A DNA stretch of 64,000 nucleotides, from contig CAKQLF010000006.1 of assembly GCA_934254585.1 (NCBI GenBank), positions 2,839 to 66,838 of the forward strand. The letters are read 5' to 3'. How positions within the stretch are numbered: the first letter of the stretch is position 1; every line of letters begins with the position of its first letter. This stretch comes from an uncultured Alphaproteobacteria bacterium. Its GTDB lineage: Bacteria > Pseudomonadota > Alphaproteobacteria > RF32 > CAG-239. Positions 1 through 64,000 of the stretch are shown in pieces. The position numbers and the translations under genes were made by a program. The notes beneath the pieces are model-generated. The model ran no database searches, was not told where the DNA came from, and saw only the letters and a program-made list of their open reading frames with translations.

Positions 1-2016
1 ACTTTTGATGTCAAAGGCTTTCAACACCGCCGGATGAATTTCGCCAAAGTAAGCCAACACATTTTTGCCCAAACGCAAAGTTCCGGAACGCCCCGGATGA
101 TAATACGATGGTGCGTCAAGCGTAATCTGCGGATTTTCAAACGGTCCTTTAGCCGCGGCAATCACCGCCAACGCATCGGCCTTGGCGTCAAAAACATCAT
201 AATCGCGGTTGCTGTGCGTCCAATCTTTTTTAGATGTCTGACCACAACGCACGCCGCTGGCAGCCATAATCTGTTCTTGCGGATTGCGGCCATAGAATTC
301 CGGTCCAACTTCAAACAGGGAGACATTGGCATAACCGCGAGCAATATTATTTTTAACCGCCGTCAGCAAGTTTGGTAAAATTGACGGACGCATTTCATTC
401 AGTTCTTTGGCAATCGGGTTAGCCAGAATAATCGCTTCGCCGCCTTTACGGAAATATTTTGCCAAATCACTGTCGGCAAAACTCCAAGTCACGGTTTCAT
501 ACATACCGCGAGAAGCCAATTCGTGCTTTACGATTAAAGCATTGTGCTGTGCCAGCGACAAAATTTCTTTCGGAAACTTATTATGCGGTAAAGAAACGGC
601 CGGAATTTCATCAAGACCAATCATTCGCACAACTTCTTCGACTAAATCGTGCTCGCCCTCAATATCACCGCGCCAACTAGGTGAAACCGCCTTGATTTTA
701 CCGTTTTCCAAAGAAGTCTCAAAACCGAGTTTATTCAAAATTTCCATAGATTTTTCGGCACTTACCGGTAAACCGATTAAAGTTTCCAGACGCTCCGGAC
801 GCAAATAAGCCACTTGCGGTTCACATTCTTCCGAACCAACCACGGTCAATTCCGACGCCTCTCCGCCGCAAATACTCAAAATCATCGCCGTTGCATAATC
901 TGAGCCGCTGATGTTTGATTTTGGATCAACCCAACGTTCATAACGATAGCGCGAATCCGAATCTATTTGCAGATGACGACCGGTGCAGGCAATACATTCC
1001 GGCTTAAACAAAGCGCATTCCAACAAAACATTGTTTGTATTTTCTGAACAGCCCTTAGCCAAACCGCCCATAATACCACCCAAACATTGCACACCTTCCG
1101 CATCGCAAATGCCCAAGGCCTTATCATTCAAAACATATTCTTTTTCGTTCAGCGCGGTAAATTTTTCGCCGTTTTTCGCCATACGAACAACAATATCGCC
1201 GCTTAATTTATCCGCGTCAAAAACGTGCAACGGACGTGCCAAATCATAATTTATGTAGTTGGTAATATCAACAAGCGGAGAAATAGAATGTAGCCCGATT
1301 GCCTCCAAACGGTCTTTCATCCACTTCGGCGTTTCGGCTTTATTATTCACATTGCGGATATAACGCGCGGTGTAAGTCGGACATTCCGCCGGACATTCCA
1401 CCGTAATTTTCAGCGGATTAGCAAATTTGGCCGGAGTTTTTACAATATTCAATGGTTTTAATTTGCCCAATCCTGCCGCTGCCAAATCGCGAGCAATACC
1501 ACGCACGCCCAAACATTCGGCGCGGTTAGGAGTAATAGAAACTTCTATTACCGGATCAATTGCCAAAACTTCCGCCGCCGGTTTACCGAGTTGCGTGTCC
1601 GCCGGCAATTCAATAATGGCATTGTGGTCCGAGCCAATTCCCAATTCATCAAAAGCGCACATCATACCACAGCTTTCGACACCGCGGATTTTTGTTGGTT
1701 TCAAACGCTCGTTAAACAAAGGAATCAAGGTTCCTGATGGTGCGAAAATACCGATTAAACCGGTATAAACATTCGGCGCGCCGCAAACAACTTGATATTT
1801 ATGGGTTCCGTCGTTCACGCACAAAATGTGCAAATGGTCAGAATCAGGATGATTTTCCACGCTATCCAGACGCGCGGTGATAAAGCCGTTTAAATTAGCG
1901 GCCGGATTGCAAACTTCTTCAACTTCCAAACCGATACGGGTTAATGTTTCACTAATTTCATCGAGTGTGGCTGTTGTGTCTAAATGTTCTTTGAGCCATG
2001 ACAAAGTAAATTTCAT
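1..2016 (-). CDS. pheT: Phenylalanine--tRNA ligase beta subunit, partial; the 3' end lies beyond the window start
   Basis: The reverse complement of 2016..1981 reads ATG AAA TTT ACT TTG TCA TGG CTC AAA GAA CAT TTA (MKFTLSWLKEHL), a typical PheT N-terminus. The start overlaps the pheS stop as ATGA. The ORF track shows no stop in this minus frame down to position 1. The plus-strand ORFs 34..1768 are antisense shadows. Confidence 0.85.
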   Translation of the reverse strand, partial: MKFTLSWLKEHLDTTATLDEISETLTRIGLEVEEVCNPAANLNGFITARLDSVENHPDSDHLHILCVNDGTHKYQVVCGAPNVYTGLIGIFAPSGTLIPLFNERLKPTKIRGVESCGMMCAFDELGIGSDHNAIIELPADTQLGKPAAEVLAIDPVIEVSITPNRAECLGVRGIARDLAAAGLGKLKPLNIVKTPAKFANPLKITVECPAECPTYTARYIRNVNNKAETPKWMKDRLEAIGLHSISPLVDITNYINYDLARPLHVFDADKLSGDIVVRMAKNGEKFTALNEKEYVLNDKALGICDAEGVQCLGGIMGGLAKGCSENTNNVLLECALFKPECIACTGRHLQIDSDSRYRYERWVDPKSNISGSDYATAMILSICGGEASELTVVGSEECEPQVAYLRPERLETLIGLPVSAEKSMEILNKLGFETSLENGKIKAVSPSWRGDIEGEHDLVEEVVRMIGLDEIPAVSLPHNKFPKEILSLAQHNALIVKHELASRGMYETVTWSFADSDLAKYFRKGGEAIILANPIAKELNEMRPSILPNLLTAVKNNIARGYANVSLFEVGPEFYGRNPQEQIMAASGVRCGQTSKKDWTHSNRDYDVFDAKADALAVIAAAKGPFENPQITLDAPSYYHPGRSGTLRLGKNVLAYFGEIHPAVLKAFDIKS

Positions 2017-3122
2017 CGTGCAAGTCCTCCGTTATTGCTTAAACCGCCGGTCATAGAAGAAAAATCAAGCGGTGTAAAACCATAGTGTTTGAGCCAACGA
2101 ACATCAGATTCAAAAAACGTCCGCAAGTCCGGAATACCATATTTCAGCATAGCCAGACGATCAATTCCCAAACCAAAAGCAAAACCTTGATATTCGTTAG
2201 GGTCAATGCCACCGGCTTTCAAAACATTCGGGTGCACCATACCACAGCCTAGAACTTCAAGCCAATCTGTACCCGCGCCTATTTTCAGCTCGTTTTTAGT
2301 TTTCAGACAACCGATATCCATTTCTGCCGATGGTTCGGTGAACGGAAAATATGACGGACGATAGCGCACCGGCAAATCGTCAAGTTCAAAAAAAGCTTTC
2401 ATAAAATCATACAAACAGCCTTTAAGATGCGCCATTGTGATGTTTTTATCAATAACCAAGCCCTCAACCTGATGGAACATCGGGGTATGGGTGGCGTCAT
2501 AATCGGAACGATAGGTGCGTCCCGGAGCAATAATGCGGATTGGCGGCTGCTGTTTTTCCATTGTGCGGATTTGCATTCCCGATGTGTGAGTACGGATAAC
2601 GTATGCGGTATCCATATCAAATGGTTCCTCAGGGTTGCTGCTGAGGTAGAATGTATCCTGCATTTGGCGCGCCGGATGGTTTGCCGGCATATTCAAAGCG
2701 TTAAAGTTATGGAATTGGTCTTCAATATCCGGACCATTTGCCACTTCAAACCCCATTTCGCCAAAAATAGCGACAACTTCTTCATAAATTTTGGACACAG
2801 GGTGAATACGACCTTGAGTTTCGGGGCGAATCGGCAGAGTAACATCAATCGTTTCGCCGGCCAATTTTTCATTTAAGGCTTTTTCTTCCAACACGGCTTT
2901 TTGCGCAGTGATGGCGTTGTCAATTTCGGTTTTAACCACATTCAATGCTTTACCGGCGGCAATTTTTTCTTCGAGCGGCAACGCGCCCAAGCCTTTCATT
3001 TGTTCGGTCAACTTACCTTTTTTACCCAAAACCGCCACGCGAATATCGTCCAATTCCTTTAAATTCGCCGCTGTCTTAATTTTTGTCAGGGTATCGTTTT
3101 TTAATTCTTCTAAATTTTCCAT
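2013..3122 (-). CDS. pheS: Phenylalanine--tRNA ligase alpha subunit
   Basis: Track ORF 2013..3185. Conserved class II aaRS motifs are present (FNALNMPANHPARQMQDTF, GFAFGLGIDRLAML). The start was trimmed to the ATG at 3122 (MENLEELKN) with AAGG 12 nt upstream. The track start at 3185 adds an implausible extension. Confidence 0.93.
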   Translation of the reverse strand: MENLEELKNDTLTKIKTAANLKELDDIRVAVLGKKGKLTEQMKGLGALPLEEKIAAGKALNVVKTEIDNAITAQKAVLEEKALNEKLAGETIDVTLPIRPETQGRIHPVSKIYEEVVAIFGEMGFEVANGPDIEDQFHNFNALNMPANHPARQMQDTFYLSSNPEEPFDMDTAYVIRTHTSGMQIRTMEKQQPPIRIIAPGRTYRSDYDATHTPMFHQVEGLVIDKNITMAHLKGCLYDFMKAFFELDDLPVRYRPSYFPFTEPSAEMDIGCLKTKNELKIGAGTDWLEVLGCGMVHPNVLKAGGIDPNEYQGFAFGLGIDRLAMLKYGIPDLRTFFESDVRWLKHYGFTPLDFSSMTGGLSNNGGLAR

Positions 3123-3217
3123 TATTTGCAACCTTAGTTTTTTAAACATAAAAAAGAGTCCGCCTCGGGACTGCCCTTTAGCCAACTCTTTTTTATTTTT
3201 TTTACTTTGTATCTATT

Positions 3218-3577
3218 TTATTTCTTAAGAGCCGCTTTGGCAGTTTCTACCAACTTAGCAAATGCTTGGGGCTCCTTCAAAGCGATATCAGCAAGAACTT
3301 TACGATCAAGTTCAACACCGGCTTTAATAAGCCCGCTGATAAATCGAGAATAAGTCATATCATTGATACGTGTAGCAGCGTTGATACGTTGAATCCACAA
3401 AGAACGAAAACTTCTTTTCTTTGCTTTTCTGTCGCGGTAAGCATATTGCAAACCTTTTTCAACTTTTTCAACAGCAACTCTGAATACATTTTTATTACGG
3501 CCTCTGTAACCTTTAGCCATATCCAAAATTTTTTTATGGCGAGCGTGAGCCGTCAAACCTCTTTTAACACGAGACAT
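3218..3577 (-). CDS. rplT: 50S ribosomal protein L20
   Basis: 119 aa beginning [18 protein letters not shown], the L20 signature. It sits in the canonical position between rpmI and pheS. Confidence 0.95.
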
Positions 3578-3590
3578 ATCCTATCCTCCC

Positions 3591-3785
3591 CTAAATAAAC
3601 GGTAAAAACTTTTTAACAAACTTGTTGGCAGCAGCAATAATCATTGAACCGCGAGCTTGTCTTTTTTGCTTTGTTGGTTTGTTGAAGAGAAGGTGTCTCT
3701 TGAACGAATGGTTTCTTTTTAATTTGCCGGTGCCGGTAACGCTGAAACGTTTAGCAGCGGCTTTTTTAGTTTTCAATTTAGGCAT
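3591..3785 (-). CDS. rpmI: 50S ribosomal protein L35
   Basis: The track ORF runs to 3860, but L35 is about 65 aa. The internal start [14 protein letters not shown] at 3785 matches L35. Confidence 0.85.
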
Positions 3786-3925
3786 TTTATTCCCTTTCAA
3801 TAAACTGGAATTAAACAACAAGCTGTCAGGCATGCCAATTCGCCCGAACAACTCAGACAAAGAGCTTTATACCGCAAATAAATTTTAAATTCAAGTGTTT
3901 TTTTAATTTAATCAGACAAACAATA

Positions 3926-3954
3926 TTGACAAAAATTTTCAAATATTTTATATT
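3926..3954 (+). promoter_or_regulatory. Sigma70-like promoter: TTGACA, 17-nt spacer, TATATT
   Basis: TTGACA at 3926-3931, a 17-nt spacer, then TATATT at 3949-3954. It lies about 70 nt upstream of the ORF starting at 4027. Confidence 0.5.
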
Positions 3955-4026
3955 ACGTCTATCAATTTATTATTATCATAGAGGATCCGGTCAAATTCAA
4001 ACCTCTTTAATCATTCCGGTTTTATT

Positions 4027-4731
4027 ATGATTAGATTATTTTTAGTTATCTTGATGGTTTTAGTATTTAACTTTAACGCTTCGGCTCAAATCAGGTTCTA
4101 TAGAATATCAGACACAAATATAACTCAAGAAAAATATTTGTTTGGTGATGATAAAATACGTCTGACCGCAAGTAGTGAAAGTTATGATAGCTACACAATT
4201 GTTGCCAAATATACGTTTTATGGAACTTTAATAGATGTAACCATAGAAGGTTATCGTTCCTACAAGCAAACTTACCTTGGTAAAAATACAAAACTACCGC
4301 TACAAGAATACGCAAAAGGACAGTTGTTGTATTCAGATGGCAAAGTTTGCGAAATTGTCAACAAACGCGAACGCTCACTTTTGAAAATAAAAGATGTTAA
4401 GTTATGTGCTGTTTATGAAGATTATTCTATTAGTCAGGGACTTAATTGGACTAACTCTCAGTTCGAGAATAATATAAACCCTAACTATTATCAACTATCT
4501 AAGTGGGAAACCGCATATAGCTACATCGAAAACAACAAAAAATATGAAAAGAATGTTGTCTTTGGAAGCTATGGCACAAAAGCAACTATTTCCGTTTTGG
4601 ACGTAACCTTTACCAATGGACACAAAGTCAGATTACATATTTACAATGACCCTGAATGGGCTAATGCCAAACCTAGAATGTTGGTTGAGCGTTTCAAAGT
4701 TCGTCAGATAACTGTCTATAAACTTAAATAG
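4027..4731 (+). CDS. Hypothetical secreted protein with an N-terminal signal peptide
   Basis: 234-aa ORF. N-terminus MIRLFLVILMVLVFNFNASAQ looks like a signal peptide. It has its own promoter and a downstream intrinsic terminator. No recognisable domain. Confidence 0.6.
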   Translation: MIRLFLVILMVLVFNFNASAQIRFYRISDTNITQEKYLFGDDKIRLTASSESYDSYTIVAKYTFYGTLIDVTIEGYRSYKQTYLGKNTKLPLQEYAKGQLLYSDGKVCEIVNKRERSLLKIKDVKLCAVYEDYSISQGLNWTNSQFENNINPNYYQLSKWETAYSYIENNKKYEKNVVFGSYGTKATISVLDVTFTNGHKVRLHIYNDPEWANAKPRMLVERFKVRQITVYKLK

Positions 4732-4742
4732 ACACCTAAAAA

Positions 4743-4772
4743 GCCTCACTGCACAGTGGGGCTTTTTGCTTT
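4743..4772 (+). terminator. Rho-independent terminator: GCCTCACTGCACAGTGGGGC hairpin plus T-run
   Basis: Stem-loop followed by TTTTTGCTTT directly after the 4731 stop. A nearly identical copy occurs at 6244..6274. Confidence 0.7.
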
Positions 4773-4787
4773 ACGACTTAAATAATC

Positions 4788-4886
4788 CACATTTTCCCTA
4801 CTAAAAAATGCTATATTTAGCACTTTTTCCTTACTAAAAAATGTAATTTTACACACTTTTTCTATTGAAAAAATGTAATTTTAGTA
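4788..4886 (+). repeat. Three imperfect tandem repeats of about 32 bp (CACnTTTTCCnTACTAAAAAATGnnAnTTTAn)
   Basis: Units begin near 4788, 4821 and 4852. They lie directly upstream of the AAA ATPase gene. Confidence 0.6.
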
Positions 4887-4926
4887 TATATTAGTTAAAA
4901 AAGCAGTTGATTTACGGAGAGCTCTT

Positions 4927-6231
4927 ATGGAACGATATTCATTGCAAACCTTAGAAAAATGGAAAAACAAAACCGGCAGAAAACCCTTGATAATTCAAGG
5001 TGCCAGACAAGTTGGTAAAACTTGGCTTTTAAAAGAATTCGGCCGCAGATATTATGAAAAAGTTGCCTATGTAAATTTTGATAATAATAAAAATATGGAG
5101 ATATTATTTTCTAAAGGTATGGAAATTTCTCAACTTCTGCAAGGGCTTGAACTGGAAACCGAAATAAAAATTACTCCGAACGACACTTTAATTATATTTG
5201 ATGAAATTCAGGAAAATCCCAATGCTTTAAATTCTCTGAAATATTTCTACGAAAATGCTCCCGAATATCACATTGTTGCCGCCGGCAGCCTGTTAGGTGT
5301 TGCCTTAACTCATCAAGGCAAATCATTTCCGGTCGGCAAAGTAGAATTTATGGATTTATACCCTATGAGCTTTTATGAATTTTTAGATGCTTTGGGTGAA
5401 GATAAACTATGCAGCGTTTTGAAACAACAAAATTTTGCTTTGATGGAAACCTTTAAGGCTAAATATGAAGATTTACTGAAAACTTATTTCTATGTCGGAG
5501 GTATGCCGGAAGCGGTTAAAAAATTTGCCGAACACCAAGATTTTCAAGAAGTACGCGAACTGCAAAACTTTCTGTTAAAATCTTATGAACAGGATTTTTC
5601 AAAACATATTGAAAAAAAAGACACCCCGAAAGTCCAAATGATATGGGACAGTATTCCCTCCCAGTTGGCAAAACCTAATCCTAAGTTTGTATACGGACTG
5701 CTAAAAGAAGGAACCAGAGCTAAAGAATTTGAAAATGCTTTGATTTGGCTCAAGAAAACCGGCTTAGTTTATCAAATAAACAAACTGAAAAAACCGGGGC
5801 TTCCGATATATGCTTATGAAGACCGAAGCTCTTTTAAACTTTATATGTTAGATATCGGACTTTTTTGCGCTAAAAGTTTGTTAGACGCCAAAACTCTTTT
5901 GTCCGGAAGCCGGATTTTTGAAGAATTCAAAGGTTCTTTAACCGAACAATATGTATTGCAAGAGCTGAAAACACTGTCTGATATGCCGATTACCTATTGG
6001 GAAGGCACTAACTCGGAAGTTGATTTTGTGGTGCAGCGCGGCAGCGAAATTATACCGGTTGAAGTGAAAGCTACAACTAATCTTAAAGCCAAAAGCCTAA
6101 AAGTTTACTGTGAAAAATATCAGCCGGCTCAAGCAGTACGAACATCTTTAGCTGACTTCAAAAAAACTGAAATCCTGACTGATATACCTTTATATGTTAT
6201 AGAAAATTTTGATAAAATTATAAATCAATAA
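4927..6231 (+). CDS. AAA-family ATPase, DUF4143-type ATP-binding protein
   Basis: 434 aa. Walker A motif GARQVGKTWLL near the N-terminus. The length and architecture are typical of the widespread AAA_14/DUF4143 ATPases. Confidence 0.75.
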   Translation: MERYSLQTLEKWKNKTGRKPLIIQGARQVGKTWLLKEFGRRYYEKVAYVNFDNNKNMEILFSKGMEISQLLQGLELETEIKITPNDTLIIFDEIQENPNALNSLKYFYENAPEYHIVAAGSLLGVALTHQGKSFPVGKVEFMDLYPMSFYEFLDALGEDKLCSVLKQQNFALMETFKAKYEDLLKTYFYVGGMPEAVKKFAEHQDFQEVRELQNFLLKSYEQDFSKHIEKKDTPKVQMIWDSIPSQLAKPNPKFVYGLLKEGTRAKEFENALIWLKKTGLVYQINKLKKPGLPIYAYEDRSSFKLYMLDIGLFCAKSLLDAKTLLSGSRIFEEFKGSLTEQYVLQELKTLSDMPITYWEGTNSEVDFVVQRGSEIIPVEVKATTNLKAKSLKVYCEKYQPAQAVRTSLADFKKTEILTDIPLYVIENFDKIINQ

Positions 6232-6243
6232 ATATTATTCAAA

Positions 6244-6274
6244 GCCTCACTGCATAGTGGGGCTTTTTGCTTTT
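6244..6274 (+). terminator. Rho-independent terminator, a near-identical copy of the 4743 element
   Basis: GCCTCACTGCATAGTGGGGC followed by TTTTTGCTTTT. Confidence 0.7.
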
Positions 6275-6283
6275 AATTTTTTG

Positions 6284-6454
6284 TTGATTTATTAAGAAGA
6301 GTTTGCTAAGGTTTGGGTATTGAATAATTCACCTGTTTTATGAGGAAAGAAAGATGAAAAATAAGCAATCAAAAGGTCTCTCTCTCTCTCTGCAAATCCT
6401 AACTGTCTGATTAAAGGCATATTTTCTGCCACTACAGACGTTTTTGCAAGTTTT
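6284..6454 (+). promoter_or_regulatory. Pilin-family 5' cassette, copy 1: a degenerate promoter (TTGATT-17-TAAGGT), GAGGAAAG RBS plus ATG, (CT)7, and a hairpin/T-run
   Basis: About 85% identical to the cassettes at 33321..33497 and 50365..50545. The -10 hexamer is TAAGGT rather than the TGcTATAAT seen in the other copies. Confidence 0.6.
6378..6391 (+). repeat. (CT)7 dinucleotide tract inside the cassette mini-ORF
   Basis: ctctctctctctct counted directly. The same position holds (CT)8 in copy 2 and (CT)7 in copy 3. Confidence 0.9.
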
Positions 6455-6796
6455 TTGAAGAATTTTAGTTGTAGAGAAACTACTCACTCACACTTCTTTA
6501 ATGTCATTAACGGGCTTGACCCGTTAATCTTGTCGCGACACACATTTTCTTCACTATTCTCAATCATTCGCGGGCACCTCTTTAGCGTCATTCGCTGGCA
6601 CAGACCAGCGAATCTAGATTGCCGGATCAGACTGTGCGTCACGTCCGGCAATGACAATAAGGTGGAGCATGTCGCGTTCGGCAATGACAGTAGATTGGGA
6701 CGATGGTTAAGAGCTGTTTGCAATTTAATAAATACCCCTCACTCGGCACTGTCGTGCCACTCTCTCCCGCACGGGGCGAGAGAGTATGGTCGTTCG

Positions 6797-7381
6797 ATGA
6801 TAGAAATGCTCGGAGTATTAGCTATAGTGGGTGTCCTTTCCGTCGGTGGTATCGCCGGCTATTCTAAGGCGATGGAAAAGTGGAGAATTAATAAGCTGAT
6901 GGAAGAATACAGTTATATGATACAAGGAATTTTAGGCCACTTAACTGAATTTCAAAAATTACCTCGCAATACCGGCCTCGTTGACGTTGGTTTAGCGATG
7001 AATTTTATCCCGTCAAATTGGAAAAAAATAAATCCATTACTCGCTTATGACACTTTCGGAAATGTGGTTAAACCTTATGCCAGAGATAAGCGCGTTGTCA
7101 TTGACTTTTATTTGGGAGGCTTTTCAGACGGACAAAAATCTAAAGGGTTTTCGCCCAGGATATGCGCCGCCATAATGAAAGATCTGGTCAAACCTTTACA
7201 TTCATCTTTAACCTACGCTTGGATATTTCGTGGTGGATTTGTTGTAACCGACCACTTTCGAGGCGACACACGTTGCACCTCCAATGTTACTTGTTTAAGA
7301 GACATCACTCCAGATGACATTAACCGAGTCTGCAACTTGTGTGACGGGGAAAGACAATGTTCCATTACAATTGAATTTTAA
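6797..7381 (+). CDS. Type IV pilin-like protein, copy 1. Start unresolved: 6797 is the only in-frame ATG and the frame is open from 6365
   Basis: GRSMIEMLGVLAIVGVLSVGGIAGYSKAM aligns with the prepilin N-terminal motif G-FTLIELMIVVAIIGILAA, with E at +5 and AIIG conserved. The Cys-rich C-terminus resembles a pilin D-region. It is a paralog of 33875, 50648 and 63150. The copy-2/4 GTG start position reads GAG here, so no equivalent start exists. Confidence 0.6.
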   Translation: MIEMLGVLAIVGVLSVGGIAGYSKAMEKWRINKLMEEYSYMIQGILGHLTEFQKLPRNTGLVDVGLAMNFIPSNWKKINPLLAYDTFGNVVKPYARDKRVVIDFYLGGFSDGQKSKGFSPRICAAIMKDLVKPLHSSLTYAWIFRGGFVVTDHFRGDTRCTSNVTCLRDITPDDINRVCNLCDGERQCSITIEF

Positions 7382-7420
7382 AATAATGGAAAAGTCTATT
7401 TCCCTTGTATACCCAATCAG

Positions 7421-7945
7421 TTATTCCGCCACTGCATATTGACGAAGTGAAATTTCATCATCTTCAGCTTTAAGATTCAAGCAATAAATGCAACAATCAT
7501 CACCTGTTCCGTAATATTCCGGCAACACGGCCCCCAACTTAAAACCGCATTTTTCATAGAAGCGGCGAGTCGGTGCATATTGCGCAGTACTGTCGGTTTT
7601 GACATACAATCGTTCCGCTCCGAAATTTCTCAGATACGCAATCAGATATTCTACCAACTGCCGACCTATTCCCAGACCACGATATTCATTCAGTGTTGAA
7701 AGCCAATAAAGCTCATAAGTTCCGGCTTTAGCGTCCGGCAACTCCTCAAAACACGCATAAGCAACCGTTTTGCCGTTATATTCGGCAAACAGAAAACGAT
7801 GTTCACAATCTTTGTTATTTAGTAAATGGCGAGCAATATCCATATTGAGTTTTATATCCCGCTCGTCAAAAAAACCGGTGGAAGAAGCTATTTGAGCAAT
7901 AATTTCCGGATCATCTTTTTTTAATATATTTCTGAAACTGAGCAT
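7421..7945 (-). CDS. GNAT-family N-acetyltransferase
   Basis: 174 aa. Acetyl-CoA binding motif region (RGLGIGRQLV) typical of GNAT enzymes. Confidence 0.75.
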   Translation of the reverse strand: MLSFRNILKKDDPEIIAQIASSTGFFDERDIKLNMDIARHLLNNKDCEHRFLFAEYNGKTVAYACFEELPDAKAGTYELYWLSTLNEYRGLGIGRQLVEYLIAYLRNFGAERLYVKTDSTAQYAPTRRFYEKCGFKLGAVLPEYYGTGDDCCIYCLNLKAEDDEISLRQYAVAE

Positions 7946-8200
7946 AATTACACTCCTTTCAGAACGTCTCGTACCTCACAAAAAGATAAAAAGTTAGAAG
8001 AAAATAATAAGACAGACCTGTTGTGGTTTCCGTCATTAAAACCGCATAAGGCAGCGGTCGGCGCGCAATTTAACATAAAAACTCCATCGTTGTTAACACA
8101 GTGCAAGATTGTTAAAATAACAACCTTACACTATCATTATAACTTTTTTTCAAAGAGTTTTCAAGCTAAAATATTTTTTTGAAGAATTTACTTGGTGTTC

Positions 8201-9316
8201 CTACATAGCCCGAGAATCATCTTTTCTATAAATCGCACGTTTTCGCAGATTATTGGATTTTTTTGTTTTCTCGGCACTTTTTATCACTTCCATATTATTG
8301 CTGACGATTTTATCATTCATTCTTCCCTTAACCTGCTCCAGTGTCTGAGGTTTTAAGGATTTTATATGGACAGTTTTTTTGGACTTGCTGATTTTATTGC
8401 TCAGCCAACCCATAGCGGATTCAATTTTGGCAACTATCGGCATTACCGCGCCTCCAACCACAGCTCCGCCTATTCCGCCGGCAACAAAACCAACAGGACC
8501 GGCGGTTAATCCGCCATAAGCCGCACCCAACACGCCCAAAACTGTGGCTCCGGCTTTCATACCCGCTTTTATATCTTCTTTAGAGTTTGCCACAACCCTT
8601 TCAAAATTGTTTTTATTTTCCTTTTCTTTTGTTTTCTCTTTTATTTTATCTAATAATTTTTTTTCATTCTTTTTCGGCTTGCGGATTTTATTGCTCAGCC
8701 AACCCATAGCGGATTCAATTTTGGCAACTATCGGCACTACCGTGCTTCCAACCATAGCTCCGCCTATTCCGCCGGCGACAAAACCAACCGGCCCCGCGGT
8801 TAATCCGCCATAAGCCGCGCCCAACACGCCCAAAACGGCGGCTCCGGCTTTCATACCCGCTTTTATGTCTTCTTTAGAGTTTGCCACAACCTTTTCCGCC
8901 GGAGCTTTAACAACCGGCACATCTTGTTTCTTTTGTGTTTGTTGACTGCGATTTTTATTCATAATAAGCCATTCTTTAAACTTTCTGGAAACAGGATTTA
9001 TTGCTCCATCGGCATCATACCCGAATTTTTCAATAAATTTATCTCCATTTTTAGCCACGTCCAACAATATATCTTTTGGCAGATTTTTACGATTTTCCGC
9101 ACTCATAACACTTTGCATATAAGTCAAAGCCTGACTTTTTAATTTTTCAATTGCTCTATCAGACTTAGCCAAGTGTTTCGTTTTACTTTGTAAATATTCC
9201 AAAAGTTCAAAATAATCAGTCATTGAACGTTCGTTATAGCCGGCTCGAAGGAGCTTGGCAAATTTATTTTTGTCATCTTCAGAATATTCTATTTTTCCAG
9301 GATTATTATCAGACAT
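8201..9316 (-). CDS. Hypothetical protein with a duplicated glycine-zipper membrane module
   Basis: 371 aa. A block of about 98 aa (VANSKEDIKAGMKAGA..LGVLGAAYGGLTAGPVGFVAGGIGGA..PIVAKIESAMGWLSNKI) occurs twice. GxxxG-rich hydrophobic segments are present. The N-terminal domain has no known homology. Confidence 0.6.
   Translation of the reverse strand: MSDNNPGKIEYSEDDKNKFAKLLRAGYNERSMTDYFELLEYLQSKTKHLAKSDRAIEKLKSQALTYMQSVMSAENRKNLPKDILLDVAKNGDKFIEKFGYDADGAINPVSRKFKEWLIMNKNRSQQTQKKQDVPVVKAPAEKVVANSKEDIKAGMKAGAAVLGVLGAAYGGLTAGPVGFVAGGIGGAMVGSTVVPIVAKIESAMGWLSNKIRKPKKNEKKLLDKIKEKTKEKENKNNFERVVANSKEDIKAGMKAGATVLGVLGAAYGGLTAGPVGFVAGGIGGAVVGGAVMPIVAKIESAMGWLSNKISKSKKTVHIKSLKPQTLEQVKGRMNDKIVSNNMEVIKSAEKTKKSNNLRKRAIYRKDDSRAM
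8390..8891 (-). repeat. In-frame tandem duplication: two units of about 208 bp with a 294-bp period (98 codons)
   Basis: Unit 1 at 8390..8597 and unit 2 at 8684..8891 are about 95% identical at the DNA level. Confidence 0.85.
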
Positions 9317-9401
9317 TAGCGGCTCCTTATAAAATTTTATTCATCTATGTTATGATAATACTTGATTATAAATATTTTGTCAATATTTTTACAAAAAACA
9401 T

Positions 9402-9442
9402 AAAAAAATAAATCAAATGAATTTGTTAATGTGATTCATTTG
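9402..9442 (-). terminator. Intrinsic terminator for galE: CAAATGAAT-N11-ATTCATTTG with a T-run on the minus strand
   Basis: 9-bp inverted repeat at 9414..9442. Read on the minus strand it is followed by TTTATTTTTTT. It lies directly downstream of the galE stop at 9469. Confidence 0.5.
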
Positions 9443-9468
9443 ATTTATAAAAGTCTTTGGTCAATTTT

Positions 9469-10437
9469 TTAATATCGCTTATTCAACTCCCAATTCCACG
9501 CGGTTTTGATAATATCTTTTATATCCAGATATTTTGGTTGCCAGCCTAAAATTGCTTTAGCTTTGGTATTATCAGCATATAATCTTGCCGGATCACCTGC
9601 TCGACGCGCGGCATATTCCGTAGGACATTTTTTACCGCTGACGGCTTCGGCCGCTGCTATAATTTCCTTTACAGAAGTTCCGACTCCTGTTCCTAAATTA
9701 ATGCAACCGCTATAAGCCTCAAGTTTTTCAACCGCCAAACGATGCGCCTGAGCCAAATCTTCAACGTGAATATAGTCACGAATGCAAGTGCCGTCAGGAG
9801 TGTCATAGTCACTGCCAAATATTTTAATATTTTCGCGTTCACCTTTTATAGCCTGCAACACCAAAGGAATTATATGTGTTTCCGGATTGTGACTTTCGCC
9901 GATTTTGCCATCTGCCGAACATCCGGCAGCATTAAAATAGCGCAAGGCTATGTGCCGCAATCCATACGCCCGTTCATAGTCGGCAAAAATTTGTTCAATC
10001 ATCAGCTTGGTGCGTCCATACGGATTAATCGGATTTTGCGAATGCATTTCGTCAATCGGTGTATATTTCGGCTCACCATAAGTGGCGCAAGTGCTCGAAA
10101 ACACAATATTTTTAACATTGTGTTTGAGCATTGTATGCAACAAATTGATAGTTCCGATTACATTGTTGTAATAATATTTTTCCGGATTATTCACACTTTC
10201 ACCAACATAAGCAAAAGCGGCAAAATGAATAACAGCATCTACATTGTTGTTTTTAAATAACTCATCAAGAGAATACGGATTAAGCAAATCGGCATAAACA
10301 AATTTTGCCCGTTTGTCCACGGCTTCTTTATGGCCATAAATCAAATTGTCGGCCACCAGAACCTCATACCCCTTATCCAACAGATGTCTTACCGTATGCG
10401 AACCAATGTATCCCGCGCCACCCATAACTAAAATCAT
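9469..10437 (-). CDS. galE: UDP-glucose 4-epimerase
   Basis: 322 aa. N-terminal Rossmann motif MILVMGGAGYIGSH and a YxxxK region. Overall GalE-like. Confidence 0.88.
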   Translation of the reverse strand: MILVMGGAGYIGSHTVRHLLDKGYEVLVADNLIYGHKEAVDKRAKFVYADLLNPYSLDELFKNNNVDAVIHFAAFAYVGESVNNPEKYYYNNVIGTINLLHTMLKHNVKNIVFSSTCATYGEPKYTPIDEMHSQNPINPYGRTKLMIEQIFADYERAYGLRHIALRYFNAAGCSADGKIGESHNPETHIIPLVLQAIKGERENIKIFGSDYDTPDGTCIRDYIHVEDLAQAHRLAVEKLEAYSGCINLGTGVGTSVKEIIAAAEAVSGKKCPTEYAARRAGDPARLYADNTKAKAILGWQPKYLDIKDIIKTAWNWELNKRY

Positions 10438-10454
10438 TTACACTCTCCAATCGT

Positions 10455-11417
10455 TTACTTATTTTTGAACAAACTTATTTGCGTTTTGAAATAAGATATT
10501 GTTTTATCTAAACCTTGACTGATTTCAACTTTTGGCGACCAACCAAGTTTTTCTTTAGCCAATGTAATATCCGGACGCCGCTGAGTCGGATCATCTGACG
10601 GCAAATCTTTGTAAACAACCTTAGATGTTCCGCCGATTTTGCTCACCACCATTTCAGCCAACTCTTTTATAGTAAATTCCTTAGGGTTGCCGGTATTAAT
10701 CGGTCCGGTAAATCCTTTAGGCGAATTCATCATTCTTATCATCACTTCAATTAAATCATCGACATAACAAAACGAGCGAGTTTGCGAACCATCGCCATAA
10801 ATTGTGATGTCTTGCCCTGAAAGTGCCTGACAAATAAAGTTTGAAACAACGCGTCCGTCATTTGGATCCATATTCGGGCCGTAAGTATTAAAAATGCGAA
10901 TAACTTTGATATCTACGCCTTCGTGCCGCCAATAATCAAAGAATAAACTTTCAGCACAGCGTTTTCCCTCATCATAGCAAGCTCGAACTCCATTAGGATT
11001 TACGTTACCGCGATAGCTTTCAACCTGAGGGTGAACCAAAGGTTCTCCATAAACTTCCGAAGTTGAGGCTTGCAAAACTCTGGCGCAATGTTTTTTGGCC
11101 AATTCCAGAACATTTATTGCCCCATACACACAGGTTTTGGTGGTTTTTATGGAATAACTTCCTTGATAAGCCGGCGGCGATGCCGGACAAGCCAAATTGT
11201 ATATTTGGTTAATTTCTTGATTATCAAATACTAAGGGAGAGCACACATCTTGTTCAACAAACATAAAATTGGGGTTATCCCTGATGCTTTCAACATTACT
11301 TAATCTGCCGGTATAGTTATTATCTAAACAGATAACTCTATTACCCTCTTTAATTAGCCGTATACATAAATTAGAACCTAAAAAACCGGTACCTCCGGTT
11401 ACTAATACGGTATTCAT
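10455..11417 (-). CDS. UDP-glucuronate decarboxylase / NAD-dependent sugar dehydratase family (UXS-like)
   Basis: The track ORF extends to 11513. It was trimmed to the ATG at 11417 ([17 protein letters not shown]) with GGAAAGG upstream. Short-chain dehydrogenase/reductase (SDR) epimerase/dehydratase fold. Confidence 0.8.
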
Positions 11418-11941
11418 TTTAAACCTTTCCAAATTTAATAATAGACTGTTTAATATTATTAAGATATGCCACACATTCTTTTGATATTCAAGATTATTCA
11501 AAATAATATTCAATGTTTTTGATTAAAAAATAATACCTTATCTGACAATTAGTTCTGGTAAACTTGAAAAATATTTCTCAAAGCATAAATTAAAAGTGTT
11601 CAAAACGAACCGGTGATTGTTTTTAAGCAATTAAATTCTAAGCCGTTTCTTTTGAATTTCGAGTTCAACTTTAGAAAGTAAAATAATTTAAGCAATTAAA
11701 TACTTTTACTATGCAAAGGCGAACACGAAGCACCTTATAATTGATGTATGTTAAAAGTATTTGATTGTTAACATTGTGTTTTCAACAACCTTTTACAAAT
11801 TCAAATAAGGTTTATATTAGAGCCGAGGAAGGTAAAGGTCGTTTCCTTTGCCTTCCTTGGTTTTAAGGTATGATTTTTATAATAAAAAAAATATACCCTG
11901 CCATATAGTTGACAAGGTACATTTTTTTGAAAAACCGTAAA

Positions 11942-13603
11942 TTATTTCCGACGTAAGAACGATGGAATATCCAGTTCGTCACCCGACAATTCCGGTGTTT
12001 CATTTTCATCGGAAGTAAATTTTTCCATTTCATCAGAGTTGTTTTCTGTTTCGTCTTTATTTTTTTTACGCGCGCGAATACCCATAACACGTTCGATAAA
12101 TGTAGGTTTTACATCATCACTGCCATCATCTTCCAACGGTAAAGTTTCATTTTCCACCGGTTTAAAATCTTTAAACACATCGGTATCATACTCTTTAAAC
12201 AAAACAGGTTCTTCGGATTCATTTACACTTTGAATTGAAGTGCGGCTTGAAAAGGAATCCGCGTCTTTCGGCGCAATAGAATTAAATTCAATATCGCTGT
12301 TGTCTGCGTCATCAGCCTTGTTGGCCGAACTGTTCATAATTGCGCTAAACAATGCAGAAGCCTGCGGAACTTCAGGTAATTCGTCAGATTTATCTAATGA
12401 TGCAAAATCTTTATCTAAATTTTCATCAGCTTCCGTTGTTTCTTCACTGATTGTTTCAGTAATCAAATCCGGTTCCGATGCAGCTATTTCATCTTCATTA
12501 ACATCAAGCGAAACCGGTTCGTTTTCGACAGCATCATTCATTTCTATTGTCGGCACAAAAGCGGAATCATCATAACTTTGGTCAATTAGAGAAGGTTCTT
12601 TGGTTTTTGGCAAAACTTCCGGCTGAGGTTTGCCGTCGTTAATTCCCGTAACCACAATGGAAACACGAATTTTTCCGGCCAGACTTTCATCATAGCTTGA
12701 ACCGAAAATAATATTGGCATTATCATCAACTTCTTCTTTAATGATGTTTGCCGCCGCATCAATTTCCATAAGCGTAATATCATCGCCGCCGGTGATGTTG
12801 ATTAGCACCCCTTTGGCACCGTGCATAGTACAGTCATCTAACAACGGATTTGACAAAGCTTGCTTAGCGGCCTCTTCGGCTCTTTTTTCACCTTCGGCTT
12901 CGCCTGTTCCCATTATGGCTTTACCTTTATCCTGCATAATGTTTTTAACATCGGCAAAATCCAAGTTTATAAGCCCCGGCATCATCATTAAATCGGTGAT
13001 TGAACGTACACCCGAATAAAGCACATTATCAGCCAACAAAAAAGCATCGGCCAAAGTTGTGTTTTTATCGGCAATACGGAATAAGTTTTGGTTAGGGATA
13101 ACAATAATACTGTCAACTTCACTGGTGAAATTAGCCAACGCGCTTTCTGCCGTTTCCATACGTTTACGTCCCTCAAAAGAGAACGGCTTTGTAACCACGC
13201 CAACGGTTAAAATACCTTTTTCTTTGGCAATATGAGCCACAACGGGAGCCGCACCCGAACCGGTACCGCCACCCATTCCGGCCGTGATAAACACCATATT
13301 AACTCCCTCAAGCTCGCGAGCAATTTCTTCTTTAGCTTCTTCGGCGGCAATTTTACCGATTTCCGGACGTGCACCGGCTCCGAGTCCTTGCGTAATTTCC
13401 AGACCCAACTGAATTTTACGACTGGCAGAAGAGTGAGCCAAAGCCTGAGCATCGGTGTTAGCCACAACAAAATCGACGCCCTCTAAATTTTTGGCAATCA
13501 TATTATTAACGGCATTTCCGCCGCCACCGCCAACACCAATAACGGCAATACGTGGTTTTAAATGTGATACTGTGGTATCGGCAACACCCAATTTAATTGA
13601 CAT
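11942..13603 (-). CDS. ftsZ: Cell division protein FtsZ
   Basis: GGGTGSG tubulin signature and [16 protein letters not shown]. Long acidic C-terminal linker ending in DIPSFLRRK. The start was set to the ATG at 13603 with GGGAGA 9 nt upstream; the track TTG at 13618 lies inside that RBS. Confidence 0.95.
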
Positions 13604-13682
13604 CAATTTTTCTCCCAATTAGAAAATTTCACTTATATTAGGTATAAAATAACGGAAATAGATTAAGTTTTTCTTACTATTT

Positions 13683-14921
13683 TTAAGAATTTTGGCGTAT
13701 CCAATTAAAAATTTTAGATAATTTTCCGCCCTCTCCTATCGGACGATTGACAATTTTCTTCGGTTTGCGCTCCATATTTGTGGTAGCCAAATACAAAAGT
13801 CCGAGAGCTGTAGAAAAAGTAGGATTATTTATAATTTCCGGTATCCCCTGAATATTTCGTGGTCCGCCCAAACGCACTTGCTTATCCAAAATAACCGAGG
13901 CCACATCACGAATCCCCGGAAGTTGACTACAGCCTCCGGTTAGCACAACACGATGATTTTGTCTGTTCTGCAAGCCTTGCTGCGCCAATTTACGGGCCAC
14001 CATTTCAAAAATTTCTTCAACCCGAGGGGCAATAATTTTTATTAAATCCGAACGATGCATTTGCCGAATAGAACTATCATCTTCCTCACCCAAAGGATAA
14101 ACATTTATACTCTCATATTCATCGTGACTCACCAAAAAGGCGCAACCGTGACGATTTTTCAAATCTTCGGCGTGGGCAAATGACGTGGTCAACCCTTGCG
14201 TTATGTCTTTAGTAATATTTATTCCGCCGACAGGCAAGGTGGAAAAGGCTATCGGAACTCCGTTTTTGAAAGTGGCAATACTGGTAGTTCCGCCGCCGAT
14301 ATCTATAATCGTTGCTCCATATTCGCGTTCATCTTCAACCAAGCAAGCCATTCCCGAGGCATAGGCAGACAACACTTTATTTTCTATATCCAAATGAGCG
14401 GCCTCAACCACCGACGACAGATTCTTATATAAAACGTGCGGATACATTCCCAAAAGAATTCCGGCTGACAATTCTTCACCATAAATATTCATCGGGTCTT
14501 TCAAGTCTTCGCCGCCGTCAATTTTATACCCCGTCGGCAGGCAATGAATCAGTTCATTATTTTCAACATTAACCTTGCTTAAAACCCGTTCTCTGACTTT
14601 TATAATATCAACTTCACCGATAGGACGATTTTTTTTCAAGGCAATAGAGGCACTGCGTAAACGACTGCTTGTTTTATCACCGGAAACATTAAGAATCACA
14701 CTATCAATGCGTTCTCCAGCCATTTGTTCTGCCGCTTCAACCGCATTGCAAACAGACATAGTAGCTTCATTAATATCGGTTATCACTCCGTTTTTAATGC
14801 CTTTTGAGGCATTATAGCCATAGCTGACAATATTAATTTTTTTATCTCTGCCGATATGGGCTATCAGGCAGCAAACTTTAGAAGATCCAATATCCAACGC
14901 GGCAATAGTGGAACGATTCAC
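13683..14921 (-). CDS. ftsA: Cell division protein FtsA
   Basis: 412 aa. Actin-like ATPase motifs (ALDIGSSKV, DIGGGTT). Adjacent to ftsZ. Confidence 0.95.
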   Translation of the reverse strand: MNRSTIAALDIGSSKVCCLIAHIGRDKKINIVSYGYNASKGIKNGVITDINEATMSVCNAVEAAEQMAGERIDSVILNVSGDKTSSRLRSASIALKKNRPIGEVDIIKVRERVLSKVNVENNELIHCLPTGYKIDGGEDLKDPMNIYGEELSAGILLGMYPHVLYKNLSSVVEAAHLDIENKVLSAYASGMACLVEDEREYGATIIDIGGGTTSIATFKNGVPIAFSTLPVGGINITKDITQGLTTSFAHAEDLKNRHGCAFLVSHDEYESINVYPLGEEDDSSIRQMHRSDLIKIIAPRVEEIFEMVARKLAQQGLQNRQNHRVVLTGGCSQLPGIRDVASVILDKQVRLGGPRNIQGIPEIINNPTFSTALGLLYLATTNMERKPKKIVNRPIGEGGKLSKIFNWIRQNS

Positions 14922-14956
14922 GGTTAAAATTCCCCAACTTTTCTATTTATTCACAC

Positions 14957-15772
14957 TCAATCGCTAATATCTTTATTGCTAATTTTAACGATTACCTTAT
15001 TTTTTAATCTTAAATCAATGAAAGTTAATTTACGTTTAAGAATACCGCGAGTTTTATCTAATTTAACTAATTTTTTCCACGCTTCATCGACATCTTGCTC
15101 CGGCAACTTAACCGTTATGCCATTAAGCACATCGTCAAAAATTAAGTTCCAACGGCGTTTTGAAATAAAATTAGCCACCTTGACCCGTGAAAATAAATCA
15201 CCATCTTTTTCAATTATTTTAAGCAAAGCATTAATATGTTCCGGAGCTTCTTCACCGACAATTTGCAAAATATTTTTCTGCGGAACATATTCGGTTTCAA
15301 TGATTTTTCCATCTTCGTCTATCGGATAAAATTCATTTTGAAATTGCCATATAGATTTAACCGTCTTTTCTTTAATGCTGATATGTATAATATTTGGAAA
15401 ATATCGACGGCTGACACTAACTTCCTTAACCCACGGCAAAGACTTAACTCTGTCGCGTATTTCAGACAAATTGATATTCAGAATATTCTCACCGCGCTGC
15501 AGTCCGATAACTCGCAGCACATCTTCTTTAGCCGTCTTACCGCGTCCCTCCAATGTAACATCGTCAAGCCCCCACCCTGCAGTGGCGGTTTTATTATACA
15601 GTTCAACCAACAGCGAATCTATGTGTTTGCTGACCAAATTATGCCTAACCGTGATAACACCGAAAGTTAAAAGCCAAATGCCGCCAATCAGAATAAAATT
15701 CCCTAACAGGCGATATGGCCACAAAACAGGGGCGTATATTTTATTATCAATCGTTCCCATTTTTACGTCCAA
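14957..15772 (-). CDS. ftsQ: Cell division protein FtsQ
   Basis: 271 aa. N-terminal TM helix followed by a POTRA-like region. Positioned between murB and ftsA. Confidence 0.8.
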   Translation of the reverse strand: MDVKMGTIDNKIYAPVLWPYRLLGNFILIGGIWLLTFGVITVRHNLVSKHIDSLLVELYNKTATAGWGLDDVTLEGRGKTAKEDVLRVIGLQRGENILNINLSEIRDRVKSLPWVKEVSVSRRYFPNIIHISIKEKTVKSIWQFQNEFYPIDEDGKIIETEYVPQKNILQIVGEEAPEHINALLKIIEKDGDLFSRVKVANFISKRRWNLIFDDVLNGITVKLPEQDVDEAWKKLVKLDKTRGILKRKLTFIDLRLKNKVIVKISNKDISD

Positions 15773-16658
15773 TTATTTTAACTTCCCAATCCAACGCTAC
15801 ACCGGTTTGCTTTTTAACCAACCGACGAACTTCTTCTCCCAGATTTTCCAAATCGGCGGCACTTGCAGTTCCGTCATTAACCATAAAATTGCAATGCACA
15901 TCTGACAACGACGCTCCGCCTATTTTTAGCTCATTTCCGCCGCTTTGCTTTATCAATTTCCAAGCCGGCGCATCAGGAGTATTTTTAAATGTTGAACCGG
16001 CGGTGCGAACTCCTTGCGGCTGACGTTCTTTTCGATATAAGAAATTATCGTTTATAATTTTTTCGATTTGCGCCGCCGGAGTTTTTTTGGTTTTTAACGA
16101 CAATTCCAAAACAATCCAATCTTCAGGAAAATCGCTGTTTCGATATGAGAAATTAAAATCCGCCGGTAAAACCTCAAAAATATCACCCTTGCTGTTCATA
16201 ACTTTGGCTTTTAGCAAAACCTGCGCCAAATCAGAGCCGAAACATCCGGCATTAGAGCGAACCAAACCGCCTATACTCCCCGGAATGGAACAGATAAATT
16301 CCAATCCGCCAAGTTCATTTTCCAACAGAATATTTTTCAAAGCAAAATTTTTAAATCCGCCGCCAATATTCAAAACTTCATTTTCTATTTTGTACTCAGC
16401 AAAAGCGGAAGAGCCTAATTTTATCACCGCGCCCGCTATTCCACCATCACGAACAAGTAAATTAGAGCCGCCGCCCAAAATAAAAACCGGTAAATTTTCA
16501 GGTTTTTGTTTTAGAAAATTTTGTAAATCTTTTTCATCTTTCGGCAAAAACAAGACATCAGCCGGCCCGCCGACATTCAGCCACACATATTTTTTCAGCG
16601 GTTCGTTAAATTTGTATTCGCCTCTGACTTGAGGTAAATTTTGCTTATCTGTAACCAT
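15747..16658 (-). CDS. murB: UDP-N-acetylenolpyruvoylglucosamine reductase
   Basis: 303 aa. FAD-binding motifs (GGGSNLL, VGGPADV). The start shares a 1-nt overlap with the ftsW stop. Confidence 0.88.
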   Translation of the reverse strand: MVTDKQNLPQVRGEYKFNEPLKKYVWLNVGGPADVLFLPKDEKDLQNFLKQKPENLPVFILGGGSNLLVRDGGIAGAVIKLGSSAFAEYKIENEVLNIGGGFKNFALKNILLENELGGLEFICSIPGSIGGLVRSNAGCFGSDLAQVLLKAKVMNSKGDIFEVLPADFNFSYRNSDFPEDWIVLELSLKTKKTPAAQIEKIINDNFLYRKERQPQGVRTAGSTFKNTPDAPAWKLIKQSGGNELKIGGASLSDVHCNFMVNDGTASAADLENLGEEVRRLVKKQTGVALDWEVKIIGRKNGND

Positions 16659-17788
16659 TAGAACATATCCTTATCCTCAGAAGCCGTATTTTTGCGCGTT
16701 ATGGCCAACAACATACCAACTTCAATAGCCGTCCCCAACAATGACGAACCTCCATAAGAAATAAACGGAAGTGTCATACCTTTTGTCGGAATAATATGCA
16801 ACGAGGACGCCATATTTACAAAAGCCTGCAATCCTAAAGAAGCGGCCAAACCCACTTCGGCATACATCACAAACAAATTACTTTCTTTAATTGCCAGTTT
16901 CAGAGAGCGAATGACAATTATCGAAAATAAAATGATAATCACCAAGCACAACCACACTCCGTATTCTTCACCGGCAACGGCAAAAACAAAGTCGGTGTGC
17001 GCGTCGGGAATAGTCAACTTTACAGTTCCCTCTCCCGGGCCTTTTCCCACCAAATTGCCATTCTGAAAAGCTTCCATTGCCCTATTGATTTGATAACTTG
17101 TTTCATCACTGCCATATAAAAACTGATCTACTCTGGCGCGAAAGTGAGGATAGGTAAAATATAAAACAAACAAAGACATTATACCGCCGGCAATTCCGAC
17201 TCCGACAACCATCCACGGCAATCCGGCCAAAAACAACTGCAAACCGAAAACAGAGGTAATCAGAGCCGACATTCCGATGTCGGGCTGACAAAGCAAAACA
17301 CCCAAAATCAGCAAATATGCTCCGATTGAAATCCACATTCCGGGGAAATAATCATATTTTTTACCACAATCCAATAGCCAAGCAGTAAGAACAATAAAAA
17401 TCGGTTTCATCAATTCCGATGACTGCAAGGAAAACCCTAAAATATGCAGCCAACGACGAGCACCTTTGGTTTCAAAACCAAAAAACAAGGTCATAATCAG
17501 CAACATAAAAAGCACGACAAAACCAATTATTGAGATGCGGCGGATAGTTTTCAGGCTAAACAAAGACAAGCCAAGCATCACTCCCACAGAAAGCACCACA
17601 AATTTTACTTGTTTTCGCACCAAGGCAAAGTCATCAAGATTTAATTTTCGCGACACGGCAGGACTGGCTGTCACGTCCAAAATAACCCCAATAATCAACA
17701 ACGCCATAGACACAAAAAGCGTAACTTTATCAACAGTCCACAGCCATTTTACAATAGCGTTATGACTTTGCCGCGAAAAATTAACCAT
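16658..17788 (-). CDS. ftsW: Peptidoglycan glycosyltransferase FtsW (SEDS family)
   Basis: 376 aa polytopic membrane protein. SEDS motifs (PDAHTDFVFAV..GEEYG..IPTKGMTLPFISYGGSS). Confidence 0.88.
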   Translation of the reverse strand: MVNFSRQSHNAIVKWLWTVDKVTLFVSMALLIIGVILDVTASPAVSRKLNLDDFALVRKQVKFVVLSVGVMLGLSLFSLKTIRRISIIGFVVLFMLLIMTLFFGFETKGARRWLHILGFSLQSSELMKPIFIVLTAWLLDCGKKYDYFPGMWISIGAYLLILGVLLCQPDIGMSALITSVFGLQLFLAGLPWMVVGVGIAGGIMSLFVLYFTYPHFRARVDQFLYGSDETSYQINRAMEAFQNGNLVGKGPGEGTVKLTIPDAHTDFVFAVAGEEYGVWLCLVIIILFSIIVIRSLKLAIKESNLFVMYAEVGLAASLGLQAFVNMASSLHIIPTKGMTLPFISYGGSSLLGTAIEVGMLLAITRKNTASEDKDMF

Positions 17789-17799
17789 TATCCCTCACC

Positions 17800-18843
17800 T
17801 TATAAAAATGCCAAAACGCCAAATGCCGCCAAAAACAGAGCCGCCAACCAAAAGCTCAACACAACTTTTTTTTCTGACCATCCCAACTGTTCAAAATGAT
17901 GATGCAGCGGAGCCATTTTAAAGAAGCGTTTTCCGGTCTTTTTGAAATATACAACTTGAATCATCACCGAAACGGTTTCCGTAACAAAAACACCGCCGAC
18001 AATTGCCAATAAAATTTCGTGTTTAGTCATAACGGCAATCGCACCTAAAATTGCCCCCAAAGCCAAAGAACCGGTATCCCCCATAAAAACTTTTGCTTTA
18101 GGCTTGTTGAAATACAAAAATCCCAAACAAGAACCAATTAAGGCGGCGCACACTATTGCAATTTCGCCGCACCGAGGTATAAAAAACATATTATAATCAA
18201 CGGCATTGGCAATTCCGCAATAATATGCAACCACCATAAACACCGTAAAAGAAATAATCAACAACCCTGAGGCCAAGCCGTCTAATCCATCACTTAAATT
18301 AACAGCATTTGAAGTTCCGGAAATAACCACAACGGCAAAAGGAATATACAGCCACGATAAATTAAGACAAAACTCTTTGGCATAAGGGAAAAACAACGTA
18401 GTATTCAAATCTTTCGGTGTTGCCGCCGTAATAATACTAGCTGCAACCAAGGCCGTTAAAAACTGCAGAAACAATTTCATTCTGGCCGTCATAGCATTTG
18501 AATTTTGACGTTTTACTTTCCAATAATCATCAACAAAACCCGTCGCGCCATACATTATCAATATGAGCAAACTGACCCATACAAAATGATATTTGATATT
18601 AGCACACAAAACTATGGAGAGAATCGAGGTAAAAAGTATTAATAATCCACCCATTGTCGGAGTGCCTTTTTTAGTTTTTAAATGTGACTGAGGGCCATCA
18701 GAACGAATTGGCTGTCCGGTTTTTTGATGTTTATGCAGCAAGTTTATAAGCGGCTGTCCCAACAACAAGCTCAATATTAAAGACAAAGCAAAAGCCAATT
18801 CGGCACGCAACGCAACAGACCAATCCGTGATTAATGTAAGCAT
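17800..18843 (-). CDS. mraY: Phospho-N-acetylmuramoyl-pentapeptide transferase
   Basis: 347 aa. Motifs NAVNLSDGLDGLASG, GDTGSLALG and HHHFE. Confidence 0.93.
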   Translation of the reverse strand: MLTLITDWSVALRAELAFALSLILSLLLGQPLINLLHKHQKTGQPIRSDGPQSHLKTKKGTPTMGGLLILFTSILSIVLCANIKYHFVWVSLLILIMYGATGFVDDYWKVKRQNSNAMTARMKLFLQFLTALVAASIITAATPKDLNTTLFFPYAKEFCLNLSWLYIPFAVVVISGTSNAVNLSDGLDGLASGLLIISFTVFMVVAYYCGIANAVDYNMFFIPRCGEIAIVCAALIGSCLGFLYFNKPKAKVFMGDTGSLALGAILGAIAVMTKHEILLAIVGGVFVTETVSVMIQVVYFKKTGKRFFKMAPLHHHFEQLGWSEKKVVLSFWLAALFLAAFGVLAFL

Positions 18844-18982
18844 ATTTTACCCCTCTATTATTTTTTTCTTTAATTTATATGGAATATATAAAATAAGTCT
18901 TAAAAAGAGAATAAATTCTATTTAAATTTACGAGAATTTTACTATTATGTTGATAACTTTGTTTTGAGTTAAGGAGAAAACA

Positions 18983-19753
18983 ATGAAAACATTACCTTTT
19001 TTATTATCTGCTTTGCTAGCCTACAGCACCTGTTTGAACGTTTATGCCGATGATTTTACCGACGAAACGTCCGATGACGATATTTTTGCCGACACCGATA
19101 CAAATGTTTCCAAACAAAACACGCAAACAGCAAATAAAACTTTATCCGCTTTTATCTCCAGTAGACTACCGGCCTCATCAGCCAAAAACATTGAAAATGC
19201 CGAAAAGGTTTTTTGTTATACGGTAGATTATGCCCAAGCCGATTATTCCGGATATACCATCAACGATTTAGCCATAACCGGCTCGTGTGGAGAACTTTCA
19301 GCTGACGGGAAGAATCTCATAAAAGATATGCTTTTAAACAATAATTTGGTATTTTCCACAGCTACCGACAGTTGCAATATAAATCCAAGAATTTTACTTC
19401 GCTACATAAACGGAATTGATTCAACCGACATTTTATTGTCTGCTCCTTGTCACTCCTTAACATTTTTCCACGGACGAGACATTTCAACCTTAAACGCCGC
19501 ACCGGGAAAAGATATTGTAGAGCAAATTGTCAGCACCTATTCATCTTTGAGTGAAAAATTTCTTTCTCCCGCACTTTTAGGGCAAATGGTTCCCAACGGA
19601 CAAGTTTTGACGCAAGACCAAAAAGAAATTGTAAGAAAAATAAACACCATAGAATCACCAAAAAAATGGAGTAAAAAACAAACCACAAACACAACAGCTC
19701 AAACACCGGCCGCAACAAAACCGACTCCCAAAGGTTGGAATAAGCTAAAGTAA
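18983..19753 (+). CDS. Hypothetical secreted protein
   Basis: 256 aa. Signal peptide MKTLPFLLSALLAYSTCLNVYA. AAGGAG RBS. No recognisable domain. Confidence 0.6.
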   Translation: MKTLPFLLSALLAYSTCLNVYADDFTDETSDDDIFADTDTNVSKQNTQTANKTLSAFISSRLPASSAKNIENAEKVFCYTVDYAQADYSGYTINDLAITGSCGELSADGKNLIKDMLLNNNLVFSTATDSCNINPRILLRYINGIDSTDILLSAPCHSLTFFHGRDISTLNAAPGKDIVEQIVSTYSSLSEKFLSPALLGQMVPNGQVLTQDQKEIVRKINTIESPKKWSKKQTTNTTAQTPAATKPTPKGWNKLK

Positions 19754-19855
19754 GCATTTTGCAAAAAAACTGTTGATTATTTGCTCGTTTACTTGATATA
19801 TTGAATATAATTTTATATTTGTAAAACAGTTAATGTGTTTTGAAAAGAGATTGAA

Positions 19856-20410
19856 GTGAACAAAGGTTCTAAGCTTAAAAATGCTATTTTATATGCAACC
19901 TCGCTATATGAGGGGGCTGTTTTGTGCAAAAAACTGTCGGAAACTCATAAAGATGTTGACACGCTTTTGCAGCTTTTAGCCGCAGGTTTTAAAGACTTTA
20001 GCTTGTTGAATAACCCGACTTGGCCTTTAGAAGCCAAAAAGCAGCTTGTTGATGCTTTGGCCGACAAAATAAAATTAGGCACACCGATTATCAATACCCT
20101 GAAAATATTGATTGAAAATCGTAAAATTGATATATTACCTTTAATTTTACGGCAGTTTAAAGAAGTTTATAACGCCAAGCAAAATATTGCTGAGATAGAT
20201 GTTGAGACGGTAACTGATTTGTCGGAACTTCAAGACGAAAAACTAAAACAAAAACTTTCCAATCTTTTTAAGAAAAATATTGTCGTTAATTACCACAAAA
20301 ACCCTGATATTTTAGGCGGTTTGGTAATAAAATGCGGCACAGTGCTGATTGATTGTTCTATTAAACATCAATTAGACAGTTTAGAACAGCTGATGAAAGG
20401 GACAAAATAA
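19856..20410 (+). CDS. atpH: ATP synthase F1 delta subunit (OSCP)
   Basis: 184 aa with a GTG start. Immediately precedes atpA. Size and position match delta subunit. Confidence 0.8.
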   Translation: MNKGSKLKNAILYATSLYEGAVLCKKLSETHKDVDTLLQLLAAGFKDFSLLNNPTWPLEAKKQLVDALADKIKLGTPIINTLKILIENRKIDILPLILRQFKEVYNAKQNIAEIDVETVTDLSELQDEKLKQKLSNLFKKNIVVNYHKNPDILGGLVIKCGTVLIDCSIKHQLDSLEQLMKGTK

Positions 20411-21964
20411 ATGTCTGTACAGGCAAGCGAAATATCTTCTATATTAAAAGAAAAAATCGCCGACTTTGATTTATCTACCGATATGTCAGAAGTTGGCCGT
20501 GTCCTTTCTGTGGGTGATGGTATTGCTCATATATATGGACTGGATAAAGTTCAACTAAATGAAATGGTTGAATTTTCCAACGGCGTAAAAGGAATGGCCT
20601 TAAACTTAGAGGAAGACAGTGTCAGCGTGGTGCTGTTTGGCTCTGATGAAGGTATTAAAGAAGGCGATACCGTTAAAAGAACAGATAAAATTGTGAGCGT
20701 GCCGGTTGGCAAGGCTTTGTTGGGACGCGTGGTTGACGCTTTAGGCAATCCGATTGACGGAATGGGAAGCATCAAGGCTGAACAGTTTAGCAACGCCGAA
20801 GTGAAAGCTCCGGGAATTATTCCGAGAAAAAGCGTGCACGAGCCTGTTCAAACCGGTTTGAAGGCCATTGATTCGCTTATTCCTATCGGACGTGGACAAC
20901 GTGAGTTAATCATCGGTGACAGACAGACTGGTAAAACCTCGATTATTGTCGATACCATCATTAACCAAAAACGCACTAATGATATGGCTAAAAACGACAG
21001 TGAAAAACTGTTCTGCATTTATGTAGCTGTGGGACAAAAACGTTCGTCAGTGGCTCAGGTTGTTAAAACTTTGCGTGATTATGGTGCTATGGATTACACC
21101 ATTGTTGTGGCCGCCACAGCGTCTGAGGCAGCTCCGTTGCAATTTATTGCCCCTTATGCCGGAACAGCTATGGGTGAATATTTCCGCGACAATGGTATGC
21201 ACGCCGTTATCTTTTATGATGACTTATCTAAACAAGCCACGGCCTATCGCCAAATGTCTTTGTTAATCCGCCGTCCGCCTGGACGTGAGGCTTATCCGGG
21301 TGATGTGTTCTATTTGCACTCACGTTTATTGGAGCGCGCGGCCAAAATGAATGACAAATACGGCTCGGGTTCGTTGACGGCTATGCCGGTGATTGAAACT
21401 CAAGCCGGAGATGTTTCGGCTTATATTCCGACTAACGTGATTTCTATTACCGATGGTCAAATCTTTTTGGAAACAAGTTTATTCTATCAAGGTATCAGAC
21501 CTGCCGTGAACGTTGGTATTTCTGTGTCGCGTGTTGGTTCTGCCGCTCAAATTAAGGCAATGAAACAAGTGGCCGGAACAATGAAATTGGATTTGGCTCA
21601 ATATCGTGAAATGGCTGCATTTGCGCAATTTTCGGCTGATTTGGATAAATCGACCCGTCGTTTATTGGATAAAGGCTCGAAACTGACTGAATTGCTTAAA
21701 CAGCCCGTACACGAACCAATGGCCACTGAAGAAGAAGTTGTTTCAATCTTTTCGGGTGTTCGCGGGTATCTCAGCCAAATTGACGTAGCTGAAATTAAAA
21801 CTTTTGAGCAAGAAAGCTTAAAAGAAATGAAAGCAAGCCATCCGGAATATTTAGATGAAATTCGCGAAAAGAAAATTATTTCTCCTGAATTGGAAACTAA
21901 ACTCGGCGAATTTTACTGCCAATTCACTGAAACTTTTCTAAAAAAACAAGATAAGGCGGCGTAA
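20411..21964 (+). CDS. atpA: ATP synthase F1 alpha subunit
   Basis: 517 aa. Walker [10 protein letters not shown] and other alpha-subunit signatures. Confidence 0.97.
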
Positions 21965-22879
21965 ATGGCAGGATTAAAAGAATTACGGACACGCATTGAA
22001 GCCATTAAATCAACGCAGAAAATTACTTCCGCAATGAAAATGGTGGCGGCTTCGCGTTTGCGCCGAGTTCAAATTCTGGTCGATAAAAATCAAGACTATG
22101 CCGAAAATTTAAGGCGTTCGGCTTTGCGTGTTTTAACAGAGATTGAAACGGAAGAGCGTGAGAAAAATGTTCGCTATGCTCGTCCGGCTCTGTTAAGCGG
22201 TGACGGAGAAAAACAAAAATACGAACTGTATGTTTTTTCTTCCGACCGAGGCTTGTGCGGTGCTTATAACAATAATGTGGCCAAAAAAGCTGTTGAGCGT
22301 GTAAAACAATTGCGGCAGCAAAAGAAAGACATAAAAGTTGTTTGCATCGGTAAAAAAGCTTTTGATATCTTAAAACGCAATTTTGTTGATTTGGATATGG
22401 TTTTATCGAATAATTTGAGCAAGGACGCTTCTTATCCCGAAGCGGCAACGCGTTTGGCTAAGCATTTGATAAGTCGTTTCAAAAATCACGATTTTGACGT
22501 ATGCGAGTTAATTCACGCTCAATTTGAATCGGCAATCAGCCGCACTTTTGAGGTTGAACAGGTTTGTCCGCTGGAACTGAAGCACAATGGTGAAAACATT
22601 GAAAACATAAATCGTTCAGGCGATGCATTTTATGAATATTTACCGGATAAACCGACTATTTTGGAACAAATAGTTCCGATTATTTTTGAAGACACAGTTT
22701 TTCAGGCGTTGGTTAATTCGGCCGCCTCCGAACACGGTGCCAGAATGAGCTCAATGGACAATGCTACTCGCAACGCCAAGAAAATGATTAGCGATTTGAC
22801 TTTGAAATATAACAGTTTGCGCCAATCAGCAATCACTACTGAGTTAATTGAAATTATTGCCGGCGCAGAGGCTGTATAA
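21965..22879 (+). CDS. atpG: ATP synthase F1 gamma subunit
   Basis: 304 aa. Gamma-subunit N- and C-terminal helices (MAGLKELRTRIEAIKSTQKIT ... IAGAEAV). Confidence 0.93.
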   Translation: MAGLKELRTRIEAIKSTQKITSAMKMVAASRLRRVQILVDKNQDYAENLRRSALRVLTEIETEEREKNVRYARPALLSGDGEKQKYELYVFSSDRGLCGAYNNNVAKKAVERVKQLRQQKKDIKVVCIGKKAFDILKRNFVDLDMVLSNNLSKDASYPEAATRLAKHLISRFKNHDFDVCELIHAQFESAISRTFEVEQVCPLELKHNGENIENINRSGDAFYEYLPDKPTILEQIVPIIFEDTVFQALVNSAASEHGARMSSMDNATRNAKKMISDLTLKYNSLRQSAITTELIEIIAGAEAV

Positions 22880-22893
22880 ACAAGGAGATATGA

Positions 22894-24350
<1,457 letters not shown>

Positions 24351-24351
<1 letters not shown>

Positions 24352-24716
24352 TGGCTGAAGATATTAGCTTAAAAATATTTACGCCGGAAAAAACCGCGCT
24401 CAATAAAAAGGTGCATAGAGTGGTATTACCTTATGGAAAGACTAATCTGACACTGATTGATGAACGTGCTCCGACATCGCTGTTGTTAAATAAAGGTGTT
24501 TTGCAAATCTTAGACAATGACAACCACGTTGTTTCAACTTATTTTATTGACGGTGGTGTGGTTGATGTGGCTGATAACATTTGCAAAATATCAACCTTGC
24601 ATTTGCTTGCCGAAACGGCAATCACAGCAGAGAAAGCAGCGGTAATAAAAGAAAATGAGCCGCAAAATGCTGAATATTATCAAATGATTATAGACTATTT
24701 CAAAACCAAAGAATAA
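24351..24716 (+). CDS. atpC: ATP synthase F1 epsilon subunit
   Basis: 121 aa. Overlaps the atpD stop. Epsilon size and position. Confidence 0.85.
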
Positions 24717-24882
24717 ACAAATTCTTTTGACTGAAACACCTTTTAATGAACAATTCTTAAAAGGTGTTTTTTTGTTACAAATAAATGAATAAAACCACCG
24801 ATTACCCGATATTGATTGTAATTGAAAATTAATTATGTTAGTATAAAAATATAATTTTATCTGATAAAGGAGAGATCTTAAA

Positions 24883-26457
24883 ATGTTTTATAATCAAAAT
24901 GAAATTTATACATCTCCTATTACTTCAAAATCAAATGAAGATTTAGATTATGAATTTGAAGGTTTTACAGAAAAAGATTATTTTCCGGACAACGAAAAAC
25001 AAAATATAAAAAATGTCGAAAATGATGATGTTTTTTATGATTGCTACATTATTTCAGCCGACGAGATAAATGACAAAATAAAACAAAAAACACTCGATGG
25101 TTCTGATTTAAATATTTATAATGCTGAAATACATAATGTGAATAATATTCGAGCAAATGCTGATAAAGCTATTGCTCTTTACAGTCAGAATAAAATTAAA
25201 GAAGCAGAAGCTATTATACCTGATTTTCAGAACTCTTTTGGCAACTATATAAAAAAACAAAATAACAATGTTATAGTAACAAACAATATATATCCGTCTA
25301 TTTGCCAAGCAGCCCATAACTCTATTTATAACAACTCCCAACGACAAATAGAAAATACGGCCGATACCGTAGTAAGTCTATTGGCACAGGGAAAAAGCAA
25401 AGAGGCTGATAAAATACTCCCCGGTATTTCATATAAATATGATAGTTCTTCCATACAGCAAATTAACAATATTCCGGTTTTAAACAAAAGCGATTATAAT
25501 AATCTATGTGATTGTATTGAAACAAAATTTAAGGCAACAAATGCGCTAAATAATATTGATAAGATTGAAGAAAATATACATAATAATGTTTCAGCCCTTA
25601 AATTCTATCCGACAAACAATAGTGGATTTGATGAAATTTCTGATTTAGGATTCTACGGCACATACTATGTCCCCGGATTACTAATAGAAAAAATTTCCAG
25701 AGAAAGTAAAAAATCCGTGCCCAATGTGATTAAATCAATAGAAAAAGAATCCGCAAAAGAACAACCATATCAACAAAATGATAAAGAGCTTAACGAATTT
25801 AAAGAAAGCTTACGTTCATTAACAGAACCAAATTATTATCAGTTTAATAATCTGTCTGATGATGATATAGCGGCTCTTAATGCATCTGTAGATTATGCTC
25901 ACTCCTTATCAAATAAGGAACTTGACGAACACATAAAGAGAATGTGTAGCACTATGAATTTAGTCAAAAAATCTTATTCTAATCTTAGTTTTGAACCAAA
26001 AAATATAAATAAAGATGATACAATTGATTTTTTTAAAAGCTTCACACCGGTAAAATCAAATAGCCCAACGGCAACAAGTAATGACACTAAAGAAATGTTG
26101 AAAGAACAAGCTATAACAGCTAAAATAGAAAGGCAAAAAAAAGTTTCTCAAAATTCACATAAAAACTCCAGCCCGCTTAAACAGCATTTAAAAGAACAAG
26201 CTAATGACAAACATAAATATGTTTTTATAGAAGTAGATGGTCGGCAAATTATGATAAGAAAAGATTTATATGATCAAAAACAAGCCGCTTTTAACACGAA
26301 GCTACCTATACAAAACAAAAAGCTATACGATAGAGGAGTTACAGCAGAGCGAAATGATGCCACTGCCGTTGCCAAAAATAAAATGTTTTTGCCGGAGCAA
26401 AGAAATACTCAAAAAAATATAATCTTACAAAAACTTATTCAAAAATGTCGAAATTAA
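24883..26457 (+). CDS. Large lineage-specific hypothetical protein, N/K-rich and low-complexity
   Basis: 524 aa. AAGGAGAG RBS. No recognisable domain. Confidence 0.55.
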   Translation: MFYNQNEIYTSPITSKSNEDLDYEFEGFTEKDYFPDNEKQNIKNVENDDVFYDCYIISADEINDKIKQKTLDGSDLNIYNAEIHNVNNIRANADKAIALYSQNKIKEAEAIIPDFQNSFGNYIKKQNNNVIVTNNIYPSICQAAHNSIYNNSQRQIENTADTVVSLLAQGKSKEADKILPGISYKYDSSSIQQINNIPVLNKSDYNNLCDCIETKFKATNALNNIDKIEENIHNNVSALKFYPTNNSGFDEISDLGFYGTYYVPGLLIEKISRESKKSVPNVIKSIEKESAKEQPYQQNDKELNEFKESLRSLTEPNYYQFNNLSDDDIAALNASVDYAHSLSNKELDEHIKRMCSTMNLVKKSYSNLSFEPKNINKDDTIDFFKSFTPVKSNSPTATSNDTKEMLKEQAITAKIERQKKVSQNSHKNSSPLKQHLKEQANDKHKYVFIEVDGRQIMIRKDLYDQKQAAFNTKLPIQNKKLYDRGVTAERNDATAVAKNKMFLPEQRNTQKNIILQKLIQKCRN

Positions 26458-26609
26458 TTTATTTGCATATTTTATAACACTATGATTCTTATAGAAAAAA
26501 ATAAAAAGATGTGAATAAAAATAAAATACAATATATAGTTCTTTTACTTTTTGTTAATACTATATGTAGTATACAAGAAAATATAAACAAGAATATGGGA
26601 GATAAAATT

Positions 26610-26819
26610 ATGACAGTTATTAATATTGAAGATATTACTTTGTCAGACGCGGAGAGACAACCTTGCGAAATTTGGACCAGAGTTATGGGCTATCATCGTC
26701 CAGTTTCTGAATTTAACCGCGGTAAGAAATCAGAATATTATTCACGCAAATGTTTTTGCGAAGAAAAGGCTGTTTCTCACTTAGTTACAGATGAAGTTTG
26801 CGCCTGCGCTGCTGAATAA
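26610..26819 (+). CDS. Small protein resembling the C-terminal glycyl-radical/zinc region of anaerobic ribonucleotide reductase NrdD
   Basis: Track ORF 26511..26819. It was trimmed to the ATG at 26610 with GGGAGA 8 nt upstream. TRVMGYHRPVSEFNRGKKSEYYSRK parallels E. coli NrdD TRRVCGYLGSPDARPFNAGKQEEVKRR. A C-terminal Cys cluster is present. Confidence 0.4.
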   Translation: MTVINIEDITLSDAERQPCEIWTRVMGYHRPVSEFNRGKKSEYYSRKCFCEEKAVSHLVTDEVCACAAE

Positions 26820-26962
26820 AAGCAATAAAACAACAAATTTATGGTCTTAAACACTTTTTAAGACCTTTTTTGTTACAATTTTTTAAATTTGACAAAAAAA
26901 TATAGACAAAGAAACTTTTATTTGCTAAAATCAAAGAAAAAATATGTATACTGAGGTGTAAG

Positions 26963-28906
26963 ATGCCATTAAATACAAGAGATGTTACTGTTGATTATTT
27001 GCCGCAAGAAGGTATTGTCAACCTTGAGCAAAGATACAAAGAAAAAGATGTTGACACTGCAATGAAAGCGCAAAAAAATTTAGCATTGGAAAATGTTTCT
27101 ATTTATGCTCCGGGACTTGACACAGATTATTTGCGACAGTCTAACCGCGAAATAACCTATTCTTTTGCTTTGGCTAACATTTACCGCAGTATCAACACTA
27201 TTTACGACAAAATACAAATTAGAACTTCTGATGATGATGCGACTAAAAAATATAAGCAGATGGAAAAAGATTTGTTTGAAATGTTAGCTAAAAAAATTGA
27301 GAACATTTATCCTGAAGTTTTAAAAATTGAATATCCGGATTCCGGGCTGAAATTTGAAAACGGACGTGTTTCAGCAAATATGAAAGGTAATCCGGAAGCT
27401 GAATTAACCGATGCGGCCTTAAAAGAAAAAATCGGAACCTATCTTAATAATCTTACTCAAATTACCGAAGCCATAAAAAAAGATTCCCCGACTTTTCAAG
27501 CTTCATCAATGCAAATTTTAGAAGAATATACGGTTAAAGTTAATGACAAGCTGGAGGGAAAGAAAGTTATTGCAGAAGAAAAGACCGATGAAGAAATTAT
27601 CGGAGTGGTGAAAAAGAATATCGCACTGCTCATTCGTGATGACAGCAACAGTCAGGAAAGTTATAAAATTGACAGAGAACGGGCTGTTAACAGCTTGGCC
27701 CTAAAACTTGCTCCGTTAGGTATGGATTTAGAGGTTGTTCCCATAGAAGAAAAATCTCCGCAGGAAGAAACTTTAAGCCAAGCCAAAACTTGTATTTTGC
27801 GTGCTGCTTGGGATGGTTTTATTGAACGACCAAAACAATACAGCTGTTCTAAAACATTGCAAAATATTCTGTTGCATCCGCGACCGGGAGATAACAAACC
27901 GGAACAATATAATCTGCAGAAAAACGAAATTTGGAAACTTTGTGAAAAACTTCCGGAATTTGTTGAAGTCAGAAGTGATTTACAAAAAGCTTTGGCTAAT
28001 CGTCAATTTCCACCTGAAAAAGTGGCAGAATTAACTTATGCCGATATGGCTTATTTAATTTGCGAACAGCGTCAGTCTGCTTCCAGCGATGTGGAAAGAC
28101 GTCAAAAACGCGGTCAAAATGAGGTTGACGGCGTAAGAATGATATCCAGCGGACGTGCCAAATTTTTTGTAAACTATGTTAATAAACACGCTAATGATTT
28201 GAAAAAATTATTGACGGCCAAAGGAATGTCCCAAAAAGAAATTAAAACCACTTTGAACACTATGCGCGCCGGAAAAAGCGTTGATATTTTTGATGGTCAT
28301 CATAATTTTGCCATTAATGATCCGGATAGATTTTGCAAAATAACCGGTGAAAAATGGTGGGAGATGAATAATCACGTTGTTTTAATGGATAAAAAAGCCC
28401 ACAATTTGCTGCACTCTCTTGAAAACAATGTCACTTCCCGCGGTATTTTACTAAATGAAGAAGACAGTAAAACGTCGCACCGCACGATTTTTACGGATAA
28501 AAACAGCGGAAAAAAATTCTATCTGGCAATCAGAGTTAAAGAAGGTATTGACGGACTAATCGGGCTGCACAGAGAAACTATTTATGATAAAAAATATTTA
28601 ACTGATCATAGTTTTGAAAATGGTCAAAAAACAGGTTCTCAACCGCTAAAAGCAAAAAACAAAGCCGAAAAGTCCGAACAACGCAAAGCTGAAAAAGAAA
28701 CTTTTGCCCCAACAAACAATCAGCAAGCTTTGCAACACGCTAAAGAGCGCAAAACCAAGCTTAATGAGCAAAAAGCGACTTATACGCATCAAAACAAAGT
28801 TGAAAATAACCCACAACAAAATCCCAAAAAAGAACGTTTTGTCACTCGCAAAGATTATTTAGGTCAAAGAAACAAAGGTGGAGCGCAAAAATTTAACAAT
28901 CGCTAA
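26963..28906 (+). CDS. Large lineage-specific hypothetical protein
   Basis: 647 aa. GAGGTG RBS. No recognisable domain. K/E-rich C-terminal tail. Confidence 0.55.
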   Translation: MPLNTRDVTVDYLPQEGIVNLEQRYKEKDVDTAMKAQKNLALENVSIYAPGLDTDYLRQSNREITYSFALANIYRSINTIYDKIQIRTSDDDATKKYKQMEKDLFEMLAKKIENIYPEVLKIEYPDSGLKFENGRVSANMKGNPEAELTDAALKEKIGTYLNNLTQITEAIKKDSPTFQASSMQILEEYTVKVNDKLEGKKVIAEEKTDEEIIGVVKKNIALLIRDDSNSQESYKIDRERAVNSLALKLAPLGMDLEVVPIEEKSPQEETLSQAKTCILRAAWDGFIERPKQYSCSKTLQNILLHPRPGDNKPEQYNLQKNEIWKLCEKLPEFVEVRSDLQKALANRQFPPEKVAELTYADMAYLICEQRQSASSDVERRQKRGQNEVDGVRMISSGRAKFFVNYVNKHANDLKKLLTAKGMSQKEIKTTLNTMRAGKSVDIFDGHHNFAINDPDRFCKITGEKWWEMNNHVVLMDKKAHNLLHSLENNVTSRGILLNEEDSKTSHRTIFTDKNSGKKFYLAIRVKEGIDGLIGLHRETIYDKKYLTDHSFENGQKTGSQPLKAKNKAEKSEQRKAEKETFAPTNNQQALQHAKERKTKLNEQKATYTHQNKVENNPQQNPKKERFVTRKDYLGQRNKGGAQKFNNR

Positions 28907-28982
28907 AAATTATTTTCCGGCTATTTGCATTTGGCTTTTTCATTTCCTATATCTTTTTATAGATAAAGGAGTGTGAAAAAAT

Positions 28983-31544
28983 ATGAATATGGAAAAACTA
29001 ACAGACAGGAGTCAGGGATTTTTACAAAGTGCCCAAAGTTTGGCTTTGCGGAACAATAACCAGTTTATAACCCCTGCCCACTTGCTAAAAGTTATGCTTG
29101 ACGATAAAAACGGATTGGCGTCAAATTTGCTAAATCAAGCAGGAGCCAATCCAGATTTGTTGCGCGAAAATGTGGCGGAAGAGCTGAATAAACTTCCGCA
29201 AGTAGACGGGCAAAATGTTGAGGTTTCTTGCTCTAAAGACTTTTTGAAAATGTTGGATACGGCAGAACAAATTGCAACTAAGGCACAAGACAGTTATGTG
29301 TCGGTTGAGCGGTTGTTGCAAGCTGCTTTATTGCAAAAAAACTACGGAGTCGATGTTCATAAGCTAAACGATGCCATCAATAATATGCGTCAAGGGCGCA
29401 CAGCGGACTCGGCGTCGGCGGAAGACAGTTTTGATGCCCTGAAAAAATATGCAATAGATTTTACTCAGTTGGCCACACAAGGCAAATTAGATCCGGTAAT
29501 CGGACGTGACGAAGAAATTCGCCGCACAATTCAAGTGTTGTCCCGCCGCACCAAAAACAATCCGATTTTGATAGGTGAGCCGGGGGTGGGTAAAACCGCC
29601 ATTGTTGAAGGCTTGGCCCAACGTATTGTAAACGGAGATGTACCGGATAGTTTGGCGCATAAACGTTTGATGTCATTGGATATGGGTGCCTTGATTGCCG
29701 GTGCCAAATTCCGCGGTGAATTTGAAGAACGTTTGAAAGCGGTGTTAAAAGAAGTTTCGGCTGCAGATGGACAAGTTATTTTGTTTATTGATGAAATGCA
29801 CACCGTAGTCGGAGCCGGAGCTAGTGAGGGTTCTATGGACGCTTCAAATTTATTAAAACCGGCGTTGGCTCGCGGAGAATTACATTGCATTGGCGCAACA
29901 ACCTTAAAGGAATATCAAAAATATATTGAAAAAGACGCCGCTTTTGCCCGTCGTTTTCAACCGGTGTATGTTGGTGAAACGCACGTTGAAGAAACAATTT
30001 CTATTTTGCGCGGCATTAAAGAAAAATATGAGTTGCACCACGGAGTGCGCATTTCCGACGCGGCTCTGGTGGCTGCTGCAACTATGTCCGACCGCTATAT
30101 AACCGACAGATTTTTGCCCGATAAAGCCATCGATTTGGTTGATGAAGCGGCAAGCAAGCTGAAAATGGCGTTGGATTCCAAACCTGAAGAGCTTGATGAA
30201 ATTGATCGTAAGCTTATTCAGTTTAAAATCGAGCGCGAAGCTTTGCGCAAAGAAACTGATGATAATTCTAAAGAAAGATTGCTTAAATTGGAACAGGAAA
30301 TTGCTGTTCTGGAAAAACAATCAGCAGAAAAATCAGAAGCTTGGAAAGCTAGAAAAAGCTCAATTCTAGAGGCTAATCGTTTGCGTGAACGCTTGGATCA
30401 GGCTCGCATTGAAGCTGACAAAGCCTTGCGTTCCGGACAATATGAAAAAGCCGGTGAATTGCAATATAAAGAGATTCCCGATTTGGAACATAAGCTCAAA
30501 GAATTAAACGCAAACAACCAAAATCAACAAACCATTGAAACCGTAACTCCGGATATGATTGCCTCGGTTGTATCTAAATGGACGGGAATTCCGGTTGATA
30601 AATTGATTGGCAGCGAACGTGAAAAATTGTTGAATTTGGAGAAAAATTTGGCTCTGCGCGTTGTGGGACAAGATAAGGCTCTAACGGCAGTGGCCAATGC
30701 AGTACGCCGTTCTCGTTCAGGGCTGAAAGACCCGAATCGACCTATTGGTTCGTTTTTGTTTCTTGGCCCGACCGGCGTTGGTAAAACCGAATTGGCTAAG
30801 GCGTTAGCGGAATTTTTGTTTGATGAAGAAGCCGCTTATGTGCGCTTAGATATGTCCGAATATATGGAAAAGCACTCGGTTGCCCGTTTAATCGGTGCTC
30901 CTCCGGGATATGTAGGCTATGATGAAGGCGGTGTTTTGACTGAAGCCGTACGCCGTAGACCATATCAGGTGATTTTGTTTGATGAAGTGGAAAAAGCTCA
31001 CCCCGATGTCTTTAATTTGTTGCTACAAGTTTTAGATGAAGGTCATCTGACCGATGGTAAAGGTCGTACGGTAGACTTTAAGAACACGTTTATTATTTTA
31101 ACTTCCAACCTTGTAACCGGCGGCGAAGATGATTTAATGAACAAACTTAAAAGTTTCTTTAAGCCCGAATTTTTGAATCGTCTTGATGAAATTATTACTT
31201 TTTCACCGTTGAAAAAAGAAGATATCCGCAAGATTGTTGATATCCAAATTCAACGTCTGCAAAAACGTTTGGCCGATCGTCACATAACTTTGCAACTTGA
31301 CAACAAGGCTAAAGATTGGTTGGCTGACAATGGTTATAATGAGGAATTCGGTGCGCGTCCGCTGAAAAGACTCATTGTGCAGCAAATTGAGAATCCGCTG
31401 TCTATCTTGCTGTTAGACGGTGATGTTTCAGACAATTCAATAGTTGATATTACGGCCGATAAAAACGGTGTAGTTATAAAACCTTCAAAGCGTAAAACGG
31501 AAAATTCGGTGCTTGATGAAGAAATAAAGTTGCAAAATCATTGA
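28983..31544 (+). CDS. clpB: Chaperone ClpB (AAA+ disaggregase)
   Basis: 853 aa. Two AAA modules (GEPGVGKTA; GPTGVGKTE), the long middle coiled coil, and a Clp N-domain. Confidence 0.97.
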
Positions 31545-31633
31545 TTTTTCTGAAAAAATTAAATGTAAGCCGGTTGACAATTCGTCATATCCGGCTTATA
31601 TTGTAAATACTAATCAATAATTTAAATATTTTT

Positions 31634-31870
31634 ATGCCTATGGAACGTAGCGGACTATTACTACCGTTAAACATTATTGCCTCACATTTGGAAATGACTC
31701 CATCTACAGTGGCAATTCGTAAGAATTTGGTAAATAAAACCTTTCAGACCTTGGAGACAGTTGACACTGTTCCGGTAAGTGAAAAAACAAAATTGTTGGC
31801 ACTTACCGAAAAAATTTCTTCAGTTGAAAGAGCGTTGGCCAACGCAATAAGATCAAAAATTTACCAGTAA
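31634..31870 (+). CDS. Small hypothetical protein
   Basis: 78-aa ORF between clpB and a strong terminator. No homology recognised. It could be non-coding. Confidence 0.3.
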   Translation: MPMERSGLLLPLNIIASHLEMTPSTVAIRKNLVNKTFQTLETVDTVPVSEKTKLLALTEKISSVERALANAIRSKIYQ

Positions 31871-31880
31871 CCTATTGAAG

Positions 31881-31916
31881 GCTTGTGCATAAAATAAATA
31901 TGCGCAAGCTTTTTTT
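31881..31916 (+). terminator. Rho-independent terminator: GCTTGTGCAT...ATGCGCAAGC plus T7
   Basis: 10-bp stem with one mismatch, followed by TTTTTTT. Confidence 0.7.
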
Positions 31917-31993
31917 ATTTGTGTGAAACAGTTACTATTCTTGACTTTTTTTCCTTTTTCGGCTATTGCTTGGATAAGTTTTAAGGAGAAAAT

Positions 31994-32650
31994 ATGGTAA
32001 AATTTATCTCAGCGGCCGAAGCTGCTCTTTTTTTTGAAGATAATCAAAGCATAATGATTGGCGGTTTTTTGAAATGCGGCTCACCAACAATGGTTATTGA
32101 AGAATTGCTAAAAACGCCGGTCAAAAATTTAACCCTGATAGGTAACGACACTTCGCTGCCGAACTCTGACAGAGGCAAGTTGATTTGCGCTTACAAGATA
32201 AAAAAAGCCATTGTTTCGCATATCGGTACAAATCCGGAAACAGTTGCACAAATGAACAGTGGACAGTTAGAGGTTGAACTAACCCCCCAAGGTTCTTTAG
32301 CCGAACGCATTCGCGCCGGAGGTGCGGGTTTGGGCGGCATCTTAACACCTACGGGTGTTGGTACCGATGTGGCTGCCGGAAAACAAATTATAAACGTTGA
32401 TGGAACAGATTATATTTTGGAAAAGCCTCTGAAAGCCGACATTGCCTTGGTTTATGCCACTCACGCCGACAGATTCGGTAATTTATCATTTTTCGGCTCA
32501 ACCCGCAATTTTAACGCCATTATGCCTTTTGCCGCAAAGTTAGTTATTGTGGAAGCCGATTATCTTCACGACGAGCCACTTGACCCCAACAACGTTATTG
32601 TTCCGGGGATTGTGGTGGATTATATTGTGGCCAAGGAGAAGGTAAAATGA
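31994..32650 (+). CDS. scoA: 3-oxoacid CoA-transferase subunit A
   Basis: 218 aa. IMIGGFLKCGSP and a glutaconate/3-oxoacid CoA-transferase A-subunit fold. Confidence 0.88.
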   Translation: MVKFISAAEAALFFEDNQSIMIGGFLKCGSPTMVIEELLKTPVKNLTLIGNDTSLPNSDRGKLICAYKIKKAIVSHIGTNPETVAQMNSGQLEVELTPQGSLAERIRAGGAGLGGILTPTGVGTDVAAGKQIINVDGTDYILEKPLKADIALVYATHADRFGNLSFFGSTRNFNAIMPFAAKLVIVEADYLHDEPLDPNNVIVPGIVVDYIVAKEKVK

Positions 32651-33315
32651 TGTTAAACAAAGATGAAATGCAAGAAATAATTGCCAAACGCGTGGCTCAA
32701 GAGTTTCACAATAATGATGTTATAACTTTGGGGATTGGCTTGCCAACCAAAGCCGTTACCTATTTACCGGACAATGTGGAAGTTATTGTGCAGTCAGAAA
32801 ACGGTGTGTTGGGAGTTGGAGCTTATCCACACGAATCCGCAAAAGACGAGCGAATCACCAATGCCGGCGGAGTTGGAGTTACAATTAATCAGGGCGGCTG
32901 TTTTATAGACAGTCTTACTTCTTTTGGTCTTATGCGTGGCGGACATATCGATATTACCGTGCTCGGAGCTTTACAGGTTGATCAGGAAGGAAACTTGGCT
33001 AACTGGTGTATTCCGGGGAAATTTACGCCGGGAATGGGTGGAGCTATGGACCTGGTAATTGGCACTAAAAAACTGATTATTGCAATGGAACACACATCTA
33101 AGGGTTTGCCTAAAATTATGAAAAAATGCACCCTTCCCCTCACCGCCGCTCATAAAGTAAATTTGATTATCACCGAAAAAGGCGTGTTTGAGGTAACGCC
33201 AAACGGCTTGCTTTTACGCGAGATTAGCCCTTATTCTTCATTAGAAGATATAAAAGAAACCACTGAAGCTGATTTTATCGTGGCTTTGACCGGCAATTAT
33301 AAAGCTGTTGTCTGA
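32647..33315 (+). CDS. scoB: 3-oxoacid CoA-transferase subunit B
   Basis: 222 aa. SENGVLGVG with the catalytic-Glu region. Overlaps the scoA stop. Confidence 0.88.
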   Translation: MMLNKDEMQEIIAKRVAQEFHNNDVITLGIGLPTKAVTYLPDNVEVIVQSENGVLGVGAYPHESAKDERITNAGGVGVTINQGGCFIDSLTSFGLMRGGHIDITVLGALQVDQEGNLANWCIPGKFTPGMGGAMDLVIGTKKLIIAMEHTSKGLPKIMKKCTLPLTAAHKVNLIITEKGVFEVTPNGLLLREISPYSSLEDIKETTEADFIVALTGNYKAVV

Positions 33316-33320
33316 TTTTA

Positions 33321-33497
33321 TTGATTTATTAAAAAGTATTTGCTATAATCATGGTGTTTAATAATTAACTATTTTTATGAGGAAAGAAAGATGAAAAATA
33401 AGCTTAGCAAAGGTCTCTCTCTCTCTCTCTGCAAATCCTAAATGTCTGATTAAAGGCATATTTTCTGCCGCTACAGACGTTTTTGCAAGTTTTTTCA
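33321..33497 (+). promoter_or_regulatory. Pilin-family 5' cassette, copy 2
   Basis: TTGATT at 33321-33326, a 17-nt spacer, then the extended -10 TGcTATAAT at 33341-33349. GAGGAAAG RBS with ATG at 33391. (CT)8 at 33415-33430. GTCTG..GGCA..UGCC..CAGAC hairpin followed by GTTTTTGCAAGTTTTTT. Confidence 0.65.
33415..33430 (+). repeat. (CT)8 tract, one unit longer than in copies 1 and 3
   Basis: Counted directly as ctctctctctctctct. Confidence 0.9.
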
Positions 33498-33829
33498 GAA
33501 AAAATGATGTATGCGAGAATAACAAGCACAGCACGAAACTGGCAGGCGGCACAAAGCAAGCAATTCTAGCACCAGTCATTCTAAGCCCTGTGCCTAGAAT
33601 CTTGTTGCAACAAGGTACTAACCTAGTCAATAAATTTGCCTTATTATTACATAAGTGTCGGTTCGCACAAGATTCTCGGGACAAGCCCGAGAATGGCGGT
33701 AGCTGGAGGTGTTGGCTTATTATTTGTTGCTCGTTTTTTAATCACCACTCACCCGACACTACCATGTCGACCGATAAGCCATCAAAGGGATTGGGTGTCG
33801 TGCGTCAATACGCCGCACTTTTGGAACGA

Positions 33830-33849
33830 CGTGTACAGAGTAGTACACG
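33830..33849 (+). promoter_or_regulatory. Perfect 7-bp inverted repeat CGTGTAC-N6-GTACACG, about 25 nt upstream of the GTG start
   Basis: The same inverted repeat occurs twice upstream of copy 4 (63775..63795 and 63889..63908). Confidence 0.5.
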
Positions 33850-33874
33850 AGCGCAAAAATTCCTAGCAGATGGC

Positions 33875-34567
33875 GTGCAGTACGGGAGAAGTATGATTGA
33901 AATGTTAGGCGTTCTGGCCATCATCGGTGTTTTGAGCGTTGCCGGAATCGCCGGTTATTCCAAGGCGATGACTAAGTGGAAAATCAACAAATCCATTGAA
34001 CAAATAGAGCAAATTACCCACAACACATTCACAACTTTTGCCAACCAAAAGGACTTTAGGTCTATATATTCTTCTGACGAAGATGGTATAAACCTTTTTA
34101 AATCTTTAGGCATAATCTCCGAGGATATGATTGTTGATGGTCAGCTAAAAAATTCATTTGGCGGGGATTTAAAACTGTATGCTGGCACATTTAATAGTAG
34201 TTATCTAACTCATTCAGGCGAAAAATATTTTTCACTTGAATACTGGAATATACCACGCGAAGCCTGTATGGCTTTGGGTTCCCTAGATTGGGCTAAAGGT
34301 TCTGATACTGTAATAGGTGTAGGAATCTCACCTAATCGTGATAATGTAATGATAGATCCTACTGAGTGTTGGCTTCTTAATTATCTCACCCTGGATTATC
34401 GCGACGGAGGCTGGTTAGTGGTTTGCAATAATGGTGTTCCAGATGAAGAGTATGGAGAAACGGAAGCTGATAGGATACCTCTGCCAATTCCGCTTGATAT
34501 TGTGGCCGAACATTGTAAATGCAAAGATAACGATTGTTATTTTGGCGTGGCCTTCACCGATAAATAA
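33875..34567 (+). CDS. Type IV pilin-like protein, copy 2. GTG start giving leader MQYG; the frame is open back to 33395
   Basis: QYGRSMIEMLGVLAIIGVLSVAGIAGYSKAM prepilin-type N-terminal helix. C-terminal Cys pairs (CKCKDNDC). Its 5' region is nearly identical to that of copy 4. Confidence 0.65.
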   Translation: MQYGRSMIEMLGVLAIIGVLSVAGIAGYSKAMTKWKINKSIEQIEQITHNTFTTFANQKDFRSIYSSDEDGINLFKSLGIISEDMIVDGQLKNSFGGDLKLYAGTFNSSYLTHSGEKYFSLEYWNIPREACMALGSLDWAKGSDTVIGVGISPNRDNVMIDPTECWLLNYLTLDYRDGGWLVVCNNGVPDEEYGETEADRIPLPIPLDIVAEHCKCKDNDCYFGVAFTDK

Positions 34568-34624
34568 CATCTTTTTCAGAGCTAAAAAATCCCTCATAAA
34601 AGCGCGGGGTTTCGGTATATAACT

Positions 34625-34658
34625 AAAAGCACTATATTGGAAAATACAGTGCTTTTAG
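34625..34658. terminator. Bidirectional terminator hairpin (AGCACT..AGTGCT) flanked by an A-run and a T-run
   Basis: Lies between the convergent pilin copy 2 and mnmA. Confidence 0.5.
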
Positions 34659-34659
34659 T

Positions 34660-35751
34660 TTATTCCATATTTGACTCGATTATGCCACCGCCAAGCAAAA
34701 CTTCGTCAATTTCATTGTTTTTATGATAAAAAACCACCGATTGCCCCGGAGCAATAGCCTTTTGTTTAGCATAAAAACGAACCTCTATTTTGCCCGCAGA
34801 CAGCGGGGTAATTTTCACCGGTGTCGGCTGCTGAGAAGAACGAATCTTGGCCTCACATTCCAATGGTGCGGTTAACTCAGCCACTTCTCCGCATAATTCG
34901 GCGGCAATCAATCCCGAACGTTCGCACTCCTCTTCAAAGCCGACAATAACTTCATTTCTGTCTTTGTTAAACCCAAGAACATACAACGGACGCTCGGCGG
35001 CAATTCCCATTCCGCGCCGTTGCCCAACCGTGTAATGCCAAATTCCCTGATGTTGTCCCAAAACTTTTCCGTCACGGGTTACAAAATTACCAACTTGCGG
35101 TTCATTTTGCAAAATATCGTTAATATCTCCGGTATAAAAATCTTGACTGTCCGGTTTGTCCGAAACTTCAAGTCCAAACTCGCGCGCCAATTCCCGCACC
35201 CGCTTTTTGGTTAGCCCGCCCAACGGCATCAAAACTTTTGAAAGCTGCTCTTGATTTAAGCGATACAAGAAATATGACTGGTCTTTGGTGCTGTCCAATC
35301 CACGCTTAATCACATAACGATTGCGAGATTCATCAAAACAAACTTGCGCATAGTGTCCGGTGGCAAATTTATCAAATTCAATTCCTTTAGCCTTAGCCTC
35401 TTCCGGCAAAGCGTTAAATTTGATGTAGGAATTACACATCACACACGGGTTTGGCGTGCGACCTGCCTTATATTCGTGCTTAAAGTTTTCTAACACCATT
35501 TGCTTATAGCGAGCCGAACAATCCAAAACATAGTACGGGATATCAATTTTTTGACATAACGCGCGCGCGGCCTCAATATCTTGTTCTTCATGCGGTGAAA
35601 AGCAAGAATCGGCATAAACATTGCCGCTGAAATGCGTATTTTTATCCCAAATAGACATTGTCGCGCCAATCACTTCATATCCCTGTTGTTTCAGCAAACA
35701 AGCCGTCACCGAAGAATCTACACCGCCGCTTAAACCAACTAAAACTTTCAT
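34660..35751 (-). CDS. mnmA: tRNA-specific 2-thiouridylase MnmA
   Basis: PP-loop motif VLVGLSGGVDSSV. The start was trimmed to the ATG at 35751 with GAGGTAAAAG upstream. Confidence 0.9.
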   Translation of the reverse strand: MKVLVGLSGGVDSSVTACLLKQQGYEVIGATMSIWDKNTHFSGNVYADSCFSPHEEQDIEAARALCQKIDIPYYVLDCSARYKQMVLENFKHEYKAGRTPNPCVMCNSYIKFNALPEEAKAKGIEFDKFATGHYAQVCFDESRNRYVIKRGLDSTKDQSYFLYRLNQEQLSKVLMPLGGLTKKRVRELAREFGLEVSDKPDSQDFYTGDINDILQNEPQVGNFVTRDGKVLGQHQGIWHYTVGQRRGMGIAAERPLYVLGFNKDRNEVIVGFEEECERSGLIAAELCGEVAELTAPLECEAKIRSSQQPTPVKITPLSAGKIEVRFYAKQKAIAPGQSVVFYHKNNEIDEVLLGGGIIESNME

Positions 35752-35827
35752 ACTTTTACCTCGCACTATTTAAAACAAAGAAACTCCGGACGACAAAATC
35801 CGAAGTCTCTCAGGGAAAAATCCCCAA

Positions 35828-36313
35828 TTAAAACGGAATATCGTCATCCAAATCTGACGGAGCAGAAGCCGGACTGTTATCCCACCCCGAAGATGTGCCG
35901 CCTGCGGCCGGAGCAGATGAAAAAACATCGTTTCCGCCGGCAGGAACACTGTCACCGCCGCTATTTTTAGAATCGAGCATAACCAAAACGCTGTTGAAAC
36001 TTTGCAAAACAACTTCTGTGGTGTAGCGTTCAACACCATTATTATCAGTCCACTTACGAGTTTGCAACTGACCTTCCAAATACACTTTAGACCCCTTGCG
36101 CAAATATCTTTCGGCCGTGTCCGCCAACTGCGGATTAAAAATCACCACGCGATGCCATTCAGTTCTGTCTTTGCGTTCACCGGTGTTGCGGTCTTTCCAA
36201 CTATCGGAAGTAGCCACATTCAAATTCACCACCTTAGTTCCCGATTGGGTGTTATTAACCACGGGATCAGAGCCCAAATTACCAACCAGAATAACCTTGT
36301 TTATTCCAACCAT
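35828..36313 (-). CDS. ssb: Single-stranded DNA-binding protein
   Basis: 161 aa. OB-fold N-terminus, Gly/Pro-rich linker, and an acidic tail ending in DDDIPF. Confidence 0.93.
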   Translation of the reverse strand: MVGINKVILVGNLGSDPVVNNTQSGTKVVNLNVATSDSWKDRNTGERKDRTEWHRVVIFNPQLADTAERYLRKGSKVYLEGQLQTRKWTDNNGVERYTTEVVLQSFNSVLVMLDSKNSGGDSVPAGGNDVFSSAPAAGGTSSGWDNSPASAPSDLDDDIPF

Positions 36314-36404
36314 TATTTTATCCTTACAAAAAAATTAAACTTGTTACAAGCATAACGGCTTTTTGTAAAAGCGCAATCACAAAAAACCGTTGTTGCACAT
36401 TATT

Positions 36405-38666
36405 TTAAGCGGCGTTTTCAACCGGACAAAGTTCGGCCAAAACTTCTTTTTTCAGCGTCACATTATCGGCCTTACCCGTGGCAAATACCGGTAGTTTTTC
36501 GTGATATAAAATCACTCTTGGCAAATAAAGCTCTGACATACCGTTATTTTTAACATATTCGTGCAACATTGCCGAGTTAACTTTTTCATTATTTGTCACC
36601 AAAACAATTTGTTCGCCTTTGCTTTCGTGCGGAATCGAAACTACTCCATAGCTATATTCCGCCCCCATTTCTTTAGTGGCCTCCATAACCATATCTTGCA
36701 CGGCGTTCAATGACACCATTTCGCCGCCGATTTTAGCAAAACGCTTAATGCGGTCTTTAATGGTGAAAAAGCCTATTTCATCCATCTCGACCACATCGCC
36801 GGTGTGATACCAACCATCTTCAGGCGGCACCAAAACTCCGGGGTTTGACGGCAAATAATAACCTTGCATCACATTCGGACCTTTAACGCACAGCTCGCCG
36901 CCGTTGGCAATTCCGTCAACCGGCAAAATTTTGAACTGCATCCCCGGCATAATTTTACCGATAGAACCAAACTTGTTGAAAATTCCATTGTTAGCGGTCA
37001 TAACCGGCGAACATTCCGTCGCTCCGTAAGCTTCCATCATTCTGACACCGGAATGTTCCATCCACATACTGCGAGTATCAGACTTAGCCGCCTCACCACC
37101 GGAATACATCAGACGAATATTGTGAAAATCATAAGGGTGGGCAATTTTGGCGTAACCGCGCAAAAAAGTGTCCGTACCAAGCATTAGAGTCGCTCCAAGC
37201 TCATAAACCAATTCGGCAACCACACGATAGTGCAGAGGAGACGGATATAAAAACAACTTAGAGCCTTCAAACAGCGGAAACAAAGTGCCCACGGTCAAAC
37301 CAAAACTATGAAACATCGGCAGAGCGTTAAACAACAAGTCCTTAAAGTTAATTGTCTGAATTGCCGTCATTTGTTTGATATTAGCAATAATATTGGCGTG
37401 ACTTAAAACAACGCCCTTCGGCGCGCCTTCCGAACCGGAAGTGAATAAAATAACCGCCTTTTTATCGCCACCGGTTTTGTGCGGAATATGCTTAACTTTA
37501 TAACTGATAAAGGCTCCGATTTTAGTCCATAAAGACATTTTTTTCGCAATATCTTCCAAATATACAATATTGCAACCGGCGTTTTTCATATCTTCTACCA
37601 CATTTTCCATTTTGGCTTTGATTACAAACGAACGTGAGGTCAAAACAGTTTTAACCAACGCTGTTTTGCACATAGAAATCATATTCTTGGAGCCCACCGA
37701 AAAGTTAATCATCACCGGAGTGCGATTATAGGCAGAAAGCCCGAAAAACGTGCAAACCGTGGCAATGGCGTTTGGCAGTAACACACCGACATTTTCGTCA
37801 ACCTGAGTGAATTTTTTGAAACTGCGTCCCAAGGCAAATGACGCAACTATAATGTCTTTATACGATTTTTGTTTGCGATTAATGTCTTCTATAATACGCG
37901 GACGCTTAGAAAAGAATCCGGTTCGAGAATAAACCTTGGCGGTTTTCATCAATTGCGCAAACAAAGAAATGTTTTTATCATAGTTAATATTAAAGCACAT
38001 TTCGCGCAAAATCATATAAACTTCATTGCTGATGTGGTCGCGTTGACGACGCAATTCATCTTTCAGCTTGAAGCTACGCGGCTCACCCACATAAATGCGC
38101 ATTTTTGGCAGCGGACGATGCGGAAGTTTGCCTTTAGTCTTAGAAAAATAGCCATATTGCGGACCATCTATCCAGACAGGAATAATTGGAGATTTAGACT
38201 TGTCGGCCACCAACCCCGGAGCCTCGTAAATCTTCATCAAACCACCATTTTCGGTAATGCGGCCTTCGGCAAAAATAACAACCAAACGCCCCTCGTCTAC
38301 TTTAGCTATCAGTTTTTTAATATCTGACGGTTCAATCGGGTTAAATTTTATAACATCGGCTTGTCCCATTAAAAAACTAATCCAATGACGGCGGTATAAA
38401 TGCCCGTTTAAGGCAAAAACCGGATTACCGGGAAGAAATGCAAACAACAAAATCGGGTCCAAATAAGAAACGTGGTTCACCACATAAACACCCTTTTTCG
38501 GCAAATTGTTTACATCAAATTCAAAAATACATTTTGCTTTCATCAAACGCAAAATCGTTCTCAGGCAAAATCTGACAAACTCTTTCACAAGTCCAACCTT
38601 TCTGTTGTTAAATTGATAACATATCAATATAATATTATTAACCTTTTGTAAAGAAAAAATAGACAA
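36405..38666 (-). CDS. aas: Bifunctional 2-acylglycerophosphoethanolamine acyltransferase / acyl-ACP synthetase (Aas-like)
   Basis: 753 aa. N-terminal PlsC acyltransferase motif (NHVSYLDP) and a C-terminal AMP-binding domain (TSGSEGAPKGV, YGATE). The exact start is uncertain. Confidence 0.8.
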   Translation of the reverse strand: MSIFSLQKVNNIILICYQFNNRKVGLVKEFVRFCLRTILRLMKAKCIFEFDVNNLPKKGVYVVNHVSYLDPILLFAFLPGNPVFALNGHLYRRHWISFLMGQADVIKFNPIEPSDIKKLIAKVDEGRLVVIFAEGRITENGGLMKIYEAPGLVADKSKSPIIPVWIDGPQYGYFSKTKGKLPHRPLPKMRIYVGEPRSFKLKDELRRQRDHISNEVYMILREMCFNINYDKNISLFAQLMKTAKVYSRTGFFSKRPRIIEDINRKQKSYKDIIVASFALGRSFKKFTQVDENVGVLLPNAIATVCTFFGLSAYNRTPVMINFSVGSKNMISMCKTALVKTVLTSRSFVIKAKMENVVEDMKNAGCNIVYLEDIAKKMSLWTKIGAFISYKVKHIPHKTGGDKKAVILFTSGSEGAPKGVVLSHANIIANIKQMTAIQTINFKDLLFNALPMFHSFGLTVGTLFPLFEGSKLFLYPSPLHYRVVAELVYELGATLMLGTDTFLRGYAKIAHPYDFHNIRLMYSGGEAAKSDTRSMWMEHSGVRMMEAYGATECSPVMTANNGIFNKFGSIGKIMPGMQFKILPVDGIANGGELCVKGPNVMQGYYLPSNPGVLVPPEDGWYHTGDVVEMDEIGFFTIKDRIKRFAKIGGEMVSLNAVQDMVMEATKEMGAEYSYGVVSIPHESKGEQIVLVTNNEKVNSAMLHEYVKNNGMSELYLPRVILYHEKLPVFATGKADNVTLKKEVLAELCPVENAA

Positions 38667-38839
38667 GTCATCAACAACCTACTTTTTAGCAATAACATTT
38701 TGTTTTTACATTATTTTTCAAATTTTATCCCCAGTTTTACGCCAAAAACTTGCCAAAATTGATATATTACTGTATTGTGCGCCCTACGTAACGCAAATTT
38801 TGTTTGGGTTACCATGTTTTAATAATATAAAGGTTTAAA

Positions 38840-40090
38840 ATGAAAAAGGTTCTTACATTAACCGCCTTGAGCACGCTTTTACTTTCTACAAGCGCAATGG
38901 CTGCCGGCTTCCATTTAAGAGAACAGTCCGCCGCCGCCCAAGGTAACGCTTACGCAGGTGCCACAGCCGGTGCCGAAAATGGTTCTTATGCATATTATAA
39001 TGTTGCGGGTATAACTCGCCAAAAAGGTATGCAGGTAAATTTGGGCGGAACATATATTGCTCCGCGCGCCACAGCTAAAAACGTCAGAGGTCAATCCGGC
39101 GAACGCGGAGCCGACGTTGAAAACGTGGTTCACGCAGCTGTTTCGCCAAACGGAACAGTGTCTTATCAGCTTAACGACAAGGCTTTTGCCGCTATTGCCG
39201 CAAATTCTCAGTTTGGAATGATTACCAAATATGACCCTAAATGGGTTGGTTCCGACCATGGTATTACTTCGGATTTGAAATCAGGCACTATTACCCCGAT
39301 GTTTGCTTATAAGGCAACCGATAAATTATCTTTGGGCGCAGGCGTGCAAATGCAATATGTTTGGGCGCACTTAACCAGCAGCAACACCTTGCCTTATGGA
39401 GTTAGAGTTAACAATATCACAACAAACGGCAACGATTTTGATATGGGTTATCAATTAGGTGCTTTATATGAATTTACAGATTCTACTCGTGTTGGTGTGG
39501 GCTATCGTAGCGAAATAAACCACAAATTAAAGGGCAAAATGAAATCCAGCGTTAGTCCTTCTTCTCCGTTGTTTAATGCTCTAAACCAAAAAATCAGCGC
39601 GAAACTTACGACGCCGGCAATGCTTTCTATGGGCGTTTATCACGATGTGAATGAAAAATGGGCAGTAATGGCCGAATATCAACGCGTGTTCTGGAGTTCT
39701 TTCCAAAACCTGACATTCAAAAGCCAAAACGGCGGTTACACCATTTCCAACGTAAAAGAAAACTGGCGTGACACCAACTTTTATTCTATTGGTACAAGCT
39801 ATATGCTTGATAATCAGTGGAAATTGCGTCTGGGCTTGGCCTATGACCAAAGTGCCGTTCGCTATGCCCACCGCACACCGCGTATTCCGGATTCCGATCG
39901 TATTTGGTATTCCGCCGGTTTGGGTTATCAATATAATGAAAATCTGAGTTTTGATATTGGTTACACTTATATTCAAGCCCACAAAGCCAAAATGAATACG
40001 GCTGTAACTAAAAATTCCGGTTACAACGTTTCTGCCGATTACTCAAATTCGGTGAAAGTATTTGCTTTTTCGTTGAATTACGCATTTTAA
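38840..40090 (+). CDS. fadL: FadL/OmpP1-family outer membrane transporter
   Basis: 416 aa. Signal peptide ending SAMA, then AGFHLREQSA. Beta-barrel with a C-terminal aromatic residue (..NYAF). Confidence 0.85.
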   Translation: MKKVLTLTALSTLLLSTSAMAAGFHLREQSAAAQGNAYAGATAGAENGSYAYYNVAGITRQKGMQVNLGGTYIAPRATAKNVRGQSGERGADVENVVHAAVSPNGTVSYQLNDKAFAAIAANSQFGMITKYDPKWVGSDHGITSDLKSGTITPMFAYKATDKLSLGAGVQMQYVWAHLTSSNTLPYGVRVNNITTNGNDFDMGYQLGALYEFTDSTRVGVGYRSEINHKLKGKMKSSVSPSSPLFNALNQKISAKLTTPAMLSMGVYHDVNEKWAVMAEYQRVFWSSFQNLTFKSQNGGYTISNVKENWRDTNFYSIGTSYMLDNQWKLRLGLAYDQSAVRYAHRTPRIPDSDRIWYSAGLGYQYNENLSFDIGYTYIQAHKAKMNTAVTKNSGYNVSADYSNSVKVFAFSLNYAF

Positions 40091-40105
40091 CGACAGTGTT
40101 TTTTA

Positions 40106-40144
40106 GAAACTCGATTGGAAACAATCGGGTTTCTTTTTTTTATT
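40106..40144 (+). terminator. Rho-independent terminator after fadL
   Basis: GAAACTCGATTG / CAATCGGGTTTC stem followed by T8. Confidence 0.65.
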
Positions 40145-40415
40145 ATTTGTCTTTATAAAAATTTATGCTATATTACAGCTGTTTGGGGATTATCAATACG
40201 CCTAAAAAAAGAATGGTAAATCTTTGAGAATACCGCTCTTAAAATAAAGCTTTGTTTGTTATGGCTGAACCTGAGATTTTAATCCCAAATATAAAAGCTG
40301 AAATTGCGGAAGTTGTGAAAACTTTCGCGCTAGAAGTTTGAGTGTAGAAGTTTGACAATTGTACAGGTAAAAGCGTTTTGCTTGAACTTTACAAAATTTC
40401 CGAAAAGGATATCTT

Positions 40416-41348
40416 ATGTGGTGGAATTTTTTTAAGCGCGAACCTAAACCGTTTTCTGAAGGTTATTTACCTGAAAATGATGGTCATATAATTTATTATC
40501 GACAATTCGGCAATCCGTCCGGTTTGCCGGTTTTATCCTTTCACGGTGGTCCGGGAGGCTCTTCGCGCCCTAAATATGCCAAACTGTTTGACAAGAATAA
40601 ATATCGTTTTATTCAATTTGACCAACGTGGCTGCGGTAATTCCACAGCGGAAAATTTTTTGAAAAACAATAACACTGAAGCAACTTTGAACGACGCTCTA
40701 CGTTTGTTGGAACATCTGAATATCACACAGCAAGTTATTGTCCACGGCGCGTCTTGGGGTTCTACTTTGGCTCTGCTTTTTGCCGAAGCCTATCCGCAAA
40801 AAATTTTGAAAATTATTGTTTCTTCCGTGTTTTTGGCTCGTCCCTATGATATTTCTTGGGTAAACTCCGAGAGTGAACGCTTTTATCCGGATTTGTGGGC
40901 GGAAATGCGTCAAAAAGTCCATCGCAAAGATATATATCCGGTATATCGCCGCCTGTTGTTTTCTAAAAATTATCAGGACAATCTGAAAGCCCTGACTTAT
41001 CTGGGCAGTTATGAGTATATGCTGGGGCGTTTGAAACCTCAGTTCAAACAGCCCGAAACCTTAGATATGGCTGAGTTAAATGCCGCACGAATTGCTTTTT
41101 ATTATGAAGAGCACAAATATTTCCTGAGTTCAAATCAAATAATCCAACACGCCGGTAAAATTAAAAACATTCCAACCTTAATTGTGCACAACCGTTTGGA
41201 TTTTTGCTGCCCCGTAAAACAAGCTTGGGATTTGCATCAGGCTTTGCCTAAATCACGATTAATTATCAACGCCGGCAGCGGACACTCCACCCCTCGCCTT
41301 TTTGAAGCCACAAAACAAGCTGTCTTTAATTTTTTGGAACAAAAATAA
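40416..41348 (+). CDS. pip: Proline iminopeptidase (alpha/beta hydrolase)
   Basis: HGGPGG oxyanion motif and the nucleophile elbow GASWGS. Confidence 0.8.
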   Translation: MWWNFFKREPKPFSEGYLPENDGHIIYYRQFGNPSGLPVLSFHGGPGGSSRPKYAKLFDKNKYRFIQFDQRGCGNSTAENFLKNNNTEATLNDALRLLEHLNITQQVIVHGASWGSTLALLFAEAYPQKILKIIVSSVFLARPYDISWVNSESERFYPDLWAEMRQKVHRKDIYPVYRRLLFSKNYQDNLKALTYLGSYEYMLGRLKPQFKQPETLDMAELNAARIAFYYEEHKYFLSSNQIIQHAGKIKNIPTLIVHNRLDFCCPVKQAWDLHQALPKSRLIINAGSGHSTPRLFEATKQAVFNFLEQK

Positions 41349-41351
41349 CTA

Positions 41352-42179
41352 TTATTCAGCAAACGGATTAAAACGATTGTGATAATTAATTTCCGTCAAT
41401 AATTTTTCGGCTCGCTCAAAATGCTGTCCCAACATAGAAACATCGTGCGCATCATCACTGATAATAACCGGCACACCTTGTTTGTTGAGCTCTTTCAAAA
41501 TCCAAGTGTCGGGATGCTGTATTGCTATACGATTATAGCCGCTGGTATTCAGCTCATAAGGCTGTTTGCTTTTGGCCAGAGCCTCAATCACCCGCCACTT
41601 ATATTCGTCCCATTCCGGCGTGTTGCAAATGTTGAATATAGTTATATAATCCAAGTGGGCAATAAATGTAAAATAACCGCTTTCTATTGCCGCCACAATG
41701 TTCTGCCAATAGTTGCGCAAATATTCTGTGTATTCCGGCTGATTTGGCAGATTAGGATAATATTTCAAATGATAAATATTACACAAAAAATTTTCGTTTG
41801 CGTCACGCACAAAATGAGTTGAACCTATTAAATAGTCAACCTCCAGATTTTTCAGCATTTTTTCAAAATTATCGCGCCAATACGCCGAAGGAAAAAAATC
41901 TACTTCAAAACCGATTCTGACTTTTATATTATGTTTTTCAGCTGCTTTATGAATTATATCTATGTGCTTTTGATAGCAACTTTCAGCCGTTTTGAAATCT
42001 TGAAAAAACATTGGCTGCCAACCGCCGACTATTTCCAAATTTTTATGACAAATCAGATGGTTAGAAACACCAATTTCAGCAAAACCTTTACTTTCGGCTG
42101 CCGCAATCATTTCTTCTGCCTTGTTATGTCCGTCAAAATCAAGTTCGCCGTTATGCGTGTGATATGTAAAATTTTGCAT
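41352..42179 (-). CDS. PHP-family histidinol-phosphatase-like phosphoesterase
   Basis: 275 aa. The N-terminal HTH..D..H metal-binding pattern of the PHP domain. Confidence 0.65.
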   Translation of the reverse strand: MQNFTYHTHNGELDFDGHNKAEEMIAAAESKGFAEIGVSNHLICHKNLEIVGGWQPMFFQDFKTAESCYQKHIDIIHKAAEKHNIKVRIGFEVDFFPSAYWRDNFEKMLKNLEVDYLIGSTHFVRDANENFLCNIYHLKYYPNLPNQPEYTEYLRNYWQNIVAAIESGYFTFIAHLDYITIFNICNTPEWDEYKWRVIEALAKSKQPYELNTSGYNRIAIQHPDTWILKELNKQGVPVIISDDAHDVSMLGQHFERAEKLLTEINYHNRFNPFAE

Positions 42180-42181
42180 TA

Positions 42182-43048
42182 TTATTCACCATTTTCTAAA
42201 AAATTTCGCAATAAATTAAGTTGACGCAAAGCATCTTCTCTTCCTAAATCATATACGATTTGCAACACTTTTTTATTTTTTTCAGTATGGCTTATTTTTA
42301 TATTTCGGCTCGGCCGTATCACAAAAGTATTTCCTTTTTCTCGCGCTTTTTCAATAAAATCAAGCTCATTGTTATACATAATATGCCGATTACGAACAGC
42401 GGCAGCAAATTTGGGATATTTATGATAAACAAACCGCGCCAACCACGCCAGTTTATTGGGCTTTTTTTGATATCCGCTCGCTCTTGTTTGCACAACAACA
42501 CAACGTTCATAGCCCATTTTTTGAAAGGCTTTAAGCGGTATGCTGTCACAAATTCCGCCGTCCAAATATTTTTGGCCGTTGATATCGGAAATTCGCGACA
42601 CAAAAGGCATTGACGCCGACGCTCGTAAATAGGCCAAGCCCGTTTTATCCATTTTAGAGCATTTTATATATTCCGGCAAACCTGTTTTCAGGTTGCTGCA
42701 AGTAACATAAAAATCTGTAGAGCTCGCCTCAAAATTTTGATGATTAAAAGGAAATAATTTTTCCGGAAGTTCGTGATAACAAAATTCTTCATTAACCATA
42801 TTTCCGGTCGTGAAAAAAGAGTACCAACTCATATAATTTTTATTACCGGCATAGGCAAGCGTATAATCAATGCTACGACGGTGCTGTTCGGCCACAAACG
42901 AACAGCCGTGAATGGCTCCTGCAGACACCCCGATAACTCCATCAAAAGATACTCCTTGCTCCAAAAAAACATCTAAGACACCGGCCGTATAAATTGCTCG
43001 TTGTGCTCCGCCTTCCAAAACCAAACCCGTTTTCATTCTACCTCGCAA
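42182..43048 (-). CDS. Patatin-like phospholipase
   Basis: GxGxxG (LEGGAQRA), the serine hydrolase motif GVSAGA, and a downstream DGG motif. Confidence 0.8.
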   Translation of the reverse strand: MRGRMKTGLVLEGGAQRAIYTAGVLDVFLEQGVSFDGVIGVSAGAIHGCSFVAEQHRRSIDYTLAYAGNKNYMSWYSFFTTGNMVNEEFCYHELPEKLFPFNHQNFEASSTDFYVTCSNLKTGLPEYIKCSKMDKTGLAYLRASASMPFVSRISDINGQKYLDGGICDSIPLKAFQKMGYERCVVVQTRASGYQKKPNKLAWLARFVYHKYPKFAAAVRNRHIMYNNELDFIEKAREKGNTFVIRPSRNIKISHTEKNKKVLQIVYDLGREDALRQLNLLRNFLENGE

Positions 43049-43545
43049 GACATTTGTTCATATATTCCGGATTCCGGAGTTATAATTTGCTTTTTGCCAT
43101 TATTATAACAATATCCGTTTTCCAAACGACCATCTTTATAATTGAAGCGACCTTTTAATTTGCCTTTGGAAGTATAATAATCAACGCGGCCGTGAAGTTT
43201 GCCATCTTTATATTCTGACGAAGATTTTATTGTGCGGTTCTCATAATAAATGCGCTCCGAACCATTTTTTTGCCCATCTTTATAATATGTTTTACTTTGC
43301 AAACGTCCTTTTTTATCCCAAACAGTGGTCAATCCGCTCCATCTTCCATCTTTAAAATTATGCAAAATTTTTCCGCCGCCCACACGCAACGAAAGCTTTC
43401 CGGTAAAAGGCTGTCCGTTCAGATTTTCACAATAATCAGCCATATCGTTACAATTCAGCTCTTCTATGGTTAAAACAGTTTCCTTGGCCAGCGAATCTGA
43501 TAAATAAAACAAGCCAATCAAAGTTAAAAACAAAGTTTTTTTCAT
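43033..43545 (-). CDS. MORN-repeat secreted protein / lipoprotein
   Basis: Signal peptide MKKTLFLTLIGLFYLSDSLA. Repeated YxDGxxxG units (YKDGKLHGR, YKDGRLENG, FKDGRWSG). Confidence 0.7.
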   Translation of the reverse strand: MKKTLFLTLIGLFYLSDSLAKETVLTIEELNCNDMADYCENLNGQPFTGKLSLRVGGGKILHNFKDGRWSGLTTVWDKKGRLQSKTYYKDGQKNGSERIYYENRTIKSSSEYKDGKLHGRVDYYTSKGKLKGRFNYKDGRLENGYCYNNGKKQIITPESGIYEQMSCEVE

Positions 43546-43628
43546 CTAAAAAAATCCTTTCCGTTTTTAATATAGACTCAAGTAAAAAAAATATCAATCA
43601 GCGGAAACAAAGTATTTCTTTATAAAAA

Positions 43629-43946
43629 TCAGTTATCATCATCTAAAATGATAAATTCATCATTACCGATTACATTCAAAACAGTGCGAGCTCGCTCGTC
43701 AAGCAAATCCAAATCCAAGCTTGACGAAGAAAGCAACTTCACTTTCTGTTCCCAATCTTGACGTTGCTTATCATAGCTTTCATTAACCTTTTCCGCTTCT
43801 GCAACTTTTTCCTGCAGATAAACGTATTTAAAAAAACCTCTATCACCTTTTATGGCGAAATATGAAAAATAAGAGCATAAAGCCATTAAGAGCACAATAA
43901 AACCAGAGCTTTTACATTTTGCTACAATATATGACCACAACCCCAT
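43629..43946 (-). CDS. ftsB: Septum formation initiator FtsB-like protein
   Basis: 105 aa. One TM helix followed by a coiled coil. Position upstream of the lol genes. Confidence 0.6.
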   Translation of the reverse strand: MGLWSYIVAKCKSSGFIVLLMALCSYFSYFAIKGDRGFFKYVYLQEKVAEAEKVNESYDKQRQDWEQKVKLLSSSSLDLDLLDERARTVLNVIGNDEFIILDDDN

Positions 43947-44021
43947 TTTTTCCTCACAGCCTTAAAATTTATTTTTCTAATTCGAGCATATTTTTATTAA
44001 AAAAAAGTTAGTTTACGACGT

Positions 44022-44741
44022 TTAATAAAAATTTTCTGTGTTTTTAAGAAAACGGTTATTAATTTTCCCTTGTAAGGTGCCGTCTTGCAGGCTGACAACT
44101 CTATCCATTTTGTTGGCTAAATCTATATTATGGGTGGCAATAAGAGCCGACAAGCCGGTTTCTTTGACCACTTCAAGCAAGGTTAGAAAGACATTATCCG
44201 AAGTATTGGGGTCAAGATTTCCCGTAGGTTCATCAGCCAATAAAAGTTTTGGAGCATTGGCCAGTGCCCGTGCAATGGCCACACGCTGCTGTTCACCGCC
44301 GGAAAGTTCCGCCGGACGATGATTTTCCCGATTAGACAGACCAAGTCTTTGTAACAGCCACATAGCTTTGTCTTTAGCTTCTTTATAATTTATTCCGGCA
44401 ATTAACTGTGGCAGAATAACATTTTCCGCCGCATCAAAATCAGGCAGCAAATTGTGATATTGATAAACAAATCCCAAATAATCACGACGCAGCATTGTGC
44501 GCAGGCCATCTGAATTTCCGGTACAATTTTCCCCATCAATCAAAACTTCACCGTCTGACGGCGGTTCAAGCAAACCGGCTATTTGCAACAAGGTTGATTT
44601 TCCCGAACCCGACGGACCGATTAAGGCCACCACCTCTTTAGGTTTAATTTCCAAATTAACATTTTTCAAAACTTCCAGAATTTCAGAGCCTTGTCGAAAT
44701 GTTTTATTAATATTCTTCAAAATTAAAGTTGCATTACTCAT
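44022..44741 (-). CDS. lolD: Lipoprotein-releasing system ATP-binding protein LolD
   Basis: ABC ATPase with Walker A GPSGSGKST and the signature LSGGEQQRVAIARAL. Overlaps lolC/E. Confidence 0.88.
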   Translation of the reverse strand: MSNATLILKNINKTFRQGSEILEVLKNVNLEIKPKEVVALIGPSGSGKSTLLQIAGLLEPPSDGEVLIDGENCTGNSDGLRTMLRRDYLGFVYQYHNLLPDFDAAENVILPQLIAGINYKEAKDKAMWLLQRLGLSNRENHRPAELSGGEQQRVAIARALANAPKLLLADEPTGNLDPNTSDNVFLTLLEVVKETGLSALIATHNIDLANKMDRVVSLQDGTLQGKINNRFLKNTENFY

Positions 44742-45978
44742 AGCGCAAAGCCTCCGACGGATCTAATTTTGCGGCCCGATAAGCCGGATATATCGTGGCT
44801 AAAAATGACAACAGTAAAGTCAGAGCCACAACAATTGAAACTTCCAAAGTATCCACTTTTGCCGGTAACTTTGATAAGAAATAAATTTCTGCCGAAAACA
44901 AATCTCGTCCGGAAATTGTTTGTAAAAACTGACGAATGTTTTCAATATTATGGCAAAACAACAGCCCTAAAGCCACTCCGATTCCTGTTCCGACAAAGCC
45001 GATAAACGCGCCGTCCAAAAAGAAAATCCGCATAATCATTCCCTTGGTTGCCCCCATCGTGCGCAACACAGCCACATCACGACTTTTATCTTTAACCAAC
45101 ATAATCAAACCGGTTATAATATTGAAAGCCGCCACCAAAATTATCAGCATTAAAATCAAAAACATTACATTGCGTTCAACATCAATAGCATTAAAAAAGG
45201 CAGAGTTAGTTTGTTTCCAATCATACACATAAGCATCTAAACTAACGCTCCGCTCTATAAGAGAACGCATAGCCGGCAGCTGTTTTTCGTCTTTCAGACT
45301 AACATCAATAATTGAGGCGGAATTTTTCAGGCCAAAATATTTCTGCGCCGCTGTTAAGGGCATAAAAACATAGTTGGCGTCATATTCATACATACCCATA
45401 CTGAAAGTACCAATAACCAAATAAGATTTTATACGCGGAACAGAACCGAAAGCAGTCACTTTGCCATTAGGTGAAATCAAGGTAATTTCATCACCGACAA
45501 AAACCCCCAGTTTGTTGGCCAGTTTATCGCCCAAAACCACGACATCTCCGGTGAAACTTTCCATATCTATTTGCGCAAAACCATCACGCATCACTTTCTT
45601 TTTCAGAATATCTTCTTTTTCAATTCCGCGCACCATAGCCCCCTCGGCTCCGCGAGAAGAAGAAATAAGCAGCTGTTTTTCGATTAGCGGCAACGCCATC
45701 TCAATACCCTCAATACTTTCCAAATCTTTAACTGCTTTTTTGTAATTGTTAAACGGAAATCCGGCTGATGACACAATGGAAATGTGGCCGTTAATGCCTA
45801 AAATACGATTCAATAATTCGGCCTTAAAACCATTCATCACCGACATAACAATAATGAGGGTGGCCACACCGAGCGCGATACCGGTGAAAGCAAATCCCGT
45901 TATAACCGAAATAAATCCTTCTTTGCGTTTTGCCCGCAAATATCTCCAAGCTGTTAAGCGTTCAAATTTAGAAAACAA
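44734..45978 (-). CDS. lolC: Lipoprotein-releasing system permease LolC/LolE
   Basis: 414 aa. FtsX-like permease with a large periplasmic loop between TM1 and TM2. Confidence 0.85.
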   Translation of the reverse strand: MFSKFERLTAWRYLRAKRKEGFISVITGFAFTGIALGVATLIIVMSVMNGFKAELLNRILGINGHISIVSSAGFPFNNYKKAVKDLESIEGIEMALPLIEKQLLISSSRGAEGAMVRGIEKEDILKKKVMRDGFAQIDMESFTGDVVVLGDKLANKLGVFVGDEITLISPNGKVTAFGSVPRIKSYLVIGTFSMGMYEYDANYVFMPLTAAQKYFGLKNSASIIDVSLKDEKQLPAMRSLIERSVSLDAYVYDWKQTNSAFFNAIDVERNVMFLILMLIILVAAFNIITGLIMLVKDKSRDVAVLRTMGATKGMIMRIFFLDGAFIGFVGTGIGVALGLLFCHNIENIRQFLQTISGRDLFSAEIYFLSKLPAKVDTLEVSIVVALTLLLSFLATIYPAYRAAKLDPSEALRYE

Positions 45979-46065
45979 AGTAATATCTCCTTCATATTTT
46001 GCAAAATGTAGCCTAAGACAACAAATTTTGCAACCATATCAAACCGATATACACAAGGTTAAATT

Positions 46066-47064
46066 TTATAGGCCGATTTTTTGGTTAAGTTTCAAAATAT
46101 CTATCACAGAAAAAATTGTGTAAAATTGATTAAACACTCTGTCTATTTTTTTCTTATTAACATTGCTGCGAAAAAACGAACAGGCTTCAAACATATCTTG
46201 TTTGCTGGAAATAGCCAATAACAGCTGATTATCCTTAAAACTGAACTGAATGTTTTTTCCCTCGTAAAGAGAAGTCAATTTCAGCATTCGTTCCATAAAA
46301 GCCGTTGTCAACAAATAGCGTGCCTCAATTTGGTCGGAAGAATAAACTTCAAAAATCTTTTCAAAAACGGAATCTTCCAATTTCACCCGTTGCAACCCCT
46401 TTATCTGCTTAAAAACGTTAAATAAGCCTTTATCCTCAAGCACAACCGTGCGCCCCTTAAAATTTTTGTTCATAGTCAACAAAATACATATACCGCGAAA
46501 TATTTTTTTCTTTTTCACATAGCGGTCAGATTTTTCTTTTAGGCCAAACTCATTTCTGCTTATGGTGTAATAAACCGTTTCTTTTTGCAATAACTCTTCA
46601 GAAATTACAATATTGACATCTTTATATTCACCGCAAAAATAATCATCACCGCGATGAAAATTATAGGCGGGGAACAGTTCGGAATCTTGCAATAATTTAT
46701 CCGGAAGATGCTGCTCGTTTTGATAAGTAAAATTACCGAAAAATCCGGCAAAATCTGCCATTATCGTATCTTTGGCTTTTTTCTTATAAAAATAAATCGG
46801 ACTCCGCACCAATAAAACCACAAATCCGGACAGCCCCAAAATTAAGCCTAAATCAGTCAAATCTTGAGCCGAAGCATTTAAAATAGCCCAAAGCAACAGC
46901 GGATAAAAAAACAAAGCCATAAAAAGCAAAAGCAAAAACAAGCCGAAATAGCGACGGCGTATTTTATCATTTTTTTGCAGTTTCGGTAATAAAACCTTTT
47001 GATAATAGCCATCAAAAGACACTTTCAAATCTTGATAATTTTTATCTGCCGTAAAATCAAACAT
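46066..47064 (-). CDS. Hypothetical membrane protein, paralog of 47064..47987, possibly DUF3137-like
   Basis: 332 aa. Two N-terminal TM helices. Shares motifs with the adjacent gene (FKDNQLLLAISS versus IKDNQLIIFLQNG). Confidence 0.55.
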   Translation of the reverse strand: MFDFTADKNYQDLKVSFDGYYQKVLLPKLQKNDKIRRRYFGLFLLLLFMALFFYPLLLWAILNASAQDLTDLGLILGLSGFVVLLVRSPIYFYKKKAKDTIMADFAGFFGNFTYQNEQHLPDKLLQDSELFPAYNFHRGDDYFCGEYKDVNIVISEELLQKETVYYTISRNEFGLKEKSDRYVKKKKIFRGICILLTMNKNFKGRTVVLEDKGLFNVFKQIKGLQRVKLEDSVFEKIFEVYSSDQIEARYLLTTAFMERMLKLTSLYEGKNIQFSFKDNQLLLAISSKQDMFEACSFFRSNVNKKKIDRVFNQFYTIFSVIDILKLNQKIGL

Positions 47065-47987
47065 CAGCTTTCTGCCAAATCATAGAGATTACCGACAATC
47101 TCACCTAGAGTTTCGGCTTTTTCCATTTGCAAATTAAGATTTTCAAAATCTTTTTCAGAAGCCACGGAATGCCAAGCGGAGGACTGTTGATAGCTTAATT
47201 TACCATTCTGTAAAAATATGATTAACTGATTGTCTTTGATGCGTAAATTAACTTTTGCCGCCTTAAATATTTCTTTCAAGTCTAAAATACTTTCAAACAA
47301 AGCTGAAACTAAAATATAATTTTTAATTTTTGAACTATCGGTAAAAATCTGAAAATAATTAGACGCCGGAATATTTAAGGAAATTTTTTCCAGTCCTTCA
47401 TATTTTTTTTGTTTTGCCACACCGCCTTTTTCAAACATTAAAAGCGTTCCGCGCAAATTTTGCTTAAAAGAGTAACTAAGCATTATGCCGCCACTATTTT
47501 TCACAATTTCATTTTGTTTTGTCTTGTTTTTCAACAAAGCAATTTTTTTCAATTCAAAAGCAAACTGCAAAAAATTCCCGCTGATTTTAAGTTGTTCCAC
47601 CAAATCTTCTTTAACCGGAAACAAAATATCTTTTTCTGCAAATACATTTTCTTCTTGCAGCTGCAAATTGTCATAATATTTGATATATTCGCGCAACATA
47701 TCAGTTTGCGGAATCGTTTTAGCGCGTCTTGCATACCACCACAAAAACAACACCGAAAAAGCAACAAGCAGCAACAGCTGTTCATAAGAAATAATATGGC
47801 CGGAAATCAAATGCCGAAACAACACAACCAATATATTTACACTGTTTACAAAACACAAAACACCGAAATAAAGCCAAAAGCGACTCCGAAAAGCATCACG
47901 ATTCCGGCCTTCTTCCTCCAATAGGGGTTTTAAATTTTGTTGAAAGAAATCATCAAAAGGATTGTTTTGAGAATTGTCATTTGTCAT
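47064..47987 (-). CDS. Hypothetical membrane protein, paralog of 46066..47064
   Basis: 307 aa. Same architecture as the adjacent gene. Directly downstream of lemA. Confidence 0.55.
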   Translation of the reverse strand: MTNDNSQNNPFDDFFQQNLKPLLEEEGRNRDAFRSRFWLYFGVLCFVNSVNILVVLFRHLISGHIISYEQLLLLVAFSVLFLWWYARRAKTIPQTDMLREYIKYYDNLQLQEENVFAEKDILFPVKEDLVEQLKISGNFLQFAFELKKIALLKNKTKQNEIVKNSGGIMLSYSFKQNLRGTLLMFEKGGVAKQKKYEGLEKISLNIPASNYFQIFTDSSKIKNYILVSALFESILDLKEIFKAAKVNLRIKDNQLIIFLQNGKLSYQQSSAWHSVASEKDFENLNLQMEKAETLGEIVGNLYDLAES

Positions 47988-47997
47988 TTTCTAAACC

Positions 47998-48579
47998 CTA
48001 CTTAAAATAGTTTTGACTGTTAATCGGTTGTCTTTCTGCTTCACTTATTTCAAAAAAAGGCATATTTTGAGAATTTATACCAACCAGTCTGGCAAAAATG
48101 TTTATCGGAAAAATATCGGCCAGATTTTTTAAGCTGTTAACATTAGAATTATAAAAACGGCGAGCCGCGGAAATATGCTCTTCCACCTCGTTCATACTTT
48201 GCATTGCCGCAATCATAGTTTGATTAGACTTTAAATCCGGATAATTTTCTAACGACACCTTGAAATCATTTAATTTTTGCGCCAATAAATTTTCCAACTT
48301 CATTTTTTCTTTTGGAGAATTGGCAAATGAGCTGCCCATCGCTTGAGTGCGTAGTTGAGTAAGTTCAGACATTAAGTTTTTTTCGTGTTCCATAAACTTT
48401 GCCGCCATCTGCAGCATATTGGGAATCAGATCATAACGTTTTTTCAACTGAACATCTATATCAGAGGCAGACTCCCGCACCTTATTGCGTAGAATTACCA
48501 AACGAGCATATAGCGCGTATAAAAGTACAAGAACAACAGCTGCCGTTATTATTTGCGGATTGAGCCAATCTATTTCCAT
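47998..48579 (-). CDS. lemA: LemA-family protein
   Basis: 193 aa. N-terminal TM helix and LemA core (NKVRESASDIDVQLKKRYDLIPN). Confidence 0.8.
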   Translation of the reverse strand: MEIDWLNPQIITAAVVLVLLYALYARLVILRNKVRESASDIDVQLKKRYDLIPNMLQMAAKFMEHEKNLMSELTQLRTQAMGSSFANSPKEKMKLENLLAQKLNDFKVSLENYPDLKSNQTMIAAMQSMNEVEEHISAARRFYNSNVNSLKNLADIFPINIFARLVGINSQNMPFFEISEAERQPINSQNYFK

Positions 48580-48710
48580 TTTATTCTCCTTAAATTTTTT
48601 TATGGCTTCAAATTTAAATCATTATTCTTAAAATTTTCTAAAGATAGCTGCTTATCAATGCTTGATTAGACTTTGAATTTATGCTATCATTGTTTTAGGG
48701 AGATGAAAAA

Positions 48711-49187
48711 ATGGAAGACGCAAACAGAAGTAAAAAAATCCATAATTTGTTTAATAATCTGCATCATCTGAATAAAAAAGATGCCGAAGAAGTTGTGGCG
48801 AAGAAAAAGCAATCGGAAAACGACGAGAAAAAGAAAGAAATAAGACTCAGCCGTGCAGAAATAATTAAAGGTTTGCGTATGGGAAAATCGCTAGCGTTGC
48901 AAACTGAATTACGCAATCGCTTAAAACAAGCTACAGCCCGCCGCCGCAATTCTCGACTAAAAAGAAACAATTCAGAATTTTCTCAGAATCGTGAAGAGGA
49001 ACTGCGAAAATATACACGTAATTTACCGGAAAAGCAGCGCAAATTTGTGGAAAAAATATTTAAAGAAAACGGCGTTACGCCTTATACTGTGGCATTACTT
49101 AAAAAAGTCCGCAGTGCTGACGACTATCAAAATATTCCTGACAAACCTCGCCGCGTCTACTCTCGCCAGCGTCAGCGCAGCAAATAA
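48711..49187 (+). CDS. Highly basic K/R-rich hypothetical protein
   Basis: 158 aa. No recognisable domain. Confidence 0.45.
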   Translation: MEDANRSKKIHNLFNNLHHLNKKDAEEVVAKKKQSENDEKKKEIRLSRAEIIKGLRMGKSLALQTELRNRLKQATARRRNSRLKRNNSEFSQNREEELRKYTRNLPEKQRKFVEKIFKENGVTPYTVALLKKVRSADDYQNIPDKPRRVYSRQRQRSK

Positions 49188-49280
49188 AAAATTATAAAAT
49201 TTATTCAGATTTAATATTGACAAAAAAGCTATTTTTTGCTATTTTTGGTAAGATATTTAATTATTAAAAATTTTATTACT

Positions 49281-49775
49281 ATGACTAATTATTTTACATC
49301 TTTGGTTGAGGAAAATCGTATTGCTGTTCTTACTAAACAAGTATTTAACCAACGTCTTGAGAAAGACAGCCAGTCTTCTTTTGTTCAAGTTTTGAGCCTT
49401 GATGAAGAAAAAGCCATTATCTCGCAATTTTTGAAAACAAAATCGGCCGACTGGTTAAAATTTATAAGAGAATATGTAAATCACTACCCTCTCAATCCGA
49501 ATAATTTTGTTTTGTTGGTTGATGACCTAAAAACAGATTCTGTAAAAAAATTTGTGGCCGACTACTTAAAAATGTATGGCACTAATGAAAAAGAAAGTCT
49601 GGCCATTTGCAAAAAAATTCGCGAAACCGAAGATTTTGACGAAAGTTTTTTAACGACTTTCTGCAGCACGGCTCGCCATTATTACAAAACCGTTTCTTAT
49701 CAATTAGATGATATTGATGAAAAATGGAACAAAATGTATAATGACGCTATAGCCCAAAATTCGAAATTAGTTTAA
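49281..49775 (+). CDS. Hypothetical protein
   Basis: Track ORF from 49236. The first ATG in that frame is at 49281 (MTNYFTSL). Confidence 0.45.
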   Translation: MTNYFTSLVEENRIAVLTKQVFNQRLEKDSQSSFVQVLSLDEEKAIISQFLKTKSADWLKFIREYVNHYPLNPNNFVLLVDDLKTDSVKKFVADYLKMYGTNEKESLAICKKIRETEDFDESFLTTFCSTARHYYKTVSYQLDDIDEKWNKMYNDAIAQNSKLV

Positions 49776-49916
49776 TTCGAAAAAAATAAGGTCTGATACA
49801 ATAAATCAGGCCTTATTTTGTTACAAAATCGTGACATTTTTACCTTATTTTAAATAAATATTTGCACACTTTAAAAAAAATTGATAATTTAAATAAGTAG
49901 AGCAAGGAGGCTTAAA

Positions 49917-50357
49917 ATGCGTAATTTATATAACGCGATACCTTTAACGATAGAGCAAAAAGTTGCTTATATTCGTGTACTTGCTTATATGGCAAAATCT
50001 GATTGCAATCCGGATTATATTGAACAGAATTTTACCGGTAAATTGTTGGAAAGAATGAATCTTTCACCGGATATTTTGAAAAAAATTTTTATACCTCGCA
50101 ACAATGAGGAATTGTATCGAGCTTTAATGCCGATTTGCACTCGCACCATTGCCATTGATTTATTGCATTGCCTATGGTTTGCGGCCTCGGTTAACACCAT
50201 TATTTCTGATGAGGAAATAATGATTATTCGGAAGATAGCCCAAATCTTACGCATTGATAACGATACACTTTTAAATATTCACCATTTTGTTACTGATGAA
50301 ATTATGTTTTTGCAGCACGCCAAAGACGTTTTGGAAGCAGATGACATAAAATGTTAA
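49917..50357 (+). CDS. Hypothetical protein, possibly a TerB-like helical domain
   Basis: 146 aa. AAGGAGG RBS. The helical pattern resembles TerB/DjlA-N-like domains. This is a weak call. Confidence 0.4.
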   Translation: MRNLYNAIPLTIEQKVAYIRVLAYMAKSDCNPDYIEQNFTGKLLERMNLSPDILKKIFIPRNNEELYRALMPICTRTIAIDLLHCLWFAASVNTIISDEEIMIIRKIAQILRIDNDTLLNIHHFVTDEIMFLQHAKDVLEADDIKC

Positions 50358-50364
50358 TCTCTTA

Positions 50365-50545
50365 TTGATTTGTTAAGAAGTGCTTGCTATAATCAAGGTG
50401 TTTAATAGTTCACCTAATTTTATGAGGAAAGAAAGATGAAAAATAAGCAATCAAAAGGTCTCTCTCTCTCTCTGCAAATCCTAAATGTCTGATTAAAGGC
50501 ACATTTTCTGCTGCTACAGACGTTTTTACGAGTTTTTACAGAAAA
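50365..50545 (+). promoter_or_regulatory. Pilin-family 5' cassette, copy 3
   Basis: TTGATT at 50365-50370, a 17-nt spacer, then TGcTATAAT at 50385-50393. RBS with ATG at 50436. (CT)7 at 50460-50473. Hairpin followed by GTTTTTACGAGTTTTTAC. Confidence 0.65.
50460..50473 (+). repeat. (CT)7 tract
   Basis: Counted directly. Confidence 0.9.
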
Positions 50546-50647
50546 AATGATATATTAAAAAACCATCAACTCAGCGACGATTATACAGACTCACCCCATG
50601 CGGAAGATGTCACTGGATTGCTTCGCTATGCTCGCAATGACAGTAAG

Positions 50648-51253
50648 GTGCAGTGTGGACGAAGTATGATAGAAATGCTTGGCGTTCTGGCCATAATCGG
50701 CGTTCTGTCTGTCGGCGGTATTGCCGGTTATTCCAAGGCAATGATGAAATTCAAAACCAATCAAATTGCCGACCAAGTATCCACTATCGTAACTAATATC
50801 AAAACACTATACGCTCAGCAGAAAAACTACGAGGGGCTGAATAATGCTTCTGCTGTATCAATGGGAATTATACCGGACAAATTAGGCTCTGATTTAACCC
50901 ATCCATTTGGCGGAAATGTAGGCGTTTATTCAGATTATGGTATAAACACATTCTTTATTGAATATAAAGAGTTACCAAAAGAGGCTTGTATAAGTTTGGC
51001 AACTAATGACTGGGGCGCAAGTATTTCATCCGGTTTAGTTGCTATGGCTGTTAGCACTTATAGTACTTACATTCCTCCAATCTTAAACAAAATGTATTTA
51101 GGTTGCCAGGGGGAAGAACAATATTGGGGACGAGCTTATATAGCTTGCCCTGGTGGTTCGGTTCTGTCTGTTCCGATGAGTCCGGAAAAAGCCTCCGCCG
51201 CTTGTGCTTGTGATAAGGGAAATACTTGTTCGGTTGGTTGGATGTATCACTAA
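50648..51253 (+). CDS. Type IV pilin-like protein, copy 3. GTG start giving leader MQCG; an alternative TTG at 50618; the frame is open back to 50447
   Basis: CGRSMIEMLGVLAIIGVLSVGGIAGYSKAM. The alpha1 extension QVSTIVTNIKTLYAQQKNYEGL is shared with copy 4. C-terminal Cys cluster. Confidence 0.65.
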   Translation: MQCGRSMIEMLGVLAIIGVLSVGGIAGYSKAMMKFKTNQIADQVSTIVTNIKTLYAQQKNYEGLNNASAVSMGIIPDKLGSDLTHPFGGNVGVYSDYGINTFFIEYKELPKEACISLATNDWGASISSGLVAMAVSTYSTYIPPILNKMYLGCQGEEQYWGRAYIACPGGSVLSVPMSPEKASAACACDKGNTCSVGWMYH

Positions 51254-51259
51254 CAATCT

Positions 51260-51290
51260 AAAAAAGAGAGGTCTTGCCTCTCTTTTTTTT
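51260..51290. terminator. Bidirectional intrinsic terminator: A-run, GAGAGG-tcttg-CCTCTC, then T8
   Basis: Lies between the convergent pilin copy 3 and the lipoprotein gene. Confidence 0.7.
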
Positions 51291-51304
51291 ACATCAATAT
51301 ATTC

Positions 51305-52519
51305 TTATTTTTTAATCACAACCACCGTTGGGATTTTCTTGTTTATTTCGCTGCGGGCACTCACTTGCAAATTTTCCGCCGGTACCGACATTGTAAGCAT
51401 ATCGCCAAATATTTTGGCCGTAACATTTTGAGCTTTTTCCTGAGCCGCCGTATCCATCGGCATTAGAGCAATCACTTCAAAACGAGAATCCGGATTGTTT
51501 TGCAATGTGCTATAAACGGCTTTACTTAACTTTTCAAAATATTCCACATCTTCGTTAGGAAAATCCATTGAAAAAATTGTGCCGCTGATTTTTTGTTCAG
51601 GTTCAATAATTGTCTTGGTATGTTTCGGAGCTTCGGTATTCAAAGCTTTCTGCACACTCTGGATTGTGGCTTTTTTTGTGTTTTTTACTTGTTTGGCAGC
51701 CGCCGGTTTTTCGGTTTCAATAATTCCGAATTTCTCACCCAATTTTAATCTGGTACGACTGGAATGAACTGACTTATCTTTCGCCAACGCCTTATGAATT
51801 TTAACAGGTTTGATTGTCTTAAATGTTCCGCTCTGCCCTGTTGTAAGCGAAGACATAACCGAATCTGAAGTTCTGTTGGCATATCCGGCGGCCACATCAA
51901 CATTCAAACGGGTGATTTCCGCCCTAAATTGACGCGCTTTGTCTTGTTCATCTGCCAAGTCAGATTTAACCTTAGCCAATAAATCAGCGTTGGTAATTTC
52001 CTGCTGTTCCAAAGCTGAGGAAATAACGTTCAAATCCGAATGGTCAACATCATAAGCCCCCGGAATGGCGTATGTGGCATTAACAGTTGATTTTAAGGCC
52101 GACAATTTTTCCTGTTGGCTGATAACATCTGCCGAAATACCTGCCAATTTCTGAGTTCCGTCTTCAAGAGTCCCCAGATTTTGCTGAGCTTTGTTCAAAG
52201 CTGACACTAAATCCGGATTAGACGGAGTTGTGCCGGTTTGCAGTTTGGCCTCTATTGTATTAATAATCGAATTATATTCAGAGTCCGCCTCGGCAATTGA
52301 TTGATTAATTTGATACAGTTTTTGAGCACTGCCGTTTATTGAGCGTCGAATCTCGTTATATTCTCGGGTAAACTCATTAACTTTTTTCCCCACAAAAGAA
52401 CCGCTGCTGTTAGAAATATTTAACGCCGGTGACGGGCTGACGCCTTGAATCTGAACATCGTTAGCCGCACAAGCCGCCAATAAAAACGCCGTTGCCGAAA
52501 GTAATGCAAATTTTTTCAT
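51305..52519 (-). CDS. Hypothetical lipoprotein
   Basis: 404 aa. Lipobox LLAAC after a signal peptide. Coiled-coil-rich. No recognisable domain. Confidence 0.6.
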   Translation of the reverse strand: MKKFALLSATAFLLAACAANDVQIQGVSPSPALNISNSSGSFVGKKVNEFTREYNEIRRSINGSAQKLYQINQSIAEADSEYNSIINTIEAKLQTGTTPSNPDLVSALNKAQQNLGTLEDGTQKLAGISADVISQQEKLSALKSTVNATYAIPGAYDVDHSDLNVISSALEQQEITNADLLAKVKSDLADEQDKARQFRAEITRLNVDVAAGYANRTSDSVMSSLTTGQSGTFKTIKPVKIHKALAKDKSVHSSRTRLKLGEKFGIIETEKPAAAKQVKNTKKATIQSVQKALNTEAPKHTKTIIEPEQKISGTIFSMDFPNEDVEYFEKLSKAVYSTLQNNPDSRFEVIALMPMDTAAQEKAQNVTAKIFGDMLTMSVPAENLQVSARSEINKKIPTVVVIKK

Positions 52520-52685
52520 TATTTAAGCCTTATATTTTAAAGTTAACTTTTAATATTGCTCTATTTGTAAAGTGTTTTTATTAAAAAAACAATTAAAGAA
52601 TTAAGGATTTGTGCAAAATTTAAAAAAAATAAAAAAAAGTGCTTGCATTTATATTTTTTTTGTTCTATTAAAATACCCAGTTGTT

Positions 52686-52762
52686 GCGCTCGTAGCTTAA
52701 TTGGATAGAGCATCTGACTACGGATCAGAAGGTTGTGAGTTCGAGTCCCGCCGAGCGCGCCA
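52686..52762 (+). tRNA. tRNA-Arg, anticodon ACG, with encoded CCA
   Basis: Manual fold: acceptor 1-7 with 67-73 (GCGCTCG/CGAGCGC); D-arm; anticodon stem TCTGA/TCAGA with loop CTACGGA; T-loop TTCGAGT. The T-stem GTGAG/CCCGC contains one A-C mismatch. Confidence 0.85.
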
Positions 52763-52823
52763 TTTGAAGAAAGGGCTTTCAGAGAAATTTGAAAGTCTTT
52801 ATTTTTTTTGTTTGGAATAAAAA

Positions 52824-53690
52824 ATGCACACAGAACTCGTTACTTTAGAATATTTACCGCAATATGAAGCCTATGGCCTCAGTGATGAACAAATACGATT
52901 TTATGACGAACAACACATAATCCCCTTGCTGTCTTTGCTTCCTGATGACATTCGGCAACTGGGAGGCACGCTAAATAACAATCAGCCGACAGTGGCGTTT
53001 TTATTGGGACGTGATGAAAATTACTACACCATTGACTATAACTATGCTCGCGCTGTTTTACAATCCGGAGTTAATATCAGACTTTTAACCTATTCCGCTT
53101 GCAAAGAGCAAATGCAGGGAATCGACGGGCTGATTCTCCCCGGCGGAAGATTTCCCTCGCCGGAACAATTTTATTGCGATGCCGCACCGAATAACTTATT
53201 GCCACACGAAGCCCGCGCACAAGCCTATCTTGATTGCATTGACACAGCCTTAAAGCAACAGTTGCCGATGCTTGGTATCTGCGCCGGTGCGCAGATGATT
53301 GGCGGCGTTATGGGAATGAAAATGTATCGCAATACCAAACAGTATACTAATACAGATATTGAACATAAAACCAAAATATTAGATGCCCACAAAGTTTTGA
53401 TTCAAAAACCATCTCCGTTGTTTGATATTTTACAAACAACGGAAATTGAAACCAATTCACGCCATACCGAATCGATGTTACCTTATGCTTCTGACAGTAA
53501 GCTGACAATTTATGCTCGCACAGAAGACAACGTTCCCGAGGCTTGGGGAAATACCGAAAAACACATATTGTGCATTCAGTGGCACCCCGAAGATTTTGCC
53601 GCCAACGGAGATATTTCAATGCAACGCATTTATAACTGGTTGGCACAACAAGCTCAAAATCACAAAATAAAATTTGACAAAAATTTCTAA
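52824..53690 (+). CDS. Class I glutamine amidotransferase-like protein (peptidase C26 / gamma-glutamyl hydrolase family)
   Basis: 288 aa. Cys nucleophile in GICAGAQ and His in QWHPE. Confidence 0.75.
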   Translation: MHTELVTLEYLPQYEAYGLSDEQIRFYDEQHIIPLLSLLPDDIRQLGGTLNNNQPTVAFLLGRDENYYTIDYNYARAVLQSGVNIRLLTYSACKEQMQGIDGLILPGGRFPSPEQFYCDAAPNNLLPHEARAQAYLDCIDTALKQQLPMLGICAGAQMIGGVMGMKMYRNTKQYTNTDIEHKTKILDAHKVLIQKPSPLFDILQTTEIETNSRHTESMLPYASDSKLTIYARTEDNVPEAWGNTEKHILCIQWHPEDFAANGDISMQRIYNWLAQQAQNHKIKFDKNF

Positions 53691-53917
53691 AATTTATGCC
53701 ATAACCTCTGATAATTTTCAAAAATATTTGCAAAAAGCTCGACCCGATTTTATGGTCCACAATGGCGTTAATTTCCAGTAACCTTCGTTGTTGGCAGAAC
53801 CATCCGCTTATTGACGAACTTTAAGTCATTTTTATGACAAAACAACTTGACAAATCTTTTACAATATTTATAATAGGCGGTGTTATCTTTATTATTAATT
53901 TTTAAAAATTATCTTTT

Positions 53918-54763
53918 ATGTATCAAGTATTATTTTTGGCTTATATGCCTAAACTTAAAGCTTTTGTAGTTTCTGACACTAAAGTTAATAAGGTTATTGC
54001 CAAGGGAAATATTCCTGTTTTCAAAATTCAGCCTGATGATGCTAAAGTTCTTGGCCTTAAGGTTACGGACAGAACTCCGACAATCGGTTTTTTGCTTGGA
54101 CGTGAAAAAGGGTATTATTCTATTGATTTTAACTATGCTAAGGCTATATCTATGGCCGGCGGAGCTATTCAGGGCTTGAGCTATACTCTGATTGAAGAAC
54201 AGATGAAAAGCATTGACGGATTAGTTCTTCCCGGCGGTTCTTTTGTTTCTCCGGACGAGTTCTATGCAAATCGCGTAGACAATCCTGAAGAACCAACTGC
54301 TCGCTCGGAGGCTTATCTTGAAGCTATCCGAGTTGCCGAAGAAAACGCAATTCCTATCTTGGGAATCTGTGCCGGAGCGCAAATGGTTGCAGGTGTACAC
54401 GGAATGAAAATGTTCCGCGATTTAAGCGAAGTATCTCCTTCTGTTGAACACAAGACTTCTGAGGTAAATGCTCATCAGGTTATTACTTATCCGGCGACAC
54501 CTCTCCGCGAGTTGTTAGGTAAAAAAATTACCGTAAACTCTCGTCATAGAGAAGGCCTTGTTCCAAACGACTGGAACAGCGACCTTGAAATTTACGCCGT
54601 TTCTTCCGATTGCATACCTGAAGCTTGGGGCAATATGGAAGAAGGTATTTTGTGCGTGCAATGGCATCCTGAAGATTTTGTCGTCAACGGCGATAGAAAG
54701 ATGTTGGGTATTTATAAGTGGCTTGTATGTAAAAGCCAAAACAGAATGGAATTTTCAGACTGA
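53918..54763 (+). CDS. Class I glutamine amidotransferase-like protein, a tandem paralog
   Basis: 281 aa. Same motifs (GICAGAQ, QWHPEDF). About 45% identical to the upstream paralog by eye. Confidence 0.75.
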   Translation: MYQVLFLAYMPKLKAFVVSDTKVNKVIAKGNIPVFKIQPDDAKVLGLKVTDRTPTIGFLLGREKGYYSIDFNYAKAISMAGGAIQGLSYTLIEEQMKSIDGLVLPGGSFVSPDEFYANRVDNPEEPTARSEAYLEAIRVAEENAIPILGICAGAQMVAGVHGMKMFRDLSEVSPSVEHKTSEVNAHQVITYPATPLRELLGKKITVNSRHREGLVPNDWNSDLEIYAVSSDCIPEAWGNMEEGILCVQWHPEDFVVNGDRKMLGIYKWLVCKSQNRMEFSD

Positions 54764-54856
54764 TAAAACCTGATACATTTAAAATCAGACCTTCATTACA
54801 GATTGTAAAAAAACAATCTGTTTTGAAGGTCTTTTTTTATGAACTCCAACAAACTT

Positions 54857-55027
54857 TTATAAATTTTGTGCTTCATCTAATTTTATCATACATTCTATGG
54901 CATCACCATACGTTACAACTGATTTACGGCAATTAACGCGGATTTTTTCTTGAGTCGAATACTCAGTGCTTTCCGCGCACGAACTCTGCAAAAGAAGCAT
55001 CAATAATCCGATTGTAACAGTCATCAT
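54857..55027 (-). CDS. Putative small lipoprotein. The track ORF reaches 55090; the start was trimmed to the MMTVTIGLL Met
   Basis: Lipobox-like LQSSC after a hydrophobic stretch. It overlaps the end of the upstream gene in another frame, so the call is uncertain. Confidence 0.3.
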   Translation of the reverse strand: MMTVTIGLLMLLLQSSCAESTEYSTQEKIRVNCRKSVVTYGDAIECMIKLDEAQNL

Positions 55028-55250
55028 TTTGTTGCATTGCCTGCTTTTTAAGTTTGGCAATATGTTCATTAGCTTTTTGCTGTTTATCATTAAAATTCTC
55101 CACCTGTCTTATAAAATTATCTTGTTTTTGTTTCAGTATTACGTTTTGTTGTCGCAACATCTCATTGTCCTGCCTGATTTTTTGCAAACTGCAATGCTGC
55201 CAATAGCCATACATTGCAAACAGCAACACAATTAACCACAAATATTTCAT
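54963..55250 (-). CDS. Small membrane-anchored coiled-coil protein
   Basis: 95 aa. N-terminal TM segment (MKYLWLIVLLFAMYGYW) then a Q/K-rich coiled coil. The start ATG abuts the stop of the upstream 56-aa ORF (TAAATG). Confidence 0.45.
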   Translation of the reverse strand: MKYLWLIVLLFAMYGYWQHCSLQKIRQDNEMLRQQNVILKQKQDNFIRQVENFNDKQQKANEHIAKLKKQAMQQNDDCYNRIIDASFAEFVRGKH

Positions 55251-55421
55251 TTATACCCCCGCCAGCAGAAGCATAAATGCTTGCGCCACATTTTCAGCAT
55301 ATTCGGGACGGCGTAAAGAAATTATGCTCAAAATTATAATTGATAATATTATTAAAATTATTTTATGCCTACTTAGCCGACATAAGCCGCAAACACAAAC
55401 TTTTCCCTTTTGTTTTTTCAT
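55251..55421 (-). CDS. Small membrane protein of 56 aa, below the ORF-track cutoff
   Basis: AGGAGG lies 4 nt upstream of the ATG at 55421. Translated by hand: MKKQKGKVCVCGLCRLSRHKIILIILSIIILSIISLRRPEYAENVAQAFMLLLAGV. One TM helix. Its stop TAA abuts the next ATG. Confidence 0.45.
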   Translation of the reverse strand: MKKQKGKVCVCGLCRLSRHKIILIILSIIILSIISLRRPEYAENVAQAFMLLLAGV

Positions 55422-55445
55422 TTTTCCTCCTGTTATTTATGATAT

Positions 55446-55471
55446 AAAAAAAAGAGCGAATCGCTTCGCTC
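55446..55471 (-). terminator. Intrinsic terminator on the minus strand: GAGCGAAGCGATTCGCTC followed by T8
   Basis: Perfect 7-bp stem with a 4-nt loop and T8 on the minus strand. It lies 15 nt upstream of the small-ORF RBS. Confidence 0.6.
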
Positions 55472-55884
55472 CGTTATAAATAGATGGTTCCCATAAATTT
55501 GGGTCGTAAAAAATAACCACCCTTAATGACACACTTTTCTTGAATGTATCTAAAATTAGCATATTCAGGTTACCGAAAGCAAGAAAATTATAAATTACGC
55601 TGTGATTTCAATAAGATATTTTTATTATATTTTATCTTTACATTTTTCAAAAACGAATCTATACTCCCTGCATATTTGTATTGTTATGTTAATTTTTATT
55701 ACATTTGGCATCTTTTGGGGCTTTTAACAAGACAATGAGTTAGTTCACATATTTTAAACTTTAAAATTTACGACTATGACTGTTGCAATTTTTATAAATG
55801 GTGTATTGTTTTTTGCACTGTAATCGTTTTTTGATTTTTATCAAATTTTTATTGTGAAGAAAACTTAGACTTATGTCTTATGAT

Positions 55885-55932
55885 AAAAAAAACAGCACTT
55901 TGGATTTATAACTCCTCGTGCTGTTTTTTTTG
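55885..55932. terminator. Bidirectional terminator after fmt: A8, CAGCAC..GTGCTG, then T8
   Basis: Hairpin flanked by an A-run and a T-run, directly downstream of the fmt stop at 55943. Confidence 0.55.
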
Positions 55933-55942
55933 TTTTCCGCTC

Positions 55943-56854
55943 TTATTCCACTTTAGAATTCGGAATGAAATGAAATCCGCGCAACAACTCACCGATAGAC
56001 ATAAGTTTTTTACCTTGCCGCTGAATTTGCGTAATATCCAGCGCACCGTCGGCACAAGCAATCTGCAAACCGCCATCGTTTTCCATAATTGTTCCGGCCG
56101 GCGCGTATTTTTCTATTTTGTGCGCCTCAAAAACTTTAAATCTCTCACCTTCATACTCAAAGAACATTGCCGGATAAGGGTTAAACGCCCTAATCTTACG
56201 ACACAATGTTTCGGCTTTTTGGTTAAAATCAAGCTTACATTCCGCCTTGTCAATTTTTGCGGCATAGCACGCCAAATTTTGCGGTTGCGGCGTCGGCTTA
56301 AATGATTTGATATCCGCTAAAACTTCGGATATTAAATCAGCTCCGAGCAAGGCCAACTTATCGTGCAATTCTCCACCTGTTGTGGAAGAGTTTATTGCCA
56401 CCTCACCTTTTAACAACATATCTCCGGTATCCAAACCTTCTGCCACCTGCATAACCGTGACACCGCTTTGTGCATCGCCGGCCTCAACAGCCCGTTGAAT
56501 TGGTGCGGCTCCACGCCAACGCGGCAACAATGAAGCGTGTAAATTTAGGCAACCAAAAGGATAAGCCTCTAAAACAGGCAAAGGCAAAATAAGTCCGTAA
56601 GCAGCCACCACTGCCACATCGGCCTTCAAATCAGCAAATTTTTGCTGTTCTTCGGAATTGCGCAATGTTTTAGGGGTACGCACTTCCACACCATTGGCTT
56701 CGGCCACCAAATGCACAGGAGTTTTGTTCAGCTTGTTTCCTCGTCCCGAAAGTTTAGGTTCGCGAGTGTAAACACAAACAACTTCGTGCTCTTTAAGCAA
56801 GCGTTCTAAAGCCGGCACGGCAAAATCCGGCGTCCCCATAAAAACAATTTTCAT
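55943..56854 (-). CDS. fmt: Methionyl-tRNA formyltransferase
   Basis: 303 aa. Begins MKIVFMGTPDFAVP. The SLLP motif is present. The start overlaps the ppiD stop by 1 nt. Confidence 0.93.
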   Translation of the reverse strand: MKIVFMGTPDFAVPALERLLKEHEVVCVYTREPKLSGRGNKLNKTPVHLVAEANGVEVRTPKTLRNSEEQQKFADLKADVAVVAAYGLILPLPVLEAYPFGCLNLHASLLPRWRGAAPIQRAVEAGDAQSGVTVMQVAEGLDTGDMLLKGEVAINSSTTGGELHDKLALLGADLISEVLADIKSFKPTPQPQNLACYAAKIDKAECKLDFNQKAETLCRKIRAFNPYPAMFFEYEGERFKVFEAHKIEKYAPAGTIMENDGGLQIACADGALDITQIQRQGKKLMSIGELLRGFHFIPNSKVE

Positions 56855-58728
56855 CAGTCGTTAATTCCCATACGGCCGTAGTTTACTTCTACTTTGTAGT
56901 CTTTGGCATAGCCGCGCAACAAAGCGTCGGAAAATTCTTGCATCATTTCTGCCTGCAATGCCTGTTCTAAGAAATCCTTATCGGCTTGCGTCAGAGCTGA
57001 AGAATCATCAAAAACATTATTTGTTTCCGCAATCACATAGTCATCGCCATTCGGCAAAACTTTTGTTTCACCTTTTGTCATTGAGAACAAAGTTTTCATA
57101 TCATTAAAGTTCAAATCAGCAAAAGTTTCGCCACGAGTAATCGGCATTGTATTAATAACCGGCAAATTATAACGGGCGGCAACTTCTTTAAGAGAATCAC
57201 CGGCTTCAATATCGTGGGTAATGTTTTCAACCAATTCTTGAGTAATTGAAACCCGCTCGCTGTCCTGCCAAAGTTTAGTTATTTTGGTAACAACTTCATT
57301 TTCCGGCTGAATATGAGACTCATTAATCTGCTCAACTTCCACCACTAACAAGCCGTCATCACCCTCAATTGTTTGACTTACCTCACCGATGTTATAAGAA
57401 AAAGCAGCATCAATAACGTCTTTATTTTGTGCTATTTCGGCATATTTCAGATTCTTATTGTCGGAAGTTCCATCTTCAGCCAAATTCTTAATTTCAATCA
57501 AAGAAACGTCAAAATTTTTGGCTATTTCTTGCAATGACACGCCGGACCCGATTTTATCTTCCAACTGTGTCATCAGCTCATAACTGCCGTCATAAGCGCG
57601 TTCTTCTTGAATGGTCTTTTTAATTTGCGCATTTGCCTGTGCACGAGGCATAGAGGTTGCCGTCTCAACACCGGTAACTTTCAGAATCTGCCAACTTCCG
57701 TTAATATCTTTCGGTTCGGAAGTTTGTCCTTCAGCCAAAGAGAAAACAACGGCAGCCAACTCATCTGACAAATCAGATTTGGATACAGCTCCCAAATTTG
57801 TATCCGTTTCACTTTGTCCGTTTTCTTTTGCCACTTCAATAAAATCGGCTCCCTGATTTAATTTGGCGGCTGCAGCCTTAGCTTTTTCTTCATCATCAAA
57901 CGCCAATTGCAGAACCTCACGTTTTTCAGGCTGTTCATATTCTTCAATATGTTCATTGTAATAAGTTTCAATCTCGTCGTCTGACACCTCTATTTTTTGT
58001 TCAATAGTTTCTAACGGCAAATATAAAACTTTTATATCACGTTTTTCCGGCACGCGAAATTCCTCATTAAAATCCTCATAATATTGGTCAAGTTCTTCTT
58101 GCGTCGGCTTTCTATCAATTTTGGCATCGGCATTGACAATTTTAATATATTTAAAAGTACGGCGTTGGCCTAAAACTTTTTGCATTTGTTTTTGCAAAAT
58201 TTCCGGAACATTAAAGCCGGCGACTTGAGTTTCGACCAAAATTTTTCGACCGATATTACGTTTGATTTCAGCAACCAAATCCTGTTCGGTCATACCATTG
58301 CGGTTCAGATACCATTTATACATTTCGCGATCAAACTTGCCGTTATTCAAAAACTGCGGTGATATTTGAATTATTTGACTGACCAAACTATCTGAAACAT
58401 CAACCTTAAATTTTTGCATAGTGTTTTCTAAAAGCAAATCGTCCAATTTTATTTTGGCCAATTCGGCAGAAATTTCAGCTTTGCGGGCTTCAGCTTCTTC
58501 CGGTGTTTCGGAATCAAGTTCTTTCAGCTTCGAAAGTTCTTTTTGCAGCAAATAATTAAATTCGCTCTGGCTAATTTCCAATTTATCAACCTTAATAACC
58601 GGCTTATTGCTGTTTGCGGTGTTGATGTATCCGGAAACACCAAATAAAGACATAAAGCTCAATGCTGTTATCGTTAAAATTATTTTTGTAAACAGACTAT
58701 TATGCATTTTTGAAAACGTACTAATCAT
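56854..58728 (-). CDS. ppiD: Periplasmic chaperone / peptidyl-prolyl isomerase PpiD-like (SurA-N plus parvulin architecture)
   Basis: 624 aa. N-terminal TM anchor and a long SurA-like periplasmic region. Confidence 0.7.
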   Translation of the reverse strand: MISTFSKMHNSLFTKIILTITALSFMSLFGVSGYINTANSNKPVIKVDKLEISQSEFNYLLQKELSKLKELDSETPEEAEARKAEISAELAKIKLDDLLLENTMQKFKVDVSDSLVSQIIQISPQFLNNGKFDREMYKWYLNRNGMTEQDLVAEIKRNIGRKILVETQVAGFNVPEILQKQMQKVLGQRRTFKYIKIVNADAKIDRKPTQEELDQYYEDFNEEFRVPEKRDIKVLYLPLETIEQKIEVSDDEIETYYNEHIEEYEQPEKREVLQLAFDDEEKAKAAAAKLNQGADFIEVAKENGQSETDTNLGAVSKSDLSDELAAVVFSLAEGQTSEPKDINGSWQILKVTGVETATSMPRAQANAQIKKTIQEERAYDGSYELMTQLEDKIGSGVSLQEIAKNFDVSLIEIKNLAEDGTSDNKNLKYAEIAQNKDVIDAAFSYNIGEVSQTIEGDDGLLVVEVEQINESHIQPENEVVTKITKLWQDSERVSITQELVENITHDIEAGDSLKEVAARYNLPVINTMPITRGETFADLNFNDMKTLFSMTKGETKVLPNGDDYVIAETNNVFDDSSALTQADKDFLEQALQAEMMQEFSDALLRGYAKDYKVEVNYGRMGIND

Positions 58729-58913
58729 TTTTTTCCCTAATCAAAAGTTAATTTTTTGCCCATTATAAGAGAATAAAATATTAATGCAATTTTAAAATTA
58801 AATTATGCAACAGAATAAAATAGTGTCTAAAACGCTTTTTTTTCTGGAAAAATTTTTTTTACTATGTTACAAGATTGGCAGTTTTTAATGAAATTTTGTA
58901 GGGGATTTTTAAA

Positions 58914-59675
58914 ATGGCCAGAAAAAAACTGATTGCCGGCAACTGGAAAATGAATTGCCTTTTAGAGGAAGGAACTCAACTCGCTAAAGGTATTGCCGCT
59001 CAAGTAAAAGAAAATAAATTTGATTGCGATTTTTTGATTTGTCCGCCGTTTACTTTGTTGGGCTTTGTGAAAAAATGTTTGCGAGGAACAAAAATTGCTT
59101 TGGGTTCGCAAGACGTTCATTTTGCTGAAAAAGGCGCGCATACCGGCGATATCAGTCCGCTGATGCTGACGGATTTGGGTTGTTCTTATGCCATTATCGG
59201 CCACTCCGAAAGACGTGTTGACCATTTTGAAAGCAACGAACTTATTCAGAAAAAAGCCGTTGCCGCTCACGCTGCCGGTTTAAATGTGGTTATTTGCATC
59301 GGCGAAACAGGCGAGGAACGTGAACAAGGTAAAACAATTAAAGTTTGCCAAGATGAAATTTTCGGTTCGGTTCCTGATGACGCCACCGCAAAAAATACCG
59401 TTATTGCCTATGAACCGATTTGGGCTATCGGCACAGGTAAAACTCCGACTGCGGCCGATGTTGAGGAAGTTCACGCCGCTATTCGCAAAGCTTTGGCTAA
59501 AAAACTTGGTAAAGCAACCGCCAACAAAATGCGTATCTTATACGGCGGTTCCGTTAAACCGGCCAACGCTGCCGAGCTTTTGGCTCTGCCTGATGTTGAC
59601 GGCGCGCTAATCGGCGGTGCAAGCTTAAAAGTTGAAGATTTTATCGGCATTGCTAAAAATGCCTGCTCCAAATAG
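58914..59675 (+). CDS. tpiA: Triosephosphate isomerase
   Basis: 253 aa. AGNWKMN, GHSERR and YEPIWAIGTG motifs. Confidence 0.95.
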   Translation: MARKKLIAGNWKMNCLLEEGTQLAKGIAAQVKENKFDCDFLICPPFTLLGFVKKCLRGTKIALGSQDVHFAEKGAHTGDISPLMLTDLGCSYAIIGHSERRVDHFESNELIQKKAVAAHAAGLNVVICIGETGEEREQGKTIKVCQDEIFGSVPDDATAKNTVIAYEPIWAIGTGKTPTAADVEEVHAAIRKALAKKLGKATANKMRILYGGSVKPANAAELLALPDVDGALIGGASLKVEDFIGIAKNACSK

Positions 59676-59692
59676 TTGAAAAGGATAGTTTT

Positions 59693-60043
59693 ATGGGTAC
59701 AGTATTGTTGGTTTTACAATTGATTGTTGCCATTTTTCTGGTGGTAGTGATTTTAATGCAACGTTCTAACGGCGGTGCTTTAAGCGGTCTTGGCGGCGAT
59801 AGTGGGGTCGGCAGCATCTTGAGCGCAAGGGGCAAAGGTAACATTCTGACCAGAATTACCGCTATTTTAGCCACCTTGTTTTTTGTATTGAGTATGGCTT
59901 TATCCATTTATTACAGCCGAATGGAAGTTAAAACAGGCTCAATTTTAGACAAAGCCTCAGCAACGCAAACTCAACAAGTTCCGGCAGAAGCAGAAGCTCC
60001 GGCTCAAAATGCAACAGAACCGGAAGTTCCGGTTGCCGAGTAA
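59693..60043 (+). CDS. secG: Preprotein translocase subunit SecG
   Basis: 116 aa. Two hydrophobic helices and LMQRSNGGALSGLGG. Lies downstream of tpiA as in many bacteria. Confidence 0.85.
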   Translation: MGTVLLVLQLIVAIFLVVVILMQRSNGGALSGLGGDSGVGSILSARGKGNILTRITAILATLFFVLSMALSIYYSRMEVKTGSILDKASATQTQQVPAEAEAPAQNATEPEVPVAE

Positions 60044-60148
60044 CGCTGATGAACTTTTGTTAACGACATAAGGCACTTTTAATTAAGTGCCTTTGTCGCT
60101 TTTTTATTTGAAAAAAAATTACACATAACCTTTTGTAAGGAATAGATA

Positions 60149-61801
60149 ATGTCTGATATAAACGTTAATCCGAAATCTAAGTTCATATTTATCACCGGCG
60201 GTGTGGTTTCTTCATTGGGCAAAGGCTTGGCCTCTGCCTCTTTAGCGGCAATTTTGCAAGCTCGCGGCTACAAAGTAAGAATGCGTAAACTTGATCCGTA
60301 TTTGAACGTTGACCCCGGGACGATGAATCCTTGTCAACACGGAGAAGTTTTTGTAACAGATGACGGTACGGAAGCAGATTTGGATTTGGGACACTACGAA
60401 CGTTTTTCAGGTGTTCCGGCTAAACGCAGCGACAGTATAACTACCGGAAAAATTTATCAACGAGTTATCGAAAAAGAACGCCGTGGTTTTTATTTGGGCT
60501 CCACCATTCAGGTTATTCCGCACGTTACAAATGAAATTAAAGAATTTATTTTATCCGATATTACCGACGAAGATTTTGTACTTTGTGAAATTGGCGGCAC
60601 TGTCGGAGATATTGAAGGACAGCCTTATCTTGAAACAATTCGCCAAGTTGCCTATGAACTGGGGCGTGAGCACACAATGTTTATACACGTTACACTGCTT
60701 CCGTTTATTCCGACCGCCGGCGAATTAAAAACCAAACCGACACAACATTCGGTTAAACAGTTGCAAGAATACGGGATTCAGCCGGATATGATTTTGTGTC
60801 GTACGCAAATGGCAATTCCGGAAAATGAAAAACGTAAATTAGCTTTGTTCTGCAACATTAAAGAAGAAAACGTTATTACCGCAATGGACGCTTCCAGCAT
60901 ATATCAAGTTCCACTCGCTTATTCAGCCGAAGGTATTGATAAACAAGTCTGCAAACATTTCGGCCTACCATACGAAAAACCGACAGATTTAAGCAAGTGG
61001 CAACACATTGTCGATATTTTAAAATCACCTGAAGGTGAAGTGCGTATTGCCGTGGTCGGTAAATATATGATGCTGCTTGAAGCTTATAAATCATTACACG
61101 AAGCCTTAATTCACGGCGGTATTGCTAACAAATATAAAGTAAAAATCAAGTGGGTAGATGCTGAAGAGTTGGAAAAAAAGAATCCATCTGAAGTTCTAAA
61201 CGACGTGAGCGCGGTTTTGGTTCCCGGCGGCTTTGGTTTGCGCGGCACACAAGGAATGATTAATGCCATTCAATATGCTCGTGAAAATAATTTGCCGTTC
61301 TTGGGAATTTGTTTTGGTATGCAGATGTCCGTTATCGAAACTATGCGCAATTTGTGCGGTATCAAAAATGCCAACACCACCGAATTAGACGAACACTGCG
61401 AACCGGTTATCGGTTTGATGACCGAATGGGATAAAGACGGAGCAAAACAAGTTCGCCATAAAGACGGAGATTTAGGCGGAACAATGCGCTTGGGAGCATA
61501 CGATTGCGTTTTAGCTCCAAATTCCAAAGTAGCTGAAATTTATGGTGAAACTAAAATATCTGAGCGGCACCGCCATCGTTATGAAGTAAACATAAAATAT
61601 AAAGATATGTTGCAAAAAGCCGGAATGATGGTTGTGGGCACCTCACCTGATGGTCATCTGCCGGAAATTGTGGAACGCACAGACCACCCGTGGTTTATCG
61701 GCGTGCAATTCCATCCGGAACTAAAATCTCGTCCGTTTGCCCCTCACCCGCTGTTTGTTTCATTTGTTAAAGCGGCCATTGATAATTCACGTTTAGTTTA
61801 G
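60149..61801 (+). CDS. pyrG: CTP synthase
   Basis: 550 aa. N-terminal synthase domain ([16 protein letters not shown]) and a C-terminal GATase (GICFGMQ). Confidence 0.97.
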
Positions 61802-61810
61802 GAGACTTTT

Positions 61811-63109
61811 ATGAAAATAGCAATTATTGGAACAGGTTATGTAGGACTTCCATCAGGAGTTGGTTTTGCTGAAATGGGTAATCAAGTTGTTTGCATTGAC
61901 AACAACGCCGAAAAAATCAAAAAATTGCAAAATGGTGAACTAACCTTGTTTGAAAATGGGCTAACGGAATTATATCAAAAAAACACAGCGGCCGGACGTC
62001 TTAAATTTACGACATCTATGAAAGAAGGCATAAACAACGCCGATATGGTGATTGTAGCGGTAGGAACTCCGCCGCATCCCCTAACCAAAGAGGCCGATTT
62101 GCAATATATTGAAGCGGCGGTAAAAGAACTTGCACAATATCTGAACAAATATACCGTTGTGGCCATAAAATCAACAGTTCCCGTCGGTACCGGCGATATT
62201 ATTGAAAACACAATAAAACAAGCCAACCCCAACGCCGATGTCGATGTTATTTCTTTGCCGGAATTTTTGCGTGAAGGTTTTGCCATACACGACTTTTTTC
62301 ATCCGGATAGAATCATTGTCGGCACAAATTCCGAACGGGCAAAACAATTAATCAGCAATTTATACGCCCCGTTTAATGAAAGCAAATTGTTGTTTGTCAG
62401 CCGCCGTTCCAGTGAATCTGTAAAATACGCGTCAAACGCTTTTTTAGCTATTAAAATTAATTATATCAACGAAATGGCTAACTTTTGCGAAAAAACCGGT
62501 GCTAATATTGATGAAGTTGCCGCCGGTATGGGATTGGACAGCCGAATCGGTGCAAAATTTTTGAAAGCCGGTCCGGGGTATGGCGGCAGCTGTTTTCCGA
62601 AAGACACCAACGCAATGGCCTGTATGGCTCGCAAATATGGTATTTCTATGCCCTTGATTGAAACAACTATCGCCGAAAACGAAGAACGCTATAAATTAAT
62701 GGCTCAACGCATTTTGAAAGCCGCCGGCAAAAAAGACGCTAAAATCGGCGTTTTAGGGTTGGCTTTTAAAGACGGTACCGACGATTGTCGCACCAGTCCG
62801 GCCATTCATATTATAGAAGCTCTATTGCAAAATCCGGTTGTTATTACCGCTTTTGATCCGAAGGCAACTGCTTCAGCTAAACAGCTTTTAGAAGACAAAA
62901 TCATCTATGCCGATAACGCGTACGATGCGGTGAAAAATGCCGATGTTATTGCCGTGTTGACAGAATGGAAAGAGTTTTGCCGATTGGATATGGACAAGCT
63001 TGCCAATCTGGTTAACCAAAAAGTTATTATGGATTGCCGCAACCTGTTAGACCCTGTTACGGCGAAAAATGCCGGCTTTATTTATTATGGTATCGGGCAA
63101 AAAAATTAA
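61811..63109 (+). CDS. ugd: UDP-glucose 6-dehydrogenase
   Basis: 432 aa. MKIAIIGTGYVGL Rossmann motif and catalytic Cys in GGSCFPKD. Confidence 0.9.
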   Translation: MKIAIIGTGYVGLPSGVGFAEMGNQVVCIDNNAEKIKKLQNGELTLFENGLTELYQKNTAAGRLKFTTSMKEGINNADMVIVAVGTPPHPLTKEADLQYIEAAVKELAQYLNKYTVVAIKSTVPVGTGDIIENTIKQANPNADVDVISLPEFLREGFAIHDFFHPDRIIVGTNSERAKQLISNLYAPFNESKLLFVSRRSSESVKYASNAFLAIKINYINEMANFCEKTGANIDEVAAGMGLDSRIGAKFLKAGPGYGGSCFPKDTNAMACMARKYGISMPLIETTIAENEERYKLMAQRILKAAGKKDAKIGVLGLAFKDGTDDCRTSPAIHIIEALLQNPVVITAFDPKATASAKQLLEDKIIYADNAYDAVKNADVIAVLTEWKEFCRLDMDKLANLVNQKVIMDCRNLLDPVTAKNAGFIYYGIGQKN

Positions 63110-63116
63110 GATTGAG

Positions 63117-63151
63117 CGTAAAAGGCGGAAGTAAAATAACTTCCGCTTTTT
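63117..63151. terminator. Bidirectional terminator: GCGGAAG-taaaataa-CTTCCGC plus T5
   Basis: Lies between the convergent ugd and pilin copy 4. Confidence 0.6.
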
Positions 63152-63749
63152 ATCTGAAGAAAAGTCCCATACAAACGGTGCCATCTTGTTGAGCTCTATT
63201 GCAGTATTTGTTGGCCATATCAAAACTTATGATATTATTTCCGCCTTCAGCACAAACAAAATAAGCACCCTTTATTTCTATTTTTCCGGAACAACCTTGT
63301 CCGGTTTGCTTTATTCCTGCAGCTCCATTCAAAAAATTATGAGCGAGAACAATAGATATGCCGTACAAACCATTAGCATTGCCACCCCACTGTTGGGTGG
63401 TTAAAGCCAAGCATTGTCTTGCAGTCAGTCCGCAAATGCGTAAACCGAATAAGGCTCCATCTTCAGAAGCTCTTAATCGTACATCGGTATTTTTCCCCAA
63501 TGGCAAATTCCAATTGTTTTCCGGATACACACCGGCTTGTAATGCGGTTGAATCAGACAAACCTTCATACGATTTTTGCTGCATATAAAGCGTTTGCACA
63601 TTAGTGGCTATTTGTGTCAGATAATCAATAGTTTTATCTATTTTCCACTTTTCCATCGCTTTTGAATAGCCGGAGATTCCGCCGACGGAGAGAACAGCGA
63701 TTATGGCGAGAACGCCGAGCATTTCTATCATACTTCTCCCATACTGCAC
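63150..63749 (-). CDS. Type IV pilin-like protein, copy 4. GTG start at 63749 giving leader MQYG; the frame stays open upstream to beyond the window end
   Basis: QYGRSMIEMLGVLAIIAVLSVGGISGYSKAM. The alpha1 extension is shared with copy 3. C-terminal Cys residues are present. Its 5' cassette would lie beyond position 64000. Confidence 0.65.
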   Translation of the reverse strand: MQYGRSMIEMLGVLAIIAVLSVGGISGYSKAMEKWKIDKTIDYLTQIATNVQTLYMQQKSYEGLSDSTALQAGVYPENNWNLPLGKNTDVRLRASEDGALFGLRICGLTARQCLALTTQQWGGNANGLYGISIVLAHNFLNGAAGIKQTGQGCSGKIEIKGAYFVCAEGGNNIISFDMANKYCNRAQQDGTVCMGLFFR

Positions 63750-63774
63750 GCCATCTGCTAGGAATTTTCTCGCT

Positions 63775-63908
63775 CGTGTACTTTTTTTGTACACGTCGCT
63801 TAAAAATCCCGTCGCATCTGACGCACATTGCGGAAGAAGATTTCTAATATGTTTTGTCTGTTTGGTTACTGCTCGCGCTTTTCTCACTCGTGTACTACTC
63901 TGTACACG
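63775..63908 (-). promoter_or_regulatory. Two copies of the inverted repeat CGTGTAC-N6/7-GTACACG upstream of pilin copy 4
   Basis: 63775..63795 has an A7 spacer and 63889..63908 has spacer agagta. It is the same operator-like inverted repeat as at 33830..33849. Confidence 0.5.
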
Positions 63909-64000
63909 TCGTTCTAAAAGTGCGGCGTATTGACGCACGACATCCAATCCCTTGAATGTGATTGTATTTTTCTTTCTATAATCAATCACCCTCTCAACAT

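What the first reader, a model, noticed from the sequence alone, without database searches (positions are those of the whole stretch)
6284..63989. Four dispersed, monocistronic paralogs of a type IV pilin-like protein with no assembly machinery nearby
All four gene products (CDS at 6797..7381, 33875..34567, 50648..51253 and 63150..63749) share the block [QE][YC]G-RSMIEMLGVLAI[IV]GVLSV[AG]GI[AS]GYSKAM. It aligns residue-for-residue with the class III prepilin signal and N-terminal helix G|FTLIELMIVVAIIGILAA: E at +5, AIIG identical, then a hydrophobic helix. Each has a Cys-rich C-terminus resembling a pilin D-region disulfide. Codons differ synonymously between copies, for example Ser TCG versus AGT and Arg CGT versus AGA, so the proteins are under purifying selection. 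The residue at +1 is Arg rather than the usual Phe or Met, which is unusual. The genes lie among housekeeping loci, each with its own promoter cassette and terminator. No pilB, pilC, pilD or pilQ homolog is in the window.
Basis: partly seen in the sequence, partly recalled or inferred. Interest (0 to 1): 0.85.

Follow-up and report, generated by a model that had tools for sequence, protein, structure and literature searches.

The report
Phase-variable type IVb pilin gene family
The four genes are real type IVb-class pilins from an uncultured human-gut alphaproteobacterium, and at least three look like on/off contingency genes: a (TC)n repeat after a shared upstream start codon sets the reading frame, and a long, stop-free "junk" leader links that start to the pilin.

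Summary
The four paralogs and their shared G|RSMIEMLGVLAI block are real. Profile and fold evidence places them in the type IVb pilin class (Bundlin/PilS Pfam hits; BfpA, TcpA, CofA and PilS structures). Arg at +1 is family-wide. The family has about 7,650 clusters at 50% identity, with 20 or more copies per genome, in gut and rumen Alphaproteobacteria MAGs. No pilus machinery lies in the window or in 1.16 Mb of fetched sequence around homologous and cassette loci.

c1, c2 and c3 share a 5' cassette: promoter, SD, ATG-AAA-AAT-AAG..GG(TC)n. From the tract to the G|R site the pilin frame is always open. In 13 distinct spacers of 183-747 nt, all multiples of 3, it has 0 stops in 1,969 codons, against 97 and 163 in the other frames. 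The ATG is in frame only when n is a multiple of 3. The window has n=7, 8 and 7, so all three are OFF.

Tract length differs between samples at the same locus. Of 40 stop-free cassette-pilin pairs found in metagenomes, 4 are ON (n=6). c4 instead starts at an SD-GTG about 200 nt beyond the window, giving a 155-aa leader.

Best reading: slipped-strand phase variation of a large pilin repertoire. Switching, leader cleavage and pilus assembly are inferred, not shown.

The parts
6284..6312 (+). c1 promoter-like site of the shared cassette (TTGATT, 17 nt, TAAGGT; weaker -10 than in c2 and c3)
   Evidence: Read directly from the sequence. Homologous to the c3 site found by the scan.
6342..6356 (+). 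c1 Shine-Dalgarno (GAGGAAAG) and cassette start codon (ATG at 6354)
   Evidence: The same 25-mer recurs in 83 metagenome stretches.
6377..6391 (+). c1 (TC)7T tract. The ATG frame stops after 18 codons (6354-6410), so the gene is OFF. It would be in frame at n=6 or 9.
   Evidence: n=7 in all 7 other contigs examined for this locus.
6392..6790 (+). c1 translated spacer-leader in the pilin frame: 132 codons and no stop. It is built of short hairpin repeats and ends in Gly-1 (6788-6790).
6791..7381 (+). c1 mature pilin (RSMIEML...ITIEF). It belongs to a divergent subfamily with no Pfam hit.
33321..33349 (+). c2 promoter-like site (TTGATT, 17 nt, TATAAT)
33391..33430 (+). c2 cassette ATG (33391) and (TC)8T tract (33414-33430). 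The ATG frame stops after 16 codons, so the gene is OFF. It would be in frame at n=9 or 6.
   Evidence: The same locus has n=7 or 8 in other strains.
33431..33886 (+). c2 translated spacer-leader: 151 codons and no stop, ending in Gly-1 (33884-33886)
   Evidence: Strain alleles have spacers of 450, 453, 462, 552 and 747 nt, all open and all multiples of 3.
33887..34567 (+). c2 mature pilin (226 aa)
   Evidence: Pfam PilS_N and Bundlin are sub-threshold. The sequence aligns with the c3 family.
50365..50393 (+). c3 promoter-like site (TTGATT, 17 nt, TATAAT, with TG-extended -10; 10 of 12 matches)
50436..50473 (+). c3 cassette ATG (50436) and (TC)7T tract (50459-50473). The gene is OFF.
   Evidence: The tract is 7 or 8 units in other samples with otherwise identical flanks.
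50474..50659 (+). c3 translated spacer-leader: 61 codons and no stop, ending in Gly-1 (50657-50659)
   Evidence: P0002 (76% identical) has (TC)3 and reads as one 271-aa ORF from MKNK... to the pilin stop.
50660..51253 (+). c3 mature pilin (197 aa), followed by an intrinsic-terminator hairpin at about 51260-51290
   Evidence: Pfam Bundlin 49.4 bits and PilS_N 44.7 bits. AF2 pLDDT 84. Foldseek top 10 are all CofA, TcpA or PilS. Terminator.
63150..63737 (-). c4 mature pilin (195 aa)
   Evidence: Pfam Bundlin 26 bits, above the 22.3 cut-off.
63738..64000 (-). c4 leader, cut by the window end. In the identical contig L096 it runs to an AAGGAG-N6-GTG start about 202 nt past the window (155-aa leader, 350-aa precursor, no SSR).
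   Evidence: In strain L098 the same pilin sits behind a (TC)7 cassette instead.

Best explanation
The four genes belong to a very large, lineage-specific repertoire of type IVb-class pilins in uncultured gut Alphaproteobacteria. The window is identical to a Hadza gut metagenome contig.

Each mature pilin begins at Arg+1 after Gly-1. It is made as a precursor with an unusually long leader of about 60-260 residues. The leader's sequence is nearly unconstrained, but its reading frame is strictly kept open.

In c1, c2 and c3 the leader reaches back to a conserved expression cassette: sigma-70-like promoter, SD, ATG AAA AAT AAG .. GG(TC)n. The dinucleotide tract sets the frame. With n a multiple of 3 the ATG reads through the leader into the pilin (ON). 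With n=7 or 8, as in this assembly, translation ends after 16-18 codons (OFF). Slipped-strand mispairing in the tract would switch each locus independently, so a cell expresses a small, changing subset of its 20 or more pilins. That is phase and antigenic variation of a pilus.

c4 is wired to a non-SSR start (SD-GTG) and is constitutively in frame.

Shown here: pilin class and fold, cassette anatomy, frame logic, selection for an open leader, tract polymorphism, and ON alleles in nature.

Inferred: that slippage is frequent and reversible, that a prepilin peptidase removes such long leaders at G|R, and that a machinery encoded elsewhere assembles the pilins.
For: Pilin identity:
- Pfam, PDB profile and fold evidence all point to type IVb pilins.
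- Relatives have leaders such as MRVNESG|RSMIEML.

Frame logic:
- The ATG is out of frame by the tract in c1, c2 and c3.
- ON always needs n = 0 mod 3.

Selection for a translated leader:
- 13 distinct spacers of 183-747 nt are all multiples of 3. They have 0 stops in 1,969 pilin-frame codons, against 97 and 163 in the other two frames. A naive estimate gives P about 1e-59, and the spacers are partly related.
- 40 of 41 further cassette-pilin pairs from metagenomes are also open, with spacers of 162-909 nt.
- Leader dN/dS is 0.6-1.9, against 0.2-0.46 for the mature part.

Hypermutable tract:
- At the same locus with identical flanks, n=7 in six sequences (the window and five contigs) and n=8 in two contigs.
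- The c2 locus has n=7 or 8 among strains.
- All complete tracts: n=7 in 41, n=8 in 15, n=6 in 5, n=4 in 1.

ON alleles exist:
- L113, L142, L165 and L168 (n=6) read as complete 268-343-aa precursors.
- P0002 has n=3. N-terminal fragments with n=6, 9 and 12 also occur.

Same design elsewhere:
- Four loci from four MAG assemblies (L007, L008, L020, L062) have divergent cassettes of the same design. Three of the four come from species other than L006/L025/L038; L008 is from that same MAG.

Long leaders with a proper in-frame start:
- c4 and P0128.
Against: - No read-level or experimental evidence of switching within a population. Only between-sample differences were seen.
- ON alleles are rarer than the one third expected by chance: 4 of 40, p = 6.5e-4. 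All window loci and all 10 or more loci first examined are OFF. That fits immune or counter-selection on a big repertoire, but equally fits loci that are mostly silent.
- c1 shows n=7 in every contig seen.
- Leaders of 60-260 residues are far outside the 15-30 residues described for type IVb prepilins (PMC3927602). Their cleavage is untested.
- No prepilin peptidase, assembly ATPase, platform protein or secretin was seen in the window or in 1.16 Mb of fetched flanks. Whole genomes could not be searched.
- The N_methyl models are below their cut-offs.
Confidence: 0.68

Rival explanations
1. Silent-cassette store. Most copies are permanently silent donors, like Neisseria pilS. Variation arises mainly by recombination or gene conversion into one or a few expressed loci such as c4 with its SSR-free start. 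The (TC)n tract is a by-product or only a secondary switch.
For: - 36 of 40 cassette-linked genes are OFF.
- 5' modules are exchanged between pilin bodies. c4 has the GTG module here but a (TC)7 cassette in L098. A c1-type pilin carries the GTG-type 'MLENG' leader at a third locus, in P0128/L196.
- The c2 locus holds very different pilin bodies in different strains, one of them a c2/c3 mosaic (L106).
- Leaders are much less diverged than the pilin bodies, pS 0.04-0.15 against 0.14-0.65, as if homogenised.
Against: - Every copy keeps its own promoter, SD, ATG and an uninterrupted frame to the pilin. pilS-type silent copies, in my own knowledge, are promoterless and 5'-truncated.
- In-frame alleles exist at several loci.
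- The mature parts are under purifying selection.
- This rival can coexist with the SSR switch rather than replace it.
Confidence: 0.15
2. These are simple monocistronic genes starting at the GTG of VQ[YC]G or the ATG of MIEML. The upstream cassette is only a promoter plus a small regulatory upstream ORF.
For: - Gene callers annotate 194-195-aa products starting at MIEML (P0001, P0127).
- A GGGAG lies 4 nt before that ATG in c2 and c4.
Against: - A start at MIEML removes Gly-1, Arg+1 and Ser+2, so no prepilin site remains.
- A GTG start gives a 3-residue leader and has no SD. c1 has no such GTG.
- This model cannot explain 0 stops in about 2,000 upstream codons, spacer lengths that are always multiples of 3, or the in-frame long precursors.
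Confidence: 0.05
3. These are class-III-signal proteins that do not form type IV pili. They could be substrates or pseudopilins of a type II secretion-like or other system, or membrane-anchored surface proteins. The fold resemblance to type IVb pilins would then be ancestral only.
For: - No machinery is linked to any of about 190 loci.
- The N_methyl models are sub-threshold.
- One relative is named 'GspH family' by NCBI (P0165).
- The cassette also drives a larger G|HSMIEML protein with GGxVG repeats (L180).
Against: - The best structural and profile matches are major type IVb pilins: CofA, TcpA, BfpA and PilS.
- Mature size of 194-226 aa, the conserved cysteines and Glu+5 fit major pilins.
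- A repertoire of 20 or more variable copies suits an exposed filament subunit better than a periplasmic pseudopilus.
Confidence: 0.1

Closest known systems
Type IVb major pilins: BfpA (bundlin), TcpA, CofA/LngA, Salmonella Typhi PilS
   Same: - Class III signal with Gly-1 and Glu+5.
- Non-Phe residue at +1.
- Mature length of about 190-230 aa.
- Long N-terminal helix plus an alpha/beta head with C-terminal cysteines.
   Different: - Arg at +1.
- Leaders of 7-13 aa (short forms) or 60-260 aa (here), not 15-30 aa (PMC3927602).
- 20 or more dispersed copies per genome instead of one gene inside its assembly operon.
- The host is a commensal-type uncultured gut alphaproteobacterium, not an enteric gammaproteobacterial pathogen.
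- N_methyl models are below cut-off.
Helicobacter pylori oipA (and sabA/babA-type) CT-dinucleotide phase variation. From my own knowledge also Neisseria opa (CTCTT repeats in the leader-coding region) and pilC (poly-G in the signal region).
   Same: - A CT/TC dinucleotide tract sits in the 5' coding region for the cleaved signal or leader part.
- Tract length sets the frame and therefore ON or OFF (PMC10564699).
- As in opa, it is a multigene family with mostly OFF copies.
   Different: - The switched genes are type IV pilins.
- The tract lies 160-900 nt upstream of the functional protein, separated by a translated spacer whose sequence is free to drift.
- The whole promoter-ATG-tract unit is a conserved cassette shared by dozens of loci.
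Neisseria pilE/pilS antigenic variation (own knowledge)
   Same: Many pilin paralogs per genome with conserved 5' parts and variable bodies. There are signs of mosaic alleles and module exchange between loci.
   Different: Copies here are complete, each with its own promoter, SD and ATG. They are type IVb, not IVa. No single expression locus was identified.
Rickettsia palindromic elements (RPEs) inserted in frame into protein-coding genes
   Same: The leaders are built from short hairpin-forming repeat modules (for example ATTCGCTGG-N6-CCAGCGAAT and CGTGTAC-N6/7-GTACACG). These are inserted without breaking the frame and are translated (RPE description in PMC10969869). Both occur in Alphaproteobacteria.
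   Different: In the 64-kb window the modules occur only in pilin leaders. That is a part of the protein expected to be cut off. In relatives, some insertions sit exactly at the G|RS site and duplicate it. No transposase link was tested.

Membership tests
Type IV pilin superfamily (class III signal peptide) | Gly at -1, Glu at +5, then a hydrophobic helix of about 20 residues | tested here: met
   G|RSMIEMLGVLAIIGVLSVGGIAGY is present in all four copies and in all 87 motif hits in 80 related loci.
Type IV pilin superfamily (class III signal peptide) | Match to the N-terminal methylation-site models PF07963 and TIGR02532 at their curated cut-offs | tested here: not met
   PF07963 gives 13.6-14.9 bits against a cut-off of 21.2, with no hit for c1. 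TIGR02532 gives 9.6-15.7 bits against 16.3. These are near-misses, and Arg+1/Ser+2 replace the usual F/M-T.
Type IV pilin superfamily (class III signal peptide) | Lollipop fold: long N-terminal alpha-helix packed on a beta-sheet head | tested here: met
   AF2 models of c3 (pLDDT 84, helix 9-54) and c1 (pLDDT 86, helix 8-50). The best structural matches are pilins.
Type IV pilin superfamily (class III signal peptide) | Leader removed (and N-terminus methylated) by an A24 prepilin peptidase, and assembly by an ATPase, platform protein and secretin encoded in the genome | not testable with these tools
   None was found in the window or in 1.16 Mb of fetched flanks by motif search. Whole genomes of the lineage could not be scanned.
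Type IVb pilin class (Bundlin/PilS/TcpA/CofA) | Pfam Bundlin (PF05307) or PilS_N (PF08805) above the gathering score, or equivalent profile or fold evidence | tested here: met
Type IVb pilin class (Bundlin/PilS/TcpA/CofA) | Mature length of about 180-200 aa and a non-Phe residue at +1 | tested here: met
   Mature lengths are 194-226 aa and +1 is Arg. The definition is taken from PMC3927602.
Type IVb pilin class (Bundlin/PilS/TcpA/CofA) | Leader peptide of about 15-30 residues | tested here: not met
   Short-leader relatives have 7-13 residues. The window genes have 61-155 or more residues, and strain alleles up to about 260.
Type IVb pilin class (Bundlin/PilS/TcpA/CofA) | Pilin gene located in the operon of its assembly genes (own knowledge of bfp, tcp, cof, lng, and the R64 and Typhi pil operons) | tested here: not met
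   The flanks of 80 homologous loci fall into 166 unrelated, mostly housekeeping clusters. The window neighbours are housekeeping genes.
Simple-sequence-repeat contingency locus (slipped-strand phase variation) | Repeat tract between the start codon and the functional part, so that tract length sets the frame | tested here: met
   The (TC)n tract lies 23 nt after the ATG. ON occurs only at n = 0 mod 3 in every locus carrying this cassette.
Simple-sequence-repeat contingency locus (slipped-strand phase variation) | Tract length polymorphic at one locus while the flanks are the same | tested here: met
   At c3, n=7 occurs six times (the window and five contigs) and n=8 twice, with identical flanks over about 320 nt. 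The c2 locus has 7 or 8. c1 showed only 7.
Simple-sequence-repeat contingency locus (slipped-strand phase variation) | Both in-frame and out-of-frame lengths occur in natural populations | tested here: met
   4 ON (n=6) and 36 OFF among 40 complete, stop-free pairs. Database ORFs with n=3, 6, 9 and 12 also exist.
Simple-sequence-repeat contingency locus (slipped-strand phase variation) | High-frequency, reversible switching within a clonal population | not testable with these tools
   Only assembled consensus sequences were available, with no reads and no cultures.
Silent-cassette gene conversion system (Neisseria pilE/pilS type) | Donor copies lack a promoter and the 5' end of the gene | tested here: not met
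   Each copy has a promoter-like site, SD, ATG and a complete class III signal.
Silent-cassette gene conversion system (Neisseria pilE/pilS type) | Mosaic alleles generated by exchange between paralogs | tested here: inconclusive
   The L106 allele at the c2 locus is c2-like at the start and c3-like afterwards. 5' modules are swapped between pilin bodies. No formal recombination test was run.

The most novel reading that the evidence does not exclude
A common lineage of uncultured gut Alphaproteobacteria runs an antigenic-variation system on type IVb pili, built in a way not described before. Dozens of dispersed pilin genes each sit behind a portable promoter-ATG-(TC)n switch cassette. Each is joined to its pilin by a translated, selectively neutral leader of up to about 260 residues made of hairpin repeats. 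The leader is tolerated because a prepilin peptidase discards it. Leader and start modules are exchanged between loci by recombination.
Probability: 0.45. Interest if true: 0.8.

Novelty: new variant of a known kind. Interest (0 to 1): 0.7.

Why it matters
**Scope.** If this is right, type IVb pili are not confined to a handful of enteric pathogens, where they are textbook colonisation factors. They would also be a major, highly diversified surface system of a widespread commensal-type gut lineage. That lineage is found in Hadza and other human samples, ruminants and horses.

**Host-microbe biology.** SSR-switched expression of 20 or more variants implies strong, fluctuating selection on this surface structure. 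The source could be host IgA, phage, or niche or receptor choice.

**Pilin processing.** It would show that a class III leader can be tens to hundreds of residues of essentially arbitrary sequence. That is a testable statement about the substrate tolerance of prepilin peptidases.

**Annotation.** Gene callers start these genes at MIEML or at arbitrary TTG/GTG codons. Thousands of database entries are therefore probably mis-started. The loci also break assemblies.

Tried and rejected
**Programmed ribosomal frameshifting at the tract.** Rejected. The same locus occurs with n=7 (needs a -1 shift) and n=8 (needs a +1 shift), so one directional shift cannot rescue both.

**Known RNA element in the cassette.** Rfam at gathering thresholds finds only the tRNA-Arg in the window.

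**Generic genome-wide REP elements.** Within the window the leader modules occur only upstream of the pilins.

**Word-index search with an ON-state leader.** It returned only 6 hits and missed P0002, so it could not give an ON:OFF census. The metagenome pattern scan replaced it.

**Exact-product look-ups for c2 and c4 starting at MIEML.** These found nothing. The neighbouring genes were used instead.

**Search for pilus machinery.**
- Pfam scans of 28 window ORFs.
- Pfam scans of 10 neighbours of tandem pilin clusters.
- Motif searches for T2SSE Walker A, the A24 GGGD box and secretin over 1.16 Mb. The only hits were proteins I judged from the motif and ORF length to be FtsK-, PriA- and UvrB-like.
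- The result is negative but not genome-wide.

**Literature.** No paper contains 'RSMIEML', and none was found describing pilins of this lineage.

Full report
**Observation**

The four ORFs exist where stated, and all carry G-RSMIEMLGVLAI[IV][GA]VLSV[GA]GI[AS]GYSKAM. The same residues use different codons in different copies, for example Arg CGT, AGA or CGA and Ser TCG or AGT. They are the only class-III-signal-like N-termini in the window.

Pfam scans of 28 other window ORFs, plus precomputed Pfam on the neighbours, show housekeeping genes. These include pheS, ftsZ/A/Q, murB, ftsW, ATP synthase, clpB, CoA-transferase, mnmA, ssb, fmt, tpiA, secG, pyrG and ugd. No pilus or type II secretion component is present. 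Several window ORFs have no Pfam match at all, so this negative covers recognisable domains only.

The window is 100% identical to parts of a Hadza gut metagenome contig (L096 and L107). Related loci all come from MAGs labelled uncultured Alphaproteobacteria from human, ruminant and horse guts.

**Are they pilins?**

PF07963 gives 13.6-14.9 bits against 21.2, and TIGR02532 gives 9.6-15.7 bits against 16.3. The body of the protein nevertheless identifies the class.

- Pfam Bundlin and PilS_N are above the gathering score for c3 (49.4 and 44.7 bits) and c4 (26.0 bits).
- A 67-sequence family profile hits BfpA (4.5e-12), TcpA (2e-4) and S. Typhi PilS (3e-4) among PDB sequences.
- The AlphaFold model of c3 (pLDDT 84) has a 46-residue N-terminal helix on an alpha/beta head. 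Its ten best Foldseek PDB matches are all CofA, TcpA or PilS, at probability 1.0 and TM 0.5-0.68.

c1 has no Pfam hit, and Foldseek finds nothing for it. Two other tests place it in the same fold.

- With the shared N-terminus removed and c1 left out of the target, the c1-family head aligns to the c3-family head over 165 columns (hhalign probability 94.8, E 5e-8).

All four are therefore type IVb-class pilin homologues in two subfamilies.

Arg at +1 is not peculiar to this window. Every relative examined has G|RS (one has G|HS). Relatives with conventional gene starts have leaders such as MRVNESG|, MNNYKYDEQSG| and MKQNQLG|.

The family is large. It has about 7,650 clusters at 50% identity with E<=1e-3 and 4,678 with E<=1e-10. 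Single MAGs carry 20 or more copies.

**The upstream region**

c1, c2 and c3 share a cassette of about 180 nt. It contains:

- TTGATT-17-TATAAT, with a TG-extended -10 in c3 and a weaker TAAGGT in c1;
- the SD GAGGAAAG;
- ATG AAA AAT AAG (CAA TCA or CTT AGC) AAA GG, followed by (TC)7T in c1 and c3 and (TC)8T in c2.

From the ATG, translation stops after 18 codons (n=7) or 16 codons (n=8). The pilin's own frame is open from the tract all the way to Gly-1, over 132, 151 and 61 codons in c1, c2 and c3. A tract with n a multiple of 3 would join the ATG to it.

This is not chance.

- In 13 distinct spacers (183-747 nt) from the window, a second species (L006, L025, L038) and strain alleles of the c2 and c4 loci, every length is a multiple of 3.
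- The pilin frame of those spacers has 0 stops in 1,969 codons. The other two frames have 97 and 163.
- An unbiased scan of metagenome contigs with the cassette 25-mer gave 83 stretches. Of 41 complete cassette-to-pilin pairs (spacers 162-909 nt), 40 are open, and their state follows n exactly.

At the c2 locus, leader dN/dS is 0.6-1.9, against 0.2-0.46 for the mature part. The leader is kept translatable, but its amino-acid sequence is almost free to drift.

The leaders consist of short hairpin-forming repeats. In relatives, some modules sit exactly at a duplicated G|RS site. Within the window these modules occur only in pilin leaders.

**Evidence that the tract is a switch**

- At the c3 locus, eight sequences (the window and seven contigs from other samples) have identical flanks and differ only in the tract: n=7 in six and n=8 in two.
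- The c2 locus has n=7 or 8 among strains.
- c1 had n=7 in all contigs seen.
- Over all complete tracts in the metagenome scan, n=7 occurs 41 times, n=8 15 times, n=6 5 times and n=4 once.
- Four pairs have n=6 and read as uninterrupted 268-343-aa precursors, MKNKLFKGLSLSANP...G|RSMIEML...stop.
- P0002, 76% identical to c3, has n=3 and is one 271-aa ORF.
- Database fragments with n=6, 9 and 12 start with MKNKQSKG(LS)nANP.
- The same design, with divergent cassettes and n=5, 8 or 10, occurs at four loci from four MAG assemblies: L007, L008, L020 and L062.
- One sample has about 24 cassette-bearing contigs at 9-11x coverage, which suggests 20 or more switchable loci in one genome (this is an inference).

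ON alleles are under-represented: 4 of 40 against one third expected, p = 6.5e-4. All three window loci are OFF.

**c4**

In the contig identical to the window, c4's frame runs 155 codons upstream of Gly-1 to AAGGAG-N6-GTG, about 202 nt beyond the window. There is no repeat tract, and gene callers give a 350-aa product.

In another strain the same pilin sits behind a (TC)7 cassette (L098). A c1-type pilin carries the GTG-type 'MLENG' leader at a third locus (P0128/L196). Start and leader modules and pilin bodies are therefore reshuffled between loci.

The c2 locus holds very different pilin bodies in different strains, including a c2/c3 mosaic.

**Mechanism proposed**

*Shown:* pilin class, cassette anatomy, frame logic, selection for an open leader, tract polymorphism, and natural ON alleles.

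*Inferred:*
- Slipped-strand mispairing changes n at appreciable frequency and reversibly. This is the behaviour known for CT tracts in the signal-peptide region of H. pylori oipA (PMC10564699).
- The long cytoplasmic leader is removed at G|R by a prepilin peptidase, which would explain why its sequence is unconstrained.
- A machinery encoded elsewhere assembles the ON pilins.

The machinery could not be looked for genome-wide. It is absent from the window and from 1.16 Mb of fetched flanks.

**Rivals**

- *Silent donor copies, as in a pilS-like store.* The OFF bias and the module exchange favour this. The complete promoter, SD, ATG and frame of every copy argue against it.
- *A non-pilus role for class-III-signal proteins.* This stays open until the machinery is found.

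**Comparison with what is known**

These genes work like SSR contingency genes (oipA; opa and pilC from my own knowledge) and look like type IVb major pilins. They fail several type IVb conventions: leader length of 15-30 residues (PMC3927602), operon context and the N_methyl thresholds.

In-frame palindromic insertions recall Rickettsia RPEs (PMC10969869).

No paper describing this family or its switch was found.

I rate it a new variant of known kinds, with interest 0.7.

Noticed in passing
window 8371-8896 (within ORF 8201..9316, minus strand): Two 232-nt direct repeats, 92% identical and 294 nt apart, lie inside a 371-aa ORF with no Pfam match. In other strains the gene at this position is called at 273 aa instead of 371 aa (L089 and L090 against L091-L093), suggesting copy-number variation of the repeat.
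   Followed up: no
L180:227-3181 (+): The same (TC)8 cassette and leader drive a much larger class-III-signal protein. It has G|HSMIEMLGILAI followed by GGxVG-type repeats, so the cassette is not restricted to about 200-aa pilins. It could be a tip or minor pilin adhesin.
   Followed up: partly
L186 (minus strand, cassette ATG at 2621) and L141:7951 (+): These are decayed members. L186 has an interrupted tract (TCTCTCTCTATCTCT) and a pilin that has lost RSMIEMLGVLAI. L141 has a frameshift and 3 stops in the leader.
   Followed up: partly
L112:2501-3647: An IS110-family transposase gene is inserted into the leader just after an in-frame (n=6) cassette. It truncates the ORF to 77 aa (P0121), and a 219-aa gene follows.
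   Followed up: partly
L104-L108 (locus homologous to window 33316-34567): Between the same CoA-transferase and mnmA genes, strains carry pilin bodies of 205-236 aa that differ strongly (pS up to 0.65). Their leaders are far more similar (pS 0.04-0.15). L106 is c2-like for about 40 residues and then c3-like.
   Followed up: partly
L196:949-1944 (P0128); L095-L099 (c4 locus): A second, SSR-free start module (AAGGAG-GTG, leader starting MLENG(K/R)MG) is found on c4 in this strain and on a 98%-identical c1-type pilin at a different locus, after a DnaJ-domain gene, in another strain. Expression modules move between pilin genes.
   Followed up: partly
P0124 (92 aa, contig of 1,176 nt): One database ORF begins with the in-frame cassette peptide MKNKQSKGLSLSLSANP and continues into a GARS_C (purD C-terminal) domain. 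This is either a cassette inserted next to or into purD, or a chimeric assembly.
   Followed up: no
L109-L111, L100-L103 and many of L113-L192: Contigs very often end inside or just after the cassette or the conserved pilin 5' end. These repeats fragment metagenome assemblies, so MAGs probably under-count the family.
   Followed up: no
window 52824-53690 and 53918-54763: Two adjacent paralogous Peptidase_C26/GATase genes share a 69-nt stretch at 72% identity. They lie just downstream of the only tRNA in the window (Arg-ACG, 52686-52762).
   Followed up: no
window 46066-48579 (minus strand): Two tandem DUF3137 paralogs are followed by a LemA gene. Downstream on the plus strand are three small ORFs without Pfam hits (48711-50357, one with a faint TerB match), directly upstream of the c3 cassette.
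   Followed up: no

Follow-up and report, generated by a model that had tools for sequence, protein, structure and literature searches.

A probable (CT)n contingency-locus family of type IVb prepilins with very long leaders in gut Alphaproteobacteria

Four type IVb pilin genes, each carrying the motif GRSMIEMLGVLAI, were located in the window, the 64,000-nucleotide stretch of DNA from an uncultured alphaproteobacterium that was analysed here. These loci most probably belong to a (CT)n contingency-locus family of phase-variable type IVb prepilins with very long leaders. The anatomy of the units was consistent: a promoter, RBS and start codon were followed by a (CT)n tract and then by an extension that, with rare exceptions, preserved the pilin frame and contained no stop codons. 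Both in-frame and out-of-frame alleles were found, and codon periodicity in the extension was weak or absent. The features of the window were positioned as follows.

6284..6312, + strand: copy 1 promoter-like site, TTGATT-17-TAAGGT
6342..6353, + strand: copy 1 RBS, GAGGAAAGAAAG
6354..6377, + strand: copy 1 ATG and first eight codons, MKNKQSKG
6378..6391, + strand: copy 1 (CT)7 tract, the proposed frame switch
6392..6787, + strand: copy 1 extension of 396 nt (132 codons), stop-free in the pilin frame
6408..6410, + strand: copy 1 TGA stop of the out-of-frame product MKNKQSKGLSLSLQILTV
6506-6528, 6590-6613, 6618-6652 and 6759-6785, + strand: copy 1 inverted repeats
6788..6790, + strand: copy 1 Gly(-1) codon GGT, predicted prepilin-peptidase site G/RSMIE
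6791..7381, + strand: copy 1 mature pilin, 196 aa, stop codon included
33321..33430, + strand: copy 2 5' unit
33321-33349, + strand: copy 2 promoter, TTGATT-17-TATAAT with an extended -10 TG
33379-33390, + strand: copy 2 RBS
33391, + strand: copy 2 ATG (MKNKLSKG)
33415-33430, + strand: copy 2 (CT)8 tract
33431..33883, + strand: copy 2 extension of 453 nt (151 codons), stop-free in the pilin frame
33884..34567, + strand: copy 2 Gly(-1) codon followed by the 226-aa mature pilin, stop included
50365..50473, + strand: copy 3 5' unit
50365-50393, + strand: copy 3 promoter, TTGATT-17-TATAAT with TG
50424-50435, + strand: copy 3 RBS
50436, + strand: copy 3 ATG (MKNKQSKG)
50460-50473, + strand: copy 3 (CT)7 tract
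50474..50656, + strand: copy 3 extension of 183 nt (61 codons), stop-free in the pilin frame
50657..51253, + strand: copy 3 Gly(-1) codon followed by the 197-aa mature type IVb pilin, stop included
63150..63740, - strand: copy 4 Gly(-1) codon (63738-63740) followed by the 195-aa mature pilin, stop included
63741..64000, - strand: copy 4 extension, stop-free over at least 86 codons, with its 5' unit past the window end
6797 (+), 33893 (+), 50666 (+) and 63731 (-): M of MIEM in copies 1 to 4, respectively

A preliminary description of this DNA had reported a long open in-frame region before every pilin domain, and such a region was present in all four copies. In the same frame, 144, 166, 73 and at least 89 stop-free codons lay 5' of the pilin Met in copies 1 to 4, respectively, the last value being a lower bound because the open frame leaves the window. 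The length originally given for copy 1 (144) was therefore correct, and those for the other copies (about 157, about 67 and at least 86) were slightly off. From the CT tract to the Gly codon there were no stops in the pilin frame of any copy; the remaining two frames of these segments had 12 and 7, 12 and 5, 5 and 2, and 5 and 6 stops in copies 1 to 4. The probability of zero stops, as determined by dinucleotide-preserving shuffles, was 0.0032, 0.0002, 0.023 and 0.0026, respectively. These per-frame statistics, which had been proposed as a check, showed openness beyond chance in all four copies. The segments had also been described as AT-rich, which they were not especially, since their GC content was 40-46% compared to 39% for the window. 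They had further been called unrelated, a description that needs to be qualified: copies 1 to 3 share the first 66 nt or so after the tract (6392-6457 in copy 1, the rest of its extension being made up of hairpin modules), and copies 2 and 4 share the VVRQYAALLERRVQSSTR module, their extensions differing by a 114-nt in-frame indel.

The analysis was extended to 178 unique related units from human-gut Alphaproteobacteria MAGs in two public collections; one genome carried at least 58 units. A pilin motif was present in 132 units, in which the extension ranged from 156 to 909 nt, with 67 distinct lengths, and was a multiple of three nucleotides in 130. In those 130 units there were zero stops across 15,727 extension codons. 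The pilin frame of all 132 units held seven stops, every one of them in two decayed copies (L131 and L132), and 1,336 and 858 stops were counted in the other two frames. These three-frame counts, together with the window shuffles, excluded chance or base composition as the source of the open frame. Module copies within the extensions differed by 12-17% pairwise, a divergence at which neutral change should have produced roughly 100 nonsense mutations or more, and none was seen; as judged from these sequences, their absence appears to be the result of selection against stops in the extension. Orthologous and paralogous loci in related genomes, where the preliminary description had considered that stops might appear, were stop-free in the pilin frame. 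Its suggestion that the region is kept open and translated in some phase agrees with these counts and with the existence of natural (CT)3 and (CT)6 alleles that are in frame.

The position of the translational start bears directly on this reading. At the end of the extension, the G-R-S codons varied synonymously among the units (GGTCGGTCA, GGCCGCAGT, GGGCGGTCA and others), and the codon-position entropies of the pilin N-terminus were 0.29, 0.26 and 1.25. Gly(-1) is conserved despite these synonymous codon changes and translation therefore begins upstream of the Gly codon. An internal start adjoining the motif was considered and rejected, since the GTG found there in copies 2 to 4 was absent from copy 1 and no conserved internal start or SD was found across the 130 units. 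There was no SD before the Met codon at mature position +3 in 112 of these units, and an SD-preceded in-frame start within the last 30 codons was present in only 51. It is therefore very improbable that REP-like palindromes merely fill an untranslated 5' leader or intergenic DNA ahead of the pilin, with a frame that is open through composition and a gene that starts at a GTG or ATG by the motif. The sequence GTG CAG T(A/G)(C/T) does precede GRS in copies 2, 3 and 4, gene callers often place the start at MIEM or at another internal position (P0002 and P0003 are examples), and the extension has little codon periodicity and is rich in hairpins. However, an untranslated leader would not account for zero stops and 130 lengths that are all multiples of three, nor for a copy 1 that lacks any start codon near the motif; furthermore, a frame that stays open back to the CT tract would be needless if initiation were internal.

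In copies 1 to 3, the open region reached back to a sigma-70-like promoter, the RBS, an ATG followed by MKNK(Q/L)SKG, and the CT tract. In the 162 related units with full upstream sequence, a TTGnnn-16..18-TAnnnT site was present in 149, mostly 65-67 nt 5' of the ATG, and the RBS was nearly invariant, with at least 159 of 162 exact among the variants listed. The leader started with MKNKLFKG, MKNKLSKG or MKNKQSKG. The -10 hexamer of copy 1 was weaker than those of copies 2 and 3, and its site failed a consensus scan. It was also observed that MKNKQSKG in copy 1 looks like an ordinary short prepilin leader with a terminal Gly.

The tracts of copies 1 to 3 were (CT)7, (CT)8 and (CT)7, and the ATG frame stopped after 16-18 codons. 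From the ATG to the pilin Met the distances were 443 nt (2 mod 3), 502 nt (1 mod 3) and 230 nt (2 mod 3), respectively, so that all three copies were OFF. A (CT)6 or (CT)9 tract would bring the ATG into the pilin frame in each of them, and in-frame reading at n=6 would give leaders of 145, 164 and 74 aa. Tracts of seven and eight are each one CT unit from an in-frame length. That the phase is set by (CT)n immediately after the upstream start, and that copies 1 to 3 are currently out of frame, went beyond the preliminary description.

Tract lengths of 3, 5, 6, 7, 8 and 9 were found over the 178 units, and only n=3, 6 and 9 were in frame. The pilin frame was predicted by n mod 3 in 130 of the 132 units with a motif, in which the tract thus set the frame and the wrong frames carried early stops, as in a contingency locus. 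The most common lengths were n=7 (117/178) and n=8 (51/178), and approximately 95% of assembled copies were OFF; the ATG frame of the OFF units ended after 14-20 codons in 168 of 169, the last one being cut by a contig end. Natural ON alleles were also recovered, one with n=3 (L001, encoding P0001) and five with n=6 (L110, L112, L133, L149 and L151), with ORFs of 267-343 aa from the upstream ATG. The first of these is the ortholog of copy 3, in which (CT)3 placed the same extension in frame to give the 271-aa protein P0001. By joining the conserved ATG and RBS to the pilin through the whole extension, the (CT)3 and (CT)6 alleles supported the atypical N-terminal extension that had been proposed earlier. 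Within same-locus clusters, defined by at least 97% identity over up to 600 nt downstream, n differed (7 versus 8) in six of nine. The copy 1 tract was n=7 in eight of eight samples (the window and seven others with an identical pilin) and that of copy 3 was n=7 in four of five (the window and three others), the fifth being L001 with n=3; in the lineage of the window itself the tract thus looks stable. The copy 2 product had no exact match on record and hence yielded no allelic data.

The OFF state of almost all assembled copies counts against a switching locus. It is unlikely, in our judgement, that the extension is translated because RNA polymerase slippage by one CU unit, or a ribosomal frameshift, restores the frame, so that the n=7 and n=8 loci are expressed at a low and constant level. 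Each of these lengths is exactly one unit from an in-frame length, n=7 was stable across the samples of copies 1 and 3, and the ORF has remained intact with most copies OFF. Nevertheless, n=7 and n=8 would need opposite shifts, length variants exist at the DNA level with in-frame alleles among them, and in either wrong frame the tract is directly followed by conserved stops, as expected of a classic ON/OFF contingency locus. Known transcriptional slippage, moreover, concerns homopolymer runs. The out-of-frame majority, together with a few clearly decayed copies (L131, L132, L060 and L029), might instead suggest decaying pseudogenes of a once-active pilin family in which no switching occurs; we regard this as highly improbable. 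Dead genes would gain stops and non-triplet indels, whereas 130 of 132 units had none despite the divergence of their modules, the promoter and RBS were conserved, and the pilin N-terminus was under strong purifying selection. A switchable locus remains the preferred reading. The tract lengths are only suggestive of selection holding n=7 and n=8 between the ON states of 6 and 9. The distribution of n also fits an ordinary unimodal spread around 7.

The assignment of the downstream domain was based on its N-terminus and on profile and structure searches. GRSMIEM was present in all four copies, with Gly(-1) at least 90% conserved in 60 relatives, and the mature N-terminus read R1-S2-M3-I4-E5-MLGVLAIVGVLSVGGIAGY, in which Glu5 lies within a hydrophobic stretch of approximately 21 residues. 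In the alignment of the 60 sequences, Glu5 did not vary, nor did M, I, L, G, V, L, A and I. Scores for the Pfam family N_methyl (PF07963) were 12.1-14.2 bits in all four copies, below the 21.2 cut-off. Copy 3 matched the Pfam families Bundlin (PF05307; 47.8 bits) and PilS (PF08805; 43.6 bits) above their cut-offs of about 22, and copy 4 matched Bundlin at 25.0 bits against a 22.3-bit cut-off. Copies 1 and 2 fell below the cut-offs of these pilin families, and the 46% identity between copies 1 and 3 over the first 94 aa was the sole link of copies 1 and 2 to the type IVb domain. Copy 3 also matched bundlin (1zwt) at E = 1e-6, and the AF2 model of its ortholog matched TcpA, CofA and PilS with E values of 4e-6 to 3e-4, the top structural matches being TcpA, the ETEC type IVb pilus and CofA. 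These results showed membership of the pilin family and, as far as the predicted structure goes, a type IVb fold for the copy 3 type. NCBIfam gave no useful family for any of the four copies, and a PDB sequence search with copy 1 gave nothing relevant. Neither pilus assembly genes nor a prepilin peptidase could be recognised in the window when its ORFs were judged by their N-terminal sequences only.

[quoted passage not shown] The predicted leaders of the present units, at 64 to approximately 316 aa when read in frame, lay outside this range. Among the 120 closest relatives, 99 had leaders of 7-11 aa with the same G/RSMIE end. A relative had (CT)11 within a 29-aa leader, and other relatives had modular leaders of 73-100 aa that were in frame from an ATG and lacked the tract. 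Leaders so far beyond any known to be processed (PMC4471445), and N_methyl scores below the cut-off, are what would be seen if the extension were a retained cytoplasmic N-terminal domain and the pilin helix an uncleaved signal anchor with a non-pilus function. That reading is given very little credence, since Gly(-1), Glu5 and the hydrophobic helix were conserved exactly as in the relatives with 7-11-aa leaders, and the fold is that of type IVb pilins; the extension, for its part, had little constraint at the amino-acid level, was predicted to be disordered, and had a mosaic content that varied between paralogs.

The composition of the extension was consistent with a leader that is discarded. 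The in-frame peptide repeats noted earlier in copy 1 (NVINGL, SIIRGH and SVIRWH; GNDNK and GNDSR) were present and corresponded to the arms of perfect 8-9-nt inverted repeats. The copy 1 extension RNA had a predicted folding energy of -128.4 kcal/mol (z = -4.5 compared to shuffles). In the hairpins, 97.8% of cells were paired, and three pairs showed compensatory changes, a number matched by none of 500 shuffles. For module A, a local two-hairpin structure fitted better than the long-range pairing proposed by RNAalifold, which had little covariation. Codon-position entropies were 0.39, 0.42 and 0.41 in the 66 nt after the tract and 0.25, 0.20 and 0.37 in module A, a slight third-position excess. 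In P0001, residues 1-93 mostly had AlphaFold pLDDT values below 50 and the pilin domain mostly had values above 80; the extension is accordingly predicted to be disordered. Module content formed a mosaic that recurred, and varied, between paralogs. On sequence evidence, the extension therefore appears to be a mosaic of hairpin-forming modules with little sign of selection at the amino-acid level, a point that the preliminary description did not make.

The modules were not generic genome-wide REPs, as a BLAST search of the window with all extensions gave matches solely upstream of the four pilins. Of the module matches in 792 kb of MAG loci, nearly all were in pilin leaders, the remainder comprising one other secreted family and a few short matches; in this second secreted-protein family the modules were also in frame. 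Dispersal of the RPE or MITE type was thus not seen in the window or in the MAG loci. An intron, intein or known RNA element was also judged unlikely, since at Rfam gathering thresholds only a tRNA was found in the window and the intervening sequences varied in length and content.

Under the proposed contingency-locus model, a sigma-70-type promoter and a strong RBS would drive translation from the ATG of MKNK(Q/L)SKG, directly followed by (CT)n. With n a multiple of three, the ribosome would read through LSLS..., an extension of 52-303 codons and Gly(-1) into the mature pilin RSMIEMLGVLAI...; at n=7 or 8, it would meet a conserved stop 14-20 codons in and no pilin would be made. The locus would be turned ON when slipped-strand mispairing adds or removes a single CT unit, taking the tract from 8 to 9 or from 7 to 6. 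The whole N-terminal part would then stay cytoplasmic as an oversized leader, 74-165 aa in the window and up to approximately 316 aa elsewhere, until prepilin peptidase removed it at the conserved G/RSMIE. Such a discarded leader would need only to stay readable and, because readability would be the only constraint, palindromic hairpin-forming modules may have accumulated in it, as with Rickettsia palindromic elements. Under this model, switching would be frequent and reversible within a population, the long leader would be cleaved, and the modules would be tolerated passengers and not functional parts.

A more ambitious version of this model can be put forward only tentatively, and we think it unlikely to hold as a whole. 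In this version, a small genome would carry 25 to more than 58 complete switchable pilin genes, and the hairpin leader would be a working part of the switch. In the OFF state, 160-900 nt of ribosome-free structured RNA before the pilin codons would prevent ribosomes from starting leakily at internal sites and would favour Rho-dependent termination or RNA decay, so that the locus would be tightly OFF; in the ON state the ribosome would melt the hairpins. If it were correct, a new translation-coupled gate would sit atop a contingency locus, the pilin repertoire would be the largest phase-variable one known, and prepilin peptidase would handle leaders ten times the known length.

Leaders of 64 to approximately 316 residues would strain what is currently accepted as a class III signal peptide (6-30 residues), and would mean that a large N-terminal extension in the cytoplasm is compatible with both prepilin peptidase processing and membrane insertion. 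The data also suggest that common, uncultured human-gut Alphaproteobacteria have a very large set of pilins that can be switched independently, of the kind expected under antibody or phage pressure. Both the switch and the true start are hidden when gene callers choose arbitrary internal starts or the Met at mature position +3. The leaders would be a clear case in which palindromic elements accumulate in a protein segment that is discarded and selected only to stay readable.

Full-text literature searches returned no description of a (CT)n-gated long-leader pilin system, and the closest comparisons are with systems that share individual elements of it. Contingency loci of Neisseria include opa, with CTCTT repeats in the leader-coding region, and pilC, with poly-G; pilE and pilS provide antigenic variation, in which the major pilin varies by recombination with silent cassettes. 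As in Neisseria, a multigene family encoding a surface structure would have independent repeat switches in the 5' coding region, most copies are OFF, and a type IV pilus would be varied. In contrast to Neisseria, each of the many complete pilin genes has its own promoter, start codon and switch, and the repeat unit is two nucleotides long, as against the pentamer of opa and the homopolymer of pilC. The same CT unit is found in the (CT)n-switched beta-barrel adhesins, in which the reading frame depends on tract length and a surface protein is switched ON or OFF through slipped-strand mispairing (PMC12915409); there too it lies just after the start codon, in the signal- or leader-coding part. 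The present loci differ from those adhesins (PMC12915409) in that the gated genes are type IVb prepilins, there are at least 25-58 members per genome as opposed to a handful, and a translated spacer of 52-303 codons separates the tract from the functional protein.

Gly(-1), Glu5 and the hydrophobic N-terminal helix are shared with the type IVb pilins BfpA (bundlin), TcpA, CofA and Salmonella PilS. Unlike these pilins (PMC4471445), the window copies have leaders of 74-165 aa; residue +1 is Arg and N_methyl scores fall below the cut-off. The leader itself can be compared with Rickettsia palindromic elements, repeated hairpin-forming modules that lie inside ORFs, leave the frame unbroken and are read as extra peptide (PMC10969869). 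As in these elements and in MITEs, the palindromic modules are in frame within ORFs and their pairing is kept by compensatory changes. Whereas Rickettsia palindromic elements are scattered through unrelated housekeeping genes, the modules described here are concentrated in one permissive site, the N-terminal leader, and several are chained in each gene.

Six-frame translation of the window revealed four genes encoding the motif GRSMIEMLGVLAI, which has the features of a class III signal peptide as defined previously (PMC4471445): Gly(-1), the last leader residue, then R1-S2-M3-I4-E5 and a hydrophobic helix. Copies 3 and 4 scored above the cut-offs of the Pfam type IVb pilin families Bundlin and PilS; copies 1 and 2 scored below them, and copy 1 shared 46% identity with copy 3 over the first 94 residues. 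Copy 3 matched bundlin (1zwt; E = 1e-6), and the AlphaFold model of its ortholog matched TcpA, the ETEC type IVb pilus, CofA and Salmonella PilS. Judged by ORF N-terminal sequences only, the neighbouring genes resembled ordinary housekeeping genes (pheS, rplT, ftsZ, ftsA, ATP synthase, clpB, pyrG) and no pilus machinery was recognised among the window ORFs. The sole Rfam match at gathering thresholds in the whole window was a tRNA gene at 52686-52759 (+). Two other ORFs were observed: one of 371 aa at 8201-9316 (-), in which a Gly-rich, membrane-like segment is tandemly duplicated (VVANSKEDIKAGMKAGA.VLGVLGAAYGGLTAGPVGFVAGGIGGA...PIVAKIESAMGWLSNKI), and a 558-aa FtsZ homolog at 11942-13618 (-), with an acidic low-complexity stretch of about 200 residues ahead of its C-terminal end.

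The preliminary description had reported long stop-free extensions before every pilin domain. This was borne out: counted back from the MIEM methionine, the pilin frame stayed open over 144, 166, 73 and at least 89 codons in copies 1 to 4, respectively, and contained no stops in any of the four copies (P from 0.0002 to 0.023).

Position of the MIEM methionine, and stop codons from the CT tract to the Gly(-1) codon; P is the probability of no stops, from dinucleotide shuffles of these segments
Copy 1: 6797, forward strand; pilin-frame stops 0; other frames 12 and 7; P = 0.0032
Copy 2: 33893, forward strand; pilin-frame stops 0; other frames 12 and 5; P = 0.0002
Copy 3: 50666, forward strand; pilin-frame stops 0; other frames 5 and 2; P = 0.023
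Copy 4: 63731, reverse strand; pilin-frame stops 0; other frames 5 and 6; P = 0.0026

The in-frame peptide repeats noted in the copy 1 extension were real, and corresponded to the arms of perfect inverted repeats. Folding of this extension's RNA was better than that of 100/100 shuffles (z = -4.5).

Perfect inverted repeats encoding the copy 1 peptide repeats
6506-6528, forward strand
6590-6613, forward strand
6618-6652, forward strand
6759-6785, forward strand

The extensions had also been called AT-rich and unrelated between subfamilies. Their GC content of 40-46% was slightly higher than the 39% of the window, and the second statement held only in part, as the extensions were partly related between copies. 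Copies 4 and 2 had a common module, VVRQYAALLERRVQSSTR...KFLADGVQYG (63741-63980 (-) versus 33780-33883 (+)); copy 4 carried 114 nt (38 codons) more, bounded on each side by a copy of a GTGTAC..GTACAC hairpin, so that the two differ by an in-frame indel with a repeated hairpin at either edge.

In copies 1 to 3 the open frame terminated inside a conserved 5' unit; the 5' unit of copy 4 lies past the window end. The promoter of copies 2 and 3 was TTGATT-17-TATAAT with an extended -10 TG (33321-33349 and 50365-50393), whereas that of copy 1 (6284-6312) had TAAGGT as its -10 hexamer; transcription of copy 1 may be weaker. The preceding gene had an intrinsic-terminator-like hairpin at 6241-6266. 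The promoter was followed by the ribosome-binding site GAGGAAAGAAAG and the leader start ATG AAA AAT AAG ... AAA GGT, encoding MKNK(Q/L)SKG, which resembles an ordinary short prepilin leader with a terminal Gly. Directly after it came (CT)7, (CT)8 and (CT)7 in copies 1, 2 and 3. The distances from this ATG to the pilin methionine were 443, 502 and 230 nt (2, 1 and 2 modulo 3), so all three copies are currently out of frame; as sequenced, the ATG frame stopped after 18, 16 and 18 codons. Six or nine CT repeats would bring all three in frame.

A protein search recovered about 8,000 relatives, labelled as Alphaproteobacteria or Pseudomonadota MAG proteins. Among the 120 best, 99 had leaders of only 7-11 residues ending in G|RSMIE (for example MRVNESG, MTMIKTNESG and MNNYKHNEQSG), which locates the predicted cleavage site and marks the long extension as a derived state. 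The best match, P0001, was a copy 3 ortholog from another sample with the same flanking genes and the same extension, but with (CT)3, and was called as a single protein of 271 aa that begins with MKNKLSKG and continues across the extension to the pilin.

A search of GTDB genomes and JGI metagenomes for the leader-plus-tract pattern recovered at least 178 unique units, from a small number of human-gut MAGs, of which several derived from Hadza samples; CAKQRZ had at least 58, CAKQDU at least 25 and a third genome at least 20. CAVKTH01 and CAVIDY01, labelled 'Bacteroidaceae bacterium' in GTDB, carried at least 21 of these alphaproteobacterial units (e.g. L007, L021, L032, L080), and these bins are probably mislabelled or contaminated.

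Frame was analysed in the 132 units that had a pilin motif no more than 1.5 kb away. Extension lengths took 67 distinct values from 156 to 909 nt, and were multiples of three in 130/132 units; tract length modulo 3 predicted the pilin frame in 130/132. There were no stops in the 15,727 pilin-frame codons of those 130 units. Over all 132 (15,992 codons) the pilin frame had 7 stops, compared to 1,336 and 858 in the other two, and all 7 were confined to L131 and L132, decayed units with frameshifts or stops in the extension. In two other decayed units (L060 355-700 (+); L029 5351-5560 (-)) modules ran into non-pilin sequence and then a stop. Module copies diverged pairwise by 12-17% and had no nonsense mutations, when on the order of 100 would be expected without frame constraint. 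The preliminary description had itself proposed this test: together with in-frame alleles, these lengths and the absence of stops support the earlier proposal that the extensions are kept open and translated in some phase.

A candidate internal start beside the pilin motif was rejected. The G-R-S codons varied freely at synonymous positions, which argues that translation begins upstream of the Gly codon, and the 130 units had no consistent Shine-Dalgarno sequence (SD) or start. In 112/130 no SD preceded the codon for the Met at mature position +3, the final 30 extension codons contained an in-frame start with an SD ahead of it in only 51/130, and copy 1 had no start codon near the motif.

Number of CT repeats (n) among the 178 units
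n = 3: 1 unit
n = 5: 1 unit
n = 6: 7 units
n = 7: 117 units
n = 8: 51 units
n = 9: 1 unit

Where the sequence downstream was available, the ATG of units having n = 3 or 6 read into a complete prepilin (six units; 267-343 aa); two more with n = 6 were interrupted by a contig end, and in L060, the only n = 9 unit, the ORF stopped after 113 aa in non-pilin sequence. At other lengths the ATG frame closed after 14-20 codons in 168/169 units, the remaining one meeting a contig end; stops lay in both wrong frames immediately 3' of the tract. When the same locus was compared between samples, with clusters defined by at least 97% identity across as much as 600 nt of downstream sequence, n differed in 6/9 clusters, always 7 versus 8. 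Tract length is thus polymorphic, with natural ON and OFF alleles. By analogy with the H. pylori CT-repeat genes, which switch (PMC12915409) and on which the argument is modelled, the tract may also undergo high-frequency reversible switching. However, copy 1 had n = 7 in 7/7 other samples carrying the identical pilin and copy 3 in three other samples, which argues against rapid switching in the lineage of the window.

Codon-position entropies at the pilin N-terminus (0.29/0.26/1.25) indicate strong purifying selection on the protein. Those of the common 66 nt after the tract were 0.39/0.42/0.41, and those of one common module 0.25/0.20/0.37, with a slight excess at the third position; the extension thus stays readable with little sign of residue-level selection. 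For P0001, AlphaFold pLDDT was <50 for most of residues 1-93, where the alignment was shallow, and most of the pilin domain scored >80. The extension peptides were mosaics of about ten recurring modules, each from palindromic DNA, including VILGLVPRI..DSWDKPKND, LLRVARND, SPSPARGEG, LHRPWCHKILGTDCASRPRMTGGRG and VVRQYAALLERRVQ.GTRARK. In one module the two local hairpins were paired at 97.8%, and in three pairs both partners had changed; none of 500 shuffles equalled this.

Within the window, modules were located solely upstream of the four pilins, and in 792 kb of MAG loci nearly all lay in pilin leaders. The exception was a second secreted family, whose small Cys-rich proteins (MLKS.EFLR.KSRGRV ... 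AMSILAFLCLFATAAEAKICFLP...) had the RBS taggagga and no CT tract. In these, the ATG was separated from a Sec-type signal peptide by about 150 in-frame residues of the modules found in pilin leaders.

Loci of the second family
L111, approximately 4580-5400, forward strand
L009, approximately 6974-7075, reverse strand
L075, approximately 4367-4574, reverse strand

Other leader forms were also found. That of P0092 (L181 600-700 (+); L182), MKISKQKN-SLSLSLS-RNPQSQPIESTQSG|RSMIEM, had 29 residues with (CT)11 inside, in frame and without modules, and looks like an intermediate between an ordinary short leader and a giant one. Conversely, P0015 (L170 354-660 (+)) and P0006 (L171 1166-1385 (+)), from other gut MAGs, had modular leaders of 100 and 73 residues, in frame from the ATG, without a tract. 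Tract and modules are therefore separable additions to an ordinary short leader.

The evidence best supports a family of type IVb prepilin genes that are gated by a (CT)n tract and whose oversized leaders would be discarded. Prepilin leaders remain in the cytoplasm and are cleaved on that side of the membrane (PMC4471445), so even a long N-terminal extension would not have to be translocated; cleavage of the long leaders, the switching rate and any hairpin function are what we infer. Full-text literature searches found no published description of such a system. CT-repeat translational phase variation and type IVb pilins are each a known class; new are their combination, the size of the pilin repertoire, and leaders several-fold beyond any described length, composed of hairpin modules. 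These modules resemble the Rickettsia palindromic elements in sitting in frame within genes (PMC10969869) but, unlike them, are concentrated at one permissive site.

Follow-up and report, generated by a model that had tools for sequence, protein, structure and literature searches.

Pathogens such as Neisseria, Helicobacter, and Haemophilus are the textbook cases of phase variation driven by simple sequence repeats. Several outer-membrane protein genes of Helicobacter pylori (sabA, sabB, hopZ, and babB) carry CT repeats at their 5′ ends. The opa genes of Neisseria have CTCTT repeats in the region that encodes the signal peptide; they have their own promoters, most copies are OFF, their 5′ ends evolve in concert, and their alleles are mosaic. 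Type IVb pilins are known with leaders of roughly 15 to 30 amino acids (aa). In H. pylori, oipA (hopH) is described as being switched by CT repeats in its 5′ coding region (PMC10564699), and an overview of such repeats is available (PMC5320596).

Here we analyze a 64-kb stretch of DNA (the window) from an uncultured human-gut alphaproteobacterium, in which a conserved 5′ cassette with a (CT)n tract precedes pilin-like genes. As in the H. pylori CT-repeat genes, the tract lies just after the start codon of a predicted surface protein, and slipped-strand mispairing would set ON and OFF states by way of the reading frame. Unlike in H. pylori, the cargo is a type IVb pilin rather than a beta-barrel outer-membrane protein, dozens of paralogs per genome have one cassette, the tract stands before a leader of 60 to 250 aa instead of a Sec signal peptide, and the host is an uncultured gut bacterium. 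The likeness to Neisseria opa lies in a dispersed family with a promoter for each copy, a pyrimidine repeat in the leader-coding region, and copies that are mostly OFF; the differences are a dinucleotide versus a pentamer, at least 43 loci versus about 11, and pilins versus Opa adhesins. Neisseria pilE/pilS, together with the poly-G tract of pilC, also vary a type IV pilus component via many pilin-like copies and repeat tracts; however, pilS copies are without promoters and 5′ ends and act by gene conversion into pilE, whereas each copy here is a complete expression unit with its own repeat. With BfpA (bundlin), TcpA, and PilS of R64/Salmonella, the proteins share the Bundlin/PilS domain, Gly(−1), Glu(+5), a hydrophobic α1 helix, and a Cys-rich C terminus, but their +1 residue is Arg, their leaders are 60 to 250 aa versus roughly 15 to 30 aa, and copies 1 and 2 of the window fall under the Pfam thresholds.

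The literature that we searched holds no description of such phase variation for this pilin family or for these gut Alphaproteobacteria, and a repertoire of this many independently switched genes would exceed any repeat-switched pilin family that we know of. The mechanism is well known; what is new is the gene family and its scale. Of note are the cargo (type IVb major pilins), the number of loci (at least 43 per genome), the host lineage of uncultured gut Alphaproteobacteria, the consensus OFF state, and the anomalous leader.

Three copies of the cassette in the window

The original prediction placed a conserved 5′ module at 6284 to 6454, 33321 to 33497, and 50365 to 50545, and all three instances (copies 1, 2, and 3) are present. 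Pairwise identity, put at 85 to 90% by that prediction, measured 84 to 86% when the three copies were aligned; the flanks are unrelated (about 50% identity in the 100 nt upstream and the 150 nt downstream). The 25-mer GAGGAAAGAAAGATGAAAAATAAGC has three exact occurrences in the window, against zero expected from 100 shuffles. A promoter scan agreed with the proposed TTGATT-17-TG-c-TATAAT element, finding extended −10 matches in copies 2 and 3 (copy 2 scored 10/12, with the TG); it called no promoter in copy 1, whose −10 is degenerate (TAAGGT). The short ORFs opened by the cassette ATG, predicted to have 16 to 19 codons, have 18, 16, and 18 in copies 1, 2, and 3, and the tract does sit inside them: (CT)7-8 begins 24 nt after the ATG linked to a Shine-Dalgarno (SD) sequence. 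Besides these three tracts there are no other long dinucleotide tracts in the 64 kb, nor any homopolymers of ≥9 nt. The features are listed below, together with a fourth family member, whose cassette lies outside the window because its leader runs past the window end; an arrow marks the predicted cleavage site here and elsewhere.

33321 to 33349, plus strand: copy 2 promoter from the promoter scan, with −35 TTGATT (33321 to 33326), a 17-nt spacer, and extended −10 TGcTATAAT (33341 to 33349)
33379 to 33393, plus strand: copy 2 SD sequence GAGGAAAGAAAG and start codon ATG (33391 to 33393), invariant in the three window copies
33391 to 33441, plus strand: copy 2 OFF-phase product, 16 codons plus TAA (the short ORF of the original prediction)
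33415 to 33430, plus strand: copy 2 (CT)8 slipped-strand tract, out of phase; n = 6 or 9 is in phase by frame simulation
33431 to 33886, plus strand: copy 2 long prepilin leader, 152 codons after the tract, open, ending in Gly(−1)
33443 to 33497, plus strand: the originally predicted hairpin and T-run, inside the copy 2 leader
33446 to 33456, plus strand: CTGATTAAAGG, read as L-I-K-G in the ON frame, with TGA and TAA in the two OFF frames; conserved across copies
33672 to 33694, plus strand: perfect palindrome ATTCTCGGG/CCCGAGAAT, inside the copy 2 leader
33887 to 34567, plus strand: copy 2 mature pilin-like domain (RSMIEMLGVLAIIGVLSV...), stop included; weak N_methyl and PilS matches, a relative of bundlin-type pilins
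6284 to 6454, plus strand: copy 1 cassette, with −35 TTGATT (6284 to 6289), degenerate −10, SD (6342 to 6353), and ATG (6354)
6378 to 6391, plus strand: copy 1 tract, (CT)7; OFF stop TGA at 6408 to 6410
6392 to 7381, plus strand: copy 1 leader (6392 to 6790) and mature pilin-like domain (6791 to 7381)
6506 to 6528, 6590 to 6613, and 6618 to 6652, plus strand: 9-bp palindromes of the copy 1 leader
50365 to 50545, plus strand: copy 3 cassette, with promoter (50365 to 50393), SD (50424 to 50435), and ATG (50436)
50460 to 50473, plus strand: copy 3 tract, (CT)7; OFF stop TGA at 50490 to 50492
50474 to 51253, plus strand: copy 3 leader (50474 to 50659) and mature type IVb pilin (50660 to 51253), from Pfam Bundlin/PilS and PDB 1zwt matches
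63150 to 64000, minus strand: fourth family member (...FLADGVQYG↓RSMIEMLGVLAIIAVLSV...)

The short ORF is the out-of-phase start of a pilin gene

While the SD-ATG does open a short ORF in each cassette, the idea that this ORF is a regulatory upstream ORF (uORF) gave way to the frame logic, which makes it the gene's own OFF-phase start. Three-frame translation revealed in each of the three copies one frame that stays clear of stops for several hundred bases beyond the tract, beginning with its very next base, before it enters ...G↓RSMIEMLGVLAIIGVLSVGGIAGYSKAM... and reads the pilin-like domain to its stop. Simulating n = 6 or 9 joined the cassette ATG to ORFs of 341, 390, and 271 aa (copies 1, 2, and 3; 271 to 392 aa overall), and at n = 7 or 8, the lengths found in the window copies, translation ended after 16 to 18 codons; the short ORF is thus the out-of-phase beginning of the pilin gene. 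Family-wide, n = 7 or 8 leads to a stop after 13 to 20 codons, and n = 3, 6, 9, or 12 puts a full-length prepilin in frame. In every one of 111 unique copies, both OFF frames meet a stop no more than 6 codons past the tract, and CTGATTAAAGG, which holds stops for both, is the best-conserved stretch (exact in 74 of the 111, with about 90 to 99% conservation per column). In this assembly, each of the three complete window genes is in its OFF phase (n = 7, 8, and 7), and a single repeat unit separates it from ON.

The cassette very probably both drives and switches a type IVb pilin unit that consists of one gene, by classical slipped-strand translational phase variation. A predicted σ70-type promoter would drive the mRNA, and the strong SD-ATG would be the true start of the pilin precursor, with the (CT)n tract occupying codons 9 onward. 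Slipped-strand mispairing at replication would add or remove entire CT units. With n divisible by 3, ribosomes would read through Met-Lys-Asn-Lys-x-x-Lys-Gly-(Leu-Ser)n/3 and a long leader (about 60 to 250 aa) ending in Gly, and then into RSMIEML..., the putative class III signal and α1 helix of a bundlin/PilS-like pilin; a prepilin peptidase would then remove the leader. When n is 7 or 8, they would stop 0 to 6 codons past the tract at a conserved TGA or TAA, giving a 13- to 20-aa peptide and no pilin.

The downstream genes encode bundlin-like pilins

Copy 3 matches the Pfam families Bundlin (PF05307; 47.8 bits, E = 2.4e-12, cut-off 22.3) and PilS (PF08805; 43.6 bits, E = 3.9e-11, cut-off 22), as well as the solved bundlin structure of BfpA (PDB 1zwt; E = 1e-6). 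Copy 2 reached 14.3 bits, which is under the Pfam cut-off, and copy 1 had no Pfam Bundlin/PilS match; allelic variants at both of these loci carry Bundlin/PilS domains. A class III signal, G↓RSMIEMLGVLAIIGVLSVGGIAGY, with Gly(−1), Glu(+5), and a hydrophobic α1 helix, is found in all four window genes, whose N_methyl matches are weak (12 to 14 bits). The database holds >7,700 relatives, a few of them named "type 4 pilus major pilin"; leaders of typical relatives are <20 aa (for example, MNYENQRG↓RSMIEML). P0077, a more distant relative, has SLSLSLS in a 29-aa leader, which suggests that a CT switch may also occur outside the long-leader lineage.

Each window gene stands alone among housekeeping genes (scoAB, tRNA-modification and GNAT genes, the dcw cluster, and those for CTP synthase and UDP-glucose dehydrogenase). 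The 64-kb window contains no pilus assembly genes (ATPase, platform, or secretin) and no prepilin peptidase gene. A minus-strand operon at 8201 to 18843, considered as candidate pilus machinery, is instead the dcw/fts cluster plus sugar epimerases, and the remaining large ORFs of the window are housekeeping genes. The proteins would be assembled into a pilus.

Tract length differs between alleles with identical flanks

We fetched the same chromosomal sites from other samples by way of exact neighboring proteins. Copy 3 (n = 7) and its counterpart L115 (n = 8) show 100% identity in both flanks, compared for 300 nt on the upstream side and 400 nt on the downstream side, and the flanks of L001 (n = 3, ON) and L114 (n = 7, OFF) are likewise 100% identical over 300 plus 400 nt; at the copy 2 locus, n is 7 or 8 among samples or strains. 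L001 encodes P0001, a called protein of 271 aa that starts MKNKLSKGLSANPKCLIKG... and continues through the pilin, and is a (CT)3 ON-phase ortholog of copy 3.

Two further searches yielded in-phase alleles. A profile of the in-phase N terminus, a query biased towards ON proteins, found database proteins with GLSLSANP (n = 6), GLSLSLSANP (n = 9), and GLSLSLSLSANP (n = 12), most of them from short contigs. A metagenome scan found six loci with exactly (CT)6 in two samples, several of them in ERZ1034949, the pattern being (CT)6 alone and hence giving no ON-versus-OFF proportion for those samples. Complete prepilins of 268 to 343 aa run from the cassette ATG at n = 6 in L138, L140, L141, and L143, and L142 is open through the pilin domain but is missing its ATG, as its contig begins within the gene. 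Among the ON-phase alleles from the N-terminus profile, the three that were checked on longer contigs are all disrupted: L133 by an IS110 insertion, L134/L135 by a premature stop that lies within the leader, four codons ahead of the cleavage site, and L136 by decay. In contrast, the n = 6 metagenome alleles and the n = 3 allele L001 are intact. The switch is thus polymorphic, with both ON and OFF states found on intact genes, and the locus has what is looked for in a contingency locus: a repeat in the 5′ coding region, toggling of the frame, and tract polymorphism between otherwise identical alleles. Switching within a clone, and its rate, we infer.

A dispersed family whose consensus state is OFF

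A scan for the 23-mer that spans the ATG, with each species represented by a single genome, returned at least 110 stretches, nearly all from a handful of metagenome-assembled genomes (MAGs) of uncultured gut Alphaproteobacteria, mostly from Hadza samples; the invariance of the SD-ATG 23-mer among these matches is by construction, because it was the search pattern. Some of the bins among the matches are labeled as other taxa. One related MAG (CAKQRZ) has at least 43 cassette copies, and with dozens of such units per genome, individual cells would display different pilin subsets. The promoter is conserved family-wide as TTGACT...TGGTATAGAAT, 36 to 38 nt before the ATG. As predicted, the cassette is linked to pilin genes: nearly every copy with enough downstream sequence precedes one. 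What remains of the proposed "family-specific leader module" is a 5′ module tied to pilins, with its σ70-type promoter, strong SD-ATG, and (CT)n; its description as a noncoding leader with a terminator does not.

Consensus assemblies give only the majority tract length, and by that measure the ATG is out of phase in 79 of 80 pilin-motif copies (n = 7 in 53 and n = 8 in 25). The unbiased genome scan has a single in-phase copy with a long tract, L086 (n = 9), and this copy is truncated. These counts lend themselves to the proposal that the copies are never expressed in place, being either a silent reservoir of donors for an expression locus elsewhere, like Neisseria pilS, or decaying paralogs, and three other observations could be read the same way. 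Cassette identity is 0.87 to 0.94 within a MAG versus 0.74 between MAGs, the pattern left when 5′ modules evolve in concert, which is known from other contingency gene families. At a given chromosomal site, strains with identical upstream flanks and cassettes have very different leaders and pilin bodies (downstream identity, 0.56 to 0.95); identity upstream with divergence downstream suggests that recombination has replaced these parts, the exchange starting within the cassette or close to it. And some copies are clearly decayed. However, promoter, SD, and ATG are kept in each copy, whereas a pilS-type silent cassette lacks promoter, ribosome-binding site, and 5′ coding end. Every OFF copy is exactly one repeat unit away from an ON length, intact ON alleles were found, and the absence of stops from the leader frame described below requires selection on translation from the upstream ATG. 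We consider it improbable that these genes are only donors or relics.

Under phase variation, the OFF bias is still far from the one-third ON expected under neutral drift, and needs either selection against a majority-ON state or a length distribution centered between ON lengths. Because a consensus reports the majority length, the bias fits two pictures: an ON minority at each locus, or selection against any one pilin becoming the majority.

The leader is probably translated

Could the short ORF still be a regulatory uORF, as part of a leader-peptide attenuator in which the hairpin and T-run form a terminator depending on uORF translation, and the pilin is made from an internal start? A strong SD-ATG before a short ORF would suit such a device. 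The predicted stem-loop is present and folds in the window copies (z = −2.9, −2.1, and −0.7), beating shuffles in two of them, and the OFF-frame stops lie at its 5′ arm. Moreover, the 60 nt after the tract are conserved without 3-nt periodicity (variability of 0.165, 0.18, and 0.146 at codon positions 1 to 3); with no codon periodicity, we rejected codon-level constraint on these 60 nt, and their conservation is not at the protein level. Homogenization within each genome explains it better than protein constraint does.

The hairpin itself, however, is not conserved and lacks the features of a terminator. Its outer-stem pairs are standard in just 12 to 36 of 92 unique copies; among the same 92, RNAalifold returned no consensus structure, the mean fold z is −0.72, and conservation of the inner GGCA/TGCC stem is mainly a matter of its sequence. 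A terminator scan called nothing inside any of the three cassettes, its single match in the copy 1 interval (6241 to 6266) lying upstream of the cassette and belonging to the preceding gene. The T-run is not adjacent to the stem, and the Rfam search gave no family match. Both the hairpin and the T-run fall inside in-phase coding sequence (ANPKCLIKGIFSAATDVFASFF...).

The reading frame is more telling. Among the matches listed, 80 copies have downstream sequence long enough to reach the cleavage motif, and in these the pilin frame between the tract and the G↓RSM cleavage site contains 0 stops in 9,827 codons, versus 547 and 785 stops in the other two frames of the same leaders; a noncoding leader would not require an open frame in 80 of 80 copies. 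An in-frame start with an SD-like motif is absent from the last 30 leader codons in 68 of the 80. The other 12 do have an SD-linked in-frame start near the cleavage site (ATG in just 3), and at that frequency internal initiation is ruled out as a general mechanism. With an open leader frame and no alternative start, translation enters from the cassette ATG, which is possible only if n is a multiple of three; full-length fusions at n = 3 and n = 6 also speak against attenuation. The open frame largely refutes the attenuator, which we regard as highly improbable.

Expression of n = 7 and n = 8 copies at a low level by recoding, either transcriptional slippage on the CT tract or ribosomal frameshifting, would explain why these lengths are near-universal, and one predicted fold pairs the CU tract with the purine-rich SD, but such recoding too is highly improbable: n = 7 and n = 8 require opposite frame corrections, conserved stops in both OFF frames leave a very short window of 6 codons past the tract, and most documented slippage concerns homopolymers. 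The minimum free energy fold in which the CU tract sequesters the SD (z = −0.21) is no better than shuffles.

Under phase variation the leader is a translated part of the precursor, and an unusual one. After the tract it spans 52 to 218 codons in the 80 copies. The whole ON-phase leader is 73 to 167 aa in the window copies and about 60 to 250 aa across the lineage, far longer than in typical relatives; the short basic leader (about 15 to 30 aa) by which type IVb pilins are recognized is not what these genes encode.

Leaders are mosaics rich in palindromes

The Rickettsia palindromic elements are palindromic repeats inserted in frame in coding genes. The leaders studied here also contain short perfect palindromes in frame inside a translated region; unlike Rickettsia palindromic elements or REP sequences, which are genome-wide, these are essentially confined to the pilin leaders. 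The leaders are mosaics of common modules (KGLDVVRQYAALLERRVQ, ALLLHKC, FFKYPSP...), and perfect 9-bp palindromes of the form ATTCTnGGn-N5-nCCnAGAAT abound in them. Hairpins with 8-bp stems occur at 2.0/kb in leaders versus 0.12/kb in the mature pilin part, and those with 9-bp stems at 1.64/kb in leaders versus 0.14/kb in the other ∼820 kb of fetched sequence. A genome-wide REP family was rejected as their source, given the 11.5-fold enrichment in leaders and the near absence of the ATTCT type elsewhere.

In one leader (L133) an IS110-family element is inserted, and three ON-phase proteins end at one identical junction sequence; both fit the preference of IS110 elements for palindromic repeats, as described in PMC1525189. 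REP elements are described as IS110 targets (PMC1525189, PMC11208160).

The length and palindromes of the leader may reflect tolerated insertions, translation-coupled silencing of OFF mRNA, or recombination sites. A combined reading, in which at least 43 type IVb pilin genes switch independently and their palindrome-built leaders are a functional device rather than tolerated junk, is conceivable, although we are inclined to doubt it. As such a device, hairpins or Rho acting on the untranslated leader could enforce the OFF state, with ribosomes melting the hairpins in the ON state; alternatively, pilin bodies could be shuffled between common 5′ cassettes, with the palindromes as targets of IS110 or as sites of recombination.

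If phase variation operates as proposed, a commensal lineage that is common in gut metagenomes, those from the Hadza among them, devotes dozens of loci to stochastic pilus diversification. This would point to strong fluctuating selection on the surface, in which host IgA, adhesion niches, or phages specific for pili might take part. On the same condition, gene callers systematically mis-annotate the family, yielding truncated ORFs from internal starts (for example, P0002, which starts MIEML), and assemblies break at the cassette. Two concrete and testable puzzles are the OFF state of nearly every consensus sequence and the leader of 60 to 250 aa with its many palindromes.

Palindromes and a repeated module in the leaders

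The translated leaders, which run from the (CT)n tract to the prepilin cleavage site (G|RSMIEML), carry perfect 9-bp palindromes that are in frame with the pilin, and a module that abuts the cleavage site:

Window 6506-6528, perfect 9-bp palindrome
Window 6590-6613, perfect 9-bp palindrome
Window 6618-6652, perfect 9-bp palindrome
Window 33672-33694, perfect 9-bp palindrome
Window 50618-50645, module GGATTGCTTCGCTATGCTCGCAATGACAG, encoding …GLLRYARNDS…

The leaders of loci L002-L111 likewise contain in-frame perfect 9-bp palindromes. The type found in leaders is ATTCTnGGn...nCCnAGAAT and its relatives; leader palindromes were enriched about 11-fold relative to the rest of the 863 kb compared, within which the ATTCT type is nearly restricted to leaders. 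The GGATTGCTTCGCTATGCTCGCAATGACAG module lies immediately 5' of the Gly(-1) codon, is repeated in many copies, and varies in its product (LLRVARND, LLRRCAPRND, and LLRCARND); it contains a small ATTGC/GCAAT palindrome. An Rfam scan of the window matched a single tRNA gene (52686-52759) and nothing else.

Variation among alleles

At the sites of copy 2 (L118-L122) and copy 3 (L112-L117), pilin alleles and leader lengths differ widely between samples, and the 300 nt upstream are 97-100% identical. One copy 3 site allele, L112, has gyrB as its downstream neighbor, replacing the usual 404-amino-acid gene. A leader has also received a mobile element:

L133 (ENA ERZ27286922 k141_647608) 2715-3647, IS110-family transposase inside the pilin leader

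The L133 pilin 3' of the insertion sequence has its own Shine-Dalgarno sequence and its own short leader, MYKNFEHG|RSMIEML. The insertion junction (...VINSDEKVIHREI*) is also where three ON-phase database proteins, P0121, P0131, and P0136, end.

Judged by their tracts, two loci are decayed switches. In L056 (6354-6400), a C-to-T change breaks the tract into (CT)3 TT (CT)3, an interruption that would hold the gene permanently out of phase; L101 (5235) has lost its CT tract completely. The promoter of window copy 1 (6284-6320) has a degenerate −10, TAAGGT in place of TATAAT, and transcription of this copy may be weaker. The copy 1 cassette region is 99.7-100% identical to orthologous contigs L126 and L127.

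Cassettes in unexpected bins and a probable one beyond the window edge

Cassettes also occur in bins labeled Bacteroidaceae, [Ruminococcus] gnavus, or Eubacteriales (L006, L007, L015, L021, and other CAVKTH/CAVIDY/CAVEOB/CAVGVF/CAKRRH loci), frequently at contig ends; the repeated cassette is a frequent break point of assemblies. These bins probably hold mis-binned or mislabeled alphaproteobacterial contigs. L031 (Pseudozobellia thermophila) was rejected as a chance match to the 23-mer search pattern; among the matches listed, it alone has neither a CT tract nor a pilin.

The window also includes part of a further pilin gene:

Window 63150-64000, (−) strand, fourth pilin family member

The leader of this gene (…KSTRARKFLADGVQYG|RSM…) is similar to that of copy 2 and extends past the window edge; a fourth cassette should therefore lie just beyond base 64000.

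Follow-up and report, generated by a model that had tools for sequence, protein, structure and literature searches.

CT-repeat tracts and reading frames in a family of type IVb-like prepilin genes of gut Alphaproteobacteria: probable slipped-strand phase variation

The 64-kb stretch of DNA analysed here (64,000 nucleotides, in the following the window) contains three genes in which a Shine-Dalgarno sequence and an ATG are followed by a (CT)n tract and then by a pilin reading frame to which the ATG does not belong. This raises the question of how such genes can be expressed, and whether the length of the tract decides whether they are.

A CT tract between the start codon and the pilin frame

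An exact-match search of the window recovered all three tracts with the lengths and at the positions reported by a sequence-only reading of the same DNA: (CT)7 in copy 1, (CT)8 in copy 2 and (CT)7 in copy 3 (Table 1). The expectation for these matches in shuffled sequence is 0, and the three tracts are the only dinucleotide repeats of at least six units or homopolymers of at least nine in the whole window. Each is a perfect short tandem repeat within the ORF, 3′ of the start codon and 5′ of the functional domain, and each belongs to a cassette of about 190 nt that is common to all three copies according to a three-way alignment. The GAGGA Shine-Dalgarno sequence and the ATG are identical in the three cassettes. 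In a scan with the promoter consensus, copies 2 and 3 scored 10/12 with a TG extension; copy 1 was not called.

The distance from the A of the ATG to the tract is 24 nt in all three copies, and thus the ATG enters the pilin frame whenever n is a multiple of 3. The cassette ATGs of copies 1, 2 and 3 are 0, 1 and 0 modulo 3, respectively, and the pilin frame is 2 modulo 3 throughout. The ATG is out of frame in every copy, with the pilin frame at −1/+2 relative to it in the n = 7 copies and at +1/−2 in the n = 8 copy; n = 3, 6 or 9 would restore the frame. A change in unit number therefore shifts the ATG into or out of the pilin frame, and the wrong frames stop early. The nearest 5′ stops in the pilin frame are TAA 6362, TGA 33392 and TAA 50444, after which this frame is stop-free up to the gene ends (last positions of the mature pilins in Table 1). 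The frame analysis reproduced the modulo-3 arithmetic, the out-of-frame ATGs and the last upstream in-frame stops as they had been claimed from the sequence, and it bore out the claim that the frame is open from the region of the cassette ATG through the pilin domain to the gene end.

Table 1. Features of the pilin gene copies in the window. Positions are those of the window.
Feature	Position	Strand	Remarks
Copy 1, promoter-like part	6284..6312	+	TTGATT, 17 nt, TAAGGT; −10 degenerate; cassette alignment
Copy 1, Shine-Dalgarno GAGGA (6342-6346) and cassette ATG (6354-6356)	6342..6356	+	Cassette alignment
Copy 1, (CT)7 tract	6378..6391	+	ATG out of frame, pilin frame −1/+2
Copy 1, OFF-state product, 18-codon ORF	6354..6410	+	MKNKQSKGLSLSLQILTV, then TGA 6408-6410; frame analysis
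Copy 1, stop-free leader	6392..6790	+	133 codons including cleavage-site Gly 6788-6790; frame analysis
Copy 1, leader palindromic modules	6506-6528, 6590-6613, 6618-6652	+	
Copy 1, predicted mature pilin	6791..7381	+	RSMIEMLGVLAIVGVLSVGGIAGYSKAM...; stop codon included; N_methyl matches weak, below Pfam cut-off
Copy 2, promoter-like site	33321..33349	+	TTGATT, 17 nt, TATAAT, TG before −10; 10/12 matches
Copy 2, Shine-Dalgarno GAGGA (33379-33383) and cassette ATG (33391-33393)	33379..33393	+	
Copy 2, (CT)8 tract	33415..33430	+	ATG out of frame, pilin frame +1/−2
Copy 2, OFF-state product, 16-codon ORF	33391..33441	+	MKNKLSKGLSLSLCKS, then TAA 33439-33441
Copy 2, stop-free leader	33431..33886	+	152 codons including Gly 33884-33886; frame analysis
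Copy 2, leader palindrome and dispersed 67-nt module	33672-33694 and 33785-33851	+	
Copy 2, predicted mature pilin	33887..34567	+	Stop codon included
Copy 3, promoter-like site	50365..50393	+	TTGATT, 17 nt, TATAAT, TG before −10
Copy 3, Shine-Dalgarno GAGGA and cassette ATG (50436-50438)	50424..50438	+	
Copy 3, (CT)7 tract	50460..50473	+	ATG out of frame
Copy 3, OFF-state product, 18-codon ORF	50436..50492	+	MKNKQSKGLSLSLQILNV, then stop; frame analysis
Copy 3, stop-free leader	50474..50659	+	62 codons including Gly 50657-50659
Copy 3, predicted mature type IVb pilin	50660..51253	+	Stop codon included; Pfam, 1zwt, AlphaFold/Foldseek
Fourth family member, leader modules and G↓RSMIEML pilin	63150..64000	−	5′ cassette beyond window end

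All four family genes in the window encode the sequence G↓RSMIEMLGVLAI(I/V)GVLSV(G/A)GIAGYSKAM (the arrow marks the cleavage site), and thus have the Gly at −1, the Glu at +5 and the subsequent hydrophobic alpha-helix of about 20 residues that make up a cleavage/methylation motif; the scores for Pfam N_methyl and TIGR02532 are below their cut-offs. Copy 3 is predicted to be a type IVb pilin by its Pfam matches (Bundlin, 2.3e-12, 47.8 bits; PilS, 3.9e-11, 43.6 bits), by the comparison with bundlin 1zwt (9.6e-07) and by the predicted fold, as the top Foldseek matches of its AlphaFold model are CofA, TcpA and PilS with a probability of 1.0. For the globular domains of copies 1 and 2 no Pfam family scored above its cut-off. 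A crude grep with short motifs, which is uninformative, yielded neither a GspE-type ATPase nor an A24 prepilin peptidase in 1.6 Mb of loci.

Tract lengths and alleles across the family

The cassette was found in at least 110 stretches of metagenome-assembled genomes (MAGs) of gut Alphaproteobacteria, and 86 metagenome contigs carry it as well; the single MAG CAKQRZ has at least 43 copies. The host lineage is found in numerous assemblies of Hadza gut metagenomes as well as in further gut metagenome collections. The family members are single genes dispersed among housekeeping genes. Altogether, 193 unique cassettes were tallied, all of which contain the Shine-Dalgarno sequence and the ATG by construction of the search pattern: n is 7 in 129, 8 in 54, 6 in six and 9 in one of them, so that 95% of the copies have n = 7 or 8. 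The remaining three are a true (CT)3 (L004) and two interrupted tracts, L058 (n = 3) and L214 (n = 4), both of (CT)7 length and broken by one substitution. Apparent values of n = 2, n = 5 and in some cases n = 3 were left out of the tally, since these tracts are cut by locus or contig ends. Among the intact genes, five of 138 are in frame and 133 are out of frame (96% OFF; binomial P = 6.5e-18 against 1/3), and in the latter the ORF starting at the ATG has 13-20 codons. Tract lengths confined to 7 and 8 are unlike those of a freely drifting contingency repeat such as the one in oipA. For slippage to account for this restriction, an additional assumption is needed: that fixed ON states are selected against, that mutation is biased towards restoring the length, or that gene conversion takes place among the cassettes.

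All sequences come from consensus metagenome assemblies. Repeat lengths may occasionally be wrong in such assemblies, and contigs are frequently interrupted at the cassette. Nevertheless, it is highly improbable that the length differences are errors of short-read assemblers at dinucleotide repeats. Tracts of 14-16 nt are well within read length, and the distribution is equally narrow in independent collections, for which the assemblers can be told apart by contig names only. In addition, in-frame values are only 3, 6, 9 and 12, with none at 4, 5, 10 or 11, a pattern that random error would not give.

Very close relatives differ in the tract while their flanks change more slowly. The Hadza assembly ERZ4559868 is 100% identical to the window across the 6.7 kb that were compared. 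The alignment of a Hadza contig with the n = 8 variant (L127; ERZ4561113) to copy 3 of the window (n = 7) spans 6,441 nt and is free of mismatches; its one gap, of 2 nt, is located in the tract. L004 (n = 3) and L126 (n = 7) are separated by 3 mismatches and one 8-nt gap across 4,054 nt. Altogether, n varies in three of five same-allele groups. Judging from these alignments, the tract is mutating faster than the flanking DNA. Syntenic copies of the copy-2 site in other samples have n = 7, 8, 7, 8, 8, 8 and 8. At locus 1, n is 7 in every sample compared, and several other same-locus alleles keep their n across samples, which suggests that the rate is not extreme. At one syntenic site, different pilin alleles are present in different samples, which points to active recombination.

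In-frame alleles occur naturally. P0001/L004, an in-frame (CT)3 sister allele of the copy-3 locus, codes for the complete leader-pilin fusion of 271 aa, and (CT)6 genes that are in frame over their full length are represented by L138, L168, L191 and L194. In one sample (ERZ1034949), 4 copies are ON and 6 are OFF. L225, an ancestral-like relative, has a homologous ATG and an in-frame (CT)11 that lies within a normal leader of 28 aa, immediately 5′ of G↓RSMIEML. The protein database holds in-frame leader fragments matching n = 6, 9 and 12; a profile search with in-frame leaders retrieved 18 short fragments and missed P0001, and since it is biased towards in-frame sequences it is unfit for ON/OFF ratios. 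The rule that genes are ON when n is a multiple of 3, which the sequence-only reading had put forward, is correct in its arithmetic and agrees with the natural (CT)3 and (CT)6 alleles. Its interpretation as slipped-strand phase variation gains support from the tract changes in otherwise identical DNA.

The open leader and the route to the pilin

In 71 of 77 copies (~93%), reading on directly from the tract gives the pilin frame, without a stop as far as the pilin motif. In the pilin frame, 9,205 leader codons contain 0 stops; the two remaining frames have 494 and 736. By these counts, the leader is evidently under selection to stay open. From the tract to the Gly it comprises 61-152 codons in the window copies and 52-480 in relatives. 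Counted from the ATG to the Gly, the leaders of the three window copies would have ~73-165 residues in the ON state, compared with about 5-30 residues for the short basic leader that a prepilin peptidase removes. Close relatives with conventional leaders of ≤12 residues exist. To our knowledge, leaders of 50-480 residues far exceed any known class III signal peptide. In the AlphaFold model of copy 3, residues 1-51 have a pLDDT <50 and are predicted to be disordered. The variation of the post-tract leader by codon position is 0.58, 0.57 and 0.54, with neither periodicity nor a third-position excess, and thus the leader may be conserved at the nucleic-acid level and not at the protein level. The leader protein sequence seems to be unconstrained except for its openness; the codon-position result is neutral with respect to translation.

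The out-of-frame genes could be pseudogenes, or promoter-bearing donors that serve only for recombination into a few expressed loci in the manner of the Neisseria pilS copies. Such silent or decaying copies would fit the high proportion of out-of-frame genes and the active recombination at syntenic sites, and some members are clearly degenerate: L088 and L038 have no pilin domain, and an IS110-family element interrupts L224. Pseudogenes would gain stops, however, yet leaders and pilin domains stay open, promoter, Shine-Dalgarno sequence and ATG are kept in every copy, and the frame defect invariably lies at the single hypermutable site, where one step would repair it. We therefore consider it quite improbable that the family is a collection of silent copies.

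Translation of the pilin could also begin within the leader, and the sequence-only reading had suggested that the OFF genes might express a short internal-start form. This suggestion found no support: in 35 of 75 copies there is no in-frame ATG between tract and pilin, and in the others the ATGs are located in repeat modules without a Shine-Dalgarno sequence. The recurrent ATGs at −10/−20 codons were rejected as internal starts near the pilin domain, because they are part of such modules. In copy 2 the pilin frame is open from 33395, and the first canonical in-frame start is found only at 33590.

An internal start is also required by leader-peptide attenuation as in Streptococcus gallolyticus pil1. 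In this case the cassette would encode a regulatory peptide of its own, the length of this peptide, set by the repeat, would control transcription or translation of the pilin gene, and the pilin would be made from its own internal codon. The mechanism exists at a pilus locus (PMC3894217), and the OFF-state ORFs end 5′ of the leader palindromes, which can form hairpins. The downstream pilin of L224 has its own GGAG and ATG and a short leader, and the majority of distant relatives have conventional leaders that are short. Against attenuation, the cassette frame at n = 0 modulo 3 is the pilin frame and runs into it uninterrupted in the great majority of copies, which a separate peptide would not need, and 35 of 75 copies have no internal in-frame ATG, those of the other copies having no Shine-Dalgarno sequence. 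The leader ORF runs on into the pilin ORF, in place of a separate upstream ORF followed by a terminator stem-loop before the structural gene, and intrinsic-terminator-like sites were found in none of the three window leaders. Attenuation is thus rather improbable; a polarity effect could add to the frame switch.

Alternatively, the out-of-frame arrangement may be the working state, with the frame corrected at the RNA level. Ribosome or RNA polymerase would slip by one CU unit on (CU)7-8, where the P-site tRNA for CUC/UCU could re-pair perfectly 2 nt away; all pilins would be synthesised constitutively at a low level, and alleles with n = 6 or 9 in the DNA would be rare mutants that over-express the pilin. 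Recoding would fit the 133 out-of-frame genes and the restriction of n to 7 and 8, and the dinucleotide repeat should give identical codons at +2 and −2. It would also fit the leader kept open in the pilin frame, which means that translation must get there somehow. But n = 7 requires −1/+2 and n = 8 requires +1/−2, so that one cassette would program two opposite events, whereas a programmed frameshift has one fixed direction, a conserved slippery site and a stimulatory element. No stimulatory RNA structure was found by folding, alignment or Rfam. The single-sequence fold of the copy-3 5′ region and RNAalifold with 20 diverse cassettes gave one helix only, between the Shine-Dalgarno region and the CU tract; the fold z-score is −0.93, and because the helix is invariant, covariation cannot be shown. 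The Rfam scan of the whole window at gathering thresholds had a tRNA-Arg as its sole hit and no match at the cassettes. Moreover, DNA length changes and full-length in-frame alleles occur, which pure recoding does not require. Recoding is therefore an unlikely explanation. It is likewise unlikely that the scarcity of in-frame alleles and the 7/8 restriction reflect a designed default and not simply the consensus of a switching population. In such a default, bidirectional +2/−2 recoding at the RNA level would serve a family of more than 40 genes, and n = 6 or 9 in the DNA would be a stronger second gear.

As a whole, the data are probably best explained by CT-repeat slipped-strand phase variation of prepilin genes, and we hold this reading with some confidence. 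Each gene would be a type IVb-like prepilin gene with the cassette ATG as its true start codon, and the ~190-bp cassette would provide a sigma-70-type promoter, a strong Shine-Dalgarno sequence and the ATG with seven codons, followed by (CT)n. Slipped-strand mispairing at replication would add or remove CT units of 2 nt each. A loss of mismatch repair (mutS/mutL) would account for the instability of a tract with as few as 7 units. With n a multiple of 3, the ATG would be fused to the pilin via the long stop-free leader up to G↓RSMIEML; with n = 7 or 8, stops that lie just 3′ of the tract in each of the other frames would end translation after 13-20 codons, and the pilin would not be made. In the ON state a prepilin peptidase would probably cut off the whole leader, which would explain why insertions of palindromic modules are tolerated while the frame stays open. 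With at least 43 genes per genome, nearly all OFF and each needing a single slippage event to turn ON (from 7 to 6 or from 8 to 9), a human-gut commensal might keep a stock of alternative pilus subunits for bet-hedging. The sequences themselves show how the genes are built, how their frame depends on n, that the leader is selected to stay open, that the tract is polymorphic in identical backgrounds and that ON alleles exist in nature; from them we infer the slippage mechanism itself, the cleavage of the leader, the consequences for expression and the biological role.

Contingency loci are known mostly from pathogens (Neisseria, Haemophilus, Helicobacter, Campylobacter), and the known phase variation of gut commensals is mainly DNA inversion. 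If the reading is correct, contingency-locus biology would extend to gut commensals, and more than 40 type IVb pilin genes, each independently switched by 2-nt slippage, would make up one of the largest sets of phase-variable surface proteins known from a commensal, here in uncultured human-gut Alphaproteobacteria. Counting n per locus in deep or long-read metagenomes would give a read-out of clonal heterogeneity, of IgA or phage selection on pili and of strain dynamics. Very long, stop-free and repeat-filled prepilin leaders would be unusual as well: a disposable protein segment that serves as a sink for mobile palindromic elements.

Relation to known systems

In Helicobacter pylori oipA, slippage of CT repeats in the 5′ signal-peptide-coding region switches the frame ON and OFF, and 29 CT patterns with 72% ON were found among isolates (PMC10564699). 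The genes described here share with oipA the CT unit, its location close behind the start codon, in the part of a surface-protein gene that encodes the cleaved N-terminal leader, and the slippage logic. The proteins are unrelated, an outer-membrane porin-like protein in oipA and a type IVb pilin here, and the normal signal peptide of oipA contrasts with a leader of about 50-480 codons. The two also differ in their alleles, with 72% ON and 29 patterns in oipA and the prevalence of n = 7 or 8 and of OFF genes here. CT repeats in the 5′ signal-peptide-coding region have also been reported for H. pylori sabA and babA; H. pylori has a handful of such genes in contrast to at least 43 per genome here.

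The opa genes of Neisseria, pathogenic Betaproteobacteria, have CTCTT pentamer repeats in the leader-coding region and encode adhesin beta-barrels in about 11 copies. Here, too, a surface-protein family is dispersed in the genome, each copy has its own promoter and an independent coding repeat, and most copies are OFF. In contrast to the pentamer and the ~11 adhesin genes of a pathogen, the repeat is a dinucleotide and the family comprises more than 40 pilin genes in gut commensal Alphaproteobacteria. Neisseria also stores many pilin variants per genome, with recombination between pilE and the pilS copies, which resembles the situation here. The pilS copies have no promoter or 5′ coding end and are donors only, whereas here each copy has a full promoter, Shine-Dalgarno sequence, ATG and frame switch.

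With the known type IVb pilins (BfpA bundlin, TcpA, CofA and PilS of Salmonella/R64) the family shares the G(−1)/E(+5) motif and the long hydrophobic alpha-1 helix, and copy 3 additionally the Pfam Bundlin/PilS matches and a predicted fold nearest to CofA, TcpA and PilS. Known type IVb leaders have roughly 13-30 residues. They belong to one major pilin gene in an operon, whereas the genes here are scattered single genes, and the globular domains of copies 1 and 2 differ from the known pilins in having no Pfam match. Short palindromic modules inside an ORF, with the frame unbroken, are reminiscent of the Rickettsia palindromic elements, which insert in frame within coding genes. Here the modules gather in a segment that is presumably cleaved off. 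In S. gallolyticus pil1, GCAGA repeats in a leader peptide act together with transcription attenuation (PMC3894217). As here, a pilus locus would gain heterogeneous expression through a coding repeat that alters the translated extent of an upstream ORF; in pil1 this is a separate leader ORF acting on a terminator, whereas here the ORF runs on into the pilin, and a search of the leaders found no terminator-like site.

A literature search found no account of this pilin family. The mechanism itself is already known from the CT repeats of H. pylori oipA and from Neisseria opa; what is new is the host, a type IVb pilin family of this size, prepilin leaders that are very long and filled with repeats, and tracts restricted to two OFF lengths.

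The CT tracts and the pilin reading frame

The three CT tracts of the window were located by exact search with the positions and lengths that the sequence-only reading had assigned to them. They lie at one equivalent position in the aligned copies, within a conserved cassette of approximately 190 nt. None of the three is expected by chance, and no further dinucleotide repeats of at least six units or homopolymers of at least nine were found in the whole 64-kb window. The cassette consists of a sigma-70-like promoter, a GAGGA Shine-Dalgarno sequence, the ATG, 21 nt, the tract and approximately 65 conserved nucleotides. In copies 2 and 3 the promoter reads TTGATT-17 nt-TATAAT and is TG-extended. 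Copy 1 has the degenerate −10 hexamer TAAGGT instead of TATAAT and may therefore be transcribed more weakly, even if in frame.

Translation from the cassette ATG stops after 18, 16 and 18 codons in copies 1, 2 and 3, respectively. The computed translations agreed with the sequence-only reading on the position and phase of each ATG, the phase of the pilin frame and the last upstream in-frame stops, and from these stops the pilin frame is unbroken to the end of each gene, as had been claimed. With the tract starting 24 nt after the A of the ATG in each of the three copies, ATG and pilin share a frame only if the number of CT units (n) is a multiple of three; the proposed rule for the in-frame (ON) state thus holds. 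Every out-of-frame (OFF) copy would be exactly one slippage step from ON, from 7 to 6 or from 8 to 9.

Base pairing is possible between the (CU)n tract and the purine-rich Shine-Dalgarno region, GAGGAAAGAAAGAUG, in copy 3 and at the equivalent sites of copies 1 and 2. This helix is the only consensus helix among 20 diverse cassettes (−7.5 kcal/mol); it is invariant and therefore gives no covariation test, and its single-sequence z-score is −0.93. The pairing may exert an anti-Shine-Dalgarno effect with a strength set by tract length.

All three ORFs contain the prepilin-type motif G|RSMIEMLGVLAI(I/V)GVLSV(G/A)GIAGYSKAM, with Gly at −1, Glu at +5 and a hydrophobic helix thereafter. Copy 3 matches the Pfam families Bundlin (2.3e-12) and PilS (3.9e-11) and the solved bundlin chain 1zwt (9.6e-07). 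Its AlphaFold model (53 homologues) is confident for the alpha-1 helix and the globular domain, residues 1-51, the leader, are predicted to be disordered, and Foldseek places the model closest to CofA, TcpA and PilS, all type IVb pilins (probability 1.0 each). Predicted structure and database matches together are evidence for copy 3 as a type IVb pilin. The N-terminal helix is common to copies 1 and 2 as well; their globular domains gave no family match in Pfam. The cassette and CT tract of a fourth family member lie beyond the window end. Since the neighbours are housekeeping genes (dcw cluster, ClpB, PheS, CoA-transferase, MnmA, SSB), the pilin genes are scattered single chromosomal insertions and not an operon.

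Coordinates of the pilin gene features in the window
Feature	Position	Strand	Remark
(CT)7, copy 1	6378-6391	+	exact search
(CT)8, copy 2	33415-33430	+	exact search
(CT)7, copy 3	50460-50473	+	exact search
Promoter-like part with degenerate −10 hexamer, copy 1	6284-6312		TAAGGT
Shine-Dalgarno/tract pairing, copy 3	50424-50476
Last upstream in-frame stops, copies 1, 2, 3	6362; 33392; 50444
Ends of pilin-frame stop codons, copies 1, 2, 3	7381; 34567; 51253
Palindromic leader modules	33672-33694; 6506-6528; 6590-6613; 6618-6652
Module of 67 nt	33785-33851		97% identity to 63887-63953 (−), leader of the fourth gene
Fourth family member	63150-64000	−	leader modules and G|RSMIEMLGVLAIIAVLSVGGISGYSKAM; runs off the window end
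Allele-swap comparison	33316-34660		related contigs L115-L120
Allele-swap comparison	50358-51300		related contigs L124-L129

Tract length in related copies

Tract length was tallied for 193 unique cassettes in which the tract was complete. Of these, 129 have n = 7 and 54 have n = 8, both out of frame; six copies with n = 6 and one with n = 9 are in frame. Two copies are scored as n = 3, the true, in-frame (CT)3 of contig L004 and L058, which, like the single n = 4 copy (L214), has a tract of (CT)7 length with one substitution. Uninterrupted tracts of 4, 5, 10 or 11 units were not seen among the 193 cassettes. Only 5 of 138 intact genes are in frame (binomial P = 6.5e-18 against one third). Assembly error is a very unlikely source of the tract lengths; a distribution of n that obeys the frame across independent collections argues against it.

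Syntenic copies from other samples have n = 7, 8, 7, 8, 8, 8, 8 at locus 2 and 7, 7, 7, 8, 7, 7 at locus 3, with n = 3 on the further contig L004, and n is always 7 at locus 1 in all seven other contigs with the cassette recovered. Among the five allele groups found in more than one sample, n differs in three. Contig L127 aligns to window positions 46917-53355 over 6,441 nt with 0 mismatches and a single 2-nt gap, the extra CT unit. L004 encodes a complete 271-aa fusion, MKNKLSKGLSANPKC...G|RSMIEML (P0001); over 4,054 nt, three substitutions and a single 8-nt gap separate it from L126, a (CT)7 contig. Full-length in-frame (CT)6 alleles are present on L138, L168, L191 and L194, and the protein database contains in-frame leader fragments matching n = 6, 9 and 12. 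ON loci made up 4 of 10 scorable loci in one sample and 1 of 16 in another.

The arrangement is best read as classical slipped-strand phase variation, with a putative translational switch inside the prepilin leader. This interpretation, put forward in the sequence-only reading, is supported by comparative evidence, a CT change in identical DNA and natural in-frame alleles. Tracts with n = 7 and 8 would form an OFF basin with ON lengths on both sides; the rarity of assemblies outside it suggests that ON states, once fixed, do not last or are selected against. A further part may be played by gene conversion among the numerous identical cassettes or by a mutational bias that restores tract length. 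RNA-level slippage by one CU unit, by which out-of-frame copies would still yield pilin, would account for nearly all copies being out of frame yet kept open. However, n = 7 and n = 8 need opposite shifts, a stimulator was not detected by Rfam scan or by cassette folding and consensus structure, and the observed DNA polymorphism and in-frame alleles are not required by it; we consider it improbable.

A given syntenic slot, with the same housekeeping neighbours, holds quite different pilin alleles across samples. The called products of swapped slots range from 237 to 433 aa, with an identity of approximately 70-85% downstream and more than 99% in the upstream flank. Alleles downstream of the conserved cassette thus seem to be replaced or recombined often.

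The leader and its start codon

Of the 77 related copies with sufficient sequence, 71 have the pilin frame directly after the tract, and in these it is open to the pilin motif, over 52-480 codons (median 129). In 75 copies, the leader, from tract to cleavage site, has no stop in the pilin frame in 9,205 codons, whereas 494 and 736 stops occur in the two remaining frames; at that stop density a leader of median length would be open by chance approximately once in 10^4. Pseudogenes or silent donor copies are not favoured, since ORFs, promoters and start sites are preserved.

The suggested short form from an internal start was not borne out: 35 of the 75 copies lack an in-frame ATG anywhere in the leader, and the ATGs that recur 10 or 20 codons upstream of the cleavage site lie within repeated modules without a Shine-Dalgarno sequence. 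From 33395 to 33590, copy 2 lacks any canonical in-frame start codon, though it is open throughout. Leader-peptide attenuation, as in S. gallolyticus pil1 (PMC3894217), is likewise disfavoured, because the leader is continuous with the pilin frame and leaders are without internal starts or terminators. Within the phase-variation reading, premature termination may have a polar effect that lowers the level of the transcript further downstream, but a search of the leaders of copies 1-3 gave no intrinsic terminators.

The more distant relative L225 has a recognisably homologous start, ATGAAAATAAGCAAGCAAAAGAA(CT)11AGAAATCCT (L225 1501-1600), in which (CT)11 keeps the frame and belongs to a leader of normal length (28 residues), MKISKQKNSLSLSLSRNPQSQPIESTQSG|RSMIEML, directly before the cleavage site; the CT switch is therefore older than leader expansion. 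In the L225 lineage, ON requires n = 2 mod 3. The cassette ATG is therefore predicted to be the pilin's own start codon, and the leader in the window's lineage is stretched by insertions. The long leaders have a mosaic structure of perfect short palindromes and modules recurring elsewhere, with translations including RQYAALLERRVQSSTRA, LLRYARND and DSRDKPENGG; the modules look like REP/MITE-type elements inserted without frame break. Since cleavage at G|R would remove the leader, free variation of its sequence is expected, which fits this mosaic and the absence of codon-position periodicity in leader variation.

L224 (3001-4450) has a (CT)6 cassette with a leader that is interrupted by an IS110-family transposase gene, and the downstream pilin has its own GGAG and ATG with a short leader, MYKNFEHG|RSMIEML. 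The in-frame leader ORFs P0121, P0131 and P0133, from different contigs, share the read-through end SDEKVIHREI*, which suggests a site-specific target in a leader module. NY repeats in the short conventional leaders of the distant relatives P0053, P0079 and P0014 (MNNYNYNYKEQAG versus MNNYKYEEQSG) suggest in-frame hexanucleotide repeat variation.

Distribution of the family and comparison with known systems

The species-representative genome collection contains at least 110 stretches with the 23-nt cassette core; among the matches listed, nearly all are from human-gut "uncultured Alphaproteobacteria" MAGs of Hadza and other cohorts. The core is also present in 86 metagenome contigs. At least 43, 18 and 13 cassette copies are present in the MAGs CAKQRZ, CAKQDU and CAKQLP, respectively. 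The window is 100% identical to the Hadza contig L118 over 6,669 nt. The wider pilin family is very large (7,756 hits), and conventional leaders of up to 12 residues are found in the majority of its distant members.

Some cassette contigs are in bins titled Bacteroidaceae bacterium, [Ruminococcus] gnavus or Eubacteriales (CAVKTH with L009, L010, L018 and others; CAVIDY with L056/L058/L099; CAVEOB with L081/L108; also L085 and L113), most likely through mis-binning or mislabelling of alphaproteobacterial contigs. The 936-nt contig L003 has a (CT)7 tract and a pilin identical to copy 3, with differing sequence lacking promoter hexamers 5′ of the Shine-Dalgarno region (1-70); either chimeric assembly at a repeat or a promoter swap could account for it. 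L088 and L038, in which the cassette is followed by a shared ORF of approximately 100-120 codons without a pilin domain, are remnant copies. L088 is the sole n = 9 in the genome collection among the matches listed, which is consistent with relaxed frame selection once the pilin is lost, in a sample far too small for more.

A description of the cassette-bearing pilin family was not found in the literature searched. Its weight lies in the family scale, the human-gut commensal host, the odd leaders and the possibility of testing on public read data. Known type IVb pilin leaders have approximately 13-30 residues, whereas those described here have 61-152 codons after the tract and up to 480 in relatives. 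The opa genes of Neisseria are a multigene family whose members are dispersed and each carry a coding repeat in the leader, and the pilin genes resemble them in both respects. The system most similar to the pilin genes is H. pylori oipA, which likewise has CT repeats in the 5′ leader-coding end. In oipA, and reportedly in sabA and babA, CT repeats in the 5′ signal-peptide-coding part switch expression by slipped-strand mispairing, and 29 CT patterns with 72% ON were found for oipA (PMC10564699). Unlike oipA, the tract lengths here are narrow and almost entirely OFF. Compared with both oipA and opa, the protein class differs (type IVb pilins), as do the host (uncultured gut commensal Alphaproteobacteria) and the family size, with more than 40 members per genome.
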